Shown here: piece by piece, positions 1 through 59,369 of the stretch
Numbering within the stretch: position 1 is the first letter of the stretch
How the letters are laid out: each line of letters opens with the position of its first letter
Assembly: GCA_043798445.1 (NCBI GenBank)
Contig: JAZDOQ010000016.1
Location: 1 to 59,369 of the forward strand
From: Candidatus Gottesmanbacteria bacterium
Lineage (GTDB): Bacteria; Patescibacteriota; Microgenomatia; UBA10105; UBA927
Direction: 5' to 3'
Length of the DNA stretch: 59,369 nucleotides
Position numbers and translations under genes: made by a program
Notes under the pieces: model-generated
Databases searched by the model: none
What the model saw: only the letters and a program-made list of their open reading frames with translations
Told to the model about the DNA's origin: nothing

Positions 1-780
1 GGACAATTTTTATCCAACATTAGGGACGTATATTTTCGTTTATTCGCCCGTCTTATCATGCGTATTCCAGATAAAGGAATGTTAGGAAATTTGACGCCGA
101 AAATTCAGGATATATGGACTACATGGTCGTGGTTTCTTGCAATTTGTTCCGGAATCGTACTTGTTATACGTACGCTGAAAGCATGGAATGCACGTATCTT
201 TGTTATATTCCTTGTTTGGCTGATCGTACCGCTTTTCTTTTTTGGAGTCTACAAAAAGTCTATCTATGATTATTATTTTGGTATCTTTTTTCCATTACCA
301 TTTTTCTTAACCGCTCTGTTTATTGATAGCGTAATGAAGATAAAAAAAATAGGTATGGTTATTGGTGGTGCTGTTGTTATTGCTCTTGCTGTATGGAATT
401 GGCAAGGCAGACCGTTTATTTACGAACCAAACCATCAATTAGGACAAGTTGAAAGAATATCACAGGAGATTGTCAATCATGCGGATGATAAACCATTCAA
501 TTTTGCCCTCATCACTGGTGGAAATTCTGATCATGCGTATCGCTACTTTTTTGAAATATGGAATAAAAAACCCGTTGTTATCGAAAATGCAGTTGTCGAT
601 CCGGAGAGAAAAACCGTAACGGGTCAACTCCTGATTGTTTGTGAAGACATTTTTTGTCAGCCGCTTGGAAACTCGTTGTGGGAGGTTGCCGGTTTTGGAA
701 GAGCAGAAATAGCTGGTGTTTGGGACATCTCTGTTGTTAAAATATATAAGCTCACTCATTATGTGGAGCCAACACCATGA
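1..780 (+). CDS. C-terminal part of a polytopic membrane protein whose 5' end lies upstream of the window. Putative GT-C-type glycosyltransferase of the same unnamed family as 38597..40093 and 44199..45677.
   Basis: Frame 1 is open from nt 1, with no stop before the ATG at 58. Hydrophobic helices (WSWFLAICSGIVLVI, IFVIFLVWLIVPLFFF, FFPLPFFLTALFI, VIGGAVVIALAVW) are followed by a soluble tail of about 130 aa, as in the two paralogues. ATGA overlap with the next gene. Confidence 0.6.
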   Translation, partial: GQFLSNIRDVYFRLFARLIMRIPDKGMLGNLTPKIQDIWTTWSWFLAICSGIVLVIRTLKAWNARIFVIFLVWLIVPLFFFGVYKKSIYDYYFGIFFPLPFFLTALFIDSVMKIKKIGMVIGGAVVIALAVWNWQGRPFIYEPNHQLGQVERISQEIVNHADDKPFNFALITGGNSDHAYRYFFEIWNKKPVVIENAVVDPERKTVTGQLLIVCEDIFCQPLGNSLWEVAGFGRAEIAGVWDISVVKIYKLTHYVEPTP

Positions 781-1535
781 CACAACCCTTTTTATCAGTC
801 GTCATTCCTGCGTATAACGAAGAAACAAATATCCGATTGGGTGCGTTTGAAAAAGTTGCCCGATATCTTGACAGTCAAGCATATACATGGGAAGTGATTA
901 TTGTTGATGATGGATCATCCGATAGAACAGGAATGTTGACAGAAGAATTTATTGAGCATAATAATCATTTCTCCCTTGTGAAAAATCCGCATCAGGGAAA
1001 GGCAGCAACCGTGATGACCGGCATGATGAAGGCGTGTGGAGAAATTGTCCTGTTTAGTGATCTTGATCAGGCAACACCCTTAAAAGAAGTAGAAAAAATA
1101 TTGCCTTGGTTTGAAAAAGGCTGTGATGTTGTCATTGGATCAAGAAAAGGAAAACGGGAAGGAGCGCCTCTCCTTCGAAGATTTATGGCACGGGGATTTA
1201 TGATACTTCGAACAGTTGTTTTGGGACTGAGGGGGATTTCTGACACTCAATGTGGTTTTAAGGCGTTTAGACAACAAGTAGCACGGGATATTTTTCAGCA
1301 TTTGTCATTATACGGAAAACAAAAAATAGTGAGCGGTGCCATGGTGACGGCCGGATTTGATATAGAAGTGTTATTTTTGGCAAAAATGCTTGGATATAAA
1401 ATTAAAGAAATTCCGGTTGAATGGCATTATGTGGAAACGCGGAGAGTCAATCCGATTAAAGACTCATGGGAAGGACTCATGGATATTGTACATATTCGAA
1501 TAAATGCATGGAAAGGCGTTTATCGGAAAGGGTAA
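777..1535 (+). CDS. GT2 glycosyltransferase, DPM1/ALG5-like polyprenyl-phosphate hexosyltransferase
   Basis: GT-A motifs VVIPAYNEE, VDDGSSD, DLDQAT and DTQCGFKAF. About 250 aa with no TM helix, the layout of polyprenyl-phosphate sugar synthases. Confidence 0.75.
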   Translation: MTQPFLSVVIPAYNEETNIRLGAFEKVARYLDSQAYTWEVIIVDDGSSDRTGMLTEEFIEHNNHFSLVKNPHQGKAATVMTGMMKACGEIVLFSDLDQATPLKEVEKILPWFEKGCDVVIGSRKGKREGAPLLRRFMARGFMILRTVVLGLRGISDTQCGFKAFRQQVARDIFQHLSLYGKQKIVSGAMVTAGFDIEVLFLAKMLGYKIKEIPVEWHYVETRRVNPIKDSWEGLMDIVHIRINAWKGVYRKG

Positions 1536-1541
1536 TGAGAT

Positions 1542-2711
1542 ATGAATACGCGGTATACGCTTTTTGGGCGCATTCTTGCTATTTGTTATGGCCTTGCTTC
1601 TGTATTACTTTTTGTATATTCCTACACACAGGTTGATTTAGGATTAACGCTCACTTCGGTAAGTATTTGGCAGTCAATCCAAAAGTGGTTTCAACACATT
1701 GGGTATTTTAATCGGCCGTTATCAACGGGTATATATTTGGGAATTCTTGCCGTATTTTTTTCCCTGTACATTGTTACGATTATTGCAATTCATAAAAAAA
1801 GATTGACAAGTAAAGATTTGTGGCTGATTATCGGGACTGTTGTTGTCGGCACGGTTTTGTCGTATCCGGCATTTTCCTACGATTTATTTAATCACATGTT
1901 TACGGCAAAAACTGTGCTTATTTATCACAAAAATCCGTATGAAGTAATACCGCTTCAATTTGCAGGTGTTGATCCGTGGTTGGCATTCATGCATTGGACA
2001 CACGTGAGAAGTATATACAGCCCTTTGTGGATACTCGCAACACTGCCACCGTATTTTTTTGGCTTTGGGTATTTACTTTTAATTATGTGGAACTTCAAAG
2101 TTTTGCTGGCTGCCTCGTATATTCTTGCCGTATGGGCAATTGGAAAAATACTGGAGCTAGATCGATCTGAAAAACGTTTATTTGGGATGGCGGTGTTCGC
2201 TCTTAATCCACTCGTCATTATTGAGTCTTTAGTAAGTGCGCATAACGATATATTAATGATGGCGCTAGCAGTGTTGGCTATCTATCTGTTTAGCAAAAAA
2301 GGGAAAATCGCTTCATTATTTGTTCTTTCGCTTTCTATTGCGACAAAATTAATGACTATATGTCTTCTTCCGGTATGGCTTTTGGGATGGAAACGATGGA
2401 TGGCGTTTCTTGCAATGTGTGTCGGATTGTTCGCATTTTTGACGCAGCGTGAAATCATGTCATGGTACTTCCTTTGGATTTTACCGTTTGTTGCTTTACT
2501 TCCGGACATACAGATATTGACGGTTATTTCTGGTGGTGTCTCTTTAGGTTTATTGCTTCGTTACGCACCATTTCTTTATTACGGTCATTGGAATGATCCT
2601 GTGCCTGCGATGAAGCTTTGGACGACCTATGTTCCTATAGCTGTGTCCATCGTACTATCGCTTATTCTTTATCTTTTAAAGCGTAAAAAGGCAACTCATC
2701 AGTTTTCGTAA
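1542..2711 (+). CDS. Polytopic membrane protein, putative GT-C glycosyltransferase (DUF2029/PimE- or Gpi18-like)
   Basis: About 10 hydrophobic helices. Loop motifs FSYDLFNHMFTAK..NPY..YSPLW and SAHNDILMMALAVLAIYLF. Clear paralogue of 43060..44202. Family assignment is from memory of the motifs only. Confidence 0.55.
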   Translation: MNTRYTLFGRILAICYGLASVLLFVYSYTQVDLGLTLTSVSIWQSIQKWFQHIGYFNRPLSTGIYLGILAVFFSLYIVTIIAIHKKRLTSKDLWLIIGTVVVGTVLSYPAFSYDLFNHMFTAKTVLIYHKNPYEVIPLQFAGVDPWLAFMHWTHVRSIYSPLWILATLPPYFFGFGYLLLIMWNFKVLLAASYILAVWAIGKILELDRSEKRLFGMAVFALNPLVIIESLVSAHNDILMMALAVLAIYLFSKKGKIASLFVLSLSIATKLMTICLLPVWLLGWKRWMAFLAMCVGLFAFLTQREIMSWYFLWILPFVALLPDIQILTVISGGVSLGLLLRYAPFLYYGHWNDPVPAMKLWTTYVPIAVSIVLSLILYLLKRKKATHQFS

Positions 2712-2744
2712 ACCCATTTGTTTGATAGGGTTTGTTCCGCTATA

Positions 2745-4259
2745 ATGAATCTCATGGTGATCCGTAAACTTGCCAGAAGTCCTATAGTGTGGTTATTAAT
2801 AGTACTTGGTATATACATAATCTCCAGATTCATAAACCTTACAGCGCTTCCAATCTTCACAGATGAAGCTATTTATATCAGATGGTCTCAAATTGGAAGT
2901 AATGATGCCGGATGGCGGTTTATTTCCTTAACCGACGGTAAGCAGCCATTTTTTACATGGCTTATGATGGCTTCATTGCGATTATTTACGGATCCTTTAT
3001 TTGCTGGACGGTTTGTATCAGTGATCGCTGGAGTGTTTAGCACGATAGGTTTATATATATTAAGCAAAGAATTATTTCATAAAAAATATATCGGTTTGAT
3101 CGCAAGTATTCTGTACGTGTTGTCGCCATTTGCGTATATGTATGATCGTTTAGCAATTTATGATGCATGGGTCGCAACATTTTCGATTTGGAATTTGTAT
3201 CTTGCTATACTTCTCGTTCGAAAAATGCGGCTTGATGTTGCTCTTATTTTTGGTCTGACGCTCGGGGTGGGAATGCTCAATAAAACTTCAGCGTTCTTAA
3301 GTTTATACTTATTGCCGGCAACAATTGTTTTATTTGACTTTAAACAAAACAAGAAGATACAGAAAATAATAAAATGGGCAGGATTGTGCGTGCTCGCTGC
3401 TTTGATGTCACAGATTGTCTACAGCATTCTTCGATTATCGCCATTTTTCTATATAATCTCCCAGAAGGATGCGCTTTTCGTATATCCATTAAGGGAATGG
3501 ATTATTCACCCATTCACCTTCTTTCAGGGGAATCTTCATGGACTATTTGATTGGCTTATTAATTATTTAACGTGGCCAATGTGTGTTGTGGTAATTGCTT
3601 CGTTACTTTTTCCAAAGAAACAATATTTAGAAAAATTATTGCTTATTATGTGGTGGTTAGCTCCATTTACAGCACTTGCGTTATTTGGTCGTGTGTTATA
3701 CCCCAGATTTATTTTTTTTATGACCATGCCGTTATTAGTGTTAGCTGCTAATTTTATTGATTGGTGTGTGACATCAGTGCGACCGGTATTTCTTAAATGG
3801 GTCATAATTGTTGCGTGCTGTTTGCCTTCCGCCATATTGTCTTACCAAATGATGACCGATATTAAAACAGCACCCATACCAGTATCAGAAAGAGGACAGT
3901 ATGTCAGTGATTGGCCATCAGGATGGGGAACAAATGAAGTCGTGGCGTTTTTAAAAGAAGAGTCTCGTAATAAACCAATTGCGGTATATACAGAAGGAAC
4001 ATTCGGTTTATTTCCATATGCGCTTGAGATTTATCTTTGGGAAAACAAAAATGTCGAGATTTTTGGTCTCTGGCCACTTGAAAAAACATTGCCGGATGCA
4101 ATGAGAAAAAGTGTTCTTGAGAAAGACACCTATTTTGTTTCAAACTTTACGCAAAGCAAAATAGATTGGCCGCTTCAATTCATCGCAGAATATCAAAAGG
4201 GGACAAACCAACAAACACATATGCGTTTGTACAAGGTTGAGCTCCCGAAAGAACAATAA
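2745..4259 (+). CDS. GT-C glycosyltransferase, ArnT/PMT_2 (GT39/GT83)-like
   Basis: First-loop acidic motif IFTDEAIYIRW, multi-TM N-terminal region and a soluble C-terminal domain of about 110 aa. Start is uncertain: TTG 2718, ATG 2745 or ATG 2754. Confidence 0.7.
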   Translation: MNLMVIRKLARSPIVWLLIVLGIYIISRFINLTALPIFTDEAIYIRWSQIGSNDAGWRFISLTDGKQPFFTWLMMASLRLFTDPLFAGRFVSVIAGVFSTIGLYILSKELFHKKYIGLIASILYVLSPFAYMYDRLAIYDAWVATFSIWNLYLAILLVRKMRLDVALIFGLTLGVGMLNKTSAFLSLYLLPATIVLFDFKQNKKIQKIIKWAGLCVLAALMSQIVYSILRLSPFFYIISQKDALFVYPLREWIIHPFTFFQGNLHGLFDWLINYLTWPMCVVVIASLLFPKKQYLEKLLLIMWWLAPFTALALFGRVLYPRFIFFMTMPLLVLAANFIDWCVTSVRPVFLKWVIIVACCLPSAILSYQMMTDIKTAPIPVSERGQYVSDWPSGWGTNEVVAFLKEESRNKPIAVYTEGTFGLFPYALEIYLWENKNVEIFGLWPLEKTLPDAMRKSVLEKDTYFVSNFTQSKIDWPLQFIAEYQKGTNQQTHMRLYKVELPKEQ

Positions 4260-4266
4260 GACTTCT

Positions 4267-5820
4267 ATGGAGAAAAAAACCATACATGTAATTGGTTGGA
4301 CTCTATTACTTGTTATCCTTGGTTTTATCGTACTTTTGCCTATCTTAAAACCGGGATTCTTGATTACTGATGATGGAAATTGGATGGTAATTCGATTATC
4401 CGCGTTTTATCAAAGTTTACGGGAAGGACAATTTCCAGTTCGATTCTTGGGAAGACTGAATCAAAGCTACGGATACCCGGTTGCTAATTTTCTCTATCCA
4501 GGGTTCTTATATATCGGCAGCCTCCTTCATATTATTGGATTTTCTTTCTCTACATCAGTCGAAGTCATTCAAATAGGATCCATACTCATTGGGGCAATCG
4601 CCCTGTTTTTCTGGTTAAAGCATTTTTTTAGTACAAACGCAAGTGGAATTGGTGCGATATCCTTTTTGTTTATGCCCTATGTTCTTTATGATGTGTTCAA
4701 ACGGGGGTCTGTAGGCGAAGTATTATCAATTGGAATGAGCACGGTGGTTTTATATGCGATTGAGTCGAAGCGTCATTGGTTACTCAGTCCTGCCGTTGCG
4801 CTTCTTGCCATTAGTCATAACACCCTTGCATTGTTTTTTTTGCCGATATTTGGGGCATATATCTTATTGAAAAAATATTGGACACTCATACCGTCATTTA
4901 TTATCGGTGTCGGAATGTCCTTGTTTTTTTGGCTGCCTGTATTTTTTGAACGAAATGTTGTGCTTTTTAATAATGTTGTTATTTCTCATCCAGGAGATTT
5001 TTTTCCAGTGAGCAACAAGTTAATTTTATACAGTGTTCCATTTCTTATCGCTGCTGGTGTTTCACTCGTTTCAAAAACAAAGAAATACAAAAAAGAACAA
5101 TGGTTCTTTCTTGCACTACTCGGCATGGGATTATTTTTCGCAACCAGAGCAAGCGGATTTTTATGGCGGATTCCTGACTTCGTTAAATTTGTTCAGTTTC
5201 CATATCGGTGGTTAGCATTATGGGTGTTTGCGGGTCCATGGCTTATCGCTCGTTTAGTAAACGATGGGAAAAAAGTGACGCATCGAGTAGTAACCGCAAT
5301 ATTTATTTGCACGTTTGTTGTGTTGTGGATTCCATATTTAAAATCAGATAGTGTTATTCAAAACGAGGGTTTTTTTACGACCAATGAGGGAACAACAACA
5401 GTGGCTGATGAATATATGCCTAAATGGGCAAGTAAAAAAATGGATACCCGAGCGAATAAAAGAGTCGAGTTTTATTCAGGCGCTGGGGATATACGCACAA
5501 TAAAAGTAACAACCCAGACGGTTAACGTTGAACTAGTGGTTACAGAACCAAGCATTTTACAGATTAATACGTTGTATTATCCCGGTTGGGGAGCAATGTT
5601 AGATAATATAAAGGTTCCTATTATTCATGACAATTCTTATGGACTTATGCGAGTTAACGTTCCTGCAGGAACACATCATTTGTTGGTTGAGTTTCGAGAA
5701 ACAGTAAGCAGATTTATGGCAGACGGGTTAAGTGTAGCATTTGGCGTTTTGTATTTTATTGCTCTTATTGCATCGTTTGTAGTTTTGAAGAAAAAGAAAG
5801 TGAATAAACAAAAGAAATAA
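4267..5820 (+). CDS. Polytopic membrane protein of the PTPS-related / COG5617 family, putative GT-C-like glycosyltransferase
   Basis: Motifs TDDGNW, LREGQFPVRF, SYGYPVANFLYPGF and FVQFPYRWL. C-terminal LYYPGWGAMLD..VPAGTHHLLVEF, then a terminal TM and a Lys-rich tail. ATG 4267 is preferred over TTG 4237, which overlaps the upstream gene. Confidence 0.65.
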   Translation: MEKKTIHVIGWTLLLVILGFIVLLPILKPGFLITDDGNWMVIRLSAFYQSLREGQFPVRFLGRLNQSYGYPVANFLYPGFLYIGSLLHIIGFSFSTSVEVIQIGSILIGAIALFFWLKHFFSTNASGIGAISFLFMPYVLYDVFKRGSVGEVLSIGMSTVVLYAIESKRHWLLSPAVALLAISHNTLALFFLPIFGAYILLKKYWTLIPSFIIGVGMSLFFWLPVFFERNVVLFNNVVISHPGDFFPVSNKLILYSVPFLIAAGVSLVSKTKKYKKEQWFFLALLGMGLFFATRASGFLWRIPDFVKFVQFPYRWLALWVFAGPWLIARLVNDGKKVTHRVVTAIFICTFVVLWIPYLKSDSVIQNEGFFTTNEGTTTVADEYMPKWASKKMDTRANKRVEFYSGAGDIRTIKVTTQTVNVELVVTEPSILQINTLYYPGWGAMLDNIKVPIIHDNSYGLMRVNVPAGTHHLLVEFRETVSRFMADGLSVAFGVLYFIALIASFVVLKKKKVNKQKK

Positions 5821-5826
5821 AAGAAT

Positions 5827-7503
5827 ATGAAAAAAATTATTGGTGTTATCTGTATTTTGATTTTATCGTTCATGGCAGTGAAACCGCTTTTTTCTTCCGG
5901 CTATTTTCCGATGCATGATGATACACAGGTGGCGCGCGTTGTTGTGATGGGGAAAGCGCTGCAACAAGGGCAGTTTCCGGTCCGGTGGGTGTCAGATCTC
6001 GGGTATGGATACGGCTATCCGCTTTTTAACTTCTACGGTCCGCTTCCATATTATATAGGCGGTGGACTGTATGCATTAGGTGTTGATAGCGTTTTGGCAA
6101 CAAAAATCATGTTTGGCATCGGTATGGTGCTTGCACCAATAGCGTTGTTTTTACTGGTAAATTCAATGCTTGGTTTTTTTGCCGCAATAACAGCAAGCAT
6201 GCTATTTTTATACGCACCCTATCATGCGATAGAAGTCTATATTAGAGGATCAGTTGGTGAGTATTGGGCGATCGCATTTGTACCGCTTCTTTTATATGGA
6301 TTGATAATGAGTGTTCAAAAGAAACAGGTCTTGAATGGAATTATTATCGGCGGTTTGTCGCTTGCAGCAGTTGTGTTGTCACACACCATTCTCGGATTTG
6401 TTACGTCTGTATTATTAGGCCTAGGTTTATTGCTGTATTGGGGAACACTGATGATACAGAAAAAACTACATTTTTTTTCTTTTATCAGTCCAATGAAGCT
6501 CATTCTTCTGGGTCTTGGTTTATCAGCATTTTTTTGGCTTCCTGCCTTAATGGAATTATCCGCGACATCCGTATCACAGATGGTGGTAAATGCGGGTACA
6601 AATTTTTTTGACCATTTCATTTGTATAGGTCAATTATGGAATTCCCCGTGGGGATATGCAGGATCTGCACCTGGGTGCGTTGATGGGATGTCGTTTAAGT
6701 TTGGGAAAGTGCAAGTTGTTGCCTTTGTGGTTTCCTTTATTGCCTGGTTACTGTTCCAAAAGAAACATGATATGAAGCGAAAAAATGTATTCATGGTGGT
6801 AAGCATGTTGGGAGTAGTTGTTAGTGTTTTTCTCATGCTTAAGATTTCTGCTCCCGTATGGCGACTTATTCCTTTTACTTCATTTATCCAATATCCATGG
6901 AGACTGTTAACATTCGGCATGATGTGTATTGCGATTTGTGGCGCATACATTGTCAGCACGCCACGCATGCCGATTGTGCGCATTGGACTTATGCTTGGAA
7001 TCGTGACGCTGACCATTATTGTGAATGCGAAAATATTTGTTCCACAATATACGTACATGCGCGACTCAAACGCGTTTGAAACGGTAGAGGAGCTGCGATA
7101 CACAAAGTCAAAAATTTCTGATGAATATTTACCGCCTGGAATTATTAAACCAAAAATTGCTTCTGACATTGTCAAAACCGCATTTCAAGGGGAAGATGTG
7201 TTTTTGGTAAAGGTCTTGAAAGAAAAAGATACATCATTGTATATAGAGCTTGAGAGTGCTGCCGCTCAGAACATATCGGTTCAAAAAGCCTGGTTTCCGG
7301 GTTGGAAGATTACCGTGAATGGAAAACAGGTAACCCCGATTGTTAAACAAGGCTTCCCCTCCGTGAATATACCCGGTGGAATGAGTATAATACAGATGCA
7401 GTTTATCGATACGCCTGTGCGGATACTCGGAAATATTTTGAGTATTTGTTCAGTTATTATTATAGGAGTGCTTTATGTCTATGGAAAAAAAGCCAACACT
7501 TAA
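5827..7503 (+). CDS. Polytopic membrane protein of the PTPS-related / COG5617 family, tandem paralogue of 4267..5820
   Basis: Motifs PMHDDTQVARV, QQGQFPVRWVSDLGYGYGYPLFNFYGPLPYY and IQYPWRLL. C-terminal AWFPGWKITVNG, then a terminal TM. Confidence 0.7.
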   Translation: MKKIIGVICILILSFMAVKPLFSSGYFPMHDDTQVARVVVMGKALQQGQFPVRWVSDLGYGYGYPLFNFYGPLPYYIGGGLYALGVDSVLATKIMFGIGMVLAPIALFLLVNSMLGFFAAITASMLFLYAPYHAIEVYIRGSVGEYWAIAFVPLLLYGLIMSVQKKQVLNGIIIGGLSLAAVVLSHTILGFVTSVLLGLGLLLYWGTLMIQKKLHFFSFISPMKLILLGLGLSAFFWLPALMELSATSVSQMVVNAGTNFFDHFICIGQLWNSPWGYAGSAPGCVDGMSFKFGKVQVVAFVVSFIAWLLFQKKHDMKRKNVFMVVSMLGVVVSVFLMLKISAPVWRLIPFTSFIQYPWRLLTFGMMCIAICGAYIVSTPRMPIVRIGLMLGIVTLTIIVNAKIFVPQYTYMRDSNAFETVEELRYTKSKISDEYLPPGIIKPKIASDIVKTAFQGEDVFLVKVLKEKDTSLYIELESAAAQNISVQKAWFPGWKITVNGKQVTPIVKQGFPSVNIPGGMSIIQMQFIDTPVRILGNILSICSVIIIGVLYVYGKKANT

Positions 7504-8230
7504 TATCGTTATTCCTGTTTACAATGAAGAAGCGGAACTCGAAAGCCATACAGAGACGCTGATAGGATTTCTTAAGTCATATCTTACTGATTTTGATTGG
7601 ATGATTACTATTGCAAATAATGCTTCAACGGATGAAACGCTTACCATTGCCCGTCGGTTAGCAAAAAAATACCAGAGCGTGCACGTTCTTCACTTGGATC
7701 AAAAAGGCAGAGGACGAGCAGTAAAAAGAGCATGGCTTGAAACAAAAGCGGACGTCCACTGTTATATGGATGTTGATTTATCAACGGATCTTAAACACCT
7801 TCCCCCACTTGTCAGGTCACTGCTTCGAGGATATGACATTGCTATTGGATCACGGAATGCGAAGAACTCGAGAGTGTATGGAAGAAGCCCTCTTCGGACA
7901 CTTACCTCGAAAACGTATATTACCCTCATTAAACTTGTCTTTTGGGTGAAATTTGGCGATGCGCAATGCGGATTTAAGGCAATCACTGATGAAGCAGCAC
8001 AAGCACTTTTGCCGCATGTTGTTGATAACGCATGGTTTTTTGATTCGGAACTTCTGATTATTGCAGAGAAACTTGGGTACCGGATTTATGAAGAGCCCGT
8101 GACATGGATAGATAATCCCGGATCAACGGTGCGGGTAATTAAAACTGCTCAAGGGGATATCGAAGGATTGAAGCGATTATTTACCACTAAACCATGGAAA
8201 AAACTGCCTGCACGGTATGGAAGAAATTGA
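7475..8230 (+). CDS. GT2 glycosyltransferase, DPM1/ALG5-like polyprenyl-phosphate hexosyltransferase
   Basis: Motifs NIVIPVYNEE, NNASTDET, DVDLSTD and DAQCGFKAI. About 250 aa, soluble. Confidence 0.75.
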   Translation: MSMEKKPTLNIVIPVYNEEAELESHTETLIGFLKSYLTDFDWMITIANNASTDETLTIARRLAKKYQSVHVLHLDQKGRGRAVKRAWLETKADVHCYMDVDLSTDLKHLPPLVRSLLRGYDIAIGSRNAKNSRVYGRSPLRTLTSKTYITLIKLVFWVKFGDAQCGFKAITDEAAQALLPHVVDNAWFFDSELLIIAEKLGYRIYEEPVTWIDNPGSTVRVIKTAQGDIEGLKRLFTTKPWKKLPARYGRN

Positions 8231-9662
8231 TATCGCAACCATTAAGAAAAAATCGTTAACCGGAATACTTGCTCTCACATCGCGTACATTTTTGCTTCAG
8301 CTCATTGCATTTGGCTCGACGTTTTTGTTAACAATTTTTTTAAACCCAGCGACATTTGGAATTTTTTTCGTTGTCTCAGCAATCATCTCATTTCTTTCGT
8401 ATTTTTCTGACATCGGTCTTGCCGCAGCTTTAATTCAGAAGAAAGAAGTGTTGACGAAAGAAGATCTGGCAACAACATTTACTATTCAGCAGCTTCTTGT
8501 TATACCTTTGAGCATCGTTGTTTTCATTTTTGCCCCAAAGATTGCCAGATTTTACGGATTAGATGAAGCAGGTATTGTTCTGCTTCAGGCACTGGTTATT
8601 TCCTTTTTCTTTTCATCGTTAAAGACCATTCCTTCAGTTTTACTTGAGAGGGAACTCAATTTTAAAAAACTGGTCATCCCGCAGATTGCAGAAACCATTG
8701 GGTTTTATGTAGTTGCGGTATTTTTTGCTTGGAAGGGATTGGGTGTAACGAGTTTTACCTATGCTGTCCTGACGCGGGCAATCATTGGGGTAGTCCTCAT
8801 GTATATTGTTTCTCCCTGGAGGATCCGCATTGGTATTTCAAGATCCGTTGCCAAACGGCTTCTGAAATTTGGCGTGCCGTTTCAACTCAATTCATTCCTG
8901 GCACTTCTCAAAGACGACCTCATGACAGTATTTTTGGGGAAGGTGCTTACATTTACCGAAGTTGGCTATATCGGGTGGGCGAAAAAATGGGCAGAGGTAC
9001 CCTTAAGACTGATTATGGATAGCGTTATTCGGGTTACGTTCCCGGCATTCTCAAGGCTGCAGCAATCAAAAGAGCATTTAGGAAACGCAATCGGAAAGAC
9101 ACTGTTTGGATTGTCAGTAGCGATGGTTCCAATTTCTGTCGGACTTCTTTTCTTTATTGAACCTGCTGTGAAGCTCATTCCAAAATATGGAAAATGGGAA
9201 CCGGCATTATTCTCATTTTTCTTGTTTGTTCTTGCGTCAATCTTAGCTGGTTTTTCAACGCCTCTGACCAACGCCTTAAATGCTGTTGGAAAAATCAAAA
9301 CAACGCTTTCTTTGATGGTTTTTTGGACGATTGCAACATGGGTGTTAACGATAACGATGATTCAATTCTTTGGATATAACGGAGTTGCCATAGCACTTCT
9401 TATGTTAACGTCGACGCTTGGTATTGTCGTGATGCTTGCAAAGAGAGTCGCATCATTTTCGTTTATTGATAGTATCAAATGGCCGCTTGCAGCTGGTTTG
9501 GTACAAGCAGGGTGGTATGCAGCAGTTCGTGGAGTAGCGCCATACAACTTGCCACGGTTGGTTACCATCGGTTTAGTGGGTGTTATACTCTATGTAACCA
9601 TTGTATGGTTGACCCAAAGGCGAAGAATTATGGATATGATTAGGATTTCAAAGGAGAAATAA
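8217..9662 (+). CDS. Wzx-like polysaccharide/oligosaccharide flippase (MOP superfamily)
   Basis: 481 aa, hydrophobic throughout with about 12-14 helices. N-terminal pattern LTGILALTSRTFLLQLIAFGSTFLLTIFLNPATFG is typical of polysaccharide biosynthesis (Wzx) proteins. Confidence 0.65.
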   Translation: MEEIDIATIKKKSLTGILALTSRTFLLQLIAFGSTFLLTIFLNPATFGIFFVVSAIISFLSYFSDIGLAAALIQKKEVLTKEDLATTFTIQQLLVIPLSIVVFIFAPKIARFYGLDEAGIVLLQALVISFFFSSLKTIPSVLLERELNFKKLVIPQIAETIGFYVVAVFFAWKGLGVTSFTYAVLTRAIIGVVLMYIVSPWRIRIGISRSVAKRLLKFGVPFQLNSFLALLKDDLMTVFLGKVLTFTEVGYIGWAKKWAEVPLRLIMDSVIRVTFPAFSRLQQSKEHLGNAIGKTLFGLSVAMVPISVGLLFFIEPAVKLIPKYGKWEPALFSFFLFVLASILAGFSTPLTNALNAVGKIKTTLSLMVFWTIATWVLTITMIQFFGYNGVAIALLMLTSTLGIVVMLAKRVASFSFIDSIKWPLAAGLVQAGWYAAVRGVAPYNLPRLVTIGLVGVILYVTIVWLTQRRRIMDMIRISKEK

Positions 9663-9663
9663 T

Positions 9664-10584
9664 ATGAAACAAACACTGAGTGTGGTTGTCTCTGCATATA
9701 ACGAGGAAAAATCAATTGGACGATGTCTTGGATCCGTAAAGGAATTGGCGGATGAAATCATTGTTGTTGATAACACCTCCGTTGATGGAACGGTTTTGGA
9801 AGCAAAAAAATATACAAAAAATATTATTAAGAAGCCAAATATATTGATGCTTAATACCAACAAAAATGTTGGATTTAGTAAAGCCACAAGTGATTGGATT
9901 TTAAATTTGGATGCTGATGAAGTGATTCCTGAAGAGCTTGCAAAAGAAATAAAAAAGATTATCAATGCAAATCCATCAGAAAACGGTTTTTGGATAAAGC
10001 GAAAGAACTATTCGTTTGGAAAATGGATACAACATGGACTTTGGTGGCCGGATAAGCAGATTAGATTATTTCGTCGTGGTAAAGGGAGTTTCCCTTGCGT
10101 ACATATTCATGAATATATACGTATCGAGGGGAAAATTGGTGAGCTTTTTGAGCCGTATATTCACTACAATTATGAATCTATTCATCAATATTTGATAAAG
10201 ATTGATAGAACATCTACAAGTGAGGCTATCTCATTAACAGAAAGTAAATATCAACTTGCCTGGTATGACGCAATTCGATTTCCAGCATCCGATTTTATCA
10301 AAATCTATTTTGCTGAAGGAGGATATAAGGATGGGTTGCATGGGTTAGTTCTCGCACTCTTTCAAGCCTTTTATTCGTTCTGCACCTTTGCGAAAAAGTG
10401 GGAAATGGAAAAATTTGAAGAGCGGGATATTCAGTTTCCTGCAGTGACGGATGAGTTAAACAATAGAGGAAAAGAAATCGCTTACTGGACACTTACCGCA
10501 TCAATGAGCGATTCAAAGAACATAATTTCAAATATTATAAATAAAATAAAACGAAAAACGATTAAGATAAATAATGAAAAATAA
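9664..10584 (+). CDS. GT2 glycosyltransferase (WaaE/KdtX-like subgroup)
   Basis: Motifs SVVVSAYNEE, VVDNTSVDGT, LDADE, W.PDKQIRLFRR and VHIHEY..HYNY. AGGAG lies 8 nt upstream of the ATG. Paralogue of 11481..12227 and 41764..42525. Confidence 0.75.
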   Translation: MKQTLSVVVSAYNEEKSIGRCLGSVKELADEIIVVDNTSVDGTVLEAKKYTKNIIKKPNILMLNTNKNVGFSKATSDWILNLDADEVIPEELAKEIKKIINANPSENGFWIKRKNYSFGKWIQHGLWWPDKQIRLFRRGKGSFPCVHIHEYIRIEGKIGELFEPYIHYNYESIHQYLIKIDRTSTSEAISLTESKYQLAWYDAIRFPASDFIKIYFAEGGYKDGLHGLVLALFQAFYSFCTFAKKWEMEKFEERDIQFPAVTDELNNRGKEIAYWTLTASMSDSKNIISNIINKIKRKTIKINNEK

Positions 10585-11503
10585 ATCATACGCAATTACT
10601 GTCGTTACGGTGAATTGGAACGGAAAACAAGATACCTTGACATGTCTGTCATCTCTTAAAAAGATTGATTTAAAAAACAATACGCTTTCCATCATCGTTG
10701 TCGACAATGGATCAACTGACGATTCTGTTGTTGCTATTAAAAAACGTTTTCCTGAAGTGAAGGTTCTTACAACCGGGAAAAATCTTGGGTTCACCGGTGG
10801 AAATAACGTAGGAATTCGTCAGGCCATGAACGATGGAGCGGATTTGATTTGGCTTCTTAATAACGATACGTTTGTTGATGAACACGTACTTTCATTTGCA
10901 CACGCGTTTGATGACGAGAGTGTGGGGGCAGTTGGATGTAAGATATATTTTGCACCCGGACATGAGTTTCATCATGATAGATATAAAGAAAGCGAACGTG
11001 GAAAAGTATTTTGGTACGCAGGAGGTATCGTTGATTGGAATAATATGTACGCATCTCATAGGGGTGTTGATGAAGTGGATCACGGACAATATGACACAAC
11101 CGAAGAGACACCATTTATTACTGGATGTTCGTTCATCGTACGACGGGAAGTTATTAATAAGATTGGAATGCTAGATGATCGTTATTACCTTTATCTTGAA
11201 GATCTTGACTGGAATTTACGTATTCAAGGTGCTGGTTGGAAAACGTTGTACATTCCATCATCCATTGTATGGCATGTTAATGCTGGATCATCAGGAAGAC
11301 CAGGAAATCCAGTTCATGAATACTACTTTACCCGTAATCGATTAGTGCTCGGAATGCGGTATGCATCATTTTGGACAAAATTTGCGTTACTACGGGAGGC
11401 AATCAAATATTTATTCACAGCATCTGATATTCGGAAAAAAGCAGTAAGGGATTGGTTATTCGGTAGACTAGGAAAACAATATGAACCAAAAAAACAAAAT
11501 TAG
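10574..11503 (+). CDS. GT2 glycosyltransferase (rhamnosyltransferase-like, COG1216 type)
   Basis: Motifs VVTVNWNG, VVDNGSTDDS, NLGFTGGNN and LLNNDTFV. Confidence 0.75.
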   Translation: MKNKSYAITVVTVNWNGKQDTLTCLSSLKKIDLKNNTLSIIVVDNGSTDDSVVAIKKRFPEVKVLTTGKNLGFTGGNNVGIRQAMNDGADLIWLLNNDTFVDEHVLSFAHAFDDESVGAVGCKIYFAPGHEFHHDRYKESERGKVFWYAGGIVDWNNMYASHRGVDEVDHGQYDTTEETPFITGCSFIVRREVINKIGMLDDRYYLYLEDLDWNLRIQGAGWKTLYIPSSIVWHVNAGSSGRPGNPVHEYYFTRNRLVLGMRYASFWTKFALLREAIKYLFTASDIRKKAVRDWLFGRLGKQYEPKKQN

Positions 11504-12227
11504 TGTCATTATTCTCGCTAAGAATGAGTCTCTTCATATATCGGGTTGTATTGAACACGTCGCGTGGGCAGATGAAGTACTTGTTGTTGATAATGGATCA
11601 ACGGATGAAACGATTGCTATTGCTAAAAAACTACATGCGCATGTCATTGAACTTTCAGGGGTTAATTTTTCTGCACTTCGCGAAGCAGGTGCAAAAGTTG
11701 CAAATGGATCGTGGCTTCTCTATATAGATGTTGATGAAATTGTACCAAAAGAACTACAGAAAGAAATCGAAGAAAAAATGAACGGTTCAATATCTGCATA
11801 TTACATTCACCGAACGAATTATTACCTAGGTCAAGAATGGCCAACAAAAGATAAAATGGTGCGTCTTATTAAAAAAGATGCACTCATATCATGGCAAGGA
11901 AAGTTACATGAACATCCAATCATTCAGGGGACGATTGGAGATTGTAAGGAGTCGCTTATTCACCATACCCATCGAACATTGTCTGAAATGGTTGAAAAAA
12001 CCAATGAATGGTCCGAGATAGAGGCTGAATTACGTATGCATGCAAAGCATCCACGTATGTCCTGGTGGCGATTTTTACGTGTGATGGTGACAGCATTTAA
12101 TGATTCATTTTTTAAACAACAAGGATGGAGAGCAGGAACGGCAGGATGGGTGGAAAGCATATATCAGGCATTCAGCATGTTTATTACCTATGCAAAATTG
12201 TGGGAGCGACAACAGAACAAGTCATGA
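11481..12227 (+). CDS. GT2 glycosyltransferase (WaaE/KdtX-like subgroup)
   Basis: Motifs SVIILAKNE, VVDNGSTDET, DVDE and LHEH..HHTH. Same pattern as 9664..10584 and 41764..42525. Confidence 0.75.
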   Translation: MNQKNKISVIILAKNESLHISGCIEHVAWADEVLVVDNGSTDETIAIAKKLHAHVIELSGVNFSALREAGAKVANGSWLLYIDVDEIVPKELQKEIEEKMNGSISAYYIHRTNYYLGQEWPTKDKMVRLIKKDALISWQGKLHEHPIIQGTIGDCKESLIHHTHRTLSEMVEKTNEWSEIEAELRMHAKHPRMSWWRFLRVMVTAFNDSFFKQQGWRAGTAGWVESIYQAFSMFITYAKLWERQQNKS

Positions 12228-14542
12228 AGAAAATATTCCTTAAGATTCTGCCAATCATTGCACTATTGGCATTGTGGATTACATTTTCTTTTCCCTATAT
12301 CGGAAAAGGGTTAGTGCCACTTTCTTCAACGTATCTGGTAACATTTTTTCCTCCATGGAGTGCTTCATACGGAATGCCAGTGAAAAATAATGCGATGCCT
12401 GATATTATCACGCAGATTTATCCATGGAAGCAGATAACCATTGAAAGCCTTAAGCTTGGACAGATTCCATTATGGAACCCTTTTAGTTTTTCAGGAACGG
12501 TTCATGCAGGTAACTACCAGTCGGCTATATTTTCTCCGTTCAATGTATTATTTTTCATTTTTTCATTTATTGACGCGTGGAGCATATTTATATTATTGCA
12601 ACCAATACTAGCAGGGCTTGGCACGTATCTTTTTATCCGATCACTAGGGCGGTCAAAGAGCGCCTCACTGCTTGGCGCTGTTGCCTATATGTTCTGTGGA
12701 TTCATGACCACATGGATGGCCTATGGAACCCTCGGATATGCAGCGTTGTGTCTGCCATGGGCATTGTGGGCGGTTACAGCATATATGAAAAAACAATCAA
12801 CATGGTGCCCCCTTATCCTGTCGTTATGCTTGGCTATTTCATTTTTTGCAGGACATTTTCAAATCTCTTTATATGTACTTGCAGCAGTTGTTGCATATAT
12901 TCTTTTTGTTACGTTATCGACGAAACAATGGAAGTTAGGAATAATGCTTTTGTTATATACAGCTATTGGTGTTTTGATTGCTTCACCACAAATTTTATTG
13001 ACACTTGATGCCTATTCGGCCTCAACACGAAGTACTAGTTTTATGAAAGGTGAGGTTATTCCATGGAGATATCTTATTACATTATTCTCACCAGATTTTT
13101 ATGGAAATCCTGTTACAAGAAATGATTGGTTTGGACACTATGCAGAGTGGGCAAGTTATGTGGGGGTGGCGCCACTCATTCTCGCGATGTTCGCGATAAC
13201 AAAAAAACTGAAAGGGTATATCCGATTTTTCGCAGTACTTGGATGTTTTTCAATATTTTTGGCGTACCCGACACCGTTAAATGATTTGTTATATGCGTTA
13301 AAACTTCCTGCTATTTCAACAAGCGCCGCTTCACGGATCATTATCCTATTTAGTTTTTCTCTTGCCATGCTTTCCGCATTTGGACTTGATGAGCTCGTTA
13401 CCGTGTGGAAAGGGAAAGATAAAAAATCCATAATACCGTTCATTATTTGGTGGGGAATACTACTTGTAGTCATTTGGATAACGGTTTTATTTATAAGGCC
13501 CTTTCCGTTGGAAAAACTGTCAATTGCAAAACGAAATCTCCTTTTACCAACAGCGCTAACGTTTGCTACGGTATTTCTAATGAGTGTCGGGTTTATCAAG
13601 AAATACAAACCGTACATGATTCTTGTGGTTCTTCTTTTGGGGCTAAGTATGTTTGATTCGTATCGATATGCCTCTAAGTGGATGCCGTTTGACAAGAAAG
13701 AATACGTATATCCGGAAATGAAATCATTAACGTTTTTAAAACAAGTAGTTGGACATAATCGTGTGTTTGGAAACATCGGCAATGAAGTAGGTGCTACGAA
13801 TAATCTGCTGCTAATTGAGGGATATGATGCGATGTATCAAGGAAGATACGGAGCATTTATAAGTGCCGCATCAACTGGTATCGCGTCTCTTGGCGGCCGA
13901 TCCGTTGTCATGCTTGATAAGCATGGGATTTTTACAAAAGAAACGTTGCAGTTATTGGGGGTTCGCTATTTTTATCATCGCGTTGGGGATGGAAGAAATG
14001 TGTGGGCATTTCCAGTATGGGAGTATCCTGATGGGCAAGTTAAACAAATATATAAAGATGAGCAATATGAAATTTATGAAGATACGAATACATTTCCTCG
14101 CGCCTTTCTAGCATCAGAATATGTTGTAGCTACGGAAGATCAAACAATAATAGACACCTTATTTTCGAAGGATATGAATCGAAAGGAAACTCTTGTCCTT
14201 GAGGAGGAGCCGGCGATTCGACCTGAGGCTGGAGAAGGTAAAGCAGATATACTTAAGTATTCCGCAAATGTAATCCGTATTCGAACTGAATCGACTGCTC
14301 CTAAATTATTATTCTTATCTGACGTATATGATGATGGTTGGAAAGCAACAATTGATGGAAGCAATACACATATATATAGAGCAGATTATGATTTCCGTGC
14401 GATCGCTGTTCCTTCTGGAATTCATACGGTAGAATATAGATATCATCCAAAAGGATTTCGTATTGGAATGATTACAGCCATAATAAGCATCGTGATAGGT
14501 ATTGGCGGAGTGATTGTTTTAAAAAAGAAACAGACGATATGA
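12224..14542 (+). CDS. YfhO-family GT-C membrane glycosyltransferase
   Basis: Motifs IYPWK, PLWNPFSFSGTVHAGNYQSAIFSPFN and SPDFYGNPVTRNDW. C-terminal DVYDDGWKATIDG..IYRADYDFRAIAVPSGIHTV, then a terminal TM. ATG 12224 forms an ATGA overlap with the upstream stop. The 12125 extension in the ORF track runs through the upstream gene. Confidence 0.8.
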   Translation: MKKIFLKILPIIALLALWITFSFPYIGKGLVPLSSTYLVTFFPPWSASYGMPVKNNAMPDIITQIYPWKQITIESLKLGQIPLWNPFSFSGTVHAGNYQSAIFSPFNVLFFIFSFIDAWSIFILLQPILAGLGTYLFIRSLGRSKSASLLGAVAYMFCGFMTTWMAYGTLGYAALCLPWALWAVTAYMKKQSTWCPLILSLCLAISFFAGHFQISLYVLAAVVAYILFVTLSTKQWKLGIMLLLYTAIGVLIASPQILLTLDAYSASTRSTSFMKGEVIPWRYLITLFSPDFYGNPVTRNDWFGHYAEWASYVGVAPLILAMFAITKKLKGYIRFFAVLGCFSIFLAYPTPLNDLLYALKLPAISTSAASRIIILFSFSLAMLSAFGLDELVTVWKGKDKKSIIPFIIWWGILLVVIWITVLFIRPFPLEKLSIAKRNLLLPTALTFATVFLMSVGFIKKYKPYMILVVLLLGLSMFDSYRYASKWMPFDKKEYVYPEMKSLTFLKQVVGHNRVFGNIGNEVGATNNLLLIEGYDAMYQGRYGAFISAASTGIASLGGRSVVMLDKHGIFTKETLQLLGVRYFYHRVGDGRNVWAFPVWEYPDGQVKQIYKDEQYEIYEDTNTFPRAFLASEYVVATEDQTIIDTLFSKDMNRKETLVLEEEPAIRPEAGEGKADILKYSANVIRIRTESTAPKLLFLSDVYDDGWKATIDGSNTHIYRADYDFRAIAVPSGIHTVEYRYHPKGFRIGMITAIISIVIGIGGVIVLKKKQTI

Positions 14543-15582
14543 AAATTGGTATCTACAATCCATATTTTGATTCTTACGGCGGTGGAGAACGGTATATGTT
14601 GACTGCAGCAGAACATTGGTCAAAAAAACATACCGTATCAGTCTTTTGGGATGAAAAAACAATGGTAGCTGAATCAGAAAAACGTTTTTCACTTGATTTA
14701 TCGCGTATTCACATAATGCCAAACGTGTTTAAGAATGGCACCTTGATTCAAAAACTAATTGCGTCAGCCACCTATGATTTTATTTTCTTTTTGAGTGATG
14801 GCAGTGTCCCATCATCTCTTGCACGGTATAATATGTTGAATTTTCAAGTTCCGTTTCCTCATGTTGCCATGACGCCATGGAAACGAACCCGCTATCAAGC
14901 AGTCATTTGCTATTCAGAGTTTACTAAGGAACATCTCGATCCCACAATTGGTATTCCAGTAAAAATTATTTATCCTCCAATCGATATTGATAAATTCGAA
15001 ATCGGAAAGAAAGAAAAAATATTATTATCGGTAGGAAGATTCAATAGTTTATATAGCGTAAAAAAATATGATGTTTTGATAGAAGCGTTTAAAAAGGCGG
15101 TAAAGAATAAATCAATTAAGGGATGGAAATTGGTTATTGCAGGGGGCCTGTTAGACACGGATAAAGAATATTTTGAATCACTCAAGAAATTAGCAAAGGG
15201 CTATGATGTAGAGTTTTATCCAAACTGTTCGTTTGAAACGCTAAAAAAGTTGTATAGTACTGCTTCTATTTATTGGCATGCAGCGGGTTTTGGAGAAACA
15301 GATCCTCAACATATGGAACACTTTGGAATAACGACTATTGAAGCAATGGCATCAGGCTGCGTTCCAATTGTATTTGCAGGCGGTGGTCAACCAGAGATTG
15401 TGAAGCAAAAGAAAAATGGATATCTTTGGAAAACACGTGCGGAACTCATTACAGCAACTGAAAGAGTAATAACGAATGAAAAAGAAGCAACAGCCTTACG
15501 TAAAGAAGCGATAAAAAGCGCTAAACACTTTTCAAAAGAAGTTTTTAATCAGGCATTTGATGCGCTTCTCAAATCGCTATGA
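14539..15582 (+). CDS. GT4 (GT-B fold) glycosyltransferase
   Basis: C-terminal EHFGITTIEAMASGCVPIV (E-x7-E type motif), about 350 aa, soluble. ATGA overlaps at both ends. Confidence 0.8.
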   Translation: MKIGIYNPYFDSYGGGERYMLTAAEHWSKKHTVSVFWDEKTMVAESEKRFSLDLSRIHIMPNVFKNGTLIQKLIASATYDFIFFLSDGSVPSSLARYNMLNFQVPFPHVAMTPWKRTRYQAVICYSEFTKEHLDPTIGIPVKIIYPPIDIDKFEIGKKEKILLSVGRFNSLYSVKKYDVLIEAFKKAVKNKSIKGWKLVIAGGLLDTDKEYFESLKKLAKGYDVEFYPNCSFETLKKLYSTASIYWHAAGFGETDPQHMEHFGITTIEAMASGCVPIVFAGGGQPEIVKQKKNGYLWKTRAELITATERVITNEKEATALRKEAIKSAKHFSKEVFNQAFDALLKSL

Positions 15583-17816
15583 AAAAATACTGGAAAGATC
15601 TTCTTGGGATCTTTGGGATAATCTGTCTCGTTGGAGTATTTTTTTATAAAACAATAATCAGCGGGTTGTTACCTGTTCCAACCGATTCGCTCGTTGGTAT
15701 GTATCATCCATGGCGTGATGCATATGCCCACACATTTCAAAACGGGGTACCCTTTAAAAATTTTCTCATCACAGATCCCGTGCGTCAGCAGATACCATGG
15801 AGAAAACAGGTTATTGATGCGTTCAAGAATAAGAAACTTCCTCTCTGGGATGCAACCTCGTTTTCAGGAGTTCCACTTCTTGCGAATATTCAGTCAGGTG
15901 CGCTGTATCCATTGAATGGTTTATTTTTTATTTTCCCCTTTTCTATTGCATGGACCATTCTTATCATCAGTCAGCCACTACTTGCCGGAATCTTCTTGTT
16001 TTTGTTCTTACGGCATAAAAAGCTTGATGCGATCTCATCACTTGTTGGATCTATTTGTTTTGCCTTCTCCGGATTTTCCATTGCATGGTTGACGTGGGGC
16101 ACAATTGTTTCGACTATGTGTTGGTTGCCGTTAATACTTCTTTCATTTGAAAAGATTCATGAGTCTTCAAAAAAAACTTCATGGAGGTTATTGTTTATTT
16201 TTTCACTCGTCTCAGCATTCTTCGCAGGACATATACAAATATTTGTGTATTCCATGCTTGTTTTTGGAGCGTATGCTTTGTGGACATTTAGAAAGGTAAA
16301 GATGCAGCAGTTGTTTGCAATGCACATTATCATTCCCGCAGTTGTGATTGCGGTTACCGCACCAGTTTGGATTCGTTTATTATCGTATCTACCAGAGACG
16401 TCGCGAATAGCAGGATCTGCATGGACCGCAGAAGGATTTTTTATTCCGCTTAAACATCTTGTGCAATTTATCGTCCCTGATTATTTTGGTAATCCGGCAA
16501 CCTTAAACTATTGGGGTGTCTGGAATTATGGAGAAATGATTGGGTATATCGGGGTTGTTGGTTTATTGTTAGCAATTGTGGGGATATCACTCGAGTCTGT
16601 TTTCTGGGTAGGAGTCGTTAGTCTAGGACTTCTTTTTGCTGTTGATTCTCCATTTGCTAGGTTGCCGTTTGCTCTTCATATTCCAGTTCTTACTTCGCTT
16701 CAGCCAACAAGGCTTTTGGCTATTGTTGATTTTGGTTTGTCGATACTCGCAGCATACGGAATGGCAACGCTGATAGCTGGGGGTAAGAAAAAACAGATGC
16801 TGTTTGGAGGAATTATACTGCTGACGTTGTTTGTGGGAGCATGGATAAGTGTTTTGATCCCGACATCATTTGGTGTGCCAATAGAGCATATTGCTGTCGT
16901 AAAACGAAATTTGATTCTCCCTTCGTTGTTGGTTGCGGCGGGGATGGGAATTGTTGGCGGATACATGCTGCTTAAAAAATCGTGGGGTACGATTCGATAT
17001 ATCGGCGGGAGCGTAGTGCTTATCATTCTTTCTTTTGAGCTTATCCGTTTTGGATGGAAGTTTACGCCGTTTACCGAACGCTCGTTCTTTTTTCCAAAAA
17101 CTGAAATTATTTCTCGTCTTGAGCAACTTCCTAAACCGTTTCGCGTTATTGCGGTAGATGACCGTTTGTTACCACCAAACACATTGAGTTTCTATGGGAT
17201 TGAATCGATATCCGGGTATGATCCGATTCACACATTGCGGTATGAAGAATATATCGCTGCGATGGAGCGGGGAGAGCCAAATATTAACCCGCCATTTGGA
17301 TTTACTCGTATTATTACACCAAAAACAATAACCTCACCGCTTCTTCCGCTTCTAAATGTACAGTATGTTATTTCGATGGATCCATTGATTGGAAAGAACG
17401 TGCGACTGCTTGCAGAGGAAGGGACAACAAAATTATATAAGTTTGTTGGTGGGGTGCCGAGGGTGTATCTTGCCGAACAGGTAATAACAGCTTCATCAAA
17501 AGAAGCTGTTATGCAAGCATTATATGATCTAACGTTTATTCCGGGTAAAACAGCCGTTGTTGAATCAGCTGTGTCAGCTAGTCTAGAGCCGCTACAAATT
17601 GGTGAAGCTGCGGTGTCTTCCTCATATGAGGAAGACAGGATGATTATTAAAACCATAACTAAAAATACACGCCTATTGGTTATCGGCAATATGATGGATC
17701 CGCATTGGAACGTAACAATTGACGGAAACAAAACACTTATTGTTCGTGTTAATTATCTTTTTTTCGGCATTCTCGTTCCTGACGGAGACCACACAGTTAC
17801 GGTACAATATAAATAA
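15579..17816 (+). CDS. YfhO-family GT-C membrane glycosyltransferase lacking the terminal TM anchor
   Basis: Motifs QQIPWRK, LPLWDATSFSGVPLLANIQSGALYPLN and VPDYFGNPATLNYW. C-terminal MMDPHWNVTIDGNK..VPDGDHTVTVQYK ends the protein. Confidence 0.8.
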   Translation: MKKYWKDLLGIFGIICLVGVFFYKTIISGLLPVPTDSLVGMYHPWRDAYAHTFQNGVPFKNFLITDPVRQQIPWRKQVIDAFKNKKLPLWDATSFSGVPLLANIQSGALYPLNGLFFIFPFSIAWTILIISQPLLAGIFLFLFLRHKKLDAISSLVGSICFAFSGFSIAWLTWGTIVSTMCWLPLILLSFEKIHESSKKTSWRLLFIFSLVSAFFAGHIQIFVYSMLVFGAYALWTFRKVKMQQLFAMHIIIPAVVIAVTAPVWIRLLSYLPETSRIAGSAWTAEGFFIPLKHLVQFIVPDYFGNPATLNYWGVWNYGEMIGYIGVVGLLLAIVGISLESVFWVGVVSLGLLFAVDSPFARLPFALHIPVLTSLQPTRLLAIVDFGLSILAAYGMATLIAGGKKKQMLFGGIILLTLFVGAWISVLIPTSFGVPIEHIAVVKRNLILPSLLVAAGMGIVGGYMLLKKSWGTIRYIGGSVVLIILSFELIRFGWKFTPFTERSFFFPKTEIISRLEQLPKPFRVIAVDDRLLPPNTLSFYGIESISGYDPIHTLRYEEYIAAMERGEPNINPPFGFTRIITPKTITSPLLPLLNVQYVISMDPLIGKNVRLLAEEGTTKLYKFVGGVPRVYLAEQVITASSKEAVMQALYDLTFIPGKTAVVESAVSASLEPLQIGEAAVSSSYEEDRMIIKTITKNTRLLVIGNMMDPHWNVTIDGNKTLIVRVNYLFFGILVPDGDHTVTVQYK

Positions 17817-17819
17817 CCT

Positions 17820-18734
17820 ATGAAAGAACCAACAGTTTCAATAGTTATTCCTAATTGGAATGGTATATATCTTCTTGAGAAGCATCTCCAGGCCGTTATT
17901 GATACTTCACCCGGTGCTCAAATCATTGTATCTGATGATATGTCTTCAGATGGGTCAATATTGTATCTTAAAAAAAACTTTCCTAAGGTTATTGTCGTCA
18001 CAAGTACAAAGCAACGCGGTTTTGCAGGGAATGTGAATGCAGGCGTCGCTCGTGCAACTGGAGACATCGTTGTTCTTCTTAATACCGATGTAGAACCGGA
18101 AAAAGGGTATCTGGAACCCCTTTTGTCTCATTTTAAGAATGCTGATGTATTTGCTGTGGGTTGTCTAGAAAAAAGTTGGGAAGATGGGAAAGTCATATTA
18201 CGGGGAAGAGGCATCGCGCATTGGTATAGAGGATTTTATATTCATAGCCGTGGTGATGTTACAAAATCTGATACTGCATGGGTTTCAGGAGGAAGTGGTG
18301 CATTTAGAAGAGCAATGTGGAATATTCTAGGTGGAATGGATGTTCTTTATAACCCATTTTATTGGGAAGATATTGATTTATCCTATCGTGGTCGCAAAAT
18401 CGGCTGGAAAACATTATTTGAGCCAAATAGTGTTGTGAACCATTATCACGAGCAAGGAAAAATTAAGCAGGTATATACACCAAAAGACGTAAAATGTATC
18501 GTCTATAGAAATCAATTTATTTTTATATGGAAAAATATTTCTGATGTATCACTTATGTTTGATCACGCGTTATGGACTCCTATACGGTTATTACAGGCGA
18601 TACTCCGTAGAGATTACCTTATGGTAGATGGATATATACGTGCCTTATGGAAGTTGCCACGTGTGTTGTACCATCGTGTTTGTCAGCATCGTTTGTTCAC
18701 GAAAAGAGACTTGGATTTAACAATTAAGGACTAA
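17820..18734 (+). CDS. GT2 glycosyltransferase (COG1216 type)
   Basis: Motifs VSIVIPNWNG, SDDMSSDGS, GFAGNVNAG and LLNTDV. Confidence 0.75.
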   Translation: MKEPTVSIVIPNWNGIYLLEKHLQAVIDTSPGAQIIVSDDMSSDGSILYLKKNFPKVIVVTSTKQRGFAGNVNAGVARATGDIVVLLNTDVEPEKGYLEPLLSHFKNADVFAVGCLEKSWEDGKVILRGRGIAHWYRGFYIHSRGDVTKSDTAWVSGGSGAFRRAMWNILGGMDVLYNPFYWEDIDLSYRGRKIGWKTLFEPNSVVNHYHEQGKIKQVYTPKDVKCIVYRNQFIFIWKNISDVSLMFDHALWTPIRLLQAILRRDYLMVDGYIRALWKLPRVLYHRVCQHRLFTKRDLDLTIKD

Positions 18735-18740
18735 TTTTAT

Positions 18741-20282
18741 ATGTTTGCCAAAAGAAGTATAGTTTCTTTTATTGTTGCTTCGTGCATATCTTTTATAATT
18801 CTCCTTACGCTCAACGACTTTGGCATTACGTGGGATGAGCCTATCTACTTTCGGAATGCAGATAGATATGTTTCATGGATAAAGCACCCAATTTTTGAAA
18901 AGGTAAATAAATCGTTTGAAGCAGCTCCCGATGATGTGCATCCACCATTCCGAAAATTAATTGCGGGAGTTACGCATAGCGTTCTTACAACTCAACTGAA
19001 GATCGTTGATAACACGAGAGGGTACAGAATTTCTTCATTGGTATTTGTATTTCCGTTTATTTTTATTTTTACATATGTCGCGATTGGATATGTCGGTTAT
19101 CTATTTGGTATCCTTGTTACTTTGATGTTTTCTTTGATGCCACATGTACTCTTTTTGACCCCACTCGTAACGCTCGATTACGCTGTTACTGCTTTGTGGT
19201 TTATGGCAGTGATAGCCATGATGAAAGGGATGAAAAACTACCGTTGGGTGTTCGTTAGTGCTATATGCACTGGATGTGCGATGCTTACAAAATTTCATGG
19301 GTATATACTGTTTATTCCGCTTGGAATAACGTGGCTTGTTTTCTTTTGGGAAAGATTAATTTCCCATACTCGTTTCAAGAAAAAAATACACTTTTTCCTG
19401 CCTTTGGTGTATTTGATTTTTGGCGCTCTCGTTATTTACTTTATAGGTTGGCCTTGGTTATGGACAGAATTGGTACCCCATCTGAAAGAGTATTTTTCAC
19501 TTCAATTTTTCCATGTTGGAGTCCCTGTTATGATCTTCGGACACATATTCACACACGTTCCCTGGTGGTATGTTCCAACGATGTTTTTTGTTACCACTCC
19601 TGCGTTCATTGTATGTTTTTTTCTATTTGGTTTATTGTATGTAGTTAAAAAAGGATCTCTTCGTGACCGTTTATTTCTCATGCATGCGTTATTTCCAATA
19701 ATATTTTTTATGCTTCCCATAGTTAATCGATACGATTGGATACGATTATTTCTCCCTGCATTTCCATTTGTATGTCTTATTGCAGGCCGTGGCATGGTGG
19801 TTGCTATCAAGTTGTTAAAAAAACAGACAAAGATTTCCGGAACTATTATCGTGATACTTCTTTGGATGGTTACCGTATATTTTTCCGTCATTCGCATTCA
19901 TCCATGGGAATCAGCATATTACAACGAGTTTGTTGGTGGCATTTCTGGAGCATATAGACTTGGTTTTGAGACGGAGTTTTGGGGAAACGCGTATAAAGGA
20001 ATTCTTCCCTGGATGAATGCAAACAAGAAAGACATGATGTGTGTGAAGCCAACAACGCAACCATTTTATTATTACCAAGCGATGGGGCAGATTGAAGGGG
20101 GAGTTGTTTTTAATGCTGGAATCGGAGCTTGTAAATATGTTGTAATACTCATGCGCCAGGGATTTTTTATACAAGATGCATTTATTGATGCAATCGTGAA
20201 AACCAGAAAACCGATTCATGCAGTATCCGTTGATGGAGTGCCTTTAGTCGGTGTGTATGATATAACTGACACAACTCATTAA
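18741..20282 (+). CDS. GT-C glycosyltransferase, PMT_2/ArnT-like
   Basis: First-loop motif GITWDEPIYF, then DVHPPF. Multi-TM protein of 513 aa with a short soluble C-terminus. Confidence 0.65.
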   Translation: MFAKRSIVSFIVASCISFIILLTLNDFGITWDEPIYFRNADRYVSWIKHPIFEKVNKSFEAAPDDVHPPFRKLIAGVTHSVLTTQLKIVDNTRGYRISSLVFVFPFIFIFTYVAIGYVGYLFGILVTLMFSLMPHVLFLTPLVTLDYAVTALWFMAVIAMMKGMKNYRWVFVSAICTGCAMLTKFHGYILFIPLGITWLVFFWERLISHTRFKKKIHFFLPLVYLIFGALVIYFIGWPWLWTELVPHLKEYFSLQFFHVGVPVMIFGHIFTHVPWWYVPTMFFVTTPAFIVCFFLFGLLYVVKKGSLRDRLFLMHALFPIIFFMLPIVNRYDWIRLFLPAFPFVCLIAGRGMVVAIKLLKKQTKISGTIIVILLWMVTVYFSVIRIHPWESAYYNEFVGGISGAYRLGFETEFWGNAYKGILPWMNANKKDMMCVKPTTQPFYYYQAMGQIEGGVVFNAGIGACKYVVILMRQGFFIQDAFIDAIVKTRKPIHAVSVDGVPLVGVYDITDTTH

Positions 20283-20283
20283 T

Positions 20284-21885
20284 ATGAAGCAATATATGTG
20301 GCTTATTATTGTCGTATTTCTAGCAGGTTTTTTACGTTTTTATAATGTCGCTTCTATTCCACCTGCACTTAATTCAGATGAAGTTGCAATAGGGTATAAC
20401 GCATACTCGATACTTAAAACTGGTCGTGATGAATACAATCGGTCATTTCCATTAACGTTTCGTTCATTTGATGACTATAAGATGCCAGTGTATGTTTACA
20501 TGGTTAGTGCAAGCATGGCATTATTTGGTACGTCTGATTTTTCAGTTCGATTTCCATCAGCTCTATTTGGAACACTCACTGTGTTGTTGACCTATTTTTT
20601 AGTAAAAGAGATCTGTAAGAAAAATAAGTTAGTTCCAATTCTAGCAGCCGTTCTTTTATCAGTCTCGCCATGGCATTTGATGTTTTCAAGAGCAGGATAT
20701 GAAGCAAATGTATCATTATTTTTTATTGTTTTTGGAGCATATTGTTTACTTGTTGGATTAAGAAAAGGATTGTATATTCCACTATCGGGAGTACTATTTG
20801 CACTTTCTATCTGGACGTATCACACAGCGCGTATTTTTGTTCCGCTTCTTTTTATTGGATTTGCGATTATATATGGGAAACACCTGTGGAAGCAGAAAGT
20901 ATATATGATTGTAGGGATACTTCTCGGACTTATTATTTTGTTTCCACTTATTAGATTATCCTTATCCGTTGAGGGGCAAATGCGTGCTATTGGTGTAAGT
21001 TCCTTTGCAAATTCGGATGATCTTAAGATTTCGATATCACGGATTATATATGATACGAAAAATAATTTATCTTTCTATTCTTTTTTTCATAATCGAAGAT
21101 TCGAATACTTTATTATTTTTATACGAGGATATTTTTCGCATTTTGATTTAAACTTCTTGTTTTTGGACAAAGCAATTGAGAAGTACCGCGCGCCGGGAGT
21201 CGGATTATTGTATCTTTTTGAATTACCACTTTTGTGTATAGGCGTGTATCAACTTATTCGCCAGTGGTCAAAAGGATCTGCTTTATTGTTTTGGTGGATT
21301 ATTATTTCACCTGTTGCAGCGGCATTCACCTTACAATTGCCACATCCTGTTCGAACGATTGTGTTTTTGCCGGTTATTCAGATTATCGCTGCATTAGGAG
21401 CAGCAGAAGTCCTTTCTAAGGCAAAACAACGTCTTACAGCTATTCTTCTATACATATTTGTTGCTTGTTGTGCGATGAATATTACCTACTTTTTCCACCA
21501 GTATTTTGTTCACATGCCCATTGAAAATGCGAAATATTGGTACGCTGGACGAAAAGAGATGGTCACTAAACTGGTACAATATGAGGATTCCTATGATCGT
21601 ATCATTGTCTCAAATCAATTGGATTTTCCCTATATATTCTTTTTATATTATGGACGCGTCGATCCACAACAGTATCAACAGAAAGGTGGTACAAAATCAG
21701 GTGGCTTTAATGAAAATGACAACGCGTGGGGTAAATACGAATTCCGCTCTTTAAGTTCTTTTGTGAGAGATCAGTATGAAAAAGTCCTGTTTGTTGGATT
21801 ACCAGGAGAAGAATTCAAAAAATCTTTGGTCGTCGATACAATATATTATCCTGATGGAAGCCCAGCAATCGTTTTCTTCAAATGA
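20284..21885 (+). CDS. GT39 (PMT_2)-like GT-C glycosyltransferase
   Basis: Motifs LNSDEVAIGYNAYSILKTGRDEY, DDYKMPVY, SPWHLMFSRAGYEAN and WGKYEFR. Close paralogue of 27923..29611, 35339..36964 and 36967..38595. Confidence 0.8.
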   Translation: MKQYMWLIIVVFLAGFLRFYNVASIPPALNSDEVAIGYNAYSILKTGRDEYNRSFPLTFRSFDDYKMPVYVYMVSASMALFGTSDFSVRFPSALFGTLTVLLTYFLVKEICKKNKLVPILAAVLLSVSPWHLMFSRAGYEANVSLFFIVFGAYCLLVGLRKGLYIPLSGVLFALSIWTYHTARIFVPLLFIGFAIIYGKHLWKQKVYMIVGILLGLIILFPLIRLSLSVEGQMRAIGVSSFANSDDLKISISRIIYDTKNNLSFYSFFHNRRFEYFIIFIRGYFSHFDLNFLFLDKAIEKYRAPGVGLLYLFELPLLCIGVYQLIRQWSKGSALLFWWIIISPVAAAFTLQLPHPVRTIVFLPVIQIIAALGAAEVLSKAKQRLTAILLYIFVACCAMNITYFFHQYFVHMPIENAKYWYAGRKEMVTKLVQYEDSYDRIIVSNQLDFPYIFFLYYGRVDPQQYQQKGGTKSGGFNENDNAWGKYEFRSLSSFVRDQYEKVLFVGLPGEEFKKSLVVDTIYYPDGSPAIVFFK

Positions 21886-21887
21886 TA

Positions 21888-23612
21888 CTAGAGTCGGCTG
21901 ATATACGTTTCACAGAAGCGTTGTTGTGAAAGTCCATCCATTGCAAAATCATGGATGGATATGTTTTGCGAATACCGTTTTAAGTTAAATCCATTGCAGA
22001 GTGAATCATTGTATATTCTATATAGTTCACCCCCATCAGAGAGTCTTGAAATGCTGAGATGTGGCACGTCGATGATTGATGAACAATTCCTATCTACAAT
22101 AGAAATTGTTGAAGAAGGTGAAATTACTAAGCGGTCATCACACGGAGCAAATGTAATACCTCCAAGGGTAAAGGTCGGTGTACTAAAATCAGATGTTATT
22201 TCCTTGATTGTTGATAGTGATATGCTATTTGTGTAAAAAAGAAATTTTCTGAAATAATCAGAATTTGCGTCAGAGTATAGAGTGATAGGGATGGAAAGTT
22301 TTCGTGCGGTTAATAGGTATTGAGATAAGACTCGTGCGTGAAAATCGAAATAGCCCCGAAGTGGATGTTGATAGACATAGACAGAGATAAATTTACCAAT
22401 GCTTATTAGGTATAAACAGCAGATTGCGGTCATAACAATTTTTTTCCAAGATTTATGCATGGACTGCACTAATTGTGTAATGCCGTAGGAAATTAATAGG
22501 ACCATAAATGGGAACATGAATGCGATATGATAAGAAAAATCTGTTTTATTTTTGTGAAAAAGCTGTGGGAGTGTAGCTACAAGAATAAATAAAGTAATGA
22601 GAATAAATTCAACCCGTTTTTTAGAAAATAAATAAAGGCTTCCAATAATAAGAAAGAGAGCATCGATGGCGTAAAACATTCCATGATTCCAAAGGGAAAA
22701 AAATTCATCTCCTTCAAGAAATAAATAGGTTGGGGAGAAGATTCGGTACAATTTGGTTACAAGAATTTGAATGTAGACGGTCATTTTATTGGTATATACC
22801 TGTGTTAACCAGGAAGAGATGCTATTTTTTCTAAAATAATCAACCTCCGACGCTATAGTTGAGTTTGTTGGAAGGAAAAGTTCTGACACCCTAGAACCTG
22901 TTGTCGTACGGGTAACTTGCATGAGAAAAAAGAGGGTAAAGAGTACGCTTATTATTCCAATAACTGCATATTGTTTTTGATAGCGCTTTCCATTTAATCG
23001 ATACGCAAGAAAAATGGAGATCAAAACAAATGGGATGAGTATTATTTTCGTTCCGATATAAGAATAAAATCCCAAGAGAAACGCAAGGCCACTAAGAAGA
23101 ATTAATGATTTTTGTTTTTGGATAACAAGGTAAAGCCCTAGTAAATAAAAAAATACTGCGATAGACCATTCATAGCTTGTTCTTCCAATATAAACCATCC
23201 AAGGATTTATCGCGGCAATAAGTCCAACAACTACTGCGGTTTTTGTATCAAATATTTTTCGAGCAATGCCATATAAGAGGATGACTATTCCTACACTGAG
23301 AATGGCAATGGGAAATCGAGCCGTGAATAAAGAAAAGGATAATAGGCCAGAAAAAGGAAGATGAATAAAATATGGTAGTTCTGCTTGCTGTTCATTTGGA
23401 GGATATTTGAAGATAAAAGCTGAGAGTGGATTCCATGTTCCTGTAAGATCTTTTCCAGTCTGAACAATGGACTTGGCAGAAATTAAGTAGGTAAGTTCAT
23501 CTCCTCCAATGGCGTTGGGTATACGATCAAGCCAAAAGAAACGGAAAAAGAGAGATATGATGAGAATAATACCGATCGGAATATAAGTAATAATTCGTTT
23601 CCGTATACCCAT
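21888..23612 (-). CDS. GT-C-type membrane glycosyltransferase, divergent GT39-like branch
   Basis: First loop GGDELTYLISAKSIVQTGKD, then INPWMVYIGRTSYE and FSPTYLFLEGDEFFSLWNHGMFY. Soluble Cys-containing C-terminal domain. Paralogue of 26165..27913. Confidence 0.7.
   Translation of the reverse strand: MGIRKRIITYIPIGIILIISLFFRFFWLDRIPNAIGGDELTYLISAKSIVQTGKDLTGTWNPLSAFIFKYPPNEQQAELPYFIHLPFSGLLSFSLFTARFPIAILSVGIVILLYGIARKIFDTKTAVVVGLIAAINPWMVYIGRTSYEWSIAVFFYLLGLYLVIQKQKSLILLSGLAFLLGFYSYIGTKIILIPFVLISIFLAYRLNGKRYQKQYAVIGIISVLFTLFFLMQVTRTTTGSRVSELFLPTNSTIASEVDYFRKNSISSWLTQVYTNKMTVYIQILVTKLYRIFSPTYLFLEGDEFFSLWNHGMFYAIDALFLIIGSLYLFSKKRVEFILITLFILVATLPQLFHKNKTDFSYHIAFMFPFMVLLISYGITQLVQSMHKSWKKIVMTAICCLYLISIGKFISVYVYQHPLRGYFDFHARVLSQYLLTARKLSIPITLYSDANSDYFRKFLFYTNSISLSTIKEITSDFSTPTFTLGGITFAPCDDRLVISPSSTISIVDRNCSSIIDVPHLSISRLSDGGELYRIYNDSLCNGFNLKRYSQNISIHDFAMDGLSQQRFCETYISRL
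21908..21959 (+). terminator. Two adjacent perfect hairpins downstream of the plus-strand operon, embedded in the 3' end of the convergent gene. Possible intrinsic terminator.
   Basis: TTTCACA (21908-21914) pairs with TGTGAAA (21925-21931), loop 10 nt. TCCATCCAT (21933-21941) pairs with ATGGATGGA (21951-21959), loop 9 nt. The second is followed by TATGTTTTG. Confidence 0.35.
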
Positions 23613-23642
23613 GTTTCTATTATAAACGTAATTAATGATAGA
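23613..23642. promoter_or_regulatory. 30-bp divergent intergenic region with overlapping -10-like boxes on both strands
   Basis: TATAAT on the minus strand (23619-23624) has its 3' end 7 nt from the A of the minus-strand ATG (23612). TATAAA on the plus strand (23621-23626) lies 17 nt before ATG 23643. No SD-like sequence on either side. Confidence 0.4.
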
Positions 23643-26162
23643 ATGAAGAGAGCAATGAAACGATTATTTTCTCGACTCGAAATCCTGATTATTTTAATAT
23701 GTGCGTGTATTGCAGTAGGTGTTTTTTTCCGTCCATATTTTTTCCAAAAGAAAATTCTTTTTCCTTCAAATTTACTTGTTACGGCCTTTGTGCCATGGAG
23801 GTATGAACCAGTTCCTGAATACCCAAATGGTCCGCCAAATAAACCAATTGCATTTGACGATATAAGACAGTTTTTCCCTAACAGAAAATTATTGCACGAA
23901 GAACTTGCAAAGCGAATTATTCCATTATGGAATCCATATATTTATAGTGGAACTCCGTTCATGGGAGCATTTGATACTGCGGTATGGTATCCATTGTCCC
24001 TCATAGCTGCACTTTTACCTGTTATTGAAGGGTGGAATTTTCTTGTTATTATACAACCGATTCTGTCTATTCTTTTTATGTATTTGTTTCTTTCTTCTTT
24101 GCATCGTAAGAAGCATATTGCGCTATTTGGTGCATTTGCGTATGCATTTTCAGGTTGGATGATTGTTTATTGGCAAGAAATATTGGTATTAGAGCACAGT
24201 TTTTTGTGGTTACCGCTTGCTCTTTACGCGTCCAATCGTATATGGAAAGAGTCTAAAGAGGTTCTTGGATTTTCTCTTTTAGTTATCGCGCTTGTGTGTT
24301 CTGTTTTTGGCGGTTTTTTACAAATGACAATATATGTTTATGGCATGGTGATACTTTGGAACATCTTTTGCTATTGGAGATTGAAAGAACAAAAAACATC
24401 GAATCTTTCATTCTTAAGGATAATGTTGCTTGTAGGTATATCAGTTGGAATCGCCTCAATACAGCTCGTTCCTTCAATAGAAGCGTTTTTACAATCCCCA
24501 AGAGGCACAGGGACGGGAAATTTTATTTTTAAAGACTTTTTACTTCCATTTCAACATCTTATGACATTCCTCGCACCTGATTTTTGGGGGAGTCCTGCCA
24601 CGTATAATTATTTTTTCACTAAGGGTTTTTATTTTGAAAAAATGATTTATATCGGAATCATTCCACTCATGTTTGCTCTCTATGCACTATTGTTTGAAAA
24701 AGGAAAAAATGTGGTATTTTGGAAGATTGTGGCACTCGGTGCATTGTCGCTTGGATTTGCTTTACCAACAAGCTTGCTCCCAAACCTACTTCATATACCA
24801 GTATTATCGAATTCTTATCCGACACGTATTTTTGCGATTTCCACATTTTCATTTATTATTCTTGCAAGTTATGGTTTGCAATCATTTTTGGCTCTTCCGA
24901 AGCGTAAGCTATTATTTATTGTGTTATCGATGTTAACCGTCGTGTTAGTTGCTGGTTGGATGGTTGTAGGGAGTACGTGGTGCACCTCCCATTCATATCC
25001 ATCAAATATAATTTGGTGTAAAGGAAAAATATCAGTGCTTTGGGATCTTATTAGTATTCCAGCTATTAGAAAAGAAGCACATCTATATTCTACTGTTTCA
25101 CTTCGAAATCTTATCATTCCAACCTTATTTCTTTTTTCTGGATGGGGAATATTAGTATTGTCAAAATTTTTTCTACGGTTTGTATGTATTTGTGTATTTG
25201 CGTTAACATTTTTTTCCAGCGTATATTTTGGTCAGAAATATGTTTCATTTTCAGAAAGACGCTTTGTGTATCCAGACTTAAACGTAACAAACAAAATTTC
25301 AGAAATCATTGGATATGATCGAGTGTGGGGTTATGGAAACGCATTTATTGAGAAGAACCTGCCGCAATACTATCGATGGTTTTCTACAGACGGATATGGA
25401 AATCTTTCATCCAAGCGATATGCTGAGTTCATTACAACAATTGCCAACAAAGGGAAATTAGGTGGTGTTATAAGAAGAAGTGATACCGACCTCTACGATG
25501 CCTCAGAACGTGATGATTTTGGGTATTCTAATCCATATAGACTTCGAATTATGTCACTTCTCGGAGTCAAATATGTTTTAGAAACAAAGAAGGGCGACCT
25601 CAAGGACTTTCAACGTACAGAAAAACGATTTCCCGCGGATACGTTTGTGTTAGTTTGGGAAGACGATATTTGGAGAATATGGGAATATAAAAAGGTACTT
25701 CCACGGGCATTTTTTGCAACAACGTATGTGGTAGCAAAGAATGATCAAGAGATTATGGATAGGATATATGATCCTACAACTGACCTTGAATCTACCGTTA
25801 TATTAGAAAATGAACCAATCAATGGTACAGTGTCACTCGATACAAAAGATATCATGAAATCGGATGTTGGTATTACGTCATATGGCGTAAATAAAGTAAC
25901 GATGACAGTTGACGCAAAACAAGATGGATTCGTTGTGTTAACTGACACCTATTATCCAGGTTGGTGTGCATACATTGATGGAAAGAAAACACAAATATAT
26001 CGAGCTGACTACACGCTTCGAGCCGTTTATGTACCAAAAGGACAACATAAAATTGAGTTTGTGTATATGCCCCAGTCTTTTCTTATTGGAATTTTTACCA
26101 CATCACTTGGAATCATTTTACTATGTATTTTTATCCTAAATAGGAAGAAAGTTAGTAAATAA
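23643..26162 (+). CDS. YfhO-family GT-C membrane glycosyltransferase
   Basis: Motifs IPLWNPYIYSGTPFMGAFDTAVWYPLS and APDFWGSPATYNYF. C-terminal LTDTYYPGWCAYIDGKKTQIYRADYTLRAVYVPKGQHKIEF, then a terminal TM and a Lys-rich tail. Confidence 0.8.
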   Translation: MKRAMKRLFSRLEILIILICACIAVGVFFRPYFFQKKILFPSNLLVTAFVPWRYEPVPEYPNGPPNKPIAFDDIRQFFPNRKLLHEELAKRIIPLWNPYIYSGTPFMGAFDTAVWYPLSLIAALLPVIEGWNFLVIIQPILSILFMYLFLSSLHRKKHIALFGAFAYAFSGWMIVYWQEILVLEHSFLWLPLALYASNRIWKESKEVLGFSLLVIALVCSVFGGFLQMTIYVYGMVILWNIFCYWRLKEQKTSNLSFLRIMLLVGISVGIASIQLVPSIEAFLQSPRGTGTGNFIFKDFLLPFQHLMTFLAPDFWGSPATYNYFFTKGFYFEKMIYIGIIPLMFALYALLFEKGKNVVFWKIVALGALSLGFALPTSLLPNLLHIPVLSNSYPTRIFAISTFSFIILASYGLQSFLALPKRKLLFIVLSMLTVVLVAGWMVVGSTWCTSHSYPSNIIWCKGKISVLWDLISIPAIRKEAHLYSTVSLRNLIIPTLFLFSGWGILVLSKFFLRFVCICVFALTFFSSVYFGQKYVSFSERRFVYPDLNVTNKISEIIGYDRVWGYGNAFIEKNLPQYYRWFSTDGYGNLSSKRYAEFITTIANKGKLGGVIRRSDTDLYDASERDDFGYSNPYRLRIMSLLGVKYVLETKKGDLKDFQRTEKRFPADTFVLVWEDDIWRIWEYKKVLPRAFFATTYVVAKNDQEIMDRIYDPTTDLESTVILENEPINGTVSLDTKDIMKSDVGITSYGVNKVTMTVDAKQDGFVVLTDTYYPGWCAYIDGKKTQIYRADYTLRAVYVPKGQHKIEFVYMPQSFLIGIFTTSLGIILLCIFILNRKKVSK

Positions 26163-26164
26163 GG

Positions 26165-27913
26165 TTACATAGGTTTAACAAAATATTTCTTGCAAAATTG
26201 TTCTGTAGGAAGTTTTTCAATATCCAGATCTTCAAAGGTTATGTTATGAACATAGGTATCAAGTTCATAGCCACTGCAAACGGCATCATGATATATAAAG
26301 TAAATAGATCCATTGTCTGAAATTTGTGGTAATACAATTTTTGTTTTAATTCCTTCGTAGCTTGGGCATTGTAAATCAGATTTTATTGCAACTGTAGTTG
26401 TTGTCGGATGGGGAATACTTGGACATTTAGCAAAGTGTATTGTATCCCAATCATATTGACCTGCTAGATACATATTGGCAATTTTTGAAACTGTGTTTCG
26501 AGTATATTGATTGGAATAAAAAATATATTGATTAAATAATTCACGTGACGATGCATTTTCAATAACATATACATCTGTTTTGTTTTCTCTTGCAAGAGAT
26601 ACATATCTAGCAAGCACTCGACCACTAAATCCAAATCCTTCTGAGTTAGCGATAGGATTTTTAAAAAAATAAATGTTTAGAAAGTTGAAAAACAATAAAG
26701 AATACACCAAACAAATAAGGCAAACGTTTAGTATTCGTGTACGCTTGTTTTTTCTTGAGAGTGCTACTGATATGCCTACGGAAATAATCATGAGCATAAA
26801 TGGGTACAGTAATGATGAACGTAATGTGTAAGATAATCCGACAATACTAAAAACAGAGGGAATTGGTGCAATGAGCATCGTAAGAGAAAAAAACCAGAAC
26901 AGGGCACGTTTGGACTTGAAGATAATGTATAAACCAAAAACAAAAAAGAGTACGTCAACATAATAAAATAGCCCGTGAGAGTATAAAGAAAATGTTGTTC
27001 TTCCTTCCCCATTAGTAAAAAGTAGAGTTGGAGAAAATGCTCCAAAATATTTGTCTAAGAACATTCTTCCAAAAACGGTTATTTTATTTGAGAGTAACTG
27101 TGTTAATGGTGTTTGTATTGTCAATCGACGTTCCGTGTTTACATGCGAAGCTACGTAGTTACTTGTCGGTGTAAGAATTTCATCTAGTCTCGATCCAAAA
27201 TTTTGTGTGTGAGCAGAGCGAAAGAAGAATAACCATGTGACCAGTATCATTAAGGTCAATAATAAGTAATGGGGAAAATATTTTGATTTATTAATATATT
27301 TCCATGCGTAAATGATTGCAGGAAGAAAGAAAAATCCAAGCACAGTGCTTGTGCCAATATAGCTATAGAGAGCGGCAATAAACGCGGGGTAGGCAAGAAA
27401 AATGCCCCATTTTTTTGCTACAAGCACAATATATATTGTTAAAAAAATAAAAAATACTGCTACTGGTGTATCAAAGCTTGTTCTGAAAAACATGATATTC
27501 CATGGATTCATGAGAGTAATTAATCCTGTTATTAGGGCAGTTTTCTTATCTGTAAGTTTTTCCATGATGCCATACACTACAAGCGCAAATAAAACACCGA
27601 GAATGGCATACGGCAGACGGGCTGTAAATAACGACAATGATGATGGTCCAATAATGTAGGAAAATAGTATAGAGGGAACTCGCGCAAATGGAGCATAAAT
27701 ACCTGATGGAATTGTTAGAGAGAGAAGTGATATTTCTTGAGAAAGATCCTTTCCAGTAAAAAAGAATGATTTGGCAGTGAGTACGTAAAATAACTCATCA
27801 TCGCTAATTCCGGATGCAACTTTTCCTAGCCAAATAAAACGGATTGATATTAGGAATATACATAGAATTATTACAAGTAATGGTATTACTATTCGAGATT
27901 TTCGATATTTCAT
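26165..27913 (-). CDS. GT-C-type membrane glycosyltransferase, divergent GT39-like branch
   Basis: First loop SDDELFYVLTAKSFFFTGKD, then MNPWNIMFFRTSFD and FSPTLLFTNGEGRTTFSLYSHGLFY. Paralogue of 21888..23612. Confidence 0.7.
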   Translation of the reverse strand: MKYRKSRIVIPLLVIILCIFLISIRFIWLGKVASGISDDELFYVLTAKSFFFTGKDLSQEISLLSLTIPSGIYAPFARVPSILFSYIIGPSSLSLFTARLPYAILGVLFALVVYGIMEKLTDKKTALITGLITLMNPWNIMFFRTSFDTPVAVFFIFLTIYIVLVAKKWGIFLAYPAFIAALYSYIGTSTVLGFFFLPAIIYAWKYINKSKYFPHYLLLTLMILVTWLFFFRSAHTQNFGSRLDEILTPTSNYVASHVNTERRLTIQTPLTQLLSNKITVFGRMFLDKYFGAFSPTLLFTNGEGRTTFSLYSHGLFYYVDVLFFVFGLYIIFKSKRALFWFFSLTMLIAPIPSVFSIVGLSYTLRSSLLYPFMLMIISVGISVALSRKNKRTRILNVCLICLVYSLLFFNFLNIYFFKNPIANSEGFGFSGRVLARYVSLARENKTDVYVIENASSRELFNQYIFYSNQYTRNTVSKIANMYLAGQYDWDTIHFAKCPSIPHPTTTTVAIKSDLQCPSYEGIKTKIVLPQISDNGSIYFIYHDAVCSGYELDTYVHNITFEDLDIEKLPTEQFCKKYFVKPM

Positions 27914-27922
27914 GATAAAACG

Positions 27923-29611
27923 TTACTTTTTTTCCACTAATACATAGGAAATATCAGCTATTGGATACTGCATGATTTGTTGGCCTACAGCAAAGACAAC
28001 TGGCCGCTGGGGATAGTAGAATGTTTTGAGTAGCGGGACATCTGGAGGTTTTTGGTCGTGAGACGTAACAATAAGGGTCCGCGGATAGTTGAGATCGTCG
28101 TTCCAGTTGACAGCCCGGAATTCATATTTGCCGAATCTGTTAGGAAATGAAAATCCTTCAGAATCATCCCTGTTCCATTTTGCGTCGCGTTGAAACTCAA
28201 TGGGTGGATAGGCGAGATAATACACGAGTGAAGAGTACATGAAACCGCATTTGTCATCAATGATGATTTTGTCGTATTTCGATTCATGATTTTTGATGTA
28301 TAAAGACACGTCTTTGTCTCCCACTCTCCATGGTTTGGCATAGAGAATTGGAAAGCGTACGTAATAAGAAGCAAAATACGAAAAGATTTGGTATAAACAG
28401 ATACCGATAATAAAAAGGTACGTTAGTGTTTTGATATATTTAGATTTTAACGTGGAAATATATGTGTACAACGAAATGATTCCTAGCGCTGAAAGAATAG
28501 TAACAGGAATGACGATGAAAAACGCCCGTGTGGCGTGCGGTGACTCACGGGTGAGAGCGACTATAGCAATAGTTGTAATAATCCAAAAACCAATGAGTGA
28601 ATGAATCTTCTTTTTTAATCCGTATATAATTCCAAGAATAATAGTCACAGTTTCAAATAGATACCATTGACCAACTGTACCAATACCATGATTTCCGTGG
28701 AGAGATCCCATTGTGAAGAAAAACGTTGGAGAAAAGAAATTTATAACGTTTTGCAGCCATTGGACAAACGTAAGAAGCGGTTTATTAAACAGTATTCTTG
28801 TGATTGTGATTGGCCAAGACGAAAAGTATGAACGCCATTCAAGAAGCGGGGCTTGAACATACGCACTTGACCACATCATTGTTCCTGATGTTGAAGATAC
28901 CCCTCCATTTTGCACCATGCCGATTGCCATGGGAGCAAAAGAACATATCCCAAATATGGCAATGATAATCCAGGAACCAATACGGAATTGTTTCATTGAT
29001 TGGTAAGAGGTGATGAATAAAAATACGAGAGATAATGGAGCTAACAATCTTGCAATATTGTACGTATATCCAGCAAGAGCGAAGAAGAGGATGGATAGAC
29101 CAATAAAGAGTGCTGATGACCGTCGTTTTGCAATTAACCAAAGGAGGAAAGCAAAAGTAATAAAAAAAAGAGCAACTGTCACTTCAAACGCACCACGGGA
29201 AAGATGAAGGTGCCAAGGATTAATTGCAAGAAGCGCTGTTGCGATGAGAGGTAGAGTGTCGTTAATACGAGAAAAAAGTTCCTTTACCAAAAAGTACATC
29301 AATAAAACAGTAAAAACCCCTAACACTGCTGATGGTAATCGAACAGCAAGTGGTGTCGGTCCAAGAAACGCAATTGGAATCGTTGATAGATAAATATAAC
29401 CAGGTAATTTGTATTCACCGAATGCTTTAAAATTTTGAGGGTATGAGACCCCATGCTCATCTTTTCCTGTTTGTAAAATTGCGTACGCATTATATCCGAT
29501 TGATGTCTCATCCTGACTTAATCCTGGTGGAATACTACTGAGTTTATAGAGGCGTAAGAACGCAGCGATACAGATAAGAAAAATAAAAAGAAGTAAAGAT
29601 TTTAGTTTCAT
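27923..29611 (-). CDS. GT39 (PMT_2)-like GT-C glycosyltransferase
   Basis: Motifs SQDETSIGYNAYAILQTGKDEHG, GEYKLPGY, NPWHLHLSRGAFE and FGKYEFR. Confidence 0.8.
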   Translation of the reverse strand: MKLKSLLLFIFLICIAAFLRLYKLSSIPPGLSQDETSIGYNAYAILQTGKDEHGVSYPQNFKAFGEYKLPGYIYLSTIPIAFLGPTPLAVRLPSAVLGVFTVLLMYFLVKELFSRINDTLPLIATALLAINPWHLHLSRGAFEVTVALFFITFAFLLWLIAKRRSSALFIGLSILFFALAGYTYNIARLLAPLSLVFLFITSYQSMKQFRIGSWIIIAIFGICSFAPMAIGMVQNGGVSSTSGTMMWSSAYVQAPLLEWRSYFSSWPITITRILFNKPLLTFVQWLQNVINFFSPTFFFTMGSLHGNHGIGTVGQWYLFETVTIILGIIYGLKKKIHSLIGFWIITTIAIVALTRESPHATRAFFIVIPVTILSALGIISLYTYISTLKSKYIKTLTYLFIIGICLYQIFSYFASYYVRFPILYAKPWRVGDKDVSLYIKNHESKYDKIIIDDKCGFMYSSLVYYLAYPPIEFQRDAKWNRDDSEGFSFPNRFGKYEFRAVNWNDDLNYPRTLIVTSHDQKPPDVPLLKTFYYPQRPVVFAVGQQIMQYPIADISYVLVEKK

Positions 29612-31938
29612 ATAAGCAGAATAAACACTAATAGAATTAGTATACTACTGATGCTTATAATAAATCCTGTAATGGCAGATAGCGGTTTAAATTGCATGAT
29701 AACAGTGTGTGTTCCTTCTGGAACAGCTATTGCCCGATACGTATAGTCTGCGCGGTAGATTTGTGCTGGATTTCCATCAATTGTTGCCGTCCATCCTGGA
29801 TAATACGTGTCAGTTAATACAAGAAGAGATGGTTTGTCGGTCTGCGTTTCGATGATAACCTTATTTGGTGTATAAACTTTTATATCAGCCATCGTTGAAG
29901 TGTTTAAGATGGTACTTGCAAAGTCAGGATTCCTGTCAAGAATGACCGTTTGCGTTGGGGAAAACGCTTCATTCACAAAACGTAATTCATACTCTGTGGG
30001 TGAGGTAGCGATTGAATATTGTGACGTAAGAAACGCTCGCGGAGTGACATTTTTGTTCTCCATGATATTCCATCCGTTCATTGATGTTGCATTTGTAAAA
30101 TAGGAAGCAGGGAATGTTTTTTCCGTACTGCCGTTTTCCATTCGGTCCAAAATGTACTTCACACCACCCAGGGATAGAAGGCGAAGTCTATTAGGGTTTG
30201 CCATGAGATCTTTTTCAACGGATAGCTGTGCGTTCGATCTGGTTGCGTCCGTGAATGTGTGTTCGATGGTTCCGTTTTTTGATAATCCGATAAATTCACC
30301 GTATTGTTTTGGGTAGAGCGGATCGTATCCTTGCATATCATATAAACCAATACCACTGGCAACATTGGCTGCAATGGTTCCGTGACCATATCCCCAAAAT
30401 CTGTAGATTCCTGCGTTATCCTTAAGCCATGTTGTAAGTGTCGTTGGGGGATAGAAAAATTCCTTTGGGGAAAATGGATTAAATTTATTATGAATATAGA
30501 AACGTTCTCCAATTGTTATAAGAAGAATAAAACAAACAAACAGCATTTTCTGTTTTTGTGTTTTTGCAAATACGATACAACCTGCCAAAGAGATGGCGAT
30601 GCCAAGAGTGAGAAAAATATTTTTTATATTAATTTCAACGTGAATAAGCTTGCATAGAAATATCCATCCAATAACTATGAACGGAGTTATGACAAATATG
30701 ATGCTCCATTTTTTTGTGTTCGTACTTCTTATCCATTCTTGAAGTCCAATTCCTGAAAGAACGGCAAGTGAAAATGAAAGAAGATATTGAATGTTGCTGG
30801 GAGAACTGCTTGTTAGCATTGAAAGAGGAATGTGATAGAAAAGCCATGAGATTGGATTATTAGTGAGAATGACTAATAAGAGTGCGGTTGAATAAATAAA
30901 AAATCGGTGAGTACTATTTTTTGCTTTTATAAATATAATCGCACCTAGCGCAAATAAAAGTGGTGCAAGTCCGATGGAAAGTGCTTTTGAGGGGTAAGAA
31001 CTCGTCAGAAGAAAATTACGTGTTGCAGGATTGCCAAAGGCATCAGGAGATAAAAATAGAAATAGCTCTTTTGGTTGAATAAGAAGATGTTCAAGAAAAA
31101 AATTCATGTCATGGGGTACTCGTGCGGCAAGTGTTGCAAGTTCAAGCGTTGGAAGAAGTTGGACTGCAGAAATACCAAGTGACAAAATGAGTGTACTAAC
31201 TAATGGGATGTTGATACGTTTTATTGTTTTTTCGTATGAGCGAAGGAGTGTATAGAGAAATATAAATATGCTTGATGCTGCAAATAGCTGTAGATGTCCT
31301 GCAAACGCAGAAAGAACAACGCTTAATGCCAAAAACCAAAGAAATCGTTTTTGTTTTGTGTGGAGGTATCGTTCGATTGAAAATAATGAAAAAGGAAGCC
31401 AAAGAACAACATGACCGATGGTGCTGTATTCCAAAAATACGGTCATAAATTGCGAAAGTGCAAAAGCAATTGCTGCAAAGAATGCACCGTATGACATAAC
31501 ACCGATGCTCTGCATAAAAAGAATCATAAATAATCCTGCAAGAAGCGGTTGAACAATGACGATAATAGTCCACGCGGTAGGGTATGGCAGTATGGTGCCA
31601 AGGTAGGTAAAAGGATAAAGAAGTGCAGCTTGAATATTTGCAAGGTGTGGAGTTCCAGAGAAGTTATGTGGATTCCATAGCGGAAATATTCCTGTCTTTA
31701 GGGAATCCCAAGAGAAGATTTTCCACGGAATCATCTGGCATAGCGCATCGAAGTACTGTGCTTTATTTGGATATGATCCCGAGACATATCCTAAGAACGA
31801 TTCATTTTTCCACGGTTGGTATTCTGCTACAAATAAATCACCTGGAAATGGAAGAAGTCCGAAGAAGAAAGTTTTATAAAAAAATAAAAACGTTGTAATA
31901 ATGATGCCAAAGAATAATATCGTTGTTGTCCGTTTCAT
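29608..31938 (-). CDS. YfhO-family GT-C membrane glycosyltransferase
   Basis: Motifs MIPWK, FPLWNPHNFSGTPHLANIQAALLYPFT and SPDAFGNPATRNF. C-terminal LTDTYYPGWTATIDGNPAQIYRADYTYRAIAVPEGTHTV, then a terminal TM. ATGA-type overlaps at both ends. Confidence 0.8.
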   Translation of the reverse strand: MKRTTTILFFGIIITTFLFFYKTFFFGLLPFPGDLFVAEYQPWKNESFLGYVSGSYPNKAQYFDALCQMIPWKIFSWDSLKTGIFPLWNPHNFSGTPHLANIQAALLYPFTYLGTILPYPTAWTIIVIVQPLLAGLFMILFMQSIGVMSYGAFFAAIAFALSQFMTVFLEYSTIGHVVLWLPFSLFSIERYLHTKQKRFLWFLALSVVLSAFAGHLQLFAASSIFIFLYTLLRSYEKTIKRINIPLVSTLILSLGISAVQLLPTLELATLAARVPHDMNFFLEHLLIQPKELFLFLSPDAFGNPATRNFLLTSSYPSKALSIGLAPLLFALGAIIFIKAKNSTHRFFIYSTALLLVILTNNPISWLFYHIPLSMLTSSSPSNIQYLLSFSLAVLSGIGLQEWIRSTNTKKWSIIFVITPFIVIGWIFLCKLIHVEINIKNIFLTLGIAISLAGCIVFAKTQKQKMLFVCFILLITIGERFYIHNKFNPFSPKEFFYPPTTLTTWLKDNAGIYRFWGYGHGTIAANVASGIGLYDMQGYDPLYPKQYGEFIGLSKNGTIEHTFTDATRSNAQLSVEKDLMANPNRLRLLSLGGVKYILDRMENGSTEKTFPASYFTNATSMNGWNIMENKNVTPRAFLTSQYSIATSPTEYELRFVNEAFSPTQTVILDRNPDFASTILNTSTMADIKVYTPNKVIIETQTDKPSLLVLTDTYYPGWTATIDGNPAQIYRADYTYRAIAVPEGTHTVIMQFKPLSAITGFIISISSILILLVFILLI

Positions 31939-33581
31939 ATATTGAGAAGTTTTTTTCGTGTTATGTACGGCAGTCCAAGAACAATGAAAATAGAAAATAT
32001 GGATATATAATCGGCAAGGAGCCTTGTTTTATTTTCTCTCCATAGTACAAGAACACGTGATGTTCCAGCTGGTACATCAAATGTGATAAGTCCACGATGG
32101 TTTGGATCTTGGAATTGAATGTTTGTTTTTTGATTGTTTACAAGAACATTCCAGCCGGGGAAGTACTGGGTATTATCAAGAAGTGTTATGGGAGTTGAGG
32201 CCTCGACAGAATACTCATGTATTGTTGAAGTCCGTTTTAGTTCTTTGATGGTAGCAATGCCTGCGATGAGTTCAATTTTTTCTTTTGGATACCCTTTAGC
32301 TGGCCCTTCTGACCAAATAGTATCGACCTCCCCATAATAATTTGTCGTAAGAGGGTAATCCCAGTAGTCTTGTTCATTAATCGTCTGGTAACCCTGTGGA
32401 GGAACCCAATAATAGACAGTAGAAAAAATAGTAAATAGTACAATACAGATAATAATAAACTGAGATTTAATGATTTTAACTATTGAAAATCCAGCAAGAG
32501 CCGTAATAAATGTGATGACAGATAGTAATCTCCATGGGTATTGAAATTGACGGAGTATGGATATGTTTTCCCACAATGGTTTACTGATGGGCTGCATAAA
32601 GAATACTGTGACAAGAAAAATAATTACGCAAAAAGAAGCAATCATCGTATCTTTTTTCCCATAGATAGTTTTTTTTATGATGATAAAGACTGAGGTGATA
32701 AGGGCAATCAGGTGAGCTATTCCGATTTGTACTGATACTTCATGAATGCGAAGCGATGAGGTGTTCGTAAAGTTCGGAAGGAAAAAATTAGCAAATGGTG
32801 CAAAATGGTCGTAAAAAAGATTTTTTGTTAACAGATATCCATACGTGTAATTGTGATCTAGAATTGCCGGAATGACAAAAAAACTAGCAATACCAATTCC
32901 TGCCATAAGTGAAAGAAGAGAGAGAATTTTTAAGCGAATTGGTGAGGGATAAAAAAGTGTGAATATAAACGCAACTCCAAAGAACACAAATCCTACAATA
33001 TTATGTGACATTGCCAGTCCTGCAGAACAAAAAGAAATAATCCAAATATTGTGGTATCGCTTTGATTCGATAAGTTTTACTACGCCATACAGTACAAATG
33101 GGAGTAGCGTGTAAGCATATATGCCTCCAAGGCTCCCACGAACCAAAATGTCAACAAGTCGAAATGGGGCAAACTGATAAAGGATGGTGACGAGTACGGC
33201 GGTTTGGGTGTCTTTCCATAGTGCACGACTTAATAGATACATGCCGATTCCGCTTGCAAGAAAGCTCAATAAAAATGACAGTTTAAGTGCTCCGGTGAGG
33301 CTGGATCCAAGTGCAACAAACACAGTAGTTATCATATAAGGAAGTGGATGAAAGAAATTAAATATCGGCGTTCCAAATCCGTAATTCAAATTTCCTGCCC
33401 ATCGAACGGGAAATTGACCCTGCATCACTTCCTTATAATAGGAAGCGATTCTTGCAAGATGCATGGCTCCATCACTCGTATGTGGAAGAGCAGATGTCGT
33501 AAACATTGAAAACATAGGAAGAGCTGAAAGAAGAATGATTACAATGAGCCACTTGTTATTTTTTAATGATTTCATAAACAT
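31935..33581 (-). CDS. Polytopic membrane protein of the PTPS-related / COG5617 family
   Basis: Motifs HTSDGAMHLARI, MQGQFPVRWAGNLNYGFGTPIFNFFHPLPY and FQYPWRLL. C-terminal QYFPGWNVLVNN..FQDPNHRGLITFDVPAGT, then a terminal TM. Start is uncertain: TTG 33593, ATG 33581 or ATG 33575. Confidence 0.7.
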   Translation of the reverse strand: MFMKSLKNNKWLIVIILLSALPMFSMFTTSALPHTSDGAMHLARIASYYKEVMQGQFPVRWAGNLNYGFGTPIFNFFHPLPYMITTVFVALGSSLTGALKLSFLLSFLASGIGMYLLSRALWKDTQTAVLVTILYQFAPFRLVDILVRGSLGGIYAYTLLPFVLYGVVKLIESKRYHNIWIISFCSAGLAMSHNIVGFVFFGVAFIFTLFYPSPIRLKILSLLSLMAGIGIASFFVIPAILDHNYTYGYLLTKNLFYDHFAPFANFFLPNFTNTSSLRIHEVSVQIGIAHLIALITSVFIIIKKTIYGKKDTMIASFCVIIFLVTVFFMQPISKPLWENISILRQFQYPWRLLSVITFITALAGFSIVKIIKSQFIIICIVLFTIFSTVYYWVPPQGYQTINEQDYWDYPLTTNYYGEVDTIWSEGPAKGYPKEKIELIAGIATIKELKRTSTIHEYSVEASTPITLLDNTQYFPGWNVLVNNQKTNIQFQDPNHRGLITFDVPAGTSRVLVLWRENKTRLLADYISIFSIFIVLGLPYITRKKLLNI

Positions 33582-35286
33582 AATCTTCACCAAATTGTTG
33601 CACTAGTTGAATATGTTGAAATTTACTGGCTTCTCGTTTGACGTCTATCATATATGTATCAGTATACTGCCATGCGTGGACAATAACATACCTGACATGT
33701 TGTTTTTCAAGCATAGAAATAGATTCTTTTGAGGGGAAATGTTGTAGTGTCATTGCTTGATCATGATATATTTGAGGGAAAAATCCACTATATCCGTTAA
33801 GCATTCGTTTTCGATGATAACTCGAAAAATACGTTCGATATGCTTCTAGAGCATAGACTTCATTTTCTTTAATTTCAGAATACTGTTGAAATAGTTGATC
33901 TTCCATTGATGTAATAATGCTGGAAAAGGGTCTAAATGGAATCTCAACTATAATTGAAGAGTCTGATTGTTTGGATAACCATTGGTAGACAACGGGTATA
34001 TCCTTTTGAAGAGGAATGGGAACTGAAGGAGTTTGAATCTGCCACACCTCAATCATAAAAAGAAGAATAATAAGACCAGCAAGAAGAAATTTAAATCTTC
34101 TTTTGAGAATATGTGATAGACCAATCGCTGCAAGGGCTGAGAACGCAAGGACAACGATAATGCTAAAACGGGATGGTACACGTATGGTTTGCATGAGAGG
34201 AATAAATTGATAGAGGTAATAGTATGGCATAGTGACATGAAACCATTCGAATTTTCCAATGATGATGTCCAAATATGGACCAAATGATAGGATCCATGCA
34301 CTTATGCCAGTGAGTGATAGGAGAGCAACATATTTTTTATACTTTTTCCAACCGACGATCATTCCGAAAATTGCTAGGATTGTCAATGTAGCGGTGAGAT
34401 ATAGTGGTCGTTCGTTGATGTTAGTTGGAAACATATTGTATGTAGCTAACCAACTTGTAGGGAGTACAGTTTTGTAGTCAACTAGTTGTGCACTAAATCT
34501 GGCAGAGTCTTCGAGTGATCGTTTGATTTGGGGATATTCAATTTTTAAACGGATATATGGATATAAAACAAGAATTAATACACCCATCATTGGAATGAAA
34601 AAAATGGCTAAACTTCTTAGAATTCTCTTTAATGTTTTTATGGATTTTTCTTTAATCAGTCGTATCGATTCAAGAACAATAGTAAATATGACAAAAGGGA
34701 TAAGAAATATTCCAAAATATATTGAAGAAGCTATGCTTAGTAGATAAAAAAGGAATGTTAACAGTAAGTGTTTCCATGATCCATGCTCCATGTATTTGAT
34801 TAAATAGAGAACAAATAATGGGATCCATTGGCTGCTAATCATTGGCATATGTCCAATTTGAGCAAGCCTAGGATAAGCAAATGCAAAAAAGATGCCGGAT
34901 AAAAATGACGCTAATAGATGTTTTGTGAGAAAGTAAGAAAGGAAAAACATTGAAATTGCAGCAAGAGGAAACGTTATGAATATGTACAAATTTTCTGTGA
35001 GTACAACATTGTTTGTCAGCAGTTGTATCGGCATTGTAAAAATGGTTTGACCGTATAGTGTGTCTGAGAACGAAAGGGTATTTCCTTCAGGATAGAATAT
35101 ATTTGTATCAAGCATCCCCCTGCCTTTTTGAAGAACAGATTGGGTATTATGGTTAATGTTCCAAGCATAAAATACCGGATCAACCGCATTAGGGAGATTT
35201 GTGTGTAGCTTATTACTATAGGGTAAAAAAATGAGGTAGGTTATGAAGCACGTAAGGAGGATGAGAATAAGTACTGCTTTTTTCAT
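33556..35286 (-). CDS. Uncharacterised polytopic membrane protein with a C-terminal extracytoplasmic domain. GT-C-like architecture is inferred.
   Basis: ATG 35286 (MKKAVLILILL) is preceded by GGAAG 4 nt upstream. First loop DPVFYAWNINHN..NIFYPEGNTLSFSD. About 12 hydrophobic helices, then a soluble domain of about 150 aa. I recognise no family motif. Confidence 0.45.
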   Translation of the reverse strand: MKKAVLILILLTCFITYLIFLPYSNKLHTNLPNAVDPVFYAWNINHNTQSVLQKGRGMLDTNIFYPEGNTLSFSDTLYGQTIFTMPIQLLTNNVVLTENLYIFITFPLAAISMFFLSYFLTKHLLASFLSGIFFAFAYPRLAQIGHMPMISSQWIPLFVLYLIKYMEHGSWKHLLLTFLFYLLSIASSIYFGIFLIPFVIFTIVLESIRLIKEKSIKTLKRILRSLAIFFIPMMGVLILVLYPYIRLKIEYPQIKRSLEDSARFSAQLVDYKTVLPTSWLATYNMFPTNINERPLYLTATLTILAIFGMIVGWKKYKKYVALLSLTGISAWILSFGPYLDIIIGKFEWFHVTMPYYYLYQFIPLMQTIRVPSRFSIIVVLAFSALAAIGLSHILKRRFKFLLAGLIILLFMIEVWQIQTPSVPIPLQKDIPVVYQWLSKQSDSSIIVEIPFRPFSSIITSMEDQLFQQYSEIKENEVYALEAYRTYFSSYHRKRMLNGYSGFFPQIYHDQAMTLQHFPSKESISMLEKQHVRYVIVHAWQYTDTYMIDVKREASKFQHIQLVQQFGEDYVYEIIKK

Positions 35287-35338
35287 ACCACTTCCTATTT
35301 TCTTAGGGTATAATAGAGGTATCATACACGGTACGAAT
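35287..35338. promoter_or_regulatory. 52-bp divergent intergenic region with candidate bidirectional promoter
   Basis: Plus-strand TATAAT at 35309-35314 lies 25 nt before ATG 35339. Its complement gives TATTAT on the minus strand (35310-35315). GGAAG (complement of 35291-35295) lies 4 nt before the minus-strand ATG. Confidence 0.4.
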
Positions 35339-36964
35339 ATGTTTTCCAAGTGGATTATATTTATTGTAATAATTTTAAGCGCTTTTATTTTACGGTTTTA
35401 TGCAATTGATCGTATTCCGCCTTCACTTTCGTGGGATGAGGTGTCTATTGGGTATAACGCATATAGCATTCTTCGTACGGGTCTGGATGAACATGGGAAA
35501 TTCTTGCCCATAGATGCATTTGCTGGATACGGCGACTATAAACCGCCTCTTTCTATTTATCTGACTATTCCTTTTGTTGTGATATTTGGACTTACTGAGG
35601 TATCTGTTCGTTTCCCTTCAGCATTATTTGGGACATTGACCGTGCTCATGACGTTTTTTTTGGTGCGAGCGCTCTTTTATAAATCCAAAAGCGCGACGCT
35701 TCCGTTGTTGTCTTCTGCGCTTTTTGCAATTTCTCCATGGCATATTAATTTATCGCGTGCTGGGTTTGAGGCAAATATCGCGCTGTTTTTTATAGTGCTC
35801 GGTGTGTGGTTGGTACTGAAGGCAAGAGAGCAGAAAAACTATTGGTTTTTTGCCTGGATACCATTTGCACTGTCGATGTATACGTTCAATAGCGCTCGGT
35901 ACTTTGTTGTATTTATTGGTATAGCCCTCTTTATATATTCGTTTTCTTCAATTAAAAAGCACATTGTGCCGTTTCTTTTTGGTTTGGGTGTTGCCGCAAT
36001 TATCGTTTTTCCACTTGTCCCACATCTTTTGTCAAAAGAGGCGCGGCTTCGTTTTGTCGAAGTAAATATTTTTACGGACGCATCAGTTGTAAAGACCGCA
36101 AATGAGAGAATTGAGCGGGGAAAGAATAGCATACTTGCAACCGTGTTAAACAATCGAAGAATTGGATACGCACGAAGCTACCTACTTCATTTTTTTGATA
36201 ATCTGCAGCCTGATTTTTTGTTTATCAAAGGAGACGGTAATCCAAAGTTTTCCATACAGGATGTGGGGCAGCTATATATAATGGAAGCCCCATTTCTTGC
36301 TATTGGCATCCTTTCGTTATTTGTTGCGCATCCTTCTGTCGGAGCACTTTTGTTATTTTGGCTCCTTGCATCGATTATTCCAGCTGCCACTGCCCGGGAA
36401 ACGCCGCATGCACTTCGAATACTTAATTCATTACCAACATGGCAGATATTTATTGCGTTTGGCATTGTCACGTGTGGAACAAAGATGAAAGAGTGGAGTA
36501 AAAAAATAAAACTATCAGTTCCGGTATTTGTTTTTGTGTTGATAGGACTATATGTATTCAGTATCACGTATTATCTTCATAACTATTATCGTCATTACGG
36601 AGTTGAATATTCAGGGGAATGGCAATATGGATACCGAGAAGCAATTGCTGCATCAGAGAAAATAAAAGATAGGTATGACACGATTGTAATGTCCGAAACC
36701 ATCGGGCGACCGTATATGTATACGTTATTTTATACAAAAACGGATCCTAAAGAGTTACTGAGAACAAAAGACGCGACATTTGATTCTGCAGGGTTTTACC
36801 ATGTGTATGGATTTGGAAAATACCGTTTTGGTGGGACGTTGCCGACTCCACTTGCGCCAAAGACACTCTATATTTGGGATTCTGCTCCTGAGGATGCACG
36901 TATTATTGAAACAATACGTTTGTTAAATGGAAATCCTGTACTCGTGTTGTTTGACAAAAAATAA
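35339..36964 (+). CDS. GT39 (PMT_2)-like GT-C glycosyltransferase
   Basis: ATG 35339 (MFSKWIIFIV). Motifs SWDEVSIGYNAYSILRTGLDEHG, GDYKPPL, SPWHINLSRAGFEAN and FGKYRF. The 35243 extension overlaps the divergent gene. Confidence 0.8.
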   Translation: MFSKWIIFIVIILSAFILRFYAIDRIPPSLSWDEVSIGYNAYSILRTGLDEHGKFLPIDAFAGYGDYKPPLSIYLTIPFVVIFGLTEVSVRFPSALFGTLTVLMTFFLVRALFYKSKSATLPLLSSALFAISPWHINLSRAGFEANIALFFIVLGVWLVLKAREQKNYWFFAWIPFALSMYTFNSARYFVVFIGIALFIYSFSSIKKHIVPFLFGLGVAAIIVFPLVPHLLSKEARLRFVEVNIFTDASVVKTANERIERGKNSILATVLNNRRIGYARSYLLHFFDNLQPDFLFIKGDGNPKFSIQDVGQLYIMEAPFLAIGILSLFVAHPSVGALLLFWLLASIIPAATARETPHALRILNSLPTWQIFIAFGIVTCGTKMKEWSKKIKLSVPVFVFVLIGLYVFSITYYLHNYYRHYGVEYSGEWQYGYREAIAASEKIKDRYDTIVMSETIGRPYMYTLFYTKTDPKELLRTKDATFDSAGFYHVYGFGKYRFGGTLPTPLAPKTLYIWDSAPEDARIIETIRLLNGNPVLVLFDKK

Positions 36965-36966
36965 AT

Positions 36967-38595
36967 ATGAAACGATTTTTACTATTGGTTTGTATCCTGG
37001 GAATCGCCATCGGTTTTCGGTTTTGGCAACTCGGGAGTGTTCCGGTCAGTCTTGATTGGGATGAAACAGCACTTGGATATAACGCATATTCGATTCTTAA
37101 AACCGGTCGGGATGAATACGGGACATTCTTACCGCTATCCATCCGATCATTCGACGATTATAAACCGCCATTATATGTATATTTGACTGTACCGTCAGTT
37201 GCTTTGTTTGGATTGTCTCCGTGGTCAACGAGACTTCCTTCGGCCGTTATGGGAGTACTTGCGGTTCTTGGAACGTATTTTTTGGTTCGAGAATTATTCA
37301 AGAAATCGAACAGTATACCACTTATATCAGCGGCACTATTGGCCATATCTCCATGGCATATTCAATTTTCTCGTATTGCGTTTGAAGCAAATATTGGAAT
37401 CACTGTAAATATCTGGGCGGTGACGATATTTCTCATAGGGTTAAGAAAAAAAATATTCCTTCCGTTTGCAGCTGTGCTTTTTGGTATTGGAATGTATGCG
37501 TATCATAGTGAACGGATCTTTTTGCCGCTTCTTCTTTGTTTATTACTTGCTGTGTACTGGAAAAAAATATTTATAAAAGAACACACAAAAATGCTGATCA
37601 CATCCGTTATTGTCGGACTCATTGTTGTTATTCCTCTTATACCGGTTTTATTTAATAAATCAGCAATGATGCGCCTTCGTGGAACAAGCTCATTTACTGA
37701 TCAAACAAATTTATTGTCGCGTGACATTAAAAAAATTGAAACAGACAGGCAGTTGGGAGATACATTCGGTGCACTGCTTGATAACCGTCGCATTGTTTGG
37801 GCAAAAACTATTGCCTCCGGATATTTATCACATTTTTCTTTGCGGTGGTTGTTTTTAACTGGAGATAATCCGCGACATCACGCGCCGGATATGGGGCTTT
37901 TATACTTAATTGAATTACCATTTTTGTTGTATGGACTGTATATGCTTGTAAAAGTAAAGGAGTATAACACTGAAGCAAAATTACTCATCGGCTGGGTTCT
38001 AATTGCGCCTGTTGCGGCTTCTCCAACAACAGGTTTGCCACACGCAATACGGTCGTTAGTATTTTTGCCGGTGTTTCAAATGATAACTGCTATCGGGATA
38101 GTATCGTTTTTTGGTAATGTGAGGGGAAAAATAAAATGGATGCTTATCGCGCTGGCCGTTATCGGAATGTTTGCAAATATTGTCTATTATCTCAATATGT
38201 ACTTTGTTCAGATGAATCCTGAATTTTCAGAGTACTGGCAACAGGGAAACAAGGAAGCAGTGATGTTAACAGAAAAATTGAAATCAAAATACGACAAAGT
38301 GGTCGTATCAACGCAGATAGAACAATCGTATATGTTTTTCCTTTTTTATACAAAATACGATCCAGCGCTGTATTTAGCGGGCGGCGGAACAAATTCTGGA
38401 AGTTTTGAAGAAGCAAAGAATAAGTTCGATAAATATGAATTTAGGGTTATTAAATGGTCACAAGAAAAACGTGATGGAAGCATCCTGTATGTTGGCGCTC
38501 CAGGTGATATGCCGCGCGGAAATGTTGGAAACATCACATTTTTAAACGGAAAACCAGCGATAGAAATTGCTGATCAACCAAATGGTGCGCCATAA
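36967..38595 (+). CDS. GT39 (PMT_2)-like GT-C glycosyltransferase, tandem paralogue of 35339..36964
   Basis: Motifs DWDETALGYNAYSILKTGRDEYG, DDYKPPLY, SPWHIQFSRIAFEAN and FDKYEFR. Confidence 0.8.
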   Translation: MKRFLLLVCILGIAIGFRFWQLGSVPVSLDWDETALGYNAYSILKTGRDEYGTFLPLSIRSFDDYKPPLYVYLTVPSVALFGLSPWSTRLPSAVMGVLAVLGTYFLVRELFKKSNSIPLISAALLAISPWHIQFSRIAFEANIGITVNIWAVTIFLIGLRKKIFLPFAAVLFGIGMYAYHSERIFLPLLLCLLLAVYWKKIFIKEHTKMLITSVIVGLIVVIPLIPVLFNKSAMMRLRGTSSFTDQTNLLSRDIKKIETDRQLGDTFGALLDNRRIVWAKTIASGYLSHFSLRWLFLTGDNPRHHAPDMGLLYLIELPFLLYGLYMLVKVKEYNTEAKLLIGWVLIAPVAASPTTGLPHAIRSLVFLPVFQMITAIGIVSFFGNVRGKIKWMLIALAVIGMFANIVYYLNMYFVQMNPEFSEYWQQGNKEAVMLTEKLKSKYDKVVVSTQIEQSYMFFLFYTKYDPALYLAGGGTNSGSFEEAKNKFDKYEFRVIKWSQEKRDGSILYVGAPGDMPRGNVGNITFLNGKPAIEIADQPNGAP

Positions 38596-38596
38596 T

Positions 38597-40093
38597 ATGA
38601 AAAAATCAACGTTACTACTGATAATTATTATATCCGTGATTTTGATTATTGCGGCTGTTCCCCGTTCTGTTGAAGTATTCAGTCAAAATTTTATTTTTGG
38701 ATATGATCAGGGTAAGCACTGGCTAGCGGCAAAGTCGATTGTTATTGATCATAAATTTCCACTTATTGGCGATGAAGTGGGTGGTGCGAGAGGTTTTTTT
38801 CAGGGATCCGGTTGGTTTTATCTCTTGGCAGTTCCGTTTTTACTTTTTCAGGGTAACCCCTATGGTGGCATTGTGCTCATGTTTTTAATTGGAATGATGA
38901 TGGTTATCGGTGCATTGTGGCTATTTGCGAGAAATTTTGGAGTAAAAAAAGCATTGGTAATCGGACTATGTTTTGCCTTGTCACCGGTTTTTATTGAAAT
39001 ATCAAGATTTGCTTGGCCTCCGTATGTCATTCCGCCGTTAATGGTTGTGTATTTGTACTGCGTATATCGAATTATTAAAGCTGAATATATCTATATTCCG
39101 ATTCTTTCTTTTGTCGTTGGTATGATGGCTCATTTTGAGATCGCCACAGCTGGGACACTTCTTATTACTACTATTTGTATGGGGTTGCCGTACATACTAT
39201 GGAAAAAAGTACCGTTTCGTTATATTGCATGGTCAGGTTTAGCGTTTATTATTCCACTAACACCTCTCATTATTTTTGATCTTCGTCATGATTTTTTAAA
39301 TATCCGCGGAGTGATAGCTACGTTTTTTGGACCATCACAAAACGGTCTTCCACGTTCTGATATGACCCATACATTTGCCAATCATTGGCTTATATTCAGC
39401 AGTGATTTTTTTCGTGCGTTTCAGGTAAAATATTTGACAAAAATCGGAAGTCTCGTCGTATTGTTATTAGGTATTCCCTTGTTATGGAATAAAAGAATTG
39501 AAAAACATGAACGTACATTCGTTGCATTTTTATATGCATTTCCTGCTGTGTTATTTATTGTTCTTATGGCGTATCGAAATGACTTATGGGGATGGTGGAT
39601 TCTTGAACTTCCTGTCGTAAGCTGTATTCTATTGGGGTTGGTTCTTTCTAACATGTGGACAAGAAAACAAATTGTTTGGAGAATTATTGTTGTAGCCGCA
39701 ATTGCGCTTATGTTTGCAGGTTACCTTCGTTCAGCAATAAACTTTTGGGATTATGATTATAAAGATTATGGTGGTACGCATAAAATGAGGGGGAAAAGCG
39801 ACGCGATAGATTTTATATTTTCTGATGCCAAGTCGAAAAATTTCGGACTCTTTGTCTTTGCACCGCCGATTTATACATATCCGTATGATTTTATTTTGTG
39901 GTGGAAAGGGCGTATGTACGGGTATCAACCACCACAAGAAAAAAAGCAGACCTATTATTTATTGGCAGAACCAGATCCTGAGAAACCATGGACGTATAAA
40001 GGATGGATGGAAACAGCAGTTACCGGCGGAACGGATATACAAACGTGGACGTTACCTTCTGGTTTTATTGTGGTGAAACGTTCGATGCCATAA
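38597..40093 (+). CDS. Polytopic membrane protein of an unnamed family, putative GT-C-type
   Basis: ATG 38597 (MKKSTLLLII) lies 1 nt after the upstream stop. First loop GYDQGKHWLAAKSIVIDHKFPLIGDEVGG..GFFQGSGWFY. Paralogue of 44199..45677 (GPEQGRDMLVIRDIVVNHKLTLIGSKTD..GIFHGPIFYY). Soluble C-terminal domain of about 120 aa. Confidence 0.5.
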   Translation: MKKSTLLLIIIISVILIIAAVPRSVEVFSQNFIFGYDQGKHWLAAKSIVIDHKFPLIGDEVGGARGFFQGSGWFYLLAVPFLLFQGNPYGGIVLMFLIGMMMVIGALWLFARNFGVKKALVIGLCFALSPVFIEISRFAWPPYVIPPLMVVYLYCVYRIIKAEYIYIPILSFVVGMMAHFEIATAGTLLITTICMGLPYILWKKVPFRYIAWSGLAFIIPLTPLIIFDLRHDFLNIRGVIATFFGPSQNGLPRSDMTHTFANHWLIFSSDFFRAFQVKYLTKIGSLVVLLLGIPLLWNKRIEKHERTFVAFLYAFPAVLFIVLMAYRNDLWGWWILELPVVSCILLGLVLSNMWTRKQIVWRIIVVAAIALMFAGYLRSAINFWDYDYKDYGGTHKMRGKSDAIDFIFSDAKSKNFGLFVFAPPIYTYPYDFILWWKGRMYGYQPPQEKKQTYYLLAEPDPEKPWTYKGWMETAVTGGTDIQTWTLPSGFIVVKRSMP

Positions 40094-40114
40094 ACAAGTA
40101 GAGTCTATGCAAAT

Positions 40115-41767
40115 ATGATGAAATGTATAAAAAAATATAGTGTGCTCATTCTTCTTATCGTGGCGCTAATTCCCATGGTCGCCTTTTTGAATCAAGGACT
40201 CCCAATTACACATGATGGACAAGATCATGTAGCGCGCATTGCAAATTTTTATCGTTCGTTAAGTGAAGGAAACGTCATTCCACGATGGGCTGCAAATTTA
40301 AATTGGGGATATGGTCATCCGATACTAATGTTTTTATATCCGTTACCATCGTATATTGCGTCCTTATTTCACGCTGTCGGTTTATCATTTGTGGATAGCA
40401 CAAAGCTTGTGTTCGTTATCGCCTATGTTGCAAGTGGGCTTGCGATGTATATATGGATGAAAGAAGCATTCGGAAAACGCGTGGGCGTAATCGGATCAAT
40501 CCTATATCTATTTGCTCCGTATCGATTTGTAGATATATATGTTCGAGGAGCAATAGGTGAACATGTGGCATTTATATTTCCACCACTCGTTTTGTATTTT
40601 CTTTACAAATTGGCAAAAGATAGAAAAAATACGTTTACCGGCATTGGATTAAGTGTGTCGATGGCATGTTTTATTTTATCTCACAATGCAATTTCCATCA
40701 TGTTTCTACCGATTATCGGTTTGTATCTTCTGTATGTATTCTTCACTGATGGAAAGAAATCGAATGGGTTTCTTTTAACAAGCGTATGGTATTTGCTTCT
40801 CGGCTTTGGTTTATCGTCCTTCTTTTTACTTCCTGCGTTTTTTGAAGGGAAGTATACGCTCCGTGACATTGTGACTTCAGGAGAAGCAATGCAGCGATTT
40901 GTACCGCCTTTGATGTTCTTATACTCTCCGTGGAACTACGGAGGAGGGAATGATATTACAAAAATGATTGGTTTATCACAATTGATTGGACTGGGAGCCG
41001 CAATTGCGCTGTGGCTTAAAACGAAAGAACTAAGCAAGAAAATTATTATGTCTGTTCTTTTTGTATTGTTTATTGGCTCTTTGTTTATGATGACAGAGTG
41101 GTCAAGAATACTATGGACAAATATAACGCTGTTGCAAAAATTTCAATTTCCTTGGCGATTTTTGAGCGTTTCAACTTTTCTTGCCGCAGCGCTTGGAGGT
41201 TTGGCTGTTGCAGCTTTTACATTGAAATCAAAGATAACGACAGCAATCGTATTAAGTGTTTTCTGTGTCTTTTCAGTTGTAAGTACGATACATATGTGGC
41301 AACCAAAAGGATATCAGCAAAAAGGTGAGTCATTTTACACTGGTATATATTTAAGTACGACCGATACGGGAGAGAGCAGTCCGATTTGGTCAACGCGCTT
41401 CATGGAATATGTGTACGACCGTCCGATAACGGTAATTGATGGTGCTGCAGCCATAAAAGAAATAAAACGGACATCAATTGTTCATGAGTATGAGATCGAT
41501 GTTGCAAAGCCAACACGATTTGTAGAAAACACGGTATATTTTCCTGGATGGAATGTGTTTGTTGATGGAAGAAAAATGGATATTGAATTTCAAGATCCAA
41601 ACCATCGAGGGTTACTAACGTTTTATGCACCAGAAGGAAAACATATCGTTCGTGTTCAATTTGAAGATACTAAACTACGGTTTATGGCCAATATTATCAG
41701 TGTTGTATCGCTAGGTGTACTTATTCTTGGCGGAGTGATACTTTCTTTATGGAGGAAAAAAGTATGA
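40115..41767 (+). CDS. Polytopic membrane protein of the PTPS-related / COG5617 family
   Basis: Motifs ITHDGQDHVARI, SEGNVIPRWAANLNWGYGHPILMFLYPLPSY and FQFPWRFL. C-terminal VYFPGWNVFVDGRK..FQDPNHRGLLTFYAPEGKH, then a terminal TM. Confidence 0.7.
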   Translation: MMKCIKKYSVLILLIVALIPMVAFLNQGLPITHDGQDHVARIANFYRSLSEGNVIPRWAANLNWGYGHPILMFLYPLPSYIASLFHAVGLSFVDSTKLVFVIAYVASGLAMYIWMKEAFGKRVGVIGSILYLFAPYRFVDIYVRGAIGEHVAFIFPPLVLYFLYKLAKDRKNTFTGIGLSVSMACFILSHNAISIMFLPIIGLYLLYVFFTDGKKSNGFLLTSVWYLLLGFGLSSFFLLPAFFEGKYTLRDIVTSGEAMQRFVPPLMFLYSPWNYGGGNDITKMIGLSQLIGLGAAIALWLKTKELSKKIIMSVLFVLFIGSLFMMTEWSRILWTNITLLQKFQFPWRFLSVSTFLAAALGGLAVAAFTLKSKITTAIVLSVFCVFSVVSTIHMWQPKGYQQKGESFYTGIYLSTTDTGESSPIWSTRFMEYVYDRPITVIDGAAAIKEIKRTSIVHEYEIDVAKPTRFVENTVYFPGWNVFVDGRKMDIEFQDPNHRGLLTFYAPEGKHIVRVQFEDTKLRFMANIISVVSLGVLILGGVILSLWRKKV

Positions 41768-42525
41768 AATTATCTGTTTCACTAGCGGTTCACAATGAAG
41801 AACAAACAATTGAAGATTGTTTGCGTTCAATAGTTTCTTTTGCTGATGAGATTGTTGTTGTTGACGGTGCATCAACAGATAAGACAGTTGAGCTTGCTAA
41901 AAAATTTACACAAAAGGTTATCAAAACAGATAATCCAACAATTTTTCATATCAATAAACAAAAAGCGCTTGACGCGTGCACGGGAGAATGGATATTACAA
42001 CTCGATGCTGATGAACGGGTACCTGATGCGCTTCATGAGGAAATAGTGCAAACAATCGAAAAACCGCAAGGTAAGCATGGGTACTATATTCCCCGACGTA
42101 ATTATTTCTGGGGACATTTTATGAAAAAGGGCGGGCAATATCCTGATTACGTGATTAGGCTTGTAAAGCGTGGGTTTGCAACTTTTCCTTGTAAGTCGGT
42201 GCATGAGCAAATAGCTATTGATGGGGAGGTTGGGTATTTAAAGGAACCAATGGATCATATTTCGTATCGTACAAAAGAAGATTATTGGAAAAAGGCAAAT
42301 ACATACACAACATTAAGCGCGTTAGAGATGGAAAAGAATAATATTCCAAAAACTATAGTATCGTGGTGTTTATACAATCTGTTCTATCCTATACAAATAT
42401 TTTTCTCTCTTTTTATTCGACACAAAGGGTTTATAGATGGATGGTATGGGTTAGTATTTGCTTATTGGTCAGCACTCCATCACCCAATCGCGTACAAAAA
42501 ATATATACAGATGAAACATATATGA
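41764..42525 (+). CDS. GT2 glycosyltransferase (WaaE/KdtX-like subgroup)
   Basis: ATG 41764 forms an ATGA overlap. Motifs SVSLAVHNEE, VVDGASTDKT, LDADE, YPDYVIRLVKR and VHEQ. Confidence 0.75.
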   Translation: MKLSVSLAVHNEEQTIEDCLRSIVSFADEIVVVDGASTDKTVELAKKFTQKVIKTDNPTIFHINKQKALDACTGEWILQLDADERVPDALHEEIVQTIEKPQGKHGYYIPRRNYFWGHFMKKGGQYPDYVIRLVKRGFATFPCKSVHEQIAIDGEVGYLKEPMDHISYRTKEDYWKKANTYTTLSALEMEKNNIPKTIVSWCLYNLFYPIQIFFSLFIRHKGFIDGWYGLVFAYWSALHHPIAYKKYIQMKHI

Positions 42526-43058
42526 AACATGTCGTCATTATAGTATTCCTATTCGGTATTTTTTTTTATCCTATATCACGGGTTCAAGCTGACTATGTTC
42601 TTCCATACCCTTCATATATGCCAGGAAATAAACTATATCAGGTGTCTCGATTGATTGAGAGGATAAAGAAATATTGGTCATGGGGAATGTTGGCGCAAAC
42701 AAAGTATCAGCTATCACTTTCAGATAAATACTTAGTTGAGGCAAAAACGTTATTTGAATATCGGCAATACCTGTTAGGCGTTTCTGCACTGCAACGGTCA
42801 AACGATGCATTTGACGTGCTTCCAGCATTAGTTACTGCTTCAAAAAAAGAAGGAAAAAGTATTGTTAATATGGCAAAAATAATTGCTGACGCTGGAATGG
42901 AGCATGAACGAGTTTTGGAAGAAATGAAAATGAAGGTTCCGGGTTCTTTCACCTGGTCTCCGGAACAAGAACGGTCCACGGAATTATCTCTTCATTCTTT
43001 GGTACAAAAAGCAATAGAACTTCGTGCTTCGCGAGTTGCGGAGATTAAAACACTCTAA
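42522..43058 (+). CDS. Small secreted or membrane-anchored helical protein, DUF5667-like
   Basis: ATG 42522 forms an ATGA overlap with the upstream stop. N-terminal signal or anchor MKHVVIIVFLFGIFFYPISRVQA, then VLPYPSYMPGNKLYQVSRLIERIK..SLSDKYLVEAK. This resembles the DUF5667 pattern common in CPR bacteria, from memory. Confidence 0.5.
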   Translation: MKHVVIIVFLFGIFFYPISRVQADYVLPYPSYMPGNKLYQVSRLIERIKKYWSWGMLAQTKYQLSLSDKYLVEAKTLFEYRQYLLGVSALQRSNDAFDVLPALVTASKKEGKSIVNMAKIIADAGMEHERVLEEMKMKVPGSFTWSPEQERSTELSLHSLVQKAIELRASRVAEIKTL

Positions 43059-43059
43059 T

Positions 43060-44202
43060 ATGGGTTTATTCGTAAAAATACTATTCGTCTTTACCATTGC
43101 AGTCCTTACCTTGTGTTCTTTTGGTTTTGTGGATCCGAATATGGTCTTATCGACGCATCCATGGTATCTAGCTCTTCATAATCCGTTATTTCAACTGGTC
43201 TATCAGAATCGTCCGTATATGACCGGTTTATTCTTTATATTACTTTGTACTTTATTCTTTTGTTATATGTACACAGTACGTCATGCTGATACAGCTTCAT
43301 TTTCAAGAAAAAAAATATTGCCTTTCTTGATTATGGGTGTTGTTCTTCTTATTTTTTCTTACCCTGCATTAAGTTATGACTTATTTAACTATATGACAAC
43401 AGCAAAAGTTGCATATACCCATCATGAAAATCCATATCTTGTGATGCCTATTGAAATTACGAATGAACCGTATTTGGCATTTACTCGTGCAGCAAATAAA
43501 GTTGCCCTTTATGGGCCGGTGTGGATCCTAATAACTGCTATTCCTCACGTAATTGGTTCTTCCACCATTTGGGGTTCAATTATCGCATTTAAGCTTTTAA
43601 ACGCGCTGATGTACGTCGTGTTTGCCTTCCTTATATATAGAATGACGAAATCATGGAAGAATGTGTTATTTTTTGTTCTTAATCCATTAATTCTTATTGA
43701 AGTACTTATCTCAGGGCACAACGATATCTATATGATGGTGTTTGCAGTGCTTGGAATATTTCTTTGGGAAAGAAAGGGTGTGGGGAATAAAATTGGAGCC
43801 GCATTGTCATTTGTCGCTTCATTTTTAATTAAAGGAGCAACACTGGTATTATTGCCCTTATTGCTAGTAAAAAAACTGTCTCAAGAACGATTGATATTGT
43901 GGGCTTATTGGTTGCTAGCATTTGTATTTTTTGCGTTTGCTCCGCTTCGTGAAGAATTATATCCGTGGTATGCAGTTTGGCTTGTGGGGATAGCGTCGCT
44001 TCTTGATATGAAAAAATATTCAATACTTATATGGTTTACGGTTGTATTGACGTTTGCACTCGAACTTCGGCATCTCCCTTATATGTTGATGGGGTATTAT
44101 GAAGGACCGGGACCGATGCTTCGTAGTGTATGTACGATAGTACCAATTGGTATGTATATCCTATATGTTGTAAGGAAAAATGTATTGAAGAAAACAAAAT
44201 GA
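43060..44202 (+). CDS. Polytopic membrane protein, putative GT-C glycosyltransferase (DUF2029/PimE- or Gpi18-like)
   Basis: ATG 43060 (MGLFVKILFVF). Motifs LSYDLFNYMTTAK..NPY..YGPVW and SGHNDIYMMVFAVLGIFLW. Paralogue of 1542..2711. Confidence 0.55.
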   Translation: MGLFVKILFVFTIAVLTLCSFGFVDPNMVLSTHPWYLALHNPLFQLVYQNRPYMTGLFFILLCTLFFCYMYTVRHADTASFSRKKILPFLIMGVVLLIFSYPALSYDLFNYMTTAKVAYTHHENPYLVMPIEITNEPYLAFTRAANKVALYGPVWILITAIPHVIGSSTIWGSIIAFKLLNALMYVVFAFLIYRMTKSWKNVLFFVLNPLILIEVLISGHNDIYMMVFAVLGIFLWERKGVGNKIGAALSFVASFLIKGATLVLLPLLLVKKLSQERLILWAYWLLAFVFFAFAPLREELYPWYAVWLVGIASLLDMKKYSILIWFTVVLTFALELRHLPYMLMGYYEGPGPMLRSVCTIVPIGMYILYVVRKNVLKKTK

Positions 44203-45677
44203 AAAAATTTACCACCATCATCGTACTATGTATTCTATTTTGTAGTGCGGTATGGCTACGGTGGCATCTGTTGCCAAGCCATCTTTTTTTTGGACCGGAG
44301 CAGGGAAGGGATATGCTCGTGATTCGAGATATTGTTGTGAATCACAAGTTAACGCTTATTGGATCAAAAACAGATATTTCCGGAATATTCCACGGTCCTA
44401 TTTTCTATTATCTTTCAGCAATACCATTTGCTGTAACAAAAGGAAATCCACTTGCTGTATCGTTTTTCATGATACTTATTCAAAGTATTGGTGTGTTGTT
44501 TATGTATCTTCTCGGTAGGGATATTACCAAAAGTAAGCGCGTCGGATTGATAGCAGCCGTTTTTTACACGATATCGTTTTTAGGAGTGGTGTATGGACGA
44601 TGGTTATCAAATCCACCCCTTTCTATTCCGCTTTCACTCATAGGTGTGTGGAGCATGCTGCGTTTTCTTCAGGGAGAGAAGCGATATATATTTTTGACTG
44701 CAATATCATTTGCGTGTTTAGGACAAGCAGAGTTTATTAATTTTTTATTATTTGCCGGTATTGTATGTGTTGTCGTTATCCGTTTTTGGAAGAGAATTCG
44801 GGTCACTCCGGTATCATTTATCGGTTTAGGATTGATGGTAGGTCTTGCTGTATCCCTTGGAAATTATGTGTTGTTTGATATTCGTCATGAATTTTTAATT
44901 TCAAAAAGCGTTCTGGGGCTTATGAGCGGTGCTTCCGGGTATGGCACGACGCTGTTTGACTCAATGAAAAGCGCATCACTCATGTTTGCTTCTCAATTTG
45001 CCATGACATTTGGAATTGTGTCGTGGAAAATAGGAGCTTCATGTATGGCGATTACCCTGTGTGTACTCCTCATTGAACGGAAGCGACATGAATATGTTGA
45101 TTTAGTCATTATGTGGCTTCTTGTGCCACTCCTTATCCTTATGGGGTTGCGGCATAGCGTACTTGAACAATTGTATGTCGGTTTGGTGCCCGGAATGATT
45201 CTTGCTGCGGCTATTGTTGTTGAATTTTTTATTAAAAAAGTAAGAATCGCGGGCATTGGTCTTGGTATGTGTGTGATAGTCATGAACGTGTACGCATATA
45301 CACAGTATCTGCCAACGAATTCCCACGTTTTTTTCCAAAGCCCGCAGCCTAATGTTAGATACCAGGATCAGCTAAAGGTAGTTGATGGTATTTATCGGCT
45401 AGCAAATGGTAAGGATTTCTTTTTTCAGTCATACACCATTCCCTATTTCTGGCAAGATGCATGGACGTATCTGTTTTGGTACCAAGGCACAAGACGATAT
45501 GGGTATGTTCCAAAAGAAGAGGAAACATCAGTCGTGTATGTCATTATGCAAAAGGAGCAATCAGATCCTGCGTATCAAGCGAATTGGTATGAAAAAACGG
45601 TAACAACGTGGGGAAAACGTACAGAGGGCTTTACTATTGGAGAATATACTGTTGAAATACGACAGCGAGAACGGTAA
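44199..45677 (+). CDS. Polytopic membrane protein of an unnamed family, putative GT-C-type, paralogue of 38597..40093
   Basis: ATG 44199 (MKKFTTIIVL) forms an ATGA overlap. First loop GPEQGRDMLVIRDIVVNHKLTLIG. Multi-TM with a soluble C-terminal domain. Confidence 0.5.
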   Translation: MKKFTTIIVLCILFCSAVWLRWHLLPSHLFFGPEQGRDMLVIRDIVVNHKLTLIGSKTDISGIFHGPIFYYLSAIPFAVTKGNPLAVSFFMILIQSIGVLFMYLLGRDITKSKRVGLIAAVFYTISFLGVVYGRWLSNPPLSIPLSLIGVWSMLRFLQGEKRYIFLTAISFACLGQAEFINFLLFAGIVCVVVIRFWKRIRVTPVSFIGLGLMVGLAVSLGNYVLFDIRHEFLISKSVLGLMSGASGYGTTLFDSMKSASLMFASQFAMTFGIVSWKIGASCMAITLCVLLIERKRHEYVDLVIMWLLVPLLILMGLRHSVLEQLYVGLVPGMILAAAIVVEFFIKKVRIAGIGLGMCVIVMNVYAYTQYLPTNSHVFFQSPQPNVRYQDQLKVVDGIYRLANGKDFFFQSYTIPYFWQDAWTYLFWYQGTRRYGYVPKEEETSVVYVIMQKEQSDPAYQANWYEKTVTTWGKRTEGFTIGEYTVEIRQRER

Positions 45678-45701
45678 TATGACTTGTTTTTTGTGATGCA
45701 T

Positions 45702-47324
45702 ATGAAAAAACGCCAGGTAATACGATATGTTATGGGTTGTATTTTTATTATTTCTCTTTTTTCGGCTGTGTTGCCTCTTTTTGGACGGTCATATATACCA
45801 ACGCATGACGGCGAATATCATATTATTCGTATTGTTGAATTTGCTAAGATGATGCAACAGGGATACCTTTTTCCTCGATGGGCACCGGATTTAAATAGCG
45901 GGTACGGGATACCGATTTTTCAATATCATTATCCGTTTCCAAATTATGTTGGAGTGGCAATAAGCGGTGTTCTTCATGATGCAGTGCGGTCCTTCCAGAT
46001 GGCGCAGGGGTTTGGATATGTGTTTGCCGTTATTGCACTTTTTGGGTGGCTCTCTGTGCTATTTGGTTTTATTCCGGCTGTGGTCGGAGCTACTATTGGG
46101 GCGTATGTTCCATATTGGTTCGTTGACCTGTATGTGCGTGGTTCGATAGGCGAAGTGTGGGCAACAGCCTTTCTGTTTTGTATATTGTACGTTTCCGAAA
46201 AGAAGAAACACTTTTTAGTTGGTCTTTTTTACGGATTGTTGATTCTTAGTCATAATGTACTCGCGATGGTATATACACCAGTTCTGATTGGATATTTTCT
46301 TATACGAAATAGAAAAAGCTTATGGGCACTTCTTGTCGGACTTGGAATTGCATCATATTTCTGGATACCGGCAGTATTTGAACAACGATTTGTGATGGGG
46401 TTAAACACCGTGAATTTTAGAGAGCATTTTGTGAAGATGTACGAATTATTGATTCCTTCATGGGGAACTGAGTTTTCAGGAAGTAGCATGATGGGGAATA
46501 AAATATCATTTCAAATAGGCGTCATTCCATTTATTGTTCTCTTTGGCTCATTGATAGCTCTTGTTCGTGAAAAAGAAAAGCGGATGAAAGTATTACTATG
46601 GTATTTTATAGCGGTTTTTGTGATGGCTATTTTTATTATGTTGCCATGGTCACAACGACTGTGGGAGTTGATAGTACCAATACAATATATTCAATACCCA
46701 TGGCGTTTACTTTCCTTAGGAATACCCGCGGTTGCTATTGCGGGAGCGTATTGGGTGAGTCGGATGAAAAGACCGTTGGTCGGAATATTGCTCATGGTAT
46801 TGGCAATGTTGTTTTCCTATTCGTATACCCGTCCCGTGCAATATGCATCAAGAAATGAAGCGTATTACACATCAAGATCTAATTTTATGGATGGAACTTC
46901 ATCAATGGGAAATAGTTTTTCAACTATATGGACCGGATGGAAAGAAACCCATCCAAGTTCAGCTCTTAGTATTCAAAATGGTGCGATAACAGCATATATC
47001 ACAACAAAGTATCTGGAAAAGACATTCAAGGTGTTGATGACAGATAGAGGCACTATTACGGTAAATACCGTATATTTTCCTGGGTGGAAAGCATTTGTTG
47101 ATGCAAAAGAGACACCCATTACGTATACTCCGGATGGAATCATACGTATTGCGGTTTCAAAAGGAAGTCATGTGGTCCGGATCGTTTTTGTAGATACAGT
47201 CCCTAGGATTATCGGCAACGTGATATCCGTAATGAGCGTTCTTGGTGTTTTCGTATGGGGGTTATTACCATATATAATGGAGAGAAGGCGGCACAATAGA
47301 AAAGTAGGCAAGAAAAACAAATAA
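45702..47324 (+). CDS. Polytopic membrane protein of the PTPS-related / COG5617 family
   Basis: Motifs PTHDGEYHIIRI, QQGYLFPRWAPDLNSGYGIPIFQYHYPFPNY and IQYPWRLL. C-terminal VYFPGWKAFVDAKE, then a terminal TM and an Arg/Lys-rich tail. Start is uncertain: TTG 45684, ATG 45696 or ATG 45702. Confidence 0.7.
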   Translation: MKKRQVIRYVMGCIFIISLFSAVLPLFGRSYIPTHDGEYHIIRIVEFAKMMQQGYLFPRWAPDLNSGYGIPIFQYHYPFPNYVGVAISGVLHDAVRSFQMAQGFGYVFAVIALFGWLSVLFGFIPAVVGATIGAYVPYWFVDLYVRGSIGEVWATAFLFCILYVSEKKKHFLVGLFYGLLILSHNVLAMVYTPVLIGYFLIRNRKSLWALLVGLGIASYFWIPAVFEQRFVMGLNTVNFREHFVKMYELLIPSWGTEFSGSSMMGNKISFQIGVIPFIVLFGSLIALVREKEKRMKVLLWYFIAVFVMAIFIMLPWSQRLWELIVPIQYIQYPWRLLSLGIPAVAIAGAYWVSRMKRPLVGILLMVLAMLFSYSYTRPVQYASRNEAYYTSRSNFMDGTSSMGNSFSTIWTGWKETHPSSALSIQNGAITAYITTKYLEKTFKVLMTDRGTITVNTVYFPGWKAFVDAKETPITYTPDGIIRIAVSKGSHVVRIVFVDTVPRIIGNVISVMSVLGVFVWGLLPYIMERRRHNRKVGKKNK

Positions 47325-47329
47325 ATACT

Positions 47330-48385
47330 ATGCATATCGCAATTGACATATCCCCACTTTCCTCCGGTCATCAGGGTCGTGGTACCGGTGTATATACAAA
47401 AGAGCTTATTAAGGCATTACAGACGTATGAATCACAGCACACGTATCAATTAGTGGATGGAAAAGATGTGGATGTGAAGAAGGCGGATCTTATTCATTAT
47501 CCATATTTTGATCCTTTTTTCTTAACATTGCCGGTTATTAAGAAAAAACCGACAGTAGTTACTGTCCATGACCTGATACCGCTTGTATTTCCAGATAAGT
47601 TTCCAGCAGGAATACGTGGAAATATTAAATGGCAGATTCAAAAGACGTCACTTCTGGGGGCAACACGTATCATTACTGATTCTGATAGTTCAAAACGAGA
47701 TATTCATATAATTACTGGATTTGATGAACAGAAAATCGATAGGGTATATCTTGCTCAATCGGATGTGTATAAGCCGATTGGTGACAAGACAGTGTTAATT
47801 GCGTTGAGGAAAAAATATGCGATACTCGATCAGTTTATGTTGTATGTAGGAGATGTGAATTGGAACAAAAATATACCTGGATTGCTTCGAGCATACGCTC
47901 ATCTTTTATCTTCTAATGCTCGATTACAGGTAAAACTTGTTCTTGTTGGAAAAGCGTTTACGGATATGAGTCTTAAGGAAATACAGGACATACATGCATT
48001 AATTCAGGAGTTGGGTATTAAGAATCAGATTATCCTTCCAGGATTTGTATCCGAAGAAGATTTGGCAGGTTTGTATTCTATTGCACAGTGTTTGGTGCAG
48101 CCATCATATTATGAAGGATTCGGATTGCCGGTTCTTGAGGCACTTGCATGCGGATGCCCCGTTGTAGCAGCTGACAATTCATCATTGTCAGAGATTATGG
48201 GACCGGCTATTCATGTTCACGCTGACAAAACTGAAAGTATTGCCAACGGTATTCAATCTGTTCTTTCCCTGTCTTCAAAAGAAAAAGATGTGTTACGGGT
48301 AAAAGGATTTGATTGGGTGAAACAATATACGTGGAAAAAGACTGCTCATGAAACAGTGCAAGTGTATGAAAGGAGTGTTACGTGA
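47330..48385 (+). CDS. GT4 (GT-B fold) glycosyltransferase
   Basis: Motifs YEGFGLPVLEALACGCPVV and DNSSLSEI. 351 aa, soluble. Confidence 0.8.
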   Translation: MHIAIDISPLSSGHQGRGTGVYTKELIKALQTYESQHTYQLVDGKDVDVKKADLIHYPYFDPFFLTLPVIKKKPTVVTVHDLIPLVFPDKFPAGIRGNIKWQIQKTSLLGATRIITDSDSSKRDIHIITGFDEQKIDRVYLAQSDVYKPIGDKTVLIALRKKYAILDQFMLYVGDVNWNKNIPGLLRAYAHLLSSNARLQVKLVLVGKAFTDMSLKEIQDIHALIQELGIKNQIILPGFVSEEDLAGLYSIAQCLVQPSYYEGFGLPVLEALACGCPVVAADNSSLSEIMGPAIHVHADKTESIANGIQSVLSLSSKEKDVLRVKGFDWVKQYTWKKTAHETVQVYERSVT

Positions 48386-49068
48386 AAAAGTTATCAATTA
48401 TCATGCCGGTATATAACGAAGAAAAAACTATTGATGAAATACTAAAGCGGGTATGTGAGATGAAATTACCTTTATGGGAGAAAGAAATATTTGTGATTGA
48501 TGACGGTTCAAATGACGGAACAAGAGAAAAATTAAAAAAATGGGAAAAAATAGTTAAGGTTATCTATAAGGAAAAAAATGAAGGGAAAGGAAGTGCGATT
48601 AGTATTGGATTTTCTAAGGCAACAGGGGATATCATTCTTATTCAGGATGCCGATTTAGAATATAGCCCATCAGATTACCCGATTCTTTTATCGCCTTTTG
48701 ATAATGACAAGATAGACGTGGTGTACGGATCACGATTTTTAGGAGCTCATCTTTCAACGATGTTTGTGTATGCACAAGGCAATAAGTTTGTTACATTCGT
48801 TACGAATATCTTATTTAATACCAACATAACGGATATGGAAACAGGATTTAAGGTAATGAGAAAACATGTCATTGATGGCATGACGATTCATGCAAAACGG
48901 TTTGATATGGAGCCGGAAATTACTGCAAAGATTTTAAAAAAAGGCTGTCAAATATATGAAGTACCGATTTCATATTTCGGCAGAAAGTTTTCTGACGGGA
49001 AGAAACTGACATGGAGAGATGGAATCATAGCTCTTTTGACGCTCATTAAATATCGATTCGTTAATTGA
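48382..49068 (+). CDS. GT2 glycosyltransferase, DPM1/CsbB-like polyprenyl-phosphate sugar synthase candidate
   Basis: GTG start overlapping the upstream TGA (GTGA). Motifs LSIIMPVYNEE, IDDGSNDGT, QDADLEYSP and VYGSRF. Confidence 0.7.
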   Translation: MKKLSIIMPVYNEEKTIDEILKRVCEMKLPLWEKEIFVIDDGSNDGTREKLKKWEKIVKVIYKEKNEGKGSAISIGFSKATGDIILIQDADLEYSPSDYPILLSPFDNDKIDVVYGSRFLGAHLSTMFVYAQGNKFVTFVTNILFNTNITDMETGFKVMRKHVIDGMTIHAKRFDMEPEITAKILKKGCQIYEVPISYFGRKFSDGKKLTWRDGIIALLTLIKYRFVN

Positions 49069-49070
49069 TC

Positions 49071-50330
49071 ATGAAAATAAAGGGACTTATTAAAAAAATT
49101 ACCTCCCATGCGTTAGCACGAGACAGTGCCATTATGTTTGCGGGCTCCATGTCAGCTAATGTTGCTTCATATATATATCACTTGTTGATGGGGAGACTGT
49201 TGGGGCCAAATGGGTATGGTGAACTATCTTCGCTTCTTTCCATTTTCTATATTTTTTCCGTTCCGTTAAACGTCGGCGCCTTAGTATTGGTAAAGTTCAT
49301 ATCCGGATTTAAGGCGAAAGGAGAAGTGGGGCAGGCAAAATCATTGTTTTTACGGGTGACGAAATCATCAGTTATATTGTGCATCGTTCTTTTGCCGATT
49401 ATAGTACTTGTTTCACCTGTTATTACCGCATATCTTCATATTCAATCATCCGTGATGTTTATCATCGTCTATCTTATATTTGTTTTTTCCCTTCTTGGTG
49501 TCATTATGGGAAGTGTTCTTCAGGGGTATCAAAAATTTATGTGGGTGAGCGTGCTTGGAGCAGGGTCGATTATCCTTAAACTTTTATTGAGCATTCCCGC
49601 GGTGCAATTTAATGTCATGGGCGTTTTAATGGCAACGTTGGTATCCGGCGTCATCATGTATCTGTTGTATTTTTGGCCTCTTCGATTCTTATTTCGATTT
49701 CCATCGTTGCCTATAAAACTTACCAAACGTGAAGCGTTTGGATTTGCCGTTCCGACATTATTCATAACGCTCGGGATGACCTCGATCTATTCAACGGATA
49801 TGATTTTGGTACGGCATTATTTTCAGTCAGTTGATGCGGGCATATATGCATCACTTGCGGTGTTGGGAAAAATAATTTTTTACGCCTCATCCGTTTTGGC
49901 AACTGTTTTTTATCCGGTGCTTTCCGAACGGACCGCAAAAGGGGAAAAGACAAGCAATCTTGTTGGTATAGGGCTTATGAGTGTAACGGTTATTTCATCT
50001 GCCATTACACTGTTTTACTTCTTGTTTCCTGATTTTATTATAAAAATGCTTTTTGGCTCGTTATATGTAGGAGGAGCACCACTTCTTGGAATATTTGGTA
50101 TATTCCTCGTGCTGTATTCTATCGGAAATATGTTTACAGTGACGTTCCTTGCTACAGGGAAAACAAAAATTTGGATTATTCCCGTTGTTTGTGCATTACT
50201 TCAAATTATAGGTATATCGTTCATTCATCAAAATATTTTACAGGTTATATATATTAATATTGGTATCTCGACCCTGCTTGTTATTGGTCTTGGAGTGTAT
50301 TATCTACATAATAAAGCGATTACAGCATGA
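49071..50330 (+). CDS. Oligosaccharide/polysaccharide flippase (MOP/Wzx-like)
   Basis: About 12 hydrophobic helices. N-terminal pattern ARDSAIMFAGSMSANVASYIYHLLMGRLLGPNGYGEL is typical of MOP flippases. ATG 49071 is preferred; TTG 49065 is the alternative. Confidence 0.65.
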   Translation: MKIKGLIKKITSHALARDSAIMFAGSMSANVASYIYHLLMGRLLGPNGYGELSSLLSIFYIFSVPLNVGALVLVKFISGFKAKGEVGQAKSLFLRVTKSSVILCIVLLPIIVLVSPVITAYLHIQSSVMFIIVYLIFVFSLLGVIMGSVLQGYQKFMWVSVLGAGSIILKLLLSIPAVQFNVMGVLMATLVSGVIMYLLYFWPLRFLFRFPSLPIKLTKREAFGFAVPTLFITLGMTSIYSTDMILVRHYFQSVDAGIYASLAVLGKIIFYASSVLATVFYPVLSERTAKGEKTSNLVGIGLMSVTVISSAITLFYFLFPDFIIKMLFGSLYVGGAPLLGIFGIFLVLYSIGNMFTVTFLATGKTKIWIIPVVCALLQIIGISFIHQNILQVIYINIGISTLLVIGLGVYYLHNKAITA

Positions 50331-51118
50331 AACTATTCAGTCTGATCATCCCTGTTTATAAACAAGGAAAAACACTTAAACGCGATATTGAATCAATTAT
50401 CGACGTTTTGAAGGCGTTAGCAATTCCGTATGAAATTATTCCGGTAATTGATGGGTATCTCGATAACAGTCTTAAAGAAGCAAAAAAGGTAGCAGATATT
50501 CGGGTGAAACCTGTCGGATACGCGACAAACCGAGGAAAAGGATATGCGGTACGTTTTGGATTTGCACATGCATCAGGAGATGTTATTGGATTCATGGACG
50601 CAGGAGGAGATCTGAAAGCTAAAGCATTGCTTCCAATGCTTGCTCAATTTGAATTTCAAGATGCAGATGTAGTACTTGGAAGTAAACGACATCCGGATTC
50701 AAAAGTCGATTACCCAACGTACAGGAAAATTCTTTCATGGGTGTATCAAAAGTTTGTGAAAGTACTATTTGGGCTTGAAGTACGCGATACGCAAGTAGGA
50801 ATGAAATTGTATAGAAGAAAAGTGTTAGAAAATGTGTTACCAAGATTGTTAGTGAAACAGTTTGCGTTTGATATAGAGATTCTTGCAGTTGCATATCGTT
50901 TGGGATATCGAAAGATTTTTGAGTCGCCTATTGAGATAAATCTATTTTCTTCAAAAACGAGCATTGTCTGGTCAAGACTGTTTCGAGTTATTTACGACAT
51001 GATGAGTGATACTTTGGCTGTGTTTTACCGATTGAAGATACAGCGGTATTACGACGATGCTTCAAAACGGAAATGGCGGTTTGATCCGGAATTAAACTTC
51101 CGAATCAATATCGGATAG
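50327..51118 (+). CDS. GT2 glycosyltransferase, DPM1-like
   Basis: ATGA overlap. Motifs SLIIPVYKQ, NRGKGYAVRFG, MDAGGD, VLGSKRH and DTQVGMKLY. Confidence 0.7.
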   Translation: MKLFSLIIPVYKQGKTLKRDIESIIDVLKALAIPYEIIPVIDGYLDNSLKEAKKVADIRVKPVGYATNRGKGYAVRFGFAHASGDVIGFMDAGGDLKAKALLPMLAQFEFQDADVVLGSKRHPDSKVDYPTYRKILSWVYQKFVKVLFGLEVRDTQVGMKLYRRKVLENVLPRLLVKQFAFDIEILAVAYRLGYRKIFESPIEINLFSSKTSIVWSRLFRVIYDMMSDTLAVFYRLKIQRYYDDASKRKWRFDPELNFRINIG

Positions 51119-51119
51119 T

Positions 51120-52235
51120 ATGAAAATACTTCTATTAAATTGGCGTGATTTGACTCATCCACGAGCTGGTGGAGCGGAACTCGTGACAATGGAACATGCT
51201 AAAGGTTGGGTTAGAGCAGGTCATCGGGTGACTTGGGTCACTGGTTGGTATGGAGGGAAAAAAGAAGAGACGATTGAGGGGGTGTATATCGTCCGGCGCG
51301 CAGGATCTTTGACAATATATCTTTATGCTATGGTGTATATCCTCATAAATAGCCACTTTTTCGATGTCATTGTTGACGAAGCTCATGGTTTTCCTTTTTT
51401 TACGCCTCTTTTTACCAAAAAACCGGTTGTTTTGTTTATCCATGAAATAGCAGGTGAAATTTGGGATTACATGTTCTCATTCCCTAAAAATATTATCGGT
51501 AAGTTTTTGGAATCTTCTTACTTTCGTCTGTATAAACACTGTCACGTGTGGACTGATGCACCCTCAACAATCGATGAATTAGTTGAACGGGGAATTCCAA
51601 GAGATCATTGTATTGCGATTCCGTGTCCAATTGTTTCCAAAAGTCCTCTTAAAGGGATGTTAAAAAAAGAAAAAAATCCAACATATATTTTTGTTTCACG
51701 CGTTGTGCGTATGAAAGGTGTCGAAGAGGTTATTAAAGCATTTTCTTTTATATATCGTGAAGATCAAAAATCGAAACTTTGGATTGTCGGTGGCGGTGAA
51801 GACTCATATGTTAGGGAATTGAAAACAATGACAGAAGAATATGGTATTGGAAAAAATGTTCAATGGTTTGGAGTAGTTTCCGAACAAAAAAAATATGAGC
51901 TTATGACCAAGGCTCATCTTCTGCTTCACGCATCAGTGAAAGAAGGGTGGGGACTTGTGGTTCTTGAGGCTGTTTCTGTTGGCACGCCAGCTGTTGTTTA
52001 TAATGTGGGAGGACTTAAAGACGTGGTAAAGAACGGGATAACAGGTATTGTCATATCTGATAATTCACCGCTTCGGATGGCAGAAGCAGCGTTGAAACTT
52101 TATTCAGACAAAAAGATGTACAATCTGTATCAATCAAACGGAAAAAAACGGGTTGATAGCCTGAAATGGAAAAATGTTACCAGACAAAGCCTTTTGTTAT
52201 TAACGAAAGCCGCAAAGACAAAAACTGATATATGA
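51120..52235 (+). CDS. GT4 (GT-B fold) glycosyltransferase
   Basis: Motifs MKILLLNWRDLTHPRAGGAE and EGWGLVVLEAVSVGTPAVVY. Paralogue of 52504..53616. Confidence 0.8.
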   Translation: MKILLLNWRDLTHPRAGGAELVTMEHAKGWVRAGHRVTWVTGWYGGKKEETIEGVYIVRRAGSLTIYLYAMVYILINSHFFDVIVDEAHGFPFFTPLFTKKPVVLFIHEIAGEIWDYMFSFPKNIIGKFLESSYFRLYKHCHVWTDAPSTIDELVERGIPRDHCIAIPCPIVSKSPLKGMLKKEKNPTYIFVSRVVRMKGVEEVIKAFSFIYREDQKSKLWIVGGGEDSYVRELKTMTEEYGIGKNVQWFGVVSEQKKYELMTKAHLLLHASVKEGWGLVVLEAVSVGTPAVVYNVGGLKDVVKNGITGIVISDNSPLRMAEAALKLYSDKKMYNLYQSNGKKRVDSLKWKNVTRQSLLLLTKAAKTKTDI

Positions 52236-52456
52236 AGATATGGCTTCTTTTAGCGCCTTGTGTATACGGAGATAGTATCGGCTTGATTGCTTCCGACATC
52301 TACACAATTATTCCAACAGTTGTCATTGGATTTCGTATTGTTCAAAACGAAAACTTTTTACTCCAATGTTTTTTTGCACTCTATTTTGCGCAAAAATATA
52401 TTCAAGCACATAACACATCACTCCTGCCTGACAATCTAGACGATTGTTGCGTATAA
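52232..52456 (+). CDS. Hypothetical small protein (74 aa), doubtful
   Basis: The ATG forms an ATGA overlap with the upstream stop, as many real genes here do. Two weakly hydrophobic stretches and no recognisable motif. It fills most of the only large gap in the locus. Confidence 0.25.
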   Translation: MKIWLLLAPCVYGDSIGLIASDIYTIIPTVVIGFRIVQNENFLLQCFFALYFAQKYIQAHNTSLLPDNLDDCCV

Positions 52457-52503
52457 CGAACAATAACGGTACTATACGCGTTATTCATCAATTTAAATCA
52501 AAT

Positions 52504-53616
52504 ATGCGCATTTTAATTTTTAATTGGCGGGATATTCGTCACGACTGGGCGGGTGGTGGTGAGGTATATGTGCACGAGTTAGCTAAACGTTGGGTTAGGT
52601 TTGGGAATACAGTTACCTTATTTTGTGGACAAAACGTTGGAAAAAAACTTCCGGAAAGAGAAAAAATAGACGGGATTTTAATTCTCCGTCATGGTGGACG
52701 CTTCTCTGTTTATTTTTGGGCAATTTTTTATTATTTCAAGGAATTAAGAAATCACACAGATATCGTTGTTGATGTACAAAATGGAATACCTTTTTTTACC
52801 CCACTATTCAGCTTTAAACCAAAATTAGCCGTGGTCTACCATGTTCATGGTAAACAGTTTTTTATAGAATTACCTTTTCCAATAAACCTTATTGGGTATT
52901 TGGTGGAAAAATACGTGTTTCCTTTTTTATACGGAAGAATTGCTATACAGGCAATTTCTAAAAATACGAAAAGTGATTTAATTCATCTCGGACTACCTGC
53001 AAAAAATATTACTATTATCTATTGTGGTATGAATGGTCATGCAAAAAAGCTTATCACCATTCATAAATTTTCAAATCCAACAGTTTTATACTTAGGAAGA
53101 ATAAAAAAATATAAGAGGGTTGACTCGTTAGTTGCTGTTATGCAAAACGTCATTAGAGTCAAACCTAAAACGAAGCTAATTATCGCAGGTTGGGGAACAG
53201 AAGCATCTTCAGTTGTTAATTCGGCTATGATGAGTTCAATACGAAAACATATTCATATACTTGGTCCTGTTTCTGAATCAGAGAAAAAACAATTGCTTGC
53301 AAAATCGTGGGTTTTTGTTAATCCCTCGATTAATGAAGGGTGGGGAATTTCTGTTATTGAAGCTAATCTTTATGGAACGCCTGCGATTGCATATCGTGTT
53401 CAAGGTCTTCGCGAGTCAATTCGTCATGGAAAAACAGGTTTATTAGTAAAGGATGAAAAAAGTTTTTCTGATGCTATAATTACGTTGTTATCAAATACAA
53501 CTTTGCGAAATTCAATGGGGAAACGTGCAAAACTTTGGGCAGCAAAATTTAATTGGGATAAAGCATCGAAAAAAAGTTTACGTTTACTTGATTCTCTATA
53601 TCGAAGACACAAGTGA
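52504..53616 (+). CDS. GT4 (GT-B fold) glycosyltransferase
   Basis: ATG 52504 (MRILIFNWRDIRHDWAGGGE) parallels the N-terminus of 51120..52235. Motif EGWGISVIEANLYGTPAIAY. Confidence 0.8.
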   Translation: MRILIFNWRDIRHDWAGGGEVYVHELAKRWVRFGNTVTLFCGQNVGKKLPEREKIDGILILRHGGRFSVYFWAIFYYFKELRNHTDIVVDVQNGIPFFTPLFSFKPKLAVVYHVHGKQFFIELPFPINLIGYLVEKYVFPFLYGRIAIQAISKNTKSDLIHLGLPAKNITIIYCGMNGHAKKLITIHKFSNPTVLYLGRIKKYKRVDSLVAVMQNVIRVKPKTKLIIAGWGTEASSVVNSAMMSSIRKHIHILGPVSESEKKQLLAKSWVFVNPSINEGWGISVIEANLYGTPAIAYRVQGLRESIRHGKTGLLVKDEKSFSDAIITLLSNTTLRNSMGKRAKLWAAKFNWDKASKKSLRLLDSLYRRHK

Positions 53617-54485
53617 TATCAGAAAATACTGATATCATAAATTGTATGTTTGGATCAATATATTCAAATCATCTAGATTATTTAAAGAAATCATTTCGAG
53701 GGATGAATAAGGAATATCATAAGAAAGACAAGAATAAAGCCTCATTCGTCATGGATAAGCTTCAGCAGGCATATATAAAGATTTTTGGCATTCCAGAAAT
53801 AGGTTTTCAAATGAGATATTTTCATTTTAAAAAAACACTCGATATGTGTGGTGAAAAAAACTTGAATAGGATTCTTGACGCAGGGTGTGGAATCGGATGT
53901 TACACAGTTGCCCTTGCTCGTCAATTTAAAAATAGTGCCGTTGTTGGTGTTGATAATTCAAAGAGGAATGTACATATAGGGAAAACACTAGCTCGAGAAT
54001 TAAGATTATCTAATATAGTTTTTAAAACTGGTGATATTTCAAAAAGGACGCTTGAAAGGAAAAAATACGATTTTATTATTTGTATTGACGTGTTGGAGCA
54101 CATTGAGGAGTATCAAAGGGTTCTGAAGAATTTTTATCAAATGCTGAGACCAGGAGGGTATTTGTATATTCATGTACCGCAGATGCACCAAAAGCGTTTC
54201 TTTAAACGGTTCCAAACTTGGAGTCATGAAGGACATGTGAGAGAAGGATTTGTTCCGTCTATTTTTGATAGAGATTTGAAAAAAATCGGATTTCATAAAA
54301 TACGCGTATGGAATACATTTGGAACGATGGGAAGCATTGCATGGGAATTGAATCATCTGGCTTTGTCAAAAAGTTTTGTAATGACTGCATTAATTTATCC
54401 CCTTCTACTTCCGTTAGTCTTTCTTGATCGATTTATAATGAACAGAAAGGGATTAGCTGCGGCGTACCTATACAAAAAGATATGA
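53613..54485 (+). CDS. Class I SAM-dependent methyltransferase
   Basis: Motif I ILDAGCGIGCYTVALA, then DVLEHIEEY and LRPGGYLYIHVP. GTG 53613 overlaps the upstream TGA. An internal ATG is a possible alternative start. Confidence 0.75.
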   Translation: MISENTDIINCMFGSIYSNHLDYLKKSFRGMNKEYHKKDKNKASFVMDKLQQAYIKIFGIPEIGFQMRYFHFKKTLDMCGEKNLNRILDAGCGIGCYTVALARQFKNSAVVGVDNSKRNVHIGKTLARELRLSNIVFKTGDISKRTLERKKYDFIICIDVLEHIEEYQRVLKNFYQMLRPGGYLYIHVPQMHQKRFFKRFQTWSHEGHVREGFVPSIFDRDLKKIGFHKIRVWNTFGTMGSIAWELNHLALSKSFVMTALIYPLLLPLVFLDRFIMNRKGLAAAYLYKKI

Positions 54486-55504
54486 AAAGAAAAATATATC
54501 CAACAATCTCAATATTGACGATTACATACAATCCAAATCCGGCAGTTTTTACTCGTTCACTTGAGTCTATAAAAAAACAACACTATCCAAAAAACAAACT
54601 CGAACATATTATTGTCGATGGGGGGTCTAGAGAGTTAACGATACTTCTTGCAAAAAGGTATGGCTGCACAGTTATAATTCGGAAAGACCTTCGCGATCAA
54701 AGTGAAGCAAGACGGTCATACGCGGTAAAAAAAGCAAAGAATGAAATCATATTATGGTTAGAATCAGATAATATACTTGAGGATACAAATTCACTTTCTG
54801 AACTTGTTCAACCTTTCATAGATGATCCAAAAATCATCTCATCCTTTCCGCTTCACTATGGATATAACAAACATGGATCGATACTTGATCGGTACAGTGC
54901 TTTATTTGGAGGGTGTGATCCAGTAGTCCTTTATTTGAAAAAAACTGATAGAGAACCTTGGTATTCACAAAAATATTCAAAAGGGAAACTTATACGAAAG
55001 AAAAAGGCATATGAAGTGATTCAATTTGATGAGTCTACACTTCCGACGGTCGGGGATAACGGATTTCTGACACGCAGGTCGGTTCTACTTCAAGCTCATA
55101 TACGCCCTGAACAGTATGTGCATATCGATATATATATCGATTTATTGAAACTTGGATACAATCGCTTTGCAGTTGTTCATTCAACGTCAATAGAACACAT
55201 TATTGGAAATAGCCTTATACAACTTCTTCAAAAAAGAATGGTTTACGCGAAACGATTTTCATTATCACCCCATTTTAAGAATAGAAGATATTTTGTATAT
55301 AACAGCAATAGTATAAAAGATAAGGCGCGTTTACTTTTATTTGTGTTTTATAGTTTTACGTTTATACAACCGGTTTGGTTGTCGATTCGTGGATATATGA
55401 TGATCCGAGATCTGTCCTGGTTTTTGCATCCGATTGCTAGCTTTCTTTTTATGCTCTATTATATGAGAACAACATTGCTGTCTATAAATAAAACCAGCAA
55501 ATGA
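54482..55504 (+). CDS. GT2 glycosyltransferase with C-terminal membrane helices
   Basis: Motifs ISILTITYNP and IVDGGS, with ESDN in place of DxD. Two hydrophobic helices near the C-terminus (LLLFVFYSFTFIQPVWL, FLHPIASFLFMLYY). ATGA overlap. Confidence 0.7.
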   Translation: MKRKIYPTISILTITYNPNPAVFTRSLESIKKQHYPKNKLEHIIVDGGSRELTILLAKRYGCTVIIRKDLRDQSEARRSYAVKKAKNEIILWLESDNILEDTNSLSELVQPFIDDPKIISSFPLHYGYNKHGSILDRYSALFGGCDPVVLYLKKTDREPWYSQKYSKGKLIRKKKAYEVIQFDESTLPTVGDNGFLTRRSVLLQAHIRPEQYVHIDIYIDLLKLGYNRFAVVHSTSIEHIIGNSLIQLLQKRMVYAKRFSLSPHFKNRRYFVYNSNSIKDKARLLLFVFYSFTFIQPVWLSIRGYMMIRDLSWFLHPIASFLFMLYYMRTTLLSINKTSK

Positions 55505-55508
55505 AAAT

Positions 55509-56288
55509 ATGAAAACAGTCATTCTCTGCGGTGGGATAGGATATCGTCTTAAAGAAGAAACTGAATTTAAACCAAAACCAATGGTGCTAGTCGGAGGAAA
55601 ACCCATTCTTTGGCATATTATGAAAATGTATAGCCATTATGGGTTTAATGACTTTATCATCGCACTTGGATATAAAGGGAACCTTATCAAAGAATACTTT
55701 TTGAATCAGAAATATTTTTCACATGATTTTTCCTTATCTACGAAGTCTGGTGTGACTTCTATACATAAGAATAGAATAAGTGGAATTGCCGATGATTTTT
55801 ATATTACATTTGTTGATACAGGGGAATCTACATTACCAGGAGAACGAATTCTTCGAATGAAAAACTATATACCGGAAAGTGACAGGAATTTTATGGTTAC
55901 GTATGGTGATGGAGTATCTGATCTTAACATAGCAAAACTTGTTGCCTTTCATAAAAAGCAAAATACCATTGGTACGGTGACAGGGGTTCATCCTCGAAGC
56001 AAATACGGCCTTCTCTCTGTCAACGAACGCCACATCGTGCATTCATTCACAGAGAAGCCAGTTCTTGTGGATTGGGTGAATGGTGGATTTATGGTGTTTA
56101 AACGGAAAGCACTTAATTATTTCAAAGAAAATGAAATGGAGCATGAAGGATTGAAGCGTTTGATTGGTGAAAAACAACTTTCCTTATATATTCACGATAA
56201 GTTTTGGTTTGCCGTGGATACATATAAAGAACTGGAAGATCTCAATACAATGTGGACAAAACAGGAGTCTCCTTGGAAACTATGGTAA
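55509..56288 (+). CDS. rfbF: Glucose-1-phosphate cytidylyltransferase
   Basis: Characteristic N-terminus MKTVILCGGIGYRLKEETEFKPKPMVLVGGKPILWHIMKMYSHYGFNDFIIALGYKG, with length and C-terminal DTYKE..W motif typical of RfbF. Confidence 0.85.
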   Translation: MKTVILCGGIGYRLKEETEFKPKPMVLVGGKPILWHIMKMYSHYGFNDFIIALGYKGNLIKEYFLNQKYFSHDFSLSTKSGVTSIHKNRISGIADDFYITFVDTGESTLPGERILRMKNYIPESDRNFMVTYGDGVSDLNIAKLVAFHKKQNTIGTVTGVHPRSKYGLLSVNERHIVHSFTEKPVLVDWVNGGFMVFKRKALNYFKENEMEHEGLKRLIGEKQLSLYIHDKFWFAVDTYKELEDLNTMWTKQESPWKLW

Positions 56289-57235
56289 AACAAACGGTTG
56301 TTGTCACCGGTGGCGCCGGATTTATCGGGGGTCATCTCGTAGAACTTCTTTTGCAAAAAAAGTACAAAGTCATTGTTATTGATATTCAAAAACGTTGTAA
56401 ATCATACTTCTTTCTTAATAAATTGGATAAAAAGGTTGTCTATAAACGAGTAGATATACGAAAACAAAAGCAGGTAGAACGTTTTTTTGGATCGGTCCAC
56501 CCGGCGTATGTTATTCATCTTGCTGCACAGCCCATCGTTCAGGACGCGTATGATCGTCCGTACGATGTGTTTGATACGAATATTATGGGAACAGTAAACA
56601 TATTAGAGGCTTGCCGAAGAGACAAAAAGATAAAAAGAATTCTTGTTGCTTCCTCTGATAAAGCATACGGAAAAACAAAAAAGACCTATACAGAAAGCTC
56701 GCCGCTTCAAGGTGATCATCCATATGATGTGTCGAAATCCTGTGAGGATTTGATAGCCTACACGTACTTTAAAACATACAATTTGCCCGTTGTTATCACA
56801 AGATTCGGAAATGTGTACGGTGAAGGAGATGTACATTTTGATAGGTTAGTTCCGGGAATATGTGAATCTTTGATAACTAAGAAACCGTTTCAAATTCGAA
56901 GTGATGGAACCTATGTACGTGATTATATATATGTGAATGATGTAGCCGCTGGATATATGACACTTCTTGCAACAAAAAGAGATATTGAAGGAGAAGCGTT
57001 TAATTTTTCCTCAGATGATACGTATTCGGTGTTGAAATTAATCAAACAGGCGGAATTGTCATTGCATGTAAAGATCCCTTACGAGATAAAAAATACTGCA
57101 AAAAACGAAATTCCATATCAACATTTGAACGATACAAAAATTAGATTATTAGGGTGGAGAGGAAGGATGAAATTTGATAAGGTTTTTCCGAAAATTTTTA
57201 CATGGTATCTTAAAAATATTAGTAATGGTGGCTAA
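56282..57235 (+). CDS. rfbG: CDP-glucose 4,6-dehydratase-like extended SDR
   Basis: Motifs VTGGAGFIGGHLV and SSDKAYG, with catalytic PYDVSK (YxxxK). Lies immediately after rfbF with a 7-nt overlap. Assignment as CDP- rather than dTDP-specific rests on the SDKxY motif and context. Confidence 0.6.
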   Translation: MVKQTVVVTGGAGFIGGHLVELLLQKKYKVIVIDIQKRCKSYFFLNKLDKKVVYKRVDIRKQKQVERFFGSVHPAYVIHLAAQPIVQDAYDRPYDVFDTNIMGTVNILEACRRDKKIKRILVASSDKAYGKTKKTYTESSPLQGDHPYDVSKSCEDLIAYTYFKTYNLPVVITRFGNVYGEGDVHFDRLVPGICESLITKKPFQIRSDGTYVRDYIYVNDVAAGYMTLLATKRDIEGEAFNFSSDDTYSVLKLIKQAELSLHVKIPYEIKNTAKNEIPYQHLNDTKIRLLGWRGRMKFDKVFPKIFTWYLKNISNGG

Positions 57236-57256
57236 TCCTCATTACATATATGATAT

Positions 57257-59077
57257 ATGGAAAAAATTAAACTTTCAGACTACATAGTAAAATTTATTGA
57301 GGGAATTGGAGTAAAGCACATTTTTCTAATACCAGGAGGTGGAAATATCCATATCATTGATTCTATTGGAAATAGCAAGCGTATCAAGTATGTCTGTAAC
57401 TATCACGAGCAGGCCTGCGCAACGGGAGCGGAATCATACGCGCGGATAACAGGAAACATCGGGGTTTGTGTTGTTACAACCGGTCCTGGAAGCACGAATG
57501 CAATCACTGGAATGCTCGGCGGGTGGTTAGATTCGATTCCCATGCTGATCATCTCAGGACAGGTGAAGAGAGAACTTCTAGGGAGTGGTAAAGGAATGAG
57601 ACAGCTGGGAGATCAGGAAATAAATATCGTAGATATCGTTAAACCCATAGCAAAATACGCAGTGACCATCATGGATCCAAATGAGATTCGTTATCATCTG
57701 GAAAAAGCCGTGTTTTTGGCAAAAACTGGAAGACCGGGACCTGTATGGTTAGACATACCGCTTGATATTCAAGGATCGTATATCGATCCAAAAGAGCTTT
57801 CATCCTTTGACGAAAGCAAAATAAACGCTGTGGGGAGTGATAGAAAACTTTTGAGGAAACAGGTGACTCTTACGCTTGAAAAATTGAGAAAATCAAAAAG
57901 ACCCGTGCTTTACGCAGGGAACGGCATACGGCTTTCAGGTGGAGCAAAAGAATTTCTTACATTGGTGGACATGCTAAACATTCCCGTACTCACAAGTTAC
58001 GCAGGATATGATCTCATCCCTTCTTCACATCCATGCTTTTTAGGACGTGGACACGCATTCGGTCAAAGAGCGGCTAATTTTATTCTTCAAAATAGTGATG
58101 TTTTTCTTTCCATCGGAGCACGTTTGGACATCAGAACGATTGGGTTTACCTATAAGGCTTTCGCAAGAGGGGCGTATAAAGTAATGGTCGATATTGATAA
58201 GAGTGAGCTGGATAAATTTATCCTTTCGCTGGATCTTAAAGTTAACGTTGATGCAAAGGAATTTATAGAAGAGATGATAAGACAATTGAAGAAGCGACCT
58301 TTAAAAATACATATCACGGATTGGTTTACATATGGAAGAAATCTAAACAGTGCATATCCAGTGGTGTCAAAAGAGTACTGGAAGGATAAGGAATTCGTCA
58401 ATCCGTATTGTTTCATTGAGACAATCGGAAAATATCTTGCGAAGAATGAACTGATAGTCCTATCGGACGGTGTTGGTTCGTTAAATTGTATGTACCAGGC
58501 GTTCTACGTCAAATCCGGGCAACGGATAATCCTGAATAACGGGAGCGCACAGATGGGCTATGGTCTTCCTGCAGCAATCGGTGTAGCGTTTGCTTCAGAT
58601 AATAAAAAGAGGGTGATCTGTCTTGAAGGGGATGGTAGTTTACAGCTGAATATCCACGAGCTGCAGACTATGAAGTATTATAACCTTCCAATTAAGCTTT
58701 TTATTTTTAGTAATGACGGATATCTTTCAATCAGAAATACACAAAATAATTTGTTCGGCGGAAGACATGTTGCCGTTGATTCAAGGTCTGGGGTAAGTGC
58801 ACCGGATTTTGTTAAAGTCGCCAAAGCGTATGGATTTAAGGCGATACGTATCAATAATCATCAGGATATGGAAAAGAAAATACGAGAGGTTTTGAAAGAA
58901 CCAGGTCCAATCGTCTGTGATATCCATGCGGTAAGGAATTTGATGCTCACCCCAAAACTGACCACCAGAGGGCTTCCGAACGGTCAGTTTGAATCGCCGC
59001 CACTTGAGGATATGGGACCGTTTCTTCCACGAGACGAATTTAAAAAAAACATGATTATTCCGTTATGGAAAGGATAA
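57257..59077 (+). CDS. Thiamine-diphosphate-dependent enzyme of the acetolactate-synthase large-subunit family (YerE-like candidate)
   Basis: N-terminal pyrimidine-binding motif TTGPGSTNAITG and C-terminal ThDP motif LEGDGSLQLNIHELQT. 606 aa. Confidence 0.75.
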   Translation: MEKIKLSDYIVKFIEGIGVKHIFLIPGGGNIHIIDSIGNSKRIKYVCNYHEQACATGAESYARITGNIGVCVVTTGPGSTNAITGMLGGWLDSIPMLIISGQVKRELLGSGKGMRQLGDQEINIVDIVKPIAKYAVTIMDPNEIRYHLEKAVFLAKTGRPGPVWLDIPLDIQGSYIDPKELSSFDESKINAVGSDRKLLRKQVTLTLEKLRKSKRPVLYAGNGIRLSGGAKEFLTLVDMLNIPVLTSYAGYDLIPSSHPCFLGRGHAFGQRAANFILQNSDVFLSIGARLDIRTIGFTYKAFARGAYKVMVDIDKSELDKFILSLDLKVNVDAKEFIEEMIRQLKKRPLKIHITDWFTYGRNLNSAYPVVSKEYWKDKEFVNPYCFIETIGKYLAKNELIVLSDGVGSLNCMYQAFYVKSGQRIILNNGSAQMGYGLPAAIGVAFASDNKKRVICLEGDGSLQLNIHELQTMKYYNLPIKLFIFSNDGYLSIRNTQNNLFGGRHVAVDSRSGVSAPDFVKVAKAYGFKAIRINNHQDMEKKIREVLKEPGPIVCDIHAVRNLMLTPKLTTRGLPNGQFESPPLEDMGPFLPRDEFKKNMIIPLWKG

Positions 59078-59078
59078 T

Positions 59079-59369
59079 ATGAATATTCTTTTGACGGGTT
59101 CAAACGGTTTTATCGGTAGCAATATTGCAACACACCTAAAAGGAAAACATACGTTGTTTACTCCAGGCCATAGGGAATTAGACCTGCTTGATGAGGAAGC
59201 AGTGCTAGTATTTTTCAAGAGCCACGCAATCGATCTTGTTATCCATTGTGCATTGGTCGGGGGAAGCAGAAAAGAAGAATATATCCACAGCATGTTTTAC
59301 GATAACATGCGTATGTTTTTTAATATTGTCAGGTGTAAGAAATATTTTCGTAGAATGATCAATATCGGT
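59079..59369 (+). CDS. NAD(P)-dependent sugar epimerase/reductase (SDR), N-terminal fragment truncated by the window end
   Basis: ATG 59079 lies 1 nt after the upstream stop. Rossmann motif MNILLTGSNGFIGSNI. The frame is open to nt 59369. Confidence 0.7.
   Translation, partial: MNILLTGSNGFIGSNIATHLKGKHTLFTPGHRELDLLDEEAVLVFFKSHAIDLVIHCALVGGSRKEEYIHSMFYDNMRMFFNIVRCKKYFRRMINIG

Follow-up and report, generated by a model that had tools for sequence, protein, structure and literature searches.

A conserved Gottesmanbacteria-like locus that probably encodes a hugely expanded transmembrane glycosylation system

The window, which is the whole contig of 59,369 bp, is probably part of a locus for a cell-surface glycoconjugate that is conserved within its clade and specific to it. 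The organism is an ultra-small, uncultured CPR bacterium of the Microgenomates group of Patescibacteria and is Gottesmanbacteria-like. The locus would represent a transmembrane glycosylation system that has many components and is hugely expanded. Polytopic GT-C candidates numbered 23 (11 PMT_2-type, five PTPS_related, four YfhO, two GT87/MptA_B and one DUF6311) and covered 38,641 bases or 65.1% of the window, in agreement with an earlier note that had put them at about 38 kb and two thirds. No published description of such a locus was found in the literature.

The gene map contained 44 open reading frames plus one partial frame at the right end (Table 1). The total was thus 45 genes and not the 46 of the earlier note, whereas its 23 GT-C genes were recovered together with 10 GT2 (PF00535) and four GT4-type (PF00534/PF13439) cytoplasmic glycosyltransferases identified with Pfam. 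The coding density was 99.4%, and the widest gap between genes was 208 bp. The locus was truncated at both ends, as had been proposed. The frame of g01, listed as 58-780, stayed open as far back as base 1 and is therefore also truncated, g45 was partial, and in relatives the locus extended further left than this contig. Pfam searches of the window found no initiating phosphoglycosyltransferase, Wzy polymerase, O-antigen-type ligase or LCP ligase.

Table 1. Genes of the window with predicted products, coordinates, strand and supporting matches
Gene	Product	Position	Strand	Evidence
g01	PMT_2-type GT-C, C-terminal half, cut by contig end	1..780	+	64% identity to residues 255-516 of 518-aa PMT_2 protein, closest relative L083
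g02	GT2, polyprenyl-phosphate sugar synthase type (DPMS/ArnC/GtrB-like), no TM helices	777..1535	+	PF00535; best NCBIfam PgfS, ArnC, Dol-P hexose transferase, all sub-cutoff; best PDB DPMS 5mlz, ArnC, GtrB
g03	GT87/MptA_B-family GT-C, ~11 TM	1542..2711	+	PF09594 31.6 bits (cutoff 25); precomputed PF09594 + PF26314
g04	PMT_2 GT-C	2718..4259	+	PF13231 63.6 bits; 'TDE' motif after TM1
g05	PTPS_related-group GT-C	4237..5820	+	own Pfam E=0.077; full-length paralogue of g28, E 4e-62; group HMM 669 bits
g06	PTPS_related GT-C	5827..7503	+	PF10131 41 bits
g07	GT2, DPMS/ArnC-like, directly upstream of Wzx gene	7475..8230	+	PF00535; NCBIfam PgfS, Dol-P hexose transferase, ArnC
g08	Wzx/MOP-type flippase	8217..9662	+	PF13440 187.9 bits; NCBIfam MOP flippase, O-glycosylation flippase, sub-cutoff
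g09	GT2	9664..10584	+	PF00535
g10	GT2, similar to rhamnosyltransferase/MftF	10574..11503	+	PF00535, PF13641; NCBIfam
g11	GT2	11481..12227	+	PF00535
g12	YfhO GT-C	12125..14542	+	PF09586 109.4 bits
g13	GT4 (GT-B)	14539..15582	+	PF00534 102.7 bits
g14	YfhO GT-C	15579..17816	+	PF09586 42.5 bits
g15	GT2	17820..18734	+	PF00535
g16	Divergent PMT_2-related GT-C	18741..20282	+	no own Pfam match; homologues with PF13231/PF02366 (50-60% identity); hhalign to PMT_2 group 88%
g17	PMT_2 GT-C	20284..21885	+	PF13231 60.2 bits
g18	PMT_2 GT-C	21888..23612	-	PF13231 32 bits
g19	YfhO GT-C	23643..26162	+	PF09586 107.5 bits
g20	PMT_2-group GT-C	26165..27913	-	PF13231 22.5 bits, sub-cutoff; paralogue of g18, E 2e-99
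g21	PMT_2-group GT-C	27923..29611	-	PF13231 24.9 bits, sub-cutoff; paralogue of g17, E 6e-80
g22	YfhO GT-C	29608..31938	-	PF09586 96.4 bits
g23	PTPS_related GT-C	31935..33593	-	PF10131 53.4 bits
g24	DUF6311-type GT-C	33556..35349	-	homologues with PF19830; AF2 fold GT-C
g25	PMT/PMT_2 GT-C	35243..36964	+	PF13231 46 bits, PF02366 41.6 bits
g26	PMT_2 GT-C	36967..38595	+	PF13231 53.6 bits
g27	Divergent PMT_2-like GT-C	38567..40093	+	PF13231 18.8 bits, sub-cutoff; paralogue of g32, E 4e-30
g28	PTPS_related GT-C	40115..41767	+	PF10131 59.1, PF09586 33.5, PF13231 28.3 bits, each above cutoff; AF2 model
g29	GT2	41749..42525	+	PF00535
g30	Single-TM DUF5667 protein	42363..43058	+	PF18915 26.5 bits, just sub-cutoff; orthologues at same position in relatives' loci
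g31	GT87/MptA_B-like GT-C	43024..44202	+	no own Pfam match; paralogue of g03, E 7e-43; L082 orthologue matches PF26314
g32	PMT_2/PMT GT-C	44130..45677	+	PF13231 36.1 bits, PF02366 24 bits
g33	PTPS_related-group GT-C	45684..47324	+	YfhO C-terminal match 21.4 bits, sub-threshold; full-length paralogue of g06, E 2e-70
g34	GT4	47330..48385	+	PF00534 111 bits
g35	GT2, DPMS/AglJ/ArnC-like, directly upstream of Wzx-like gene	48382..49068	+	PF00535 125 bits; NCBIfam AglJ 108.8, ArnC 75 bits, both sub-cutoff; PDB DPMS 5mlz E 3e-22, then ArnC, GtrB
g36	Divergent Wzx-like flippase, ~12 TM	49065..50330	+	PF13440 39 bits, PF01943 33.5 bits
g37	GT2, ArnC/PgfS/PpgS-like	50327..51118	+	PF00535; NCBIfam pattern
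g38	GT4	51120..52235	+	PF00534 134.9 bits
g39	GT4	52444..53616	+	PF00534 122.7 bits
g40	SAM-dependent methyltransferase	53613..54485	+	PF13847, PF08241, related models
g41	GT2	54482..55504	+	PF00535 54.3 bits
g42	Glucose-1-phosphate cytidylyltransferase-like	55509..56288	+	TIGR02623 270.5 bits (cutoff 300); PF00483
g43	NDP-hexose 4,6-dehydratase, best match CDP-glucose type	56252..57235	+	TIGR02622 180 bits (cutoff 278); PF01370, PF16363
g44	Acetolactate-synthase-like ThDP enzyme, sugar-nucleotide context	57257..59077	+	PF02775, PF02776, PF00205; TIGR00118 392.8 bits (cutoff 538)
g45	Epimerase/reductase (RmlD-like), N-terminal 97 aa, cut by contig end	59079..59369	+	PF01370, PF04321

Based on sequence relationships and two fold models, all 23 polytopic genes are assigned to the GT-C type and not to transporters. 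Pfam gathering scores were passed by 14 of them (four YfhO, six PMT_2/PMT, three PTPS_related and one GT87). Another four gave sub-threshold matches (g20, g21 and g27 to PMT_2, g33 to the YfhO C-terminus), and these four, together with g05 and g31, aligned over their full length with paralogues that did pass (BLASTP E 4e-30 to 2e-99). The remaining three, g01, g16 and g24, were placed via homologues or fold. Its family groups were largely reproduced, with four YfhO, five PTPS-related, six plus two PMT_2-like and two GT87-like genes, but its unnamed family of three and its one orphan did not form one family and instead were the PMT_2-related g01, g04 and g16 and the DUF6311-type g24. PTPS_related belongs to the Pfam GT-C clan CL0111 (PMC7801869). 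Profile-profile comparison linked the GT-C groups at 80-99% probability, and a conserved Asp or Glu right after TM1 was kept in every group, within a 'DE' loop-1 motif in the 11 PMT_2/PMT genes and among the near-invariant D26, G28, W31, D32 and E33 in g16.

The AF2 model of g24 (pLDDT 90.6) was compared to the PDB with Foldseek, and the top 26 matches were all GT-C, the best being STT3 (E 7e-9, TM 0.57). Its significant structural matches were to GT-C enzymes only (STT3, DPY19, AglB, PglB, ALG12 and ArnT), and hhalign placed it with the YfhO group at 98.7%; the WWDxG motif was absent from g24. The g28 model was of moderate quality (pLDDT 72, pTM 0.81), built from a 6-sequence alignment, and its 36 top PDB matches were likewise all GT-C (AglB, STT3, AftD, ArnT, AftB and PglB). 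A transporter identity was considered and rejected, as no such assignment fitted, while the Pfam clan families, the links between groups and both models pointed to GT-C.

Four GT2 proteins (g02, g07, g35 and g37) had polyprenyl-phosphate glycosyltransferases (DPMS 5mlz, ArnC and GtrB) as their best matches, although all NCBIfam matches of these DPMS-like proteins were under equivalog cutoffs and, in contrast to GtrB and ArnC, they lacked membrane helices. Three of the four flanked the two flippases, in the adjacent GT2/Wzx sets g07-g08 and g35-g36-g37. In the closest relative a GT2+GtrA_DPMS_TM fusion gene adjoined the locus. With four candidate donor synthases, or five including that fused gene, against 23 GT-C enzymes, many of the latter would share donors or some would use other substrates.

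The nearest labelled relatives of the locus were Candidatus Gottesmanbacteria (CPR) and homologues also carried Patescibacteria-group names, which bears out the earlier conjecture of a CPR host. A search for syntenic loci showed that g01-g31 were collinear with a 408-kb relative contig at 49-86% amino-acid identity and that collinearity of the core extended to a 1.0-Mb contig (39-72%). If the latter (1.006 Mb) approximates one genome, the locus would make up ~6% of it. Genes for dTDP-rhamnose and UDP-glucuronate were also present in relatives. The GT-C density is not due to chance. In ~20-kb neighbourhoods of g16 homologues, the GT-C share was 63-83% in the nearest relatives (loci with enough flank), compared to mostly 7-30% in ~70 loci from other phyla; these usually had one or two GT-C genes and at most four. 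The 23 of the window exceed by a wide margin what ordinary surface-sugar loci carry.

The core was conserved among relatives, and the variable part consisted of PMT_2/PTPS genes. An orthologue of g20 was absent in both relatives compared, those of g21, g23 and g27 were also absent in the more distant one, and extra PMT_2 genes occurred at four other positions. This gain and loss is equally compatible with an invariable assembly line and with decoration steps that are optional. A possible but rather doubtful alternative is that the GT-C enzymes are largely independent decorators, each attaching a single optional side-chain sugar to a wall polymer or a small number of them without any ordered chain, comparable to gtr serotype-conversion modules and Lactococcus csdAB/CD/EF. 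Such a toolbox would diversify the surface for host-bacterium recognition or phage evasion. The very uneven divergence of orthologues, from 49% to 86%, is in line with it, and the known Gram-positive YfhO and PMT_2 enzymes decorate teichoic acids and wall polysaccharides (PMC8035078). However, a core of ~20 genes kept its order and orientation down to ~50% identity, and the donor synthases are far fewer than the GT-C enzymes. Furthermore, paralogues within the locus were only 24-40% identical and shared no long DNA repeats, so the duplications are old and the copies have been kept. Repeats, invertible segments and mobile-element genes, any of which could drive switching, were absent from the locus.

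It is less probable, and on the whole unlikely, that most of the PMT_2/PMT-type enzymes are protein O-glycosyltransferases, each specialised for different target proteins that are secreted or lie at the surface (pilins, S-layer, adhesins), with the remaining GT-C enzymes extending protein-linked glycans; the models for this are the single Pmt of actinobacteria and the eukaryotic PMT, TMTC and TMEM260. The 'DE' motif of the PMT_2/PMT group would suit this role, and the folds of g24 and g28 were nearest to the protein-modifying STT3, DPY19, AglB and PglB. PF13231 also takes in transferases that act on lipid A or teichoic acids, ArnT and GtlB among them, and thus membership in the PMT_2 family does not fix the acceptor. 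Pfam and motif searches found no MIR domain or WWDxG motif, and the window held no candidate glycoprotein gene besides the small DUF5667 protein g30. Patescibacteria are considered to rely on attaching to the surface of a host cell (PMC11665869), which is in line with this reading. For the GT87/MptA_B and YfhO enzymes studied to date, however, the known acceptors are glycans or teichoic acids rather than proteins (PMC8035078).

It is very improbable that many of the 23 proteins are not active glycosyltransferases but transporters, scaffolds or decaying duplicates: nine scored below Pfam gathering on their own, single-sequence and profile searches found no solved relative by sequence, and some orthologues look split (g12 in L001, a PMT_2 gene in three pieces in L003), yet all 22 complete GT-C genes were intact and full length, were conserved as orthologues in relatives and retained the loop-1 acidic residue, and transporters matched the GT-C folds of the g24 and g28 models only at TM ~0.1.

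We therefore favour an expanded transmembrane glycosylation system, the steps of which are suggested by family membership. Enzymes of the locus would supply nucleotide sugars, here by a CDP-hexose branch, and soluble GT2 and GT4 enzymes would build a lipid-linked oligosaccharide on the cytoplasmic face. The four DPMS/ArnC/GtrB-like GT2 proteins may load single sugars onto polyprenyl phosphate, and the two Wzx-type flippases may move lipid-linked sugars to the outer face. There, the 23 GT-C enzymes, each with its own linkage or acceptor specificity, would pass sugars from their lipid carriers to the growing glycan, which would thus gain most of its structural complexity outside the membrane. 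We infer the donors and the direction of transfer, that the enzymes act in series and not in parallel, and the acceptor, which may be a wall polymer, a lipoglycan or a surface protein. The extracytoplasmic assembly or decoration of a glycoconjugate proposed earlier held in those parts that sequence can test, namely the GT-C families, donor-type GT2 proteins and Wzx flippases. Mycobacterial lipomannan, lipoarabinomannan and arabinogalactan are likewise assembled with most of their complexity added outside the membrane.

The window, a complete contig of 59,369 bp with a G+C content of about 38%, held 44 ORFs and one partial ORF at the right end (numbered g01 to g45 from left to right), which in the ORF listing covered 99.4% of the bases with a largest gap of 208 bp. 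The earlier note had counted 46 genes, a number that we correct to 45; its statement that the locus is truncated at both ends holds, since the first ORF is also cut, as its reading frame stays open to base 1. Thirty-seven genes were assigned to glycosyltransferases and 23 of these to the GT-C type, the same numbers as given in the note: a Pfam scan of all window ORFs found 10 GT2 and 4 GT4-type genes, and the GT-C genes were recognized by Pfam, paralogy, homologues or structure. The GT-C genes occupied 38,641 bases, or 65.1% of the window, in agreement with the previous estimate of about 38 kb or two thirds. The Pfam scan also found two genes for Wzx-type flippases (Polysacc_synt_3) and one gene each for a SAM methyltransferase, a nucleotidyltransferase, a 4,6-dehydratase-type SDR, an acetolactate-synthase-like ThDP enzyme, a partial epimerase/reductase and a DUF5667 protein. 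There were no tRNA genes and no matches to Rfam families in the window.

Positions of individual features in the window and in the loci of relatives (L numbers)
Feature	Sequence	Position	Strand	Observation
g01	window	1-780		truncated at the left end
g16, divergent PMT_2-related gene	window	18741-20282	+	
Space between divergent genes g18 and g19	window	23613-23642		30 bp
g24, DUF6311-like gene	window	33556-35349	-	
Overlap of divergent genes g24 and g25	window	35243-35349		maximal ORFs overlap
DUF5667 protein	window	42363-43058		small, single TM; between a GT2 gene and an MptA_B-like gene
Right-end module	window	55509-59369		glucose-1-phosphate cytidylyltransferase-like gene, 4,6-dehydratase, acetolactate-synthase-like ThDP enzyme
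Last ORF	window	59079-59369		partial
DUF5667 protein	L082	1053-1595		position kept
DUF5667 protein	L165	2272-2691		position kept
DUF5667 protein	L084	11494-12078		near the ThDP-enzyme module
ThDP gene and continuation	L084	1-14491		
Left extension of the locus	L083 (Ga0376277_0000162, 26-35 kb)	1200-9971		rmlA, rmlC, rmlB, rmlD-like gene, UDP-glucose dehydrogenase, another epimerase, GT2+GtrA_DPMS_TM fusion, full-length PMT_2 gene whose C-terminal half corresponds to g01
Orthologue of g12	L001	3385-5703		split into 582 + 101 aa
PMT_2 gene	L003	11538-13138		three overlapping ORFs

HMM searches placed 14 of the 23 polytopic proteins above the Pfam gathering score of a GT-C family on their own, and the other nine were tied to GT-C through paralogy, Pfam matches of homologues, or structure. 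The YfhO cutoff (PF09586, 28.5 bits, for a match across the membrane module and the C-terminal helix) was passed by g12 (109.4 bits), g14 (42.5 bits), g19 (107.5 bits) and g22 (96.4 bits). The PMT_2/PMT cutoffs (PF13231, 26.1 bits; PF02366, 22.7 bits) were passed by g04, g17, g18, g25, g26 and g32, and g20, g21 and g27 scored under them. PTPS_related (PF10131, 26.4 bits), which Pfam lists in the GT-C clan CL0111 with unknown function (PMC7801869), was matched by g06, g23 and g28 and missed by g05 (E 0.077) and g33, both full-length paralogues of passing genes. For GT87 (PF09594, 25 bits), g03 passed with 31.6 bits and also carried a precomputed PF26314 match; g31 had no Pfam match of its own and was linked by its paralogy to g03 and by the PF26314 match of its orthologue. 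All-against-all BLASTP combined with group HMMs identified six genes beyond the passing ones as their full-length paralogues, pairing g20 with g18 (E 2e-99), g21 with g17 (E 6e-80), g33 with g06 (E 2e-70), g05 with g28 (E 4e-62), g31 with g03 (E 7e-43) and g27 with g32 (E 4e-30).

Three genes were assigned through their homologues and, for g24, also through a structure model. Although g16 itself lacked a Pfam match, proteins homologous to it (50-60% identity) bear PF13231/PF02366, and the alignment of the family showed a near-invariant D...WDE motif (D26, W31-D32-E33) right after the first helix. The truncated g01 shares 64% identity with residues 255-516 of the PMT_2 protein (518 aa) that the closest relative encodes at this position. 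No Pfam match was found for g24 itself even at E<=10, and roughly half of the homologues that are 40-58% identical to it carried PF19830 (DUF6311). NCBIfam offered no usable name for the unassigned membrane proteins. Crude hydropathy scans gave 8-15 helices for all 22 complete GT-C genes, compared with about 8-13 in the N-terminal membrane module of GT-C enzymes, and an acidic residue was conserved after TM1 in every GT-C group, in the presumed first extracytoplasmic loop. This residue lies in a 'DE' motif in the PMT_2 group ('TDE' in g04) and in 'SYDLFN' in the GT87 pair, and it is a conserved D in both the PTPS and YfhO groups and the invariant D36 in the g24 family.

PDB sequence searches with GT-C members and two family profiles gave no meaningful matches; only fold comparison was informative. 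Hhalign-type profile-profile comparisons connected, with the probabilities given in brackets, YfhO with the g24 family (98.7%) and with PTPS (98.3%), PTPS with the g24 family (96.9%) and with PMT_2 (95%), and PMT_2 with the g16 family (88%) and with the divergent PMT_2 pair (80%), and the GT87 pair was set apart from the other groups. Predicted structures covered two of the 23 GT-C proteins. The AlphaFold model of g24 (pLDDT 90.6, pTM 0.90, 39-sequence alignment) had GT-C enzymes as its best 26 PDB matches, with STT3 at the top (E 7e-9, TMq 0.57) and with DPY19, AglB, PglB, ALG12 and ArnT among them. The model of g28, from the PTPS_related group (pLDDT 72, pTM 0.81), likewise matched GT-C enzymes in all of its top 36, among them AglB, STT3, AftD, ArnT, AftB, PglB, EmbA/B and AftA. 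The significant matches of both models were thus confined to GT-C, the class to which the earlier note had assigned these proteins. Membership in a transporter family was rejected, as MFS, SLC and GPCR chains matched both models only at TM ~0.1 with a probability <0.25. We also rejected g24 as an STT3-type oligosaccharyltransferase: it lacks WWDxG and a Pfam STT3 match, and the likeness is at the level of the fold. Neither the WWD/WWDxG motif nor Pfam STT3 was found in any window protein.

Genes that could supply these enzymes lie beside them. Four GT2 genes, g02, g07, g35 and g37, formed one BLAST cluster and had no TM helices; their best NCBIfam matches were PgfS, ArnC, dolichyl-phosphate hexose transferase, AglJ and PpgS, all below the equivalog cutoffs. 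The two that were searched against the PDB, g35 and g02, gave Pyrococcus dolichol-phosphate mannose synthase, ArnC and GtrB as best matches. The Wzx gene g08 follows g07, and g35 is followed by the Wzx-like g36 and then g37. Pfam detected no GtrA-type flippase in the window; a GT2+GtrA_DPMS_TM fusion is found in the closest relative, just left of the position where the window starts. A soluble GT-A, a Wzx-type flippase and a GT-C make up a described variant of the Gram-positive multi-component transmembrane glycosylation systems (PMC8035078). Because such gene sets occur here, we propose a mechanism in which the DPMS-like GT2s would load sugars onto polyprenyl phosphate and the remaining GT2 and GT4 enzymes would make a lipid-linked oligosaccharide. 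Both kinds of lipid-linked sugar would then be flipped by the Wzx proteins, and the 23 GT-Cs would add sugars outside the membrane. The proposed use of polyprenyl-phosphate-linked donors at the outer face has indirect support from the DPMS/ArnC-like GT2 and Wzx genes in the locus. None of the window ORFs had a Pfam match to a priming phosphoglycosyltransferase, a Wzy-type polymerase or a ligase, and these may be encoded past the right end of the contig. Judged from the sequence, the extracytoplasmic glycosylation put forward in the earlier note is supported.

Given 23 enzymes from five families in a conserved order, we prefer the reading that the GT-Cs would assemble a complex glycan serially. 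The analogue would be the synthesis of LM/LAM/AG in mycobacteria, which has the GT87/MptA_B family in common with the locus. Less probably, the GT-Cs may decorate in parallel or carry out protein O-glycosylation.

At the right end, the window closes with a small set of sugar-nucleotide genes. In metagenome relatives (L084, L092 and L097), a conserved set of genes comes after the ThDP gene, encoding an epimerase/reductase, a transaldolase-like protein, an SDR, a 3-dehydroquinate-synthase-like protein and an HpcH/HpaI aldolase, and L084 has in addition an archaeal-type PEP carboxylase and a DegT aminotransferase. The metagenome scan with the ThDP enzyme did not recover the contig of the closest relative. 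Groundwater-type JGI samples and the 'Hain-H..' assemblies are the source of several related contigs. Together with the continuation in the metagenome relatives, the module resembles a pathway for an unusual CDP-sugar that is branched or of higher carbon number, with YerE-like branching as a possibility. The DUF5667 protein might assist the GT-Cs as an accessory factor or by binding their acceptor. The spacing of two divergent gene pairs, 30 bp apart or overlapping, implies that promoters lie within coding sequence or that transcription is organized otherwise; translation of g12, g25, g30 and g32 probably begins downstream of where their maximal ORFs start. GC skew was positive in all 2-kb bins (0.08-0.19), even across the 26-35 kb block with genes only on the minus strand, which argues for a strong compositional bias of the strands that is independent of the direction of transcription. 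For another Microgenomates genome, a marked strand disparity is reported (PMC7143001).

An exact match to window proteins was not on record in public assemblies, and genomic context was taken from homologues. A scan with the g16-family profile across one genome per GTDB species gave 79 loci, and GT-C genes were counted in ~20 kb around each g16 match with HMMs from the groups of the window. The nearest relatives with enough flank (L001-L006 and L008) had 5-12 GT-C ORFs that made up 63-83% of the DNA, and two short fragments from one more relative (L010 and L015) likewise consisted mostly of GT-C genes. The roughly 70 loci from other phyla, which include Brocadiia, Binatia, Deltaproteobacteria, Nitrospinota and DPANN archaea, mostly had 1-2 GT-C genes on 7-30% of the DNA. 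The maximum outside the close relatives was four, one such locus being in a Daviesbacteria genome (also Microgenomates). The best named match was a Candidatus Gottesmanbacteria MAG (L003, 59% identity), and homologues of g24 and g03 are named, for example, Candidatus Gottesmanbacteria and Patescibacteria group bacterium; the lineage in NCBI reads Patescibacteria group; Microgenomates group. Five TPA MAGs (L004, L005, L006, L008 and L010; CAYHEJ01, CAYLQG01, CAYWVJ01, CAZEVT01 and CAZQGM01) are titled 'uncultured Gammaproteobacteria bacterium', yet their loci show synteny with the Gottesmanbacteria-type super-locus (48-61% identity); the organism name in these titles is probably erroneous or a placeholder.

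The search for syntenic loci found collinear ones on two long JGI contigs. The 408-kb contig Ga0376277_0000162 was collinear with g01-g31 at 49-86% amino-acid identity, lacking g20 and having one additional PMT_2-like gene. The 1,006,061-bp contig Ga0373628_0000001 (43.8% G+C in the locus region) kept the order of a core consisting of g09-g19, g22, g24-g26 and g28-g31 at 39-72% identity; it lacked g20, g21, g23 and g27, and four other membrane-protein genes, three of them PMT_2-like, were inserted at separate places. The locus is therefore made up of a conserved core and a variable fringe. Should the 1.0-Mb contig approximate a whole genome, we infer that a locus of 60-70 kb would take up ~6% of it. 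Identity to Ga0376277_0000162 was very uneven, from 49% for g05, 51% for g06, 55% for g24 and 59% for g03 to 80-86% for g02, g15-g18, g23 and g26, which suggests allele replacement or differing selection on individual GT-Cs. On that contig the locus extends left of the window position, and a gene for a CAP-domain protein stands ahead of the cluster. The split orthologues in L001 and L003 are either pseudogenes or frameshift errors of the assemblies.

Paralogues within the window were just 24-40% identical, and long DNA repeats were absent. The expansion is thus ancient and maintained, and neither a recent amplification nor a switching cassette. Recombination, phase variation or a cassette mechanism was rejected since the only repeats are brief segments of coding sequence conserved between paralogues (at most 62-67 nt, 68-85% identity), and no long inverted repeats or recombinase genes were found in the window. 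Recent tandem amplification or an assembly artefact is contradicted by the paralogue divergence and by the recurrence of the gene order in independent assemblies.

To our knowledge, GT-Cs are the only glycosyltransferases that act on the outer face of the membrane, and a bacterium usually has a handful of them. That a minimal-genome organism has a conserved set of 23 implies a central role for an elaborate surface glycan in its biology. The CPR surface is the site of host-cell attachment, phage recognition and nutrient scavenging, and we know of almost nothing established about CPR envelope chemistry. No description of loci of this kind in CPR bacteria, Gottesmanbacteria or Microgenomates was found in the open-access literature, and a recent review of Patescibacteria biology does not mention glycosyltransferases or surface polysaccharides. 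We tentatively suggest, while regarding it as somewhat improbable in its full form, that in an ultra-small CPR lineage (~1 Mb) a single conserved locus, ~6% of the genome, encodes more than 20 GT-Cs from five families that work one after another outside the membrane on a large and complex envelope glycoconjugate. Such a pathway would have evolved independently as a counterpart to that for mycobacterial LAM/arabinogalactan or to the ALG pathway in the ER lumen. If so, this glycan could be the main surface structure for contact between episymbiont and host, and PTPS_related and DUF6311 would be given their first functions. The locus is a compact natural panel of five GT-C families beside likely donor synthases and flippases, and the substrates of PTPS_related and DUF6311 are for that reason directly testable by heterologous expression.

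Compared with known systems, the locus resembles Wzx/Wzy loci for O-antigen, capsule or S-layer glycan in its nucleotide-sugar genes, GT2/GT4 enzymes, methyltransferase and Wzx in a co-oriented cluster. In contrast to these, the window lacks a Wzy, chain-length regulator, ligase or initiating phosphoglycosyltransferase, and GT-C genes, which are rare or absent in Wzx/Wzy loci, make up two thirds of its DNA. Protein O-mannosyltransferases (GT39: PMT1/2 and actinobacterial Pmt) and ArnT (GT83) share the PMT_2/PMT matches, the loop-1 'DE' and the GT-C fold, but the sequences are too distant for a PDB sequence match and MIR domains are absent in the window. In the assembly of LM/LAM and arabinogalactan in mycobacteria and corynebacteria (PimE, MptA, MptB, MptC, Emb and Aft), as proposed for the window, many different GT-Cs build a complex envelope glycan outside the membrane from polyprenyl-phosphate sugars. 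The window shares the GT87/MptA_B family (g03 and g31) with that assembly, and the fold matches of g28 include AftD, AftB, AftA and EmbA/B. However, the Emb/Aft-type family (Arabinose_trans) has no Pfam match in the window, and the dominant YfhO, PTPS_related and PMT_2 are not mycobacterial families. Mycobacterial GT-C genes are scattered over a genome of ~4.4 Mb, whereas here they form one locus in a tiny genome. In roles and protein families, the window corresponds to the Gram-positive three-component systems (CsbB/GtcA/YfhO, GtlA/GtlB, GacI-J-K-L and CsdAB/CD/EF; PMC8035078), which have in common with it a polyprenyl-phosphate-sugar-synthase-like GT2, a flippase and a YfhO or PMT_2 GT-C with an acidic loop after TM1; a Wzx-type flippase role has been proposed for GacK (PMC8035078). 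In those systems each module includes a single GT-C and a genome has one to three modules, as opposed to 23 GT-Cs from five families in 59 kb, with only four candidate donor synthases and no GtrA-type flippase in the window, in a CPR host of ~1 Mb. The components are thus of familiar kinds (YfhO, PMT_2, GT87, Wzx and DPMS-like GT2), and the locus departs from the known systems in its scale (23 GT-Cs versus 1-3), its clustering in one locus, its inclusion of two uncharacterized GT-C families (PTPS_related and DUF6311) and its minimal-genome host.

What the first reader, a model, noticed from the sequence alone, without database searches (positions are those of the whole stretch)
18741..41767. 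Thirteen consecutive GT-C-type membrane genes with no cytoplasmic enzyme between them
From 18741 to 41767, about 23 kb, every gene is a large polytopic GT-C-like protein. The order is PMT_2-like, GT39, divergent GT39, YfhO, divergent GT39, GT39, YfhO, PTPS-related, orphan, GT39, GT39, unnamed family, PTPS-related. All the cytoplasmic GT2/GT4, flippase and nucleotide-sugar genes sit in the two flanks. This segregation suggests a dedicated periplasmic-face module distinct from the donor-supply modules. It is also the part of the locus where strand orientation switches.
Basis: seen in the sequence. Interest (0 to 1): 0.7.

Follow-up and report, generated by a model that had tools for sequence, protein, structure and literature searches.

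The report
Giant membrane glycosyltransferase array, CPR bacterium
A tiny-genome candidate-phyla-radiation bacterium (Gottesmanbacteria-like) has 13 membrane-embedded GT-C sugar-transferase genes in a row, and 22 in 59 kb, which points to an unusually elaborate surface glycan built on the outside of the cell membrane.

Summary
Bases 18741-41767 hold 13 tightly packed ORFs of 508-839 aa, and all 13 are polytopic GT-C-fold glycosyltransferases. Eight pass Pfam cut-offs for PMT_2, PMT, YfhO or PTPS_related. Three are clear paralogues of those eight. The two orphans were resolved by profile search, a conserved motif and AlphaFold/Foldseek models.

The claimed segregation is only partly true. The flanks hold nine more GT-C genes, and probably a tenth cut by the contig end, mixed with GT2, GT4 and Wzx-type genes. 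About 64% of the window codes for GT-C proteins.

The contig comes from a Gottesmanbacteria-like CPR bacterium. Gene order and the strand switches recur in independent assemblies at 40-84% identity, so this is not a mis-assembly or an invertible segment. Paralogues share at most 40% identity, and 12 of the 13 core genes sit with syntenic counterparts in fetched relatives. The duplications are therefore ancient. Gene gain, loss and mosaic identity occur around 23.6-28 kb, and run length in relatives ranges from about 6 to at least 12.

Most likely mechanism: four DPMS/ArnC-like GT2s make polyprenyl-phosphate sugars, and the GT-Cs add them one linkage at a time to a surface glycan, as in mycobacterial LAM/arabinogalactan assembly. 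The acceptor is unknown. I rate it a new variant of a known kind, interest about 0.6.

The parts
18741..20282 (+). Divergent GT39/ArnT-like GT-C glycosyltransferase, 513 aa, 10 TM. No paralogue in the window.
   Evidence: No Pfham hit itself: no Pfam hit for the protein itself, but many homologues carry PMT_2 or PMT. A profile of 43 homologues hits yeast Pmt2 (6p25_B) at E 9.7e-6. W31-D32-E33 are invariant and P34 is nearly invariant (>=90%), just after TM1. The AF2 model has pLDDT 92.2. Foldseek top hits are ALG12, ArnT, Pmt4 and STT3, E down to 1.6e-6.
20284..21885 (+). PMT_2 (GT39/GT83-like) GT-C, paralogue family A.
   Evidence: PMT_2 60.2 bits. 10 TM. SDE motif after TM1. 40% identical to 36967. 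Orthologues at 42-82% identity in many Gottesmanbacteria-like contigs.
21888..23612 (-). Divergent PMT_2 GT-C, family A'. A single gene on the minus strand.
   Evidence: PMT_2 32 bits. 10 TM. GDE motif. 33% identical to 26165. The same minus orientation recurs in L001, L019, L008 and L020.
23643..26162 (+). YfhO-family GT-C, 839 aa.
   Evidence: YfhO 107.5 bits. 10 TM including a C-terminal TM. 27-32% identical to the three other YfhO paralogues.
26165..27913 (-). Divergent PMT_2-like GT-C, family A'. The variable gene of the array and the lowest GC in the core.
   Evidence: PMT_2 22.5 bits, below the cut-off of 26.1. 33% identical over 581 aa to 21888, E 1e-99. SDDE motif. Absent from L001/L003 and present in L019 at 71% identity. 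Only one cluster above 43% identity among 1.84 billion representatives. GC 0.336.
27923..29611 (-). PMT_2-like GT-C, family A.
   Evidence: PMT_2 24.9 bits, just below the cut-off. 31% identical over 554 aa to 20284, E 4e-80. QDE motif.
29608..31938 (-). YfhO-family GT-C, 776 aa.
   Evidence: YfhO 96.4 bits. 10 TM. Its orthogroup sits next to DUF6311 in almost all related loci.
31935..33593 (-). PTPS_related-family GT-C, family C.
   Evidence: PTPS_related 53.4 bits. 11 TM. 35% identical to 40115. Orthologues found only in the closest relatives L001/L003 and L019.
33556..35349 (-). The start is probably at 35286 (576 aa). It anchors the divergent junction.
   Evidence: Homologues carry PF19830 DUF6311. 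The AF2 model has pLDDT 91.4. Foldseek hits are STT3, DPY19, AglB, PglB, ALG12 and ArnT, E 3e-8 to 1e-2. D36 after TM1 is invariant. No WWDYG motif.
35243..36964 (+). PMT + PMT_2 (GT39-like) GT-C, family A. The start is probably at 35339.
   Evidence: PMT_2 46 bits and PMT 41.6 bits. WDE motif. Orthologues of 534-559 aa lie at the same position in all full-length Gottesmanbacteria-like loci L003-L013 that cover this side.
36967..38595 (+). PMT_2 GT-C, family A.
   Evidence: PMT_2 53.6 bits. WDE motif. Orthologues at 55-83% identity in every related locus.
38567..40093 (+). Distantly PMT_2-like.
   Evidence: PMT_2 18.8 bits, below the cut-off. 25% identical over 504 aa, E 3e-30, to 44130, which passes both PMT_2 and PMT. 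9 TM. YDQG acidic motif.
40115..41767 (+). PTPS_related GT-C, family C. Last gene of the run.
   Evidence: PTPS_related 59.1, YfhO 33.5 and PMT_2 28.3 bits, all above their cut-offs. Orthologues in all related loci.
1..780 (+). C-terminal 259 aa of a membrane protein cut by the contig end. Possibly a 23rd GT-C.
   Evidence: The frame is open from base 1, with 4 TM followed by a soluble domain. There is weak similarity (E 0.05-0.24) to the C-terminal parts of family D.
1542..7503 (+). Four flank GT-C genes: 1542-2711 (GT87-like), 2718-4259 (PMT_2), 4237-5820 (PTPS family) and 5827-7503 (PTPS_related).
12125..17816 (+). Two flank YfhO GT-C genes (12125-14542 and 15579-17816) separated by a GT4 gene (14539-15582).
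   Evidence: YfhO 109.4 and 42.5 bits, plus Glycos_transf_1 for the GT4. The same YfhO-GT4-YfhO-GT2 backbone occurs in L001, L012 and L020.
43024..47324 (+). Three flank GT-C genes: 43024-44202 (GT87/MptA-B-like), 44130-45677 (PMT_2/PMT, family D) and 45684-47324 (PTPS family).
   Evidence: Orthologues of 43024 carry PF26314 MptA_B_family. 43024 is 31% identical to 1542.
777..1535 (+). DPMS/ArnC/GtrB-like GT2, a putative polyprenyl-phosphate sugar synthase. The other three are at 7475-8230, 48382-49068 and 50327-51118.
   Evidence: For all four, the best solved relative is Pyrococcus dolichol-P-mannose synthase 5mlz, E 3e-22 to 3e-10. For three of them (not 7475) ArnC and GtrB (sll0501) come next. 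The best NCBIfam hits are PgfS, ArnC, AglJ and dolichyl-P hexose transferase, all below cut-offs. The control GT2s 41749 and 17820 do not rank DPMS first.
8217..9662 (+). Wzx-type (MOP) flippase. A second one is at 49065-50330.
   Evidence: Polysacc_synt_3 187.9 bits for 8217 and 39 bits for 49065. NCBIfam MOP flippase / O-glycosylation flippase at 102 bits, below the cut-off.
17820..18734 (+). GT2 at the left border of the run.
   Evidence: Glycos_transf_2 76.3 bits. Conserved at this position in L001, L012, L019 and L020.
41749..43058 (+). Right border of the run: a GT2 (41749-42525) and a secreted DUF5667 protein (42363-43058, true start probably near 42516).
   Evidence: Glycos_transf_2 72.5 bits and DUF5667 26.5 bits. 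The GT2 is followed by an MptA/B-like gene in L003, L004, L005, L007, L012 and L013, and the DUF5667 gene sits between them in five of those six; in L005 it appears merged into the GT2 ORF. The best solved relative of the GT2 is GmaR, E 5e-17.

Best explanation
The 13 genes are all real GT-C-fold integral-membrane glycosyltransferases. They form the densest part of a surface-glycan supercluster of at least 59 kb in a Gottesmanbacteria-like CPR bacterium. The cluster holds 22 complete GT-C genes, and possibly a 23rd cut by the contig end.

Proposed mechanism (inferred from family knowledge):
1. Four DPMS/ArnC/GtrB-like GT2 enzymes in the flanks load sugars from nucleotide sugars onto polyprenyl phosphate at the inner face of the membrane.
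2. The lipid-linked sugars, and probably a lipid-linked primer built by the other GT2 and GT4 enzymes, are flipped across the membrane. Two Wzx-type flippases are encoded in the window.
3. At the outer face, each GT-C uses its acidic residue in the first extracytoplasmic loop to transfer one sugar in one linkage to a growing surface glycan. The acceptor could be a polysaccharide, a lipoglycan or a glycoprotein.

The logic matches the many GT-C enzymes that build mycobacterial lipoarabinomannan and arabinogalactan, and the ER-lumen ALG enzymes. The few donor synthases against the many GT-Cs imply that the paralogues differ mainly in acceptor or linkage specificity.

The uninterrupted run is the product of ancient duplications within five families. 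Lineage-specific gain, loss and recombination followed. It is not a separately organised 'module'.
For: Shown here.
- GT-C identity of all 13 genes: Pfam, paralogy, profile search against the PDB, structure models and Foldseek.
- Polytopic topology.
- All 22 GT-C proteins keep a D/E motif right after TM1. It is invariant in the two orphan families.
- Four GT2s have DPMS as their closest solved relative, and three of them ArnC and GtrB next. The control GT2s do not.
- Two MOP/Wzx flippases are present.
- Nucleotide-sugar genes lie at the right end.
- GT87 and MptA/B-like GT-Cs are present.
- 12 of the 13 core genes group with their own syntenic counterparts in fetched relatives down to about 40% identity, while in-window paralogues are at most 40% identical. 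26165 is the exception: a lone branch in the tree, with one orthologue in L019. This argues for distinct, conserved roles.
- Distant DUF6311 homologues are fused to carbohydrate-binding-type domains (F5/8 type C, PA14), which hints at a glycan acceptor.

From the literature.
- The GT-A synthase + flippase + GT-C scheme for extracytoplasmic glycosylation, including Wzx-type flippases and YfhO or PMT_2 enzymes, is described in PMC8035078 and PMC5836110.
- PTPS_related, PMT_2 and GT87 are members of the GT-C clan CL0111 (PMC7801869).
Against: - No donor, acceptor or product is known, and every biochemical step is inferred.
- The GT2 assignments rest on hits far below NCBIfam cut-offs.
- The window holds no initiating phosphoglycosyltransferase, no GtrA-type flippase and no Wzy or ligase. 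The contig is cut at both ends.
- PTPS_related and DUF6311 have no characterised member.
- One pathway cannot be told apart from several independent pathways.
- There are no expression data. The promoter and terminator scans were uninformative: 45 promoter-like sites against 74 expected.
Confidence: 0.65

Rival explanations
1. Toolbox rather than assembly line. The GT-Cs are largely independent decorators, each paired with a donor. They modify different acceptors (peptidoglycan-linked polymers, lipids, several proteins) and do not act in sequence on one glycan.
For: The characterised bacterial YfhO and PMT_2 enzymes are single-step decorators of teichoic acids or polysaccharides (PMC8035078). 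Individual genes are gained and lost without the rest of the array collapsing. The strand switches imply several transcription units.
Against: There are only four donor-synthase candidates for 22 GT-Cs. Clustering is tight and conserved, with overlapping stop and start codons. MptA/B- and GT87-type enzymes are chain builders in mycobacteria (established knowledge).
Confidence: 0.25
2. Mainly protein O-glycosylation. The DE-motif PMT-like members act as protein O-mannosyltransferases on secreted, pilin or S-layer proteins. The other GT-Cs then elongate the protein-linked glycans.
For: 35243 and 44130 pass the PMT (PF02366) model. The 18741 profile hits yeast Pmt2 and its model hits Pmt4. Seven core genes carry the DE motif typical of PMTs. 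The border GT2 41749 is closest to the protein and peptide glycosyltransferases GmaR and SunS. A bacterial GT39 is required for protein glycosylation in Caldicellulosiruptor (PMC6151902, abstract seen).
Against: PMT_2 also covers ArnT-type lipid and polysaccharide transferases. ArnT and ALG12 score as well as Pmt4 by fold. No MIR domain is present. No Ser/Thr-rich candidate substrate is encoded in the window; the DUF5667 protein is not S/T-rich.
Confidence: 0.2
3. Diversity cassette. The array is a hot spot for surface-glycan variation, comparable to an O-antigen locus. Selection from phages or host attachment drives gene swapping, and only part of the array may be used in a given lineage.
For: Gene content differs between close relatives: 26165 is present or absent, L019 has an extra YfhO, and L003 has an extra 412-aa PMT_2. 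Identity is mosaic. 18741-21888 are 82-84% identical to L001 but 65-70% to L019, whereas 27923-33556 are 55-80% against 73-82%. DUF6311 is only 55% identical in the otherwise 82% relative. 26165 has the lowest GC in the core.
Against: Most orthogroups and the strand pattern are conserved down to about 40% identity. No invertible-element or recombinase signature is present, and no long exact inverted repeats. This reading is compatible with the main explanation and does not replace it.
Confidence: 0.3
4. Artefact. The run results from chimeric assembly, or several of the genes are decaying pseudogenes.
For: The window is a single metagenomic contig, and paralogous repeats can confuse assemblers.
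Against: The same order and orientation across every junction appear in independent assemblies from different samples: JGI 3300037810, Logan SRR18595301, SRR21285575 and SRR13727518. Paralogues are at most 40% identical at protein level, and DNA repeats are at most 81% identical over 69 nt or less, too divergent to mis-join. All ORFs are intact, have lengths matching their orthologues, and keep the catalytic motif.
Confidence: 0.01

Closest known systems
Multi-component (three-component) transmembrane glycosylation systems of Gram-positive bacteria and Gtr/Arn systems (CsbB-GtcA-YfhO, GtlA-GtcA-GtlB, GacI/J-GacK-GacL, ArnC-ArnT)
   Same: The enzyme classes match: a GT2 polyprenyl-phosphate sugar synthase, a flippase (Wzx-type, as with GacK), and a polytopic GT-C of the YfhO or PMT_2 family with an acidic loop-1 motif (PMC8035078).
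   Different: Known systems have one GT-C per system and one to three per genome locus. Here there are 22 in 59 kb and 13 in a row, with about four synthases. No GtrA-family flippase is present. The families PTPS_related and DUF6311 have never been characterised.
Mycobacterial and corynebacterial cell-envelope GT-C set (MptA/B/C, PimE/GT87, EmbA/B/C, AftA-D) that builds LM/LAM and arabinogalactan
   Same: Many GT-C paralogues share a few polyprenyl-phosphate sugar donors and each makes one linkage of a large extracytoplasmic glycan. GT87 and MptA/B-family homologues are present in the flanks. The models match Emb and AftB at lower rank.
   Different: Apart from embCAB, the mycobacterial genes are, to my knowledge, mostly dispersed in the genome. 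No Emb or Aft family member is found here. The organism is a CPR bacterium with a genome of about 1 Mb. No arabinose or decaprenyl pathway genes are seen.
Eukaryotic ER-lumen pathway (ALG3/9/12/6/8/10 + DPM1/ALG5 + OST/STT3) and PMT protein O-mannosyltransferases
   Same: The division of labour is the same: cytoplasmic GT-A/GT-B steps, a flip, then GT-C steps that use polyprenyl (dolichyl) phosphate sugars. The 18741 model is closest to ALG12, ArnT and Pmt4. The DUF6311 model is closest to STT3 and DPY19. The GT2s are closest to archaeal DPMS.
   Different: Sequence identity is 10-16%. No STT3 Pfam hit and no WWDYG motif. No MIR domain. The resemblance is at fold and logic level only.
Wzx/Wzy-type O-antigen and capsule gene clusters
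   Same: A long, mostly co-oriented cluster mixing GT2/GT4 genes, Wzx flippases and nucleotide-sugar genes, with gene-content variation and mosaicism between relatives.
   Different: Such clusters rarely contain more than one GT-C-like gene. No Wzy polymerase, chain-length regulator or initiating transferase is detected in this window.

Membership tests
GT-C fold glycosyltransferase superfamily (Pfam clan CL0111) | Polytopic integral membrane protein (about 8-13 TM) with an N-terminal TM bundle | tested here: met
   All 13 core proteins have 7-11 hydrophobic segments by a Kyte-Doolittle scan, which is a crude method. The AF2 models of 18741 and 33556 are helical bundles with a small C-terminal alpha/beta domain.
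GT-C fold glycosyltransferase superfamily (Pfam clan CL0111) | Sequence membership in a GT-C clan family | tested here: met
   Eight of 13 score above Pfam gathering cut-offs. 26165, 27923 and 38567 score below the cut-off but are full-length paralogues (E 1e-99, 4e-80 and 3e-30) of proteins that pass. The 18741 profile hits Pmt2 at E 9.7e-6. Homologues of 33556 carry DUF6311. Clan membership of PTPS_related, PMT_2 and GT87 is taken from PMC7801869.
GT-C fold glycosyltransferase superfamily (Pfam clan CL0111) | Conserved acidic (D/E, modified DxD) residue in the first extracytoplasmic loop | tested here: met
   A DE, DD or D motif lies 5-40 residues after TM1 in all 22 proteins. D32-E33 are invariant in the 18741 family and D36 is invariant in the DUF6311 family. 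The side of the membrane the loop faces is inferred, not tested.
GT-C fold glycosyltransferase superfamily (Pfam clan CL0111) | GT-C fold shown by structure comparison, for the two genes without a Pfam hit | tested here: met
   33556: pLDDT 91.4; STT3, DPY19, AglB, PglB, ALG12 and ArnT at probability 1.00, TM about 0.41-0.53. 18741: pLDDT 92.2; ALG12, ArnT, Pmt4, STT3, Emb and AftB.
GT-C fold glycosyltransferase superfamily (Pfam clan CL0111) | Transfer from a polyprenyl-(di)phosphate-linked sugar donor | not testable with these tools
   Needs biochemistry.
YfhO-type multi-component transmembrane glycosylation system (CsbB-GtcA-YfhO) | YfhO-family GT-C | tested here: met
   23643 (107.5 bits) and 29608 (96.4 bits) in the core; 12125 (109.4) and 15579 (42.5) in the flank.
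YfhO-type multi-component transmembrane glycosylation system (CsbB-GtcA-YfhO) | Membrane-associated GT2 that makes the polyprenyl-phosphate sugar (CsbB/GtrB-like) | tested here: inconclusive
   Four GT2s rank DPMS first among solved structures, and three of them ArnC and GtrB next. They score far below the NCBIfam equivalog cut-offs and lack the C-terminal TM pair of GtrB.
YfhO-type multi-component transmembrane glycosylation system (CsbB-GtcA-YfhO) | GtrA-family small flippase | tested here: not met
   No GtrA hit among the ORFs of the window scanned against Pfam, and no unassigned coding space. Two Wzx-type MOP flippases are present instead. The contig is incomplete.
GT39 protein O-mannosyltransferase (PMT) | PMT (PF02366) N-terminal domain with the loop-1 DE motif | tested here: inconclusive
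   In the core only 35243 passes PF02366 (41.6 bits). The DE motif is present in 18741, 20284, 21888, 26165, 27923, 35243 and 36967. PMT_2 hits do not separate PMT from ArnT-like enzymes.
GT39 protein O-mannosyltransferase (PMT) | MIR domain in the large luminal loop (eukaryotic PMTs) | tested here: not met
   No MIR hit in any of the 13. To my knowledge bacterial PMTs also lack it, so this excludes only the eukaryotic type.
GT39 protein O-mannosyltransferase (PMT) | Ser/Thr of a protein as acceptor | not testable with these tools
   No candidate substrate is identified in the window.
Oligosaccharyltransferase STT3/PglB/AglB (considered for DUF6311, 33556-35349) | STT3 Pfam domain and the WWDYG motif in the C-terminal domain | tested here: not met
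   No Pfam hit at E up to 5. No WWD[YWF]G in any protein of the window. The resemblance is in fold only, at 9-13% identity.
GT87 / MptA-B polyprenyl-phosphate-mannose-dependent mannosyltransferases | GT87 or MptA_B family domain | tested here: met
   This applies to flank genes only. 1542 scores GT87 31.6 bits against a cut-off of 25. Orthologues of 43024 carry PF26314 MptA_B_family. 43024 is 31% identical to 1542. None of the 13 core genes belongs here.

The most novel reading that the evidence does not exclude
This CPR lineage builds a large, highly branched surface glycan almost entirely on the outer face of the membrane. It does so with the largest contiguous GT-C array I am aware of: 22-23 enzymes, about 6% of a genome of roughly 1 Mb. 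That would make it a bacterial counterpart of the ER-lumen or LAM-type assembly line. Under this reading, the uncharacterised DUF6311 family, which has an STT3-like fold and anchors the divergent junction in every relative, would be the final en-bloc transferase or ligase. The PTPS_related family would be new chain-building glycosyltransferases. The glycan would then be a prime candidate for episymbiont-host attachment or phage evasion.
Probability: 0.2. Interest if true: 0.85.

Novelty: new variant of a known kind. Interest (0 to 1): 0.6.

Why it matters
CPR bacteria have tiny genomes and are thought to live attached to other cells, yet their envelopes are almost unknown. A cluster in which 64% of 59 kb codes for outer-face glycosyltransferases is a large investment in surface glycans. 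If the genome is about 1 Mb, like the 1.006-Mb contig of a relative, the cluster would be roughly 6% of it. That estimate is an inference.

The cluster offers three things:
- A defined gene set for testing how CPR cells build their surface.
- Natural variants, in the form of gene gain and loss between relatives, that can be correlated with glycan structure or host range.
- Entry points to two uncharacterised GT-C families, PTPS_related and DUF6311, for which good structural models can now be made.

I found no paper linking CPR/Patescibacteria with GT-C arrays in the held library. This is weak evidence of novelty, because subscription literature is not covered.

Tried and rejected
- Exact-sequence look-up of the window's 20284 protein found nothing.
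- The first search for related loci attempts failed. Alignment A1 was too divergent, and the single-protein scan of genome contigs returned no true relative. A tighter alignment, A3, worked.
- The metagenome scan for 26165 returned only one locus at 31% identity, L018, which is not an orthologue.
- Invertible or phase-variable segment hypothesis. No long or exact inverted repeats flank the minus-strand blocks. All repeats are diverged paralogue homology. The orientation is fixed across relatives. Rejected.
- The promoter and terminator scans were uninformative, with fewer promoter-like sites than in shuffles.
- No tRNA, Rfam family or tandem repeat was found in the window.
- The profile of the DUF6311 family found no solved structure by sequence. 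The fold search was needed instead.
- Recent in-locus duplication. Rejected, because the closest paralogue pair is only 40% identical, while orthologues in other genomes are 45-84% identical.
- OST identity for DUF6311. Rejected at the motif and Pfam level.
- dN/dS was not attempted, because synonymous sites would be saturated at 70-84% protein identity.

Full report
OBSERVATION

The window has 44 complete ORFs of 150 aa or more that tile it almost without gaps. Thirteen of them fill 18741-41767. They are separated by at most 30 bp or overlap by a few bases, and every other ORF of 60 aa or more lies nested inside them. All 13 are long (508-839 aa) and have 7-11 hydrophobic segments.

Pfam assigns them as follows.
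- 20284, 21888, 35243 and 36967: PMT_2. 35243 also hits PMT.
- 23643 and 29608: YfhO.
- 31935 and 40115: PTPS_related.
- 26165, 27923 and 38567: PMT_2 below the gathering score.
- 18741 and 33556: no hit.

All-against-all BLASTP shows that the three sub-threshold proteins are full-length paralogues of proteins that pass.
- 26165 against 21888: 33% identity, E 1e-99.
- 27923 against 20284: 31% identity, E 4e-80.
- 38567 against the flank gene 44130: 25% identity, E 3e-30. 44130 passes both PMT_2 and PMT.

The two orphans were resolved separately.
- 18741. Many homologues carry PMT_2 or PMT. A profile of 43 homologues hits yeast Pmt2 at E 9.7e-6. W31-D32-E33 are invariant and P34 nearly so. A model with pLDDT 92.2 matches ALG12, ArnT, Pmt4, STT3, Emb and AftB.
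- 33556. It belongs to DUF6311. Its model has pLDDT 91.4 and matches STT3, DPY19, AglB, PglB, ALG12 and ArnT. D36 just after TM1 is invariant.

The strand switches are also as described.

The flanks are not free of GT-C genes. Nine more polytopic GT-C-like genes lie there.
- 1542: GT87.
- 2718: PMT_2.
- 4237 and 5827: PTPS family.
- 12125 and 15579: YfhO.
- 43024: GT87/MptA-B-like. Its orthologues carry PF26314.
- 44130: PMT_2/PMT.
- 45684: PTPS family.

The first ORF is open from base 1. It looks like the C-terminal part of yet another such protein. In total 22 complete GT-C genes make up 64% of the window's bases.

The other genes in the flanks are:
- ten GT2 and four GT4 genes;
- two Wzx-type flippases;
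- a methyltransferase;
- a small secreted DUF5667 protein;
- a CDP-glucose-type nucleotide-sugar block with a ThDP enzyme.

Given 22 GT-C genes among 44, a run of 13 is still unlikely by chance: 233 of 1,000,000 shuffles. The clean picture of a core against donor-supply flanks is nevertheless overstated.

ORIGIN AND ASSEMBLY

The closest named homologues are from Candidatus Gottesmanbacteria and the 'Patescibacteria group'. This is a CPR bacterium.

Independent assemblies carry the same genes in the same order and orientation across every junction.
- L001/L003: a JGI contig of 408 kb, about 82% identical.
- L002: a Logan assembly.
- L019: a Logan assembly from another run, about 70% identical.
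- L008/L020: a named Gottesmanbacteria MAG, about 45% identical.

The minus-strand single gene 21888 and the minus-strand block ending at DUF6311 are both reproduced. Repeats inside the region are only diverged paralogue homology, at most 81% identical over 69 nt. No inverted repeats bracket the minus-strand blocks. Mis-assembly and site-specific inversion are therefore rejected.

PARALOGUE FAMILIES AND HISTORY

BLASTP defines these families.
- A: 20284, 27923, 35243, 36967, at 30-40% identity.
- A': 21888, 26165, at 33%.
- B (YfhO): 12125, 15579, 23643, 29608, at 27-32%.
- C (PTPS): 4237, 5827, 31935, 40115, 45684, at 24-35%.
- D: 38567, 44130, at 25%.
- E (GT87): 1542, 43024, at 31%.
- Singletons: 18741, 33556 and, more distantly related to family A, 2718.

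In NJ trees with proteins from the related loci, most window paralogues group with syntenic orthologues from other genomes, not with their window paralogues. Several flank paralogues (2718, 4237, 5827) and 26165 stand alone among the loci that were fetched. Orthologues of 20284 reach 45-82% identity, while its nearest paralogue is 40% identical. The duplications therefore predate the diversification of this clade and are not recent in-locus events.

GENE TURNOVER

- The 82% relative lacks 26165 and instead has an extra 412-aa PMT_2 gene between the 38567 and 40115 orthologues.
- The 70% relative keeps 26165 at 71% identity and has an additional YfhO beside it.
- 26165 has a single cluster above 43% identity among 1.84 billion representatives. 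It also has the lowest GC of the core.
- 31935 has orthologues only in the closest relatives.
- L012 lacks the whole 18741-27923 block and has a methyltransferase there. L020 has a methyltransferase in place of 18741.
- Run length thus varies from about 6 to at least 12 visible in one 21.7-kb locus. Outside CPR (Armatimonadota, Acidobacteriota), DUF6311 is not part of an array.
- Identities are mosaic. 18741-21888 are closer to L001 (82-84%) than to L019 (65-70%). 27923-33556 are closer to L019 (73-82%) than to L001/L003 (55-80%). DUF6311 is only 55% identical in the otherwise 82% relative. This suggests recombination, with a breakpoint near the variable 23.6-28 kb stretch. It is an inference and no formal test was run.

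MECHANISM

Shown:
- All 22 GT-Cs retain an acidic motif immediately after TM1, which is the position of the catalytic or metal-binding residue of GT-C enzymes (PMC8035078).
- Four small GT2s (777, 7475, 48382, 50327) have Pyrococcus dolichol-phosphate-mannose synthase as their closest solved relative, and three of them have ArnC and GtrB next.
- Two control GT2s do not show this. 41749 is closest to GmaR and SunS, and 17820 to other GT2s.
- Two MOP/Wzx flippases are encoded.

Inferred:
- The DPMS-like enzymes make a few polyprenyl-phosphate sugars.
- These sugars, and perhaps a lipid-linked primer from the remaining GT2 and GT4 enzymes, are flipped across the membrane.
- The GT-Cs then add single sugars in defined linkages to a surface glycan at the outer face.

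This is the scheme of multi-component transmembrane glycosylation systems (PMC8035078, PMC5836110), scaled up to resemble the mycobacterial LM/LAM/arabinogalactan GT-C set. The few synthases against the many GT-Cs, together with conservation of each orthogroup, argue that the paralogues differ in acceptor or linkage specificity. Fusion of distant DUF6311 homologues to discoidin and PA14 domains hints at glycan acceptors.

Weak points:
- The NCBIfam hits for the GT2s are far below the cut-offs.
- The window has no initiating transferase, no GtrA and no Wzy or ligase, and both contig ends cut the cluster.
- The acceptor is unknown, and protein O-glycosylation remains a live alternative (PMT hits, DE motifs, the GmaR-like GT2).

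COMPARISON WITH KNOWN SYSTEMS AND NOVELTY

Every family present belongs to a known superfamily, and the logic is known. The unusual features are:
- the scale and contiguity of the array;
- its occurrence in a CPR lineage with a genome of about 1 Mb (a relative's contig is 1.006 Mb);
- the dominance of two uncharacterised families, PTPS_related and DUF6311.

DUF6311 resembles STT3 only in fold. It has no STT3 Pfam hit and no WWDYG motif, so it is not filed as an oligosaccharyltransferase.

Seven full-text searches found no paper linking CPR/Patescibacteria with GT-C arrays. The held library does not cover subscription journals, so this is only weak evidence of novelty.

VERDICT

- Observation: confirmed.
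- Interpretation: partly supported.
- Novelty: a new variant of a known kind.
- Interest: about 0.6.

Noticed in passing
window 55509-59369: A glucose-1-phosphate cytidylyltransferase-like gene (270 bits) and a CDP-glucose 4,6-dehydratase-like gene (180 bits) are followed by an acetolactate-synthase-like ThDP enzyme (393 bits). A further epimerase/reductase ORF runs off the right end. This may be a CDP-linked deoxy- or branched-chain-sugar pathway. The YerE-type idea comes from memory and was not tested.
   Followed up: partly
window 41749-44202: The GT2 at the right border of the run is closest to the protein and peptide glycosyltransferases GmaR (E 5e-17) and SunS among solved structures. 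In relatives it is followed by an MptA/B-like GT-C, usually with a small secreted DUF5667 protein between them (conserved motif YVLPYPSYMPGN). This conserved trio has no known function.
   Followed up: partly
window 1-780: The first ORF is open from base 1. It is the C-terminal 259 aa of a membrane protein cut by the contig end, with weak similarity to the C-termini of GT-C family D. It may be a 23rd GT-C, and the cluster extends beyond the contig.
   Followed up: partly
window 18741-35349 compared with L001/L003 and L019: Identity is mosaic. The left genes are closer to one relative and the right genes to another. DUF6311 is only 55% identical in the otherwise 82% relative. This suggests recombination inside the locus, near the stretch where gene content varies.
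   Followed up: partly
window 52236-55504: The only sizeable intergenic gap of the window (209 bp, 52236-52443) is followed by three low-GC genes: a GT4, a methyltransferase and a GT2, at GC 0.34-0.35 against about 0.38 elsewhere. This may be a separately acquired sub-module.
   Followed up: no
distant homologues of 33556-35349 (P0203, P0210, P0218): Some distant DUF6311-family proteins are longer and carry F5/8 type C (discoidin), Kre9/KNH or PA14 domains. This suggests carbohydrate acceptors for the family.
   Followed up: no
L001 2121-4289 compared with L002 463-2781: The orthologue of YfhO 12125 is split into 582-aa and 101-aa pieces in the JGI contig but is intact (772 aa) in the Logan assembly that carries the same P0002 protein. 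The split is probably a frameshift or assembly error in one of them.
   Followed up: no
L005-L011, L014 (record titles): Several MAG contigs that carry this CPR-type array are titled 'uncultured Gammaproteobacteria bacterium'. Given their gene content and 41-53% identity to Gottesmanbacteria-like proteins, these look like placeholder or wrong taxonomic labels.
   Followed up: no
L020 1736-2569: A Bro-N domain gene, a family common in phages, sits inside the left flank of the glycosylation cluster of a Gottesmanbacteria relative.
   Followed up: no
window 23613-23642 and 35287-35338: The two divergent junctions are only about 30 bp and about 52 bp long, using the likely true starts. They are AT-rich, and the second contains a TATAAT. 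That is very little room for two divergent promoters.
   Followed up: no

Follow-up and report, generated by a model that had tools for sequence, protein, structure and literature searches.

A CDP-hexose gene cluster with a YerE-like carboligase, probably for a long-branched 3,6-dideoxyhexose, in a Gottesmanbacteria-like CPR bacterium

Gene content of the locus and its continuation on a second contig

The window, the whole stretch of 59,369 nt that was analyzed, is one complete contig (C22) and closes with four tightly packed genes on the plus strand. All four genes described in an earlier note on this DNA were recovered at the positions given there. They are preceded by a glycosyltransferase gene, and the last of them is completed on a second contig (C5):

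54482..55504, plus strand: GT2 glycosyltransferase, 340 aa (Pfam Glycos_transf_2), 4 nt upstream of rfbF
55509..56288, plus strand: rfbF/ddhA-like glucose-1-phosphate cytidylyltransferase, 259 aa (TIGR02623, PDB 1tzf)
56282..57235, plus strand: compact CDP-hexose 4,6-dehydratase-like extended SDR, 317 aa (TIGR02622, conserved residues)
57257..59077, plus strand: YerE-like ThDP-dependent carboligase, 606 aa, predicted branching enzyme (TPP_enzyme N, M and C domains)
59079..59369, plus strand: RmlD/Epimerase-type SDR, first 97 of 288 residues (Pfam Epimerase/RmlD_sub_bind), cut by the window end
G000:C5:30526-29960, minus strand: remainder of the 288-aa SDR (alignment and in-frame join)

The intergenic distances from the glycosyltransferase gene onward are 4 nt, an overlap, 21 nt and 1 nt; the earlier description of the genes as tightly coupled is therefore correct. 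The GT2 protein contains one C-terminal hydrophobic, TM-like segment (residues 284-303) and is 61% identical to a GT2 of the Levybacteria relative L002, which likewise precedes an NTP-transferase gene. It is a candidate transferase for the branched sugar. The RfbF-like protein aligns end to end with TIGR02623 (270.5 bits, cut-off 300.25), and its best solved relative is the glucose-1-phosphate cytidylyltransferase 1tzf, matched over the full length with 201 bits (next match 61). For the dehydratase-like SDR, the listed start (GTG 56252) was revised to ATG 56282, which overlaps the rfbF stop as ATGGTAA and is probably the true start, as it yields 317 aa as in the orthologues. For this protein, neither the score for CDP-glucose 4,6-dehydratase (180 bits; TIGR02622, cut-off 278) nor that for dTDP-glucose 4,6-dehydratase (177 bits) reaches the cut-off. 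When it is aligned with true TIGR02622 members, such as that of C. concisus (L006, 503 bits), the motifs D126-K127-x-Y129 and Y148-x3-K152 are invariant. Since the RfbF-like and dehydratase-like proteins both score below the NCBIfam equivalog cut-offs, CDP specificity and 4,6-dehydratase activity are predicted properties.

Residues 1-97 of the cut SDR align at the end of C22 and residues 97-285 at the end of C5, and a 4-nt in-frame overlap (CGGT) joins both ends into the 288-aa open reading frame. The cluster is split by an assembly break: its first part closes C22, and the remainder is read from the end of C5 in reverse complement. On C5 the remainder of the SDR is followed by genes for a FabG-like SDR (adh_short), a DHQS-like protein, an HpcH/HpaI-like protein and the N and C halves of a transketolase, by a methyltransferase gene located between this split transketolase and RfbH, by RfbH itself and by a second GT2. 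In the relatives L002, L003 and L173, the genes ThDP-SDR-adh-DHQS-HpcH follow one another in this order on a single contig.

The ThDP-dependent enzyme and the side-chain module

The closest solved structure to the ThDP-dependent enzyme is JanthE of Janthinobacterium sp. HH01 (PDB 8rph/8rpi/8rpj), with 462 bits for 8rph and residues 3-600 aligned, whereas 5ahk and AHAS reach about 250 bits. JanthE is a characterised YerE-like enzyme that accepts ketones (PMC12188165); its ThDP motif reads CDG, whereas the window protein harbors the canonical GDG. Across 59 aligned family sequences E51 and G460 never vary, and G458 and D459 are conserved in at least 90% of them. In the tree, the family forms a single clade apart from E. 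coli IlvI/IlvB. Within it, the clade of the window protein is sister to C. concisus and belongs to a clade rich in HpcH-linked members; the nearest relatives are all linked to an HpcH-type aldolase. This phylogeny, which the earlier note had proposed, groups the protein with YerE-like sugar-branching carboligases and away from AHAS, in agreement with the bit scores. As noted before, the gene lies inside a CDP-hexose cassette with a reductase gene next to it. Judged by its sequence, the enzyme is a predicted sugar-branching carboligase and not a housekeeping acetolactate synthase, and the adjacent 288-aa SDR is a candidate side-chain ketoreductase analogous to YerF.

The DHQS-like protein matches TIGR04425 best (382 bits, cut-off 400), followed by aroB with 254 bits (cut-off 305). 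It retains all residues of the substrate (DAHP), Zn and NAD motifs, which we take to correspond to R130, K152, N162, E194, K250, R264, N268, H271, H275, H287 and K356 of A. nidulans DHQS. These residues and the fold family are shared with AroB (3-dehydroquinate synthase); in contrast to AroB, the protein falls below the aroB cut-off, scores best on TIGR04425 and has a FabG-like SDR partner, and no chorismate synthase gene (aroC) was found in the genome, whose completeness of 87.6% frames all genome-wide absences given here. A FabG-like SDR always accompanies the DHQS-like gene in glycan clusters. In L091 and L097, where the ThDP gene is missing, the DHQS-like/SDR pair adjoins CMP-ulosonate-type cytidylyltransferases (CTP_transf_3). 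The AlphaFold2 model of the HpcH/HpaI-like protein (pLDDT 92) has its top fold matches among HpaI/HpcH class II pyruvate aldolases.

Co-occurrence was analyzed in 80 related species-representative loci. An NTP transferase orthologous to RfbF is present in 40 of them, and an RfbG-type dehydratase and RfbH in 39 each. HpcH-like aldolases (14 loci) and NeuB-like proteins (19) are less frequent, and the split transketolase is not conserved. A HAD phosphatase occurs in six loci, five of them with HpcH, and a DHQS-like gene in five, each time with the FabG-like SDR; the phosphatase and the DHQS-like gene were never located together. When the search was started from the DHQS-like side, the ThDP-HpcH-SDR-DHQS block was recovered on all four long contigs. 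These four genes are conserved across many phyla as a single, translationally coupled block.

Proposed pathway and comparison with known systems

The same gene set, matched by annotation and not by sequence, is found in the caryophyllose sub-cluster of the Mycobacterium marinum lipooligosaccharide (LOS) locus. It comprises MMAR_2329 (DHQS family), 2331 (aldolase/citrate lyase), 2332 (ThDP), 2333 (GT2), 2334 (glucose-1-phosphate cytidylyltransferase), 2335 (RfbH) and 2336 (CDP-glucose 4,6-dehydratase) (PMC12395582 supplement). Knock-outs of MMAR_2331, 2332 and 2333 each abolish caryophyllose (PMC9306805; PMC5706390), a 3,6-dideoxy-4-C-(1,3,4,5-tetrahydroxyhexyl)-hexose (PMC5706390) whose skeleton is that expected from a 3,7-dideoxyheptulosonate donor. 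This match suggests that the likely product is a long-branched 3,6-dideoxyhexose built from a 3-deoxy-2-ulosonate donor, and not yersiniose. The locus differs from that of M. marinum in its compact 317-aa dehydratase and in the inserted split transketolase and methyltransferase. In addition, the host is a CPR bacterium without a mycolate envelope or LOS, and its product is deduced from the genes.

The most likely product of the cluster is a caryophyllose-type sugar, a CDP-activated 3,6-dideoxyhexose that carries a long polyhydroxyalkyl chain on C-4 and is destined for cell-surface glycans of this Gottesmanbacteria-like CPR bacterium; in the same reading the four window genes would be the head of an operon-like cluster. 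The RfbF-like enzyme would form CDP-glucose, the compact SDR would convert it to CDP-4-keto-6-deoxyglucose, and RfbH/E1 would remove the 3-hydroxyl with electrons from a reductase. A parallel branch would start with the HpcH/HpaI-like class II aldolase, which may join pyruvate and an aldose phosphate, probably erythrose 4-phosphate, to a DAHP-like 3-deoxy-2-ulosonate phosphate. Here the extra split transketolase could provide the aldose phosphate, and in relatives a TAL/FSA enzyme could do so. The DHQS-like enzyme and the FabG-like SDR would process the ulosonate phosphate, most likely by phosphate elimination and subsequent reduction, which would leave a terminal methyl group and retain the 2-keto acid. 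The YerE-like enzyme would then decarboxylate this keto acid and transfer the acyl group to the CDP-sugar at its C-4 ketone, the adjacent 288-aa SDR would reduce the new side-chain ketone, and the methyltransferase and GT2 enzymes would complete and transfer the sugar. Points against this proposal include the scores below cut-off of the RfbF-like and dehydratase-like proteins, the failure to find an E3 reductase gene in the 87.6% complete genome and the lack of conservation of the split transketolase. In addition, DHQS-type reactions on DAHP normally close a ring, and the 2-keto acid needed by the ThDP enzyme would thereby be destroyed; we also know of no glycan structure from any CPR bacterium. 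This kind of pathway is already known, and the cluster adds another instance of it.

In the earlier note, the genes were compared to yersiniose A biosynthesis of Yersinia pseudotuberculosis, in which the ThDP flavoenzyme YerE and the reductase YerF act on CDP-4-keto-3,6-dideoxyglucose. The carboligase-then-reductase arrangement in an rfbF/G/H context is shared and the acceptor is probably the same. However, YerE adds a two-carbon branch from pyruvate, whereas the donor predicted from the aldolase/DHQS-like/SDR module here has about seven carbons. Such a module, present as in the M. marinum caryophyllose genes, makes the analogy of a C2 branch probably wrong. It is unlikely that the ThDP enzyme adds an acetyl branch from pyruvate for reduction by the next SDR while the module serves another sugar of the same glycan, even though the gene order copies YerE-YerF (PMC9306805) and some YerE-like enzymes, for example JanthE and MyGE, take pyruvate. 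The conserved coupled block, the HpcH linkage of all nearest ThDP relatives and the caryophyllose locus argue against it, as does ErwE, which has an aldolase partner and rejects pyruvate (PMC9306805). ErwE belongs to the erwiniose cluster of Pectobacterium atrosepticum (ErwE/ErwF/ErwI/ErwJ), which is part of the 'unifying scheme' of Steitz et al. 2022 (PMC9306805). This cluster follows a common logic of E (ThDP), F (reductase) and I (pyruvate aldolase yielding a 4-hydroxy-2-keto acid donor) together with dideoxy-sugar genes, but ErwI/ErwJ is a BphI/BphJ-type aldolase-dehydrogenase pair using acetaldehyde, whereas a divergent HpcH/HpaI-type aldolase with DHQS-like protein and SDR is found here.

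Retention of every substrate- and metal-binding motif would also fit a DHQS-like protein that completes the dehydroquinate synthase reaction. Reduction by the SDR would then give a quinate-like cyclitol, which could serve the ThDP enzyme as ketone acceptor or be a separate glycan component. Cyclisation of DAHP is largely spontaneous once phosphate is lost, and YerE-like enzymes accept cyclic ketones. Nevertheless, such a carbocycle is quite unlikely, because the CTP_transf_3 neighbours in L091 and L097 require an intact 2-keto acid sugar, the HAD phosphatase and the DHQS-like/SDR pair are mutually exclusive aldolase partners, and the M. marinum locus, which includes a DHQS-family gene, produces a branch that is open-chain and ends in a methyl group.

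C-3 deoxygenation

The earlier note had found neither RfbH nor its E3 reductase, which is literally true inside the window, and had suggested CDP-4-keto-6-deoxyglucose as acceptor. This does not hold for the cluster as a whole: the downstream check for a DegT/RfbH-type gene that it proposed revealed a bona fide RfbH/E1 on the adjoining contig C5, about 6 kb downstream of the window genes, with six genes lying between it and the ThDP gene. The apparent lack of C-3 deoxygenation is an artefact, because the window stops at a contig end. The RfbH protein scores 660 bits against NF011936 (cut-off 423) and 499 bits against PDB 3bcx, contains the Fe-S motif C-x57-C-x-C-x7-C and has a histidine in place of the PLP lysine.

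Direct branching of CDP-4-keto-6-deoxyglucose to a 6-deoxy instead of a 3,6-dideoxy sugar is very unlikely. In its favor are the six intervening genes and the fact that no AscD/RfbI-type E3 reductase gene was found in the 87.6% complete genome, in which the sole FNR-like ORF (C18, 228 aa) is unlinked to the cluster and dissimilar to the E3-like gene of L011. However, a full E1-type RfbH with its Fe-S ligands is part of the same gene string, and its counterpart accompanies the ThDP gene in about half of the related loci. C. concisus also combines RfbH with the lack of an E3 and has no NAD_binding_1 protein at all; SpnQ-type E1 homologues function with general cellular reductases. The Levybacteria relatives harbor a ColD-like, cysteine-free 3-dehydratase in place of RfbH, which indicates that one route or the other preserves the C-3 deoxygenation.

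The reading of the ThDP protein as a housekeeping acetolactate synthase that serves branched-chain amino acid synthesis and lies near sugar genes by coincidence is effectively refuted: its best NCBIfam match is indeed TIGR00118 (acolac_lg, 393 bits), but this lies below the cut-off of 538, no ilvC was found in the 87.6% complete genome and neither flanking gene matches ilvN, so that the ilv context named in the earlier note as contrary evidence is missing, only one further TPP_C protein occurs in the genome, the JanthE score is far above that of any AHAS, and the protein falls outside the E. coli IlvI/IlvB branch.

Gene order at the window end and on the continuing contig

Four genes on the same strand occupy the final 3.9 kb of the window, as the earlier note had claimed, and re-derivation of the coordinates also bore out their tight coupling. 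The first two genes overlap in the sequence ATGGTAA, and spacers of 21 nt and 1 nt follow. The cluster continues on contig C5 of the same genome, read backwards from its end.

Genes at the end of the window and on contig C5
55509-56288, + strand: rfbF-like glucose-1-phosphate cytidylyltransferase, full-length match to TIGR02623
56282-57235 (start revised), + strand: compact extended SDR, dehydratase-like, 317 aa, TIGR02622
57257-59077, + strand: YerE-like ThDP enzyme, 606 aa, TPP_enzyme N/M/C (Pfam)
59079-59369, + strand: RmlD/Epimerase-type SDR (Pfam), first 97 residues, cut by the window end
C5, first after the SDR: FabG-like SDR, 222 aa
C5, second: DHQS-like protein (AroB-related), 378 aa, TIGR04425 382 bits, aroB 254 bits
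C5, third: HpcH/HpaI-like protein, 261 aa
C5, fourth and fifth: split transketolase, 278 aa and 306 aa, G000:C5:25457-27210 (L005:14930-16683, minus strand)
C5, sixth: methyltransferase
C5, seventh: RfbH, 435 aa, NF011936 660 bits, cut-off 423
C5, eighth: GT2

The genome comprises 880 kb in 34 contigs, of which the window is contig C22, is 87.6% complete and has its nearest protein relatives among Levy-, Roizman- and Gottesmanbacteria. It was searched with the genes that trail the ThDP gene in L002, a locus of a Levybacteria relative. Residues 97-285 of the cut SDR were located at the extreme end of C5 on the minus strand. The ends of C22 and C5 have CGGT in common, in frame, and the merged open reading frame encodes 288 aa. 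The order ThDP gene, 288-aa SDR, FabG-like SDR, DHQS-like and HpcH-like gene occurs unbroken on single contigs of relatives (L002, L003/L004 and L173), which indicates that the join is sound.

The probable CDP-hexose genes and C-3 deoxygenation

The rfbF-like protein aligned end to end with TIGR02623 at 270.5 bits against a cut-off of 300.25, and among solved structures it scored 201 bits with 1tzf and 61 bits with the runner-up. For the compact SDR, the ATG at 56282 is better placed as the start than the GTG at 56252, because the resulting 317 aa match the orthologues of relatives and the start codon falls into the ATGGTAA overlap with the rfbF stop. This protein remained below the cut-off of TIGR02622, the CDP-glucose 4,6-dehydratase model (180 versus 278 bits), and also below that of the dTDP-glucose model (177 bits). 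Its identity to true CDP-glucose 4,6-dehydratases, exemplified by the Campylobacter concisus enzyme with 503 bits on TIGR02622, is only about 30%, and it lacks their insertion and C-terminal tail. In the alignment, D-K-x-Y, Y-x3-K and the block R-x-G-N-x-x-G-x-G-D are invariant in the compact SDR and the true members. The Asp-Lys pair of the CDP enzymes is the counterpart of the Asp-Glu pair in dTDP-glucose dehydratases. The compact SDR is probably a CDP-hexose 4,6-dehydratase. The compact type was found in 10 of 80 species-representative ThDP loci. In two loci of relatives, a 128-aa gene of the bAvd/23S_rRNA_IVP family occupies an odd position between the NTP-transferase and dehydratase genes (L003:7073-7459 and L004:33-422).

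The earlier note had regarded C-3 deoxygenation as missing and had advised a search for an RfbH-type gene beyond the window. Such a gene is present on C5, outside the window but in the same gene string, and its product clearly exceeds the RfbH cut-off. This protein scored 499 bits with the E1 structures 3bcx and 3bb8 and 185 bits with ColD. It contains the pattern C-x57-C-x-C-x7-C and the motif SFYPAH, with a histidine at the position of the PLP-binding lysine of aminotransferases. The iron-sulfur cysteine pattern and the histidine in place of the PLP lysine are hallmarks of E1. Among the 80 loci, about half link the ThDP gene to genes for CDP-4-keto-3,6-dideoxyhexose, and 39 have an RfbH orthologue (44-58% identity) at a distance of less than 10 kb from it. 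The proposal that CDP-4-keto-6-deoxyglucose itself serves as acceptor is unlikely, as it was built on the end of a contig; the apparent lack of C-3 deoxygenation is thus corrected to an assembly break.

Levybacteria-type relatives encode an RfbH-like protein (L002:5911-7110 and L003:20487-21731, both on the minus strand) with 355-363 bits on NF011936, which has retained the active-site histidine and lost all four cluster cysteines. By its residues, this protein is of the ColD-like 3-dehydratase design, in place of the Fe-S E1 type. The lineage therefore retains a 3-dehydratase, either as RfbH or in the ColD-like form. An E3 reductase (AscD-type, Fer2 plus FNR-like domains) was not found in the 87.6% complete genome, whose only NAD_binding_1 open reading frame (C18, 228 aa) is unlinked and without an Fe-S domain. 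However, the whole genome of C. concisus also lacks an NAD_binding_1 protein although RfbH adjoins its ThDP gene, which indicates that the absence of E3 is normal for such clusters.

The ThDP enzyme and its predicted donor

The ThDP protein carries the Pfam TPP_enzyme N, M and C domains. YerE-like carboligases combine this architecture with a catalytic Glu and the ThDP motif GDG...N. In a 59-sequence family alignment E51 and G460 do not vary, whereas at least 90% of the members have G458 and D459; the GDG motif is also visible in the pairwise alignment with JanthE. JanthE (8rph) was the best match among solved structures with 462 bits over residues 3-600. Lower scores were obtained for 5ahk (255 bits), which we take to be PpYerE, for AHAS large subunits (about 250 bits) and for glyoxylate carboligase, Gcl (172 bits). 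A literature search on 5AHK returned nothing. JanthE has been characterised as a 'YerE-like' enzyme with ketone acceptors (PMC12188165; PMC12247030). Together with the rfbF-like and dehydratase-like genes directly upstream and RfbH on C5, this match upholds the view of the earlier note that a YerE-like branching enzyme is part of a CDP-sugar cassette. The protein is predicted from its sequence to be a YerE-like carboligase that adds a 2-keto acid decarboxylatively to a ketone.

A search of 1.84 billion cluster representatives gave at least 150 clusters, defined at 50% identity, with scores above 410 bits, indicating a large and distinct YerE-like ThDP family. Genome mining has reportedly yielded more than 200 YerE-like clusters. 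In a FastTree phylogeny of 82 family members, including MAG sequences and rooted with E. coli IlvI and IlvB, the family stays together and apart from these two proteins. The phylogeny advised in the earlier note was thus obtained for these family members against E. coli AHAS. The clade of the window's protein is sister to the C. concisus protein, within a clade whose genes mostly adjoin HpcH-like genes. A housekeeping acetolactate synthase was rejected, because the score on the AHAS model TIGR00118 (393 bits) falls short of its cut-off of 538, ilvC was not found in the 87.6% complete genome and the neighbours are sugar genes. Thus the ThDP gene does not serve amino-acid biosynthesis. The sole further TPP_C protein of the genome is a 284-aa open reading frame on C25.

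The branch added to the acceptor is probably not the two-carbon, yersiniose-like unit envisaged in the earlier note, as the cluster contains a module of aldolase, DHQS-like protein and SDR like that of the caryophyllose genes of Mycobacterium marinum. For the branches of erwiniose, caryophyllose and gastriose, which exceed two carbons, the YerE-like enzyme takes a 4-hydroxy-2-keto acid that is supplied by a neighbouring pyruvate aldolase, and a reductase acts afterwards (Steitz et al., PMC9306805). All three components are encoded in one cluster here: the HpcH-like aldolase on C5, the ThDP enzyme, and the 288-aa SDR directly after the ThDP gene. The HpcH-like protein gave a weak Pfam match (24 bits) and no sequence match in the PDB, and its family shows a mean column identity of 61% among 11 phylogenetically spread members. 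Its AlphaFold2 model (pLDDT 92) is closest in fold to class II pyruvate aldolases of the HpaI/HpcH type (E about 3e-9, TM-score about 0.57).

Of the 80 ThDP loci, 14 also contain an HpcH-like gene and 19 a gene for a NeuB-like ulosonate synthase. A HAD phosphatase occurs with the aldolase in five loci and in one NeuB case; the alternative companions of the aldolase are the DHQS-like and FabG-like genes, which occur in five loci and are invariably paired, and no locus has both the phosphatase and the pair. In this scheme the aldolase would join pyruvate and an aldose phosphate to a DAHP-like acid. In the HAD variant the phosphate would then be hydrolysed; in the variant with DHQS-like protein and SDR it would be eliminated and the product reduced, leaving a methyl end. 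The keto acid so formed would be the donor for the ThDP enzyme. Queries from other loci detected no E3-like gene, HAD phosphatase, NeuB or FGGY kinase in the Gottesmanbacteria genome. Fusions of the ThDP enzyme with an aldolase, which would provide a Rosetta-stone link, were not found. The fused YerE-like enzymes (P0129, P0135, P0143, P0163, P0180, P0265, P0136, P0214 and P0215) carry an N-terminal cupin/mannose-6-P-isomerase-like domain, or a C-terminal HAD phosphatase, methyltransferase or radical-SAM/SPASM domain.

Transketolase and TAL/FSA enzymes are both able to supply erythrose 4-phosphate. In relatives, the cluster contains a TAL/FSA gene in place of the split transketolase seen here. 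The latter is an extra copy, since a full-length transketolase is encoded on C24, separate from the cluster; a search for a transaldolase in this genome was negative. For antibiotic pathways of Streptomyces, a sugar-branching role of split transketolases has been proposed (PMC12247030), and by analogy the one on C5 may catalyze a second C-C bond-forming step. Two relatives carry an archaeal-type PEP carboxylase (PEPcase_2, 502 aa) between the dehydratase and ThDP genes (L003:8463-9971 and L004:1426-2934), whose product oxaloacetate may serve the HpcH-like aldolase as a source of pyruvate enolate. The HAD-phosphatase variant is found in the cultured, human-associated C. concisus Lasto28.99 (L006, 8157-15547), with rfbF, a true rfbG, the ThDP gene (47% identity to that of the window), HAD, HpcH-like, SDR and RfbH genes; this bacterium would be a tractable model.

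Comparison with caryophyllose genes and the DHQS-like/SDR pair

Compared by annotation only, the genetically defined caryophyllose genes of M. marinum are a near gene-for-gene match to the window plus C5. The annotations place MMAR_2329 in the 3-dehydroquinate synthase family and MMAR_2331 in the aldolase/citrate lyase family, and list MMAR_2332 as ThDP-binding, MMAR_2333 as GT2, MMAR_2334 as G1P cytidylyltransferase, MMAR_2335 as RfbH and MMAR_2336 as CDP-glucose 4,6-dehydratase (PMC12395582 supplement). MMAR_2329 is likened on this basis to the TIGR04425 gene on C5. Mutants in MMAR_2331, MMAR_2332 and MMAR_2333, the first two encoding the aldolase and the ThDP enzyme, have lost caryophyllose (PMC9306805; PMC5706390). 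The Gottesmanbacteria cluster differs in its compact dehydratase and the additional split transketolase. By this analogy we predict that the window and C5 encode a cluster for a long-branched dideoxy sugar of the caryophyllose type in a CPR genome, which would extend the list of predicted producers of such sugars by one Gottesmanbacteria-like CPR genome. A long-branched sugar fits the very large glycosyltransferase locus of the genome, and the surface glycan may accordingly be elaborate.

The DHQS-like protein falls slightly short of the TIGR04425 cut-off of 400. It has retained every DAHP-, Zn- and NAD-binding motif that could be mapped from the A. nidulans DHQS. Chorismate synthase was not found in the 87.6% complete genome. 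In a search from the DHQS side, all four members on long contigs showed the block ThDP, HpcH, SDR and DHQS-like gene, the final two overlapping. A metagenome scan with the DHQS-like alignment picked up generic DHQS motifs and 80 loci that were mostly ordinary aroB, among which about 12 with at least 37% identity were informative; a plasmid search with the protein yielded aroB genes only. A literature search on TIGR04425 found nothing, and in the literature searched no paper assigns a function to the DHQS-like/SDR pair.

Caryophyllose is a 3,6-dideoxy-4-C-(1,3,4,5-tetrahydroxyhexyl)-hexose (PMC5706390), and its 2'-deoxy, 6'-methyl side chain fits a 3,7-dideoxyheptulosonate donor. We tentatively suggest, with rather less than even confidence, that the TIGR04425 protein and the FabG-like SDR carry out an interrupted DHQS reaction: a DAHP-like 3-deoxy-2-ulosonate phosphate would be oxidised, its phosphate eliminated and the product reduced, without ring closure, to a methyl-ended 3,7-dideoxyheptulosonate, and the CPR bacterium would then bear a caryophyllose-like C12 sugar. 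If so, the 6'-deoxy end of caryophyllose-type side chains would arise in this reaction, and phosphate elimination would take the place of the HAD phosphatase of the sister clusters. The pair is widespread, and its role would complete the caryophyllose pathway.

Two metagenome loci that lack a ThDP gene likewise contain the pair (L091:7494-11083 and L097:8258-11002), next to a CMP-ulosonate-type cytidylyltransferase (CTP_transf_3) and SIS-domain, sialyltransferase-like and MptE-like proteins. A cytidylyltransferase of this type requires an intact 2-keto acid sugar. This suggests a further role of the pair in modifying ulosonic acids that themselves serve as glycosyl donors.

Proteobacterial and other forms of the cassette have, after the side-chain genes, genes for a GtrA-like flippase and for a GtrB-like GT2 whose C-terminus bears two TM helices (L009:14505-15829, L170:9632-13869 and L171:1-1015), which suggests that the branched sugar is loaded on polyprenyl phosphate and transferred outside the membrane. 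The GT2 of the window (54482-55504) is of a different type. Further upstream, positions 52247-52417 in the 209-nt spacer of two GT4 genes matched, by tblastn at 47% over 58 residues, the central part of a PMT_2 (GT-C) protein that holds the equivalent position in the Levybacteria relative L002. This segment is probably the remnant of a lost GT-C gene.
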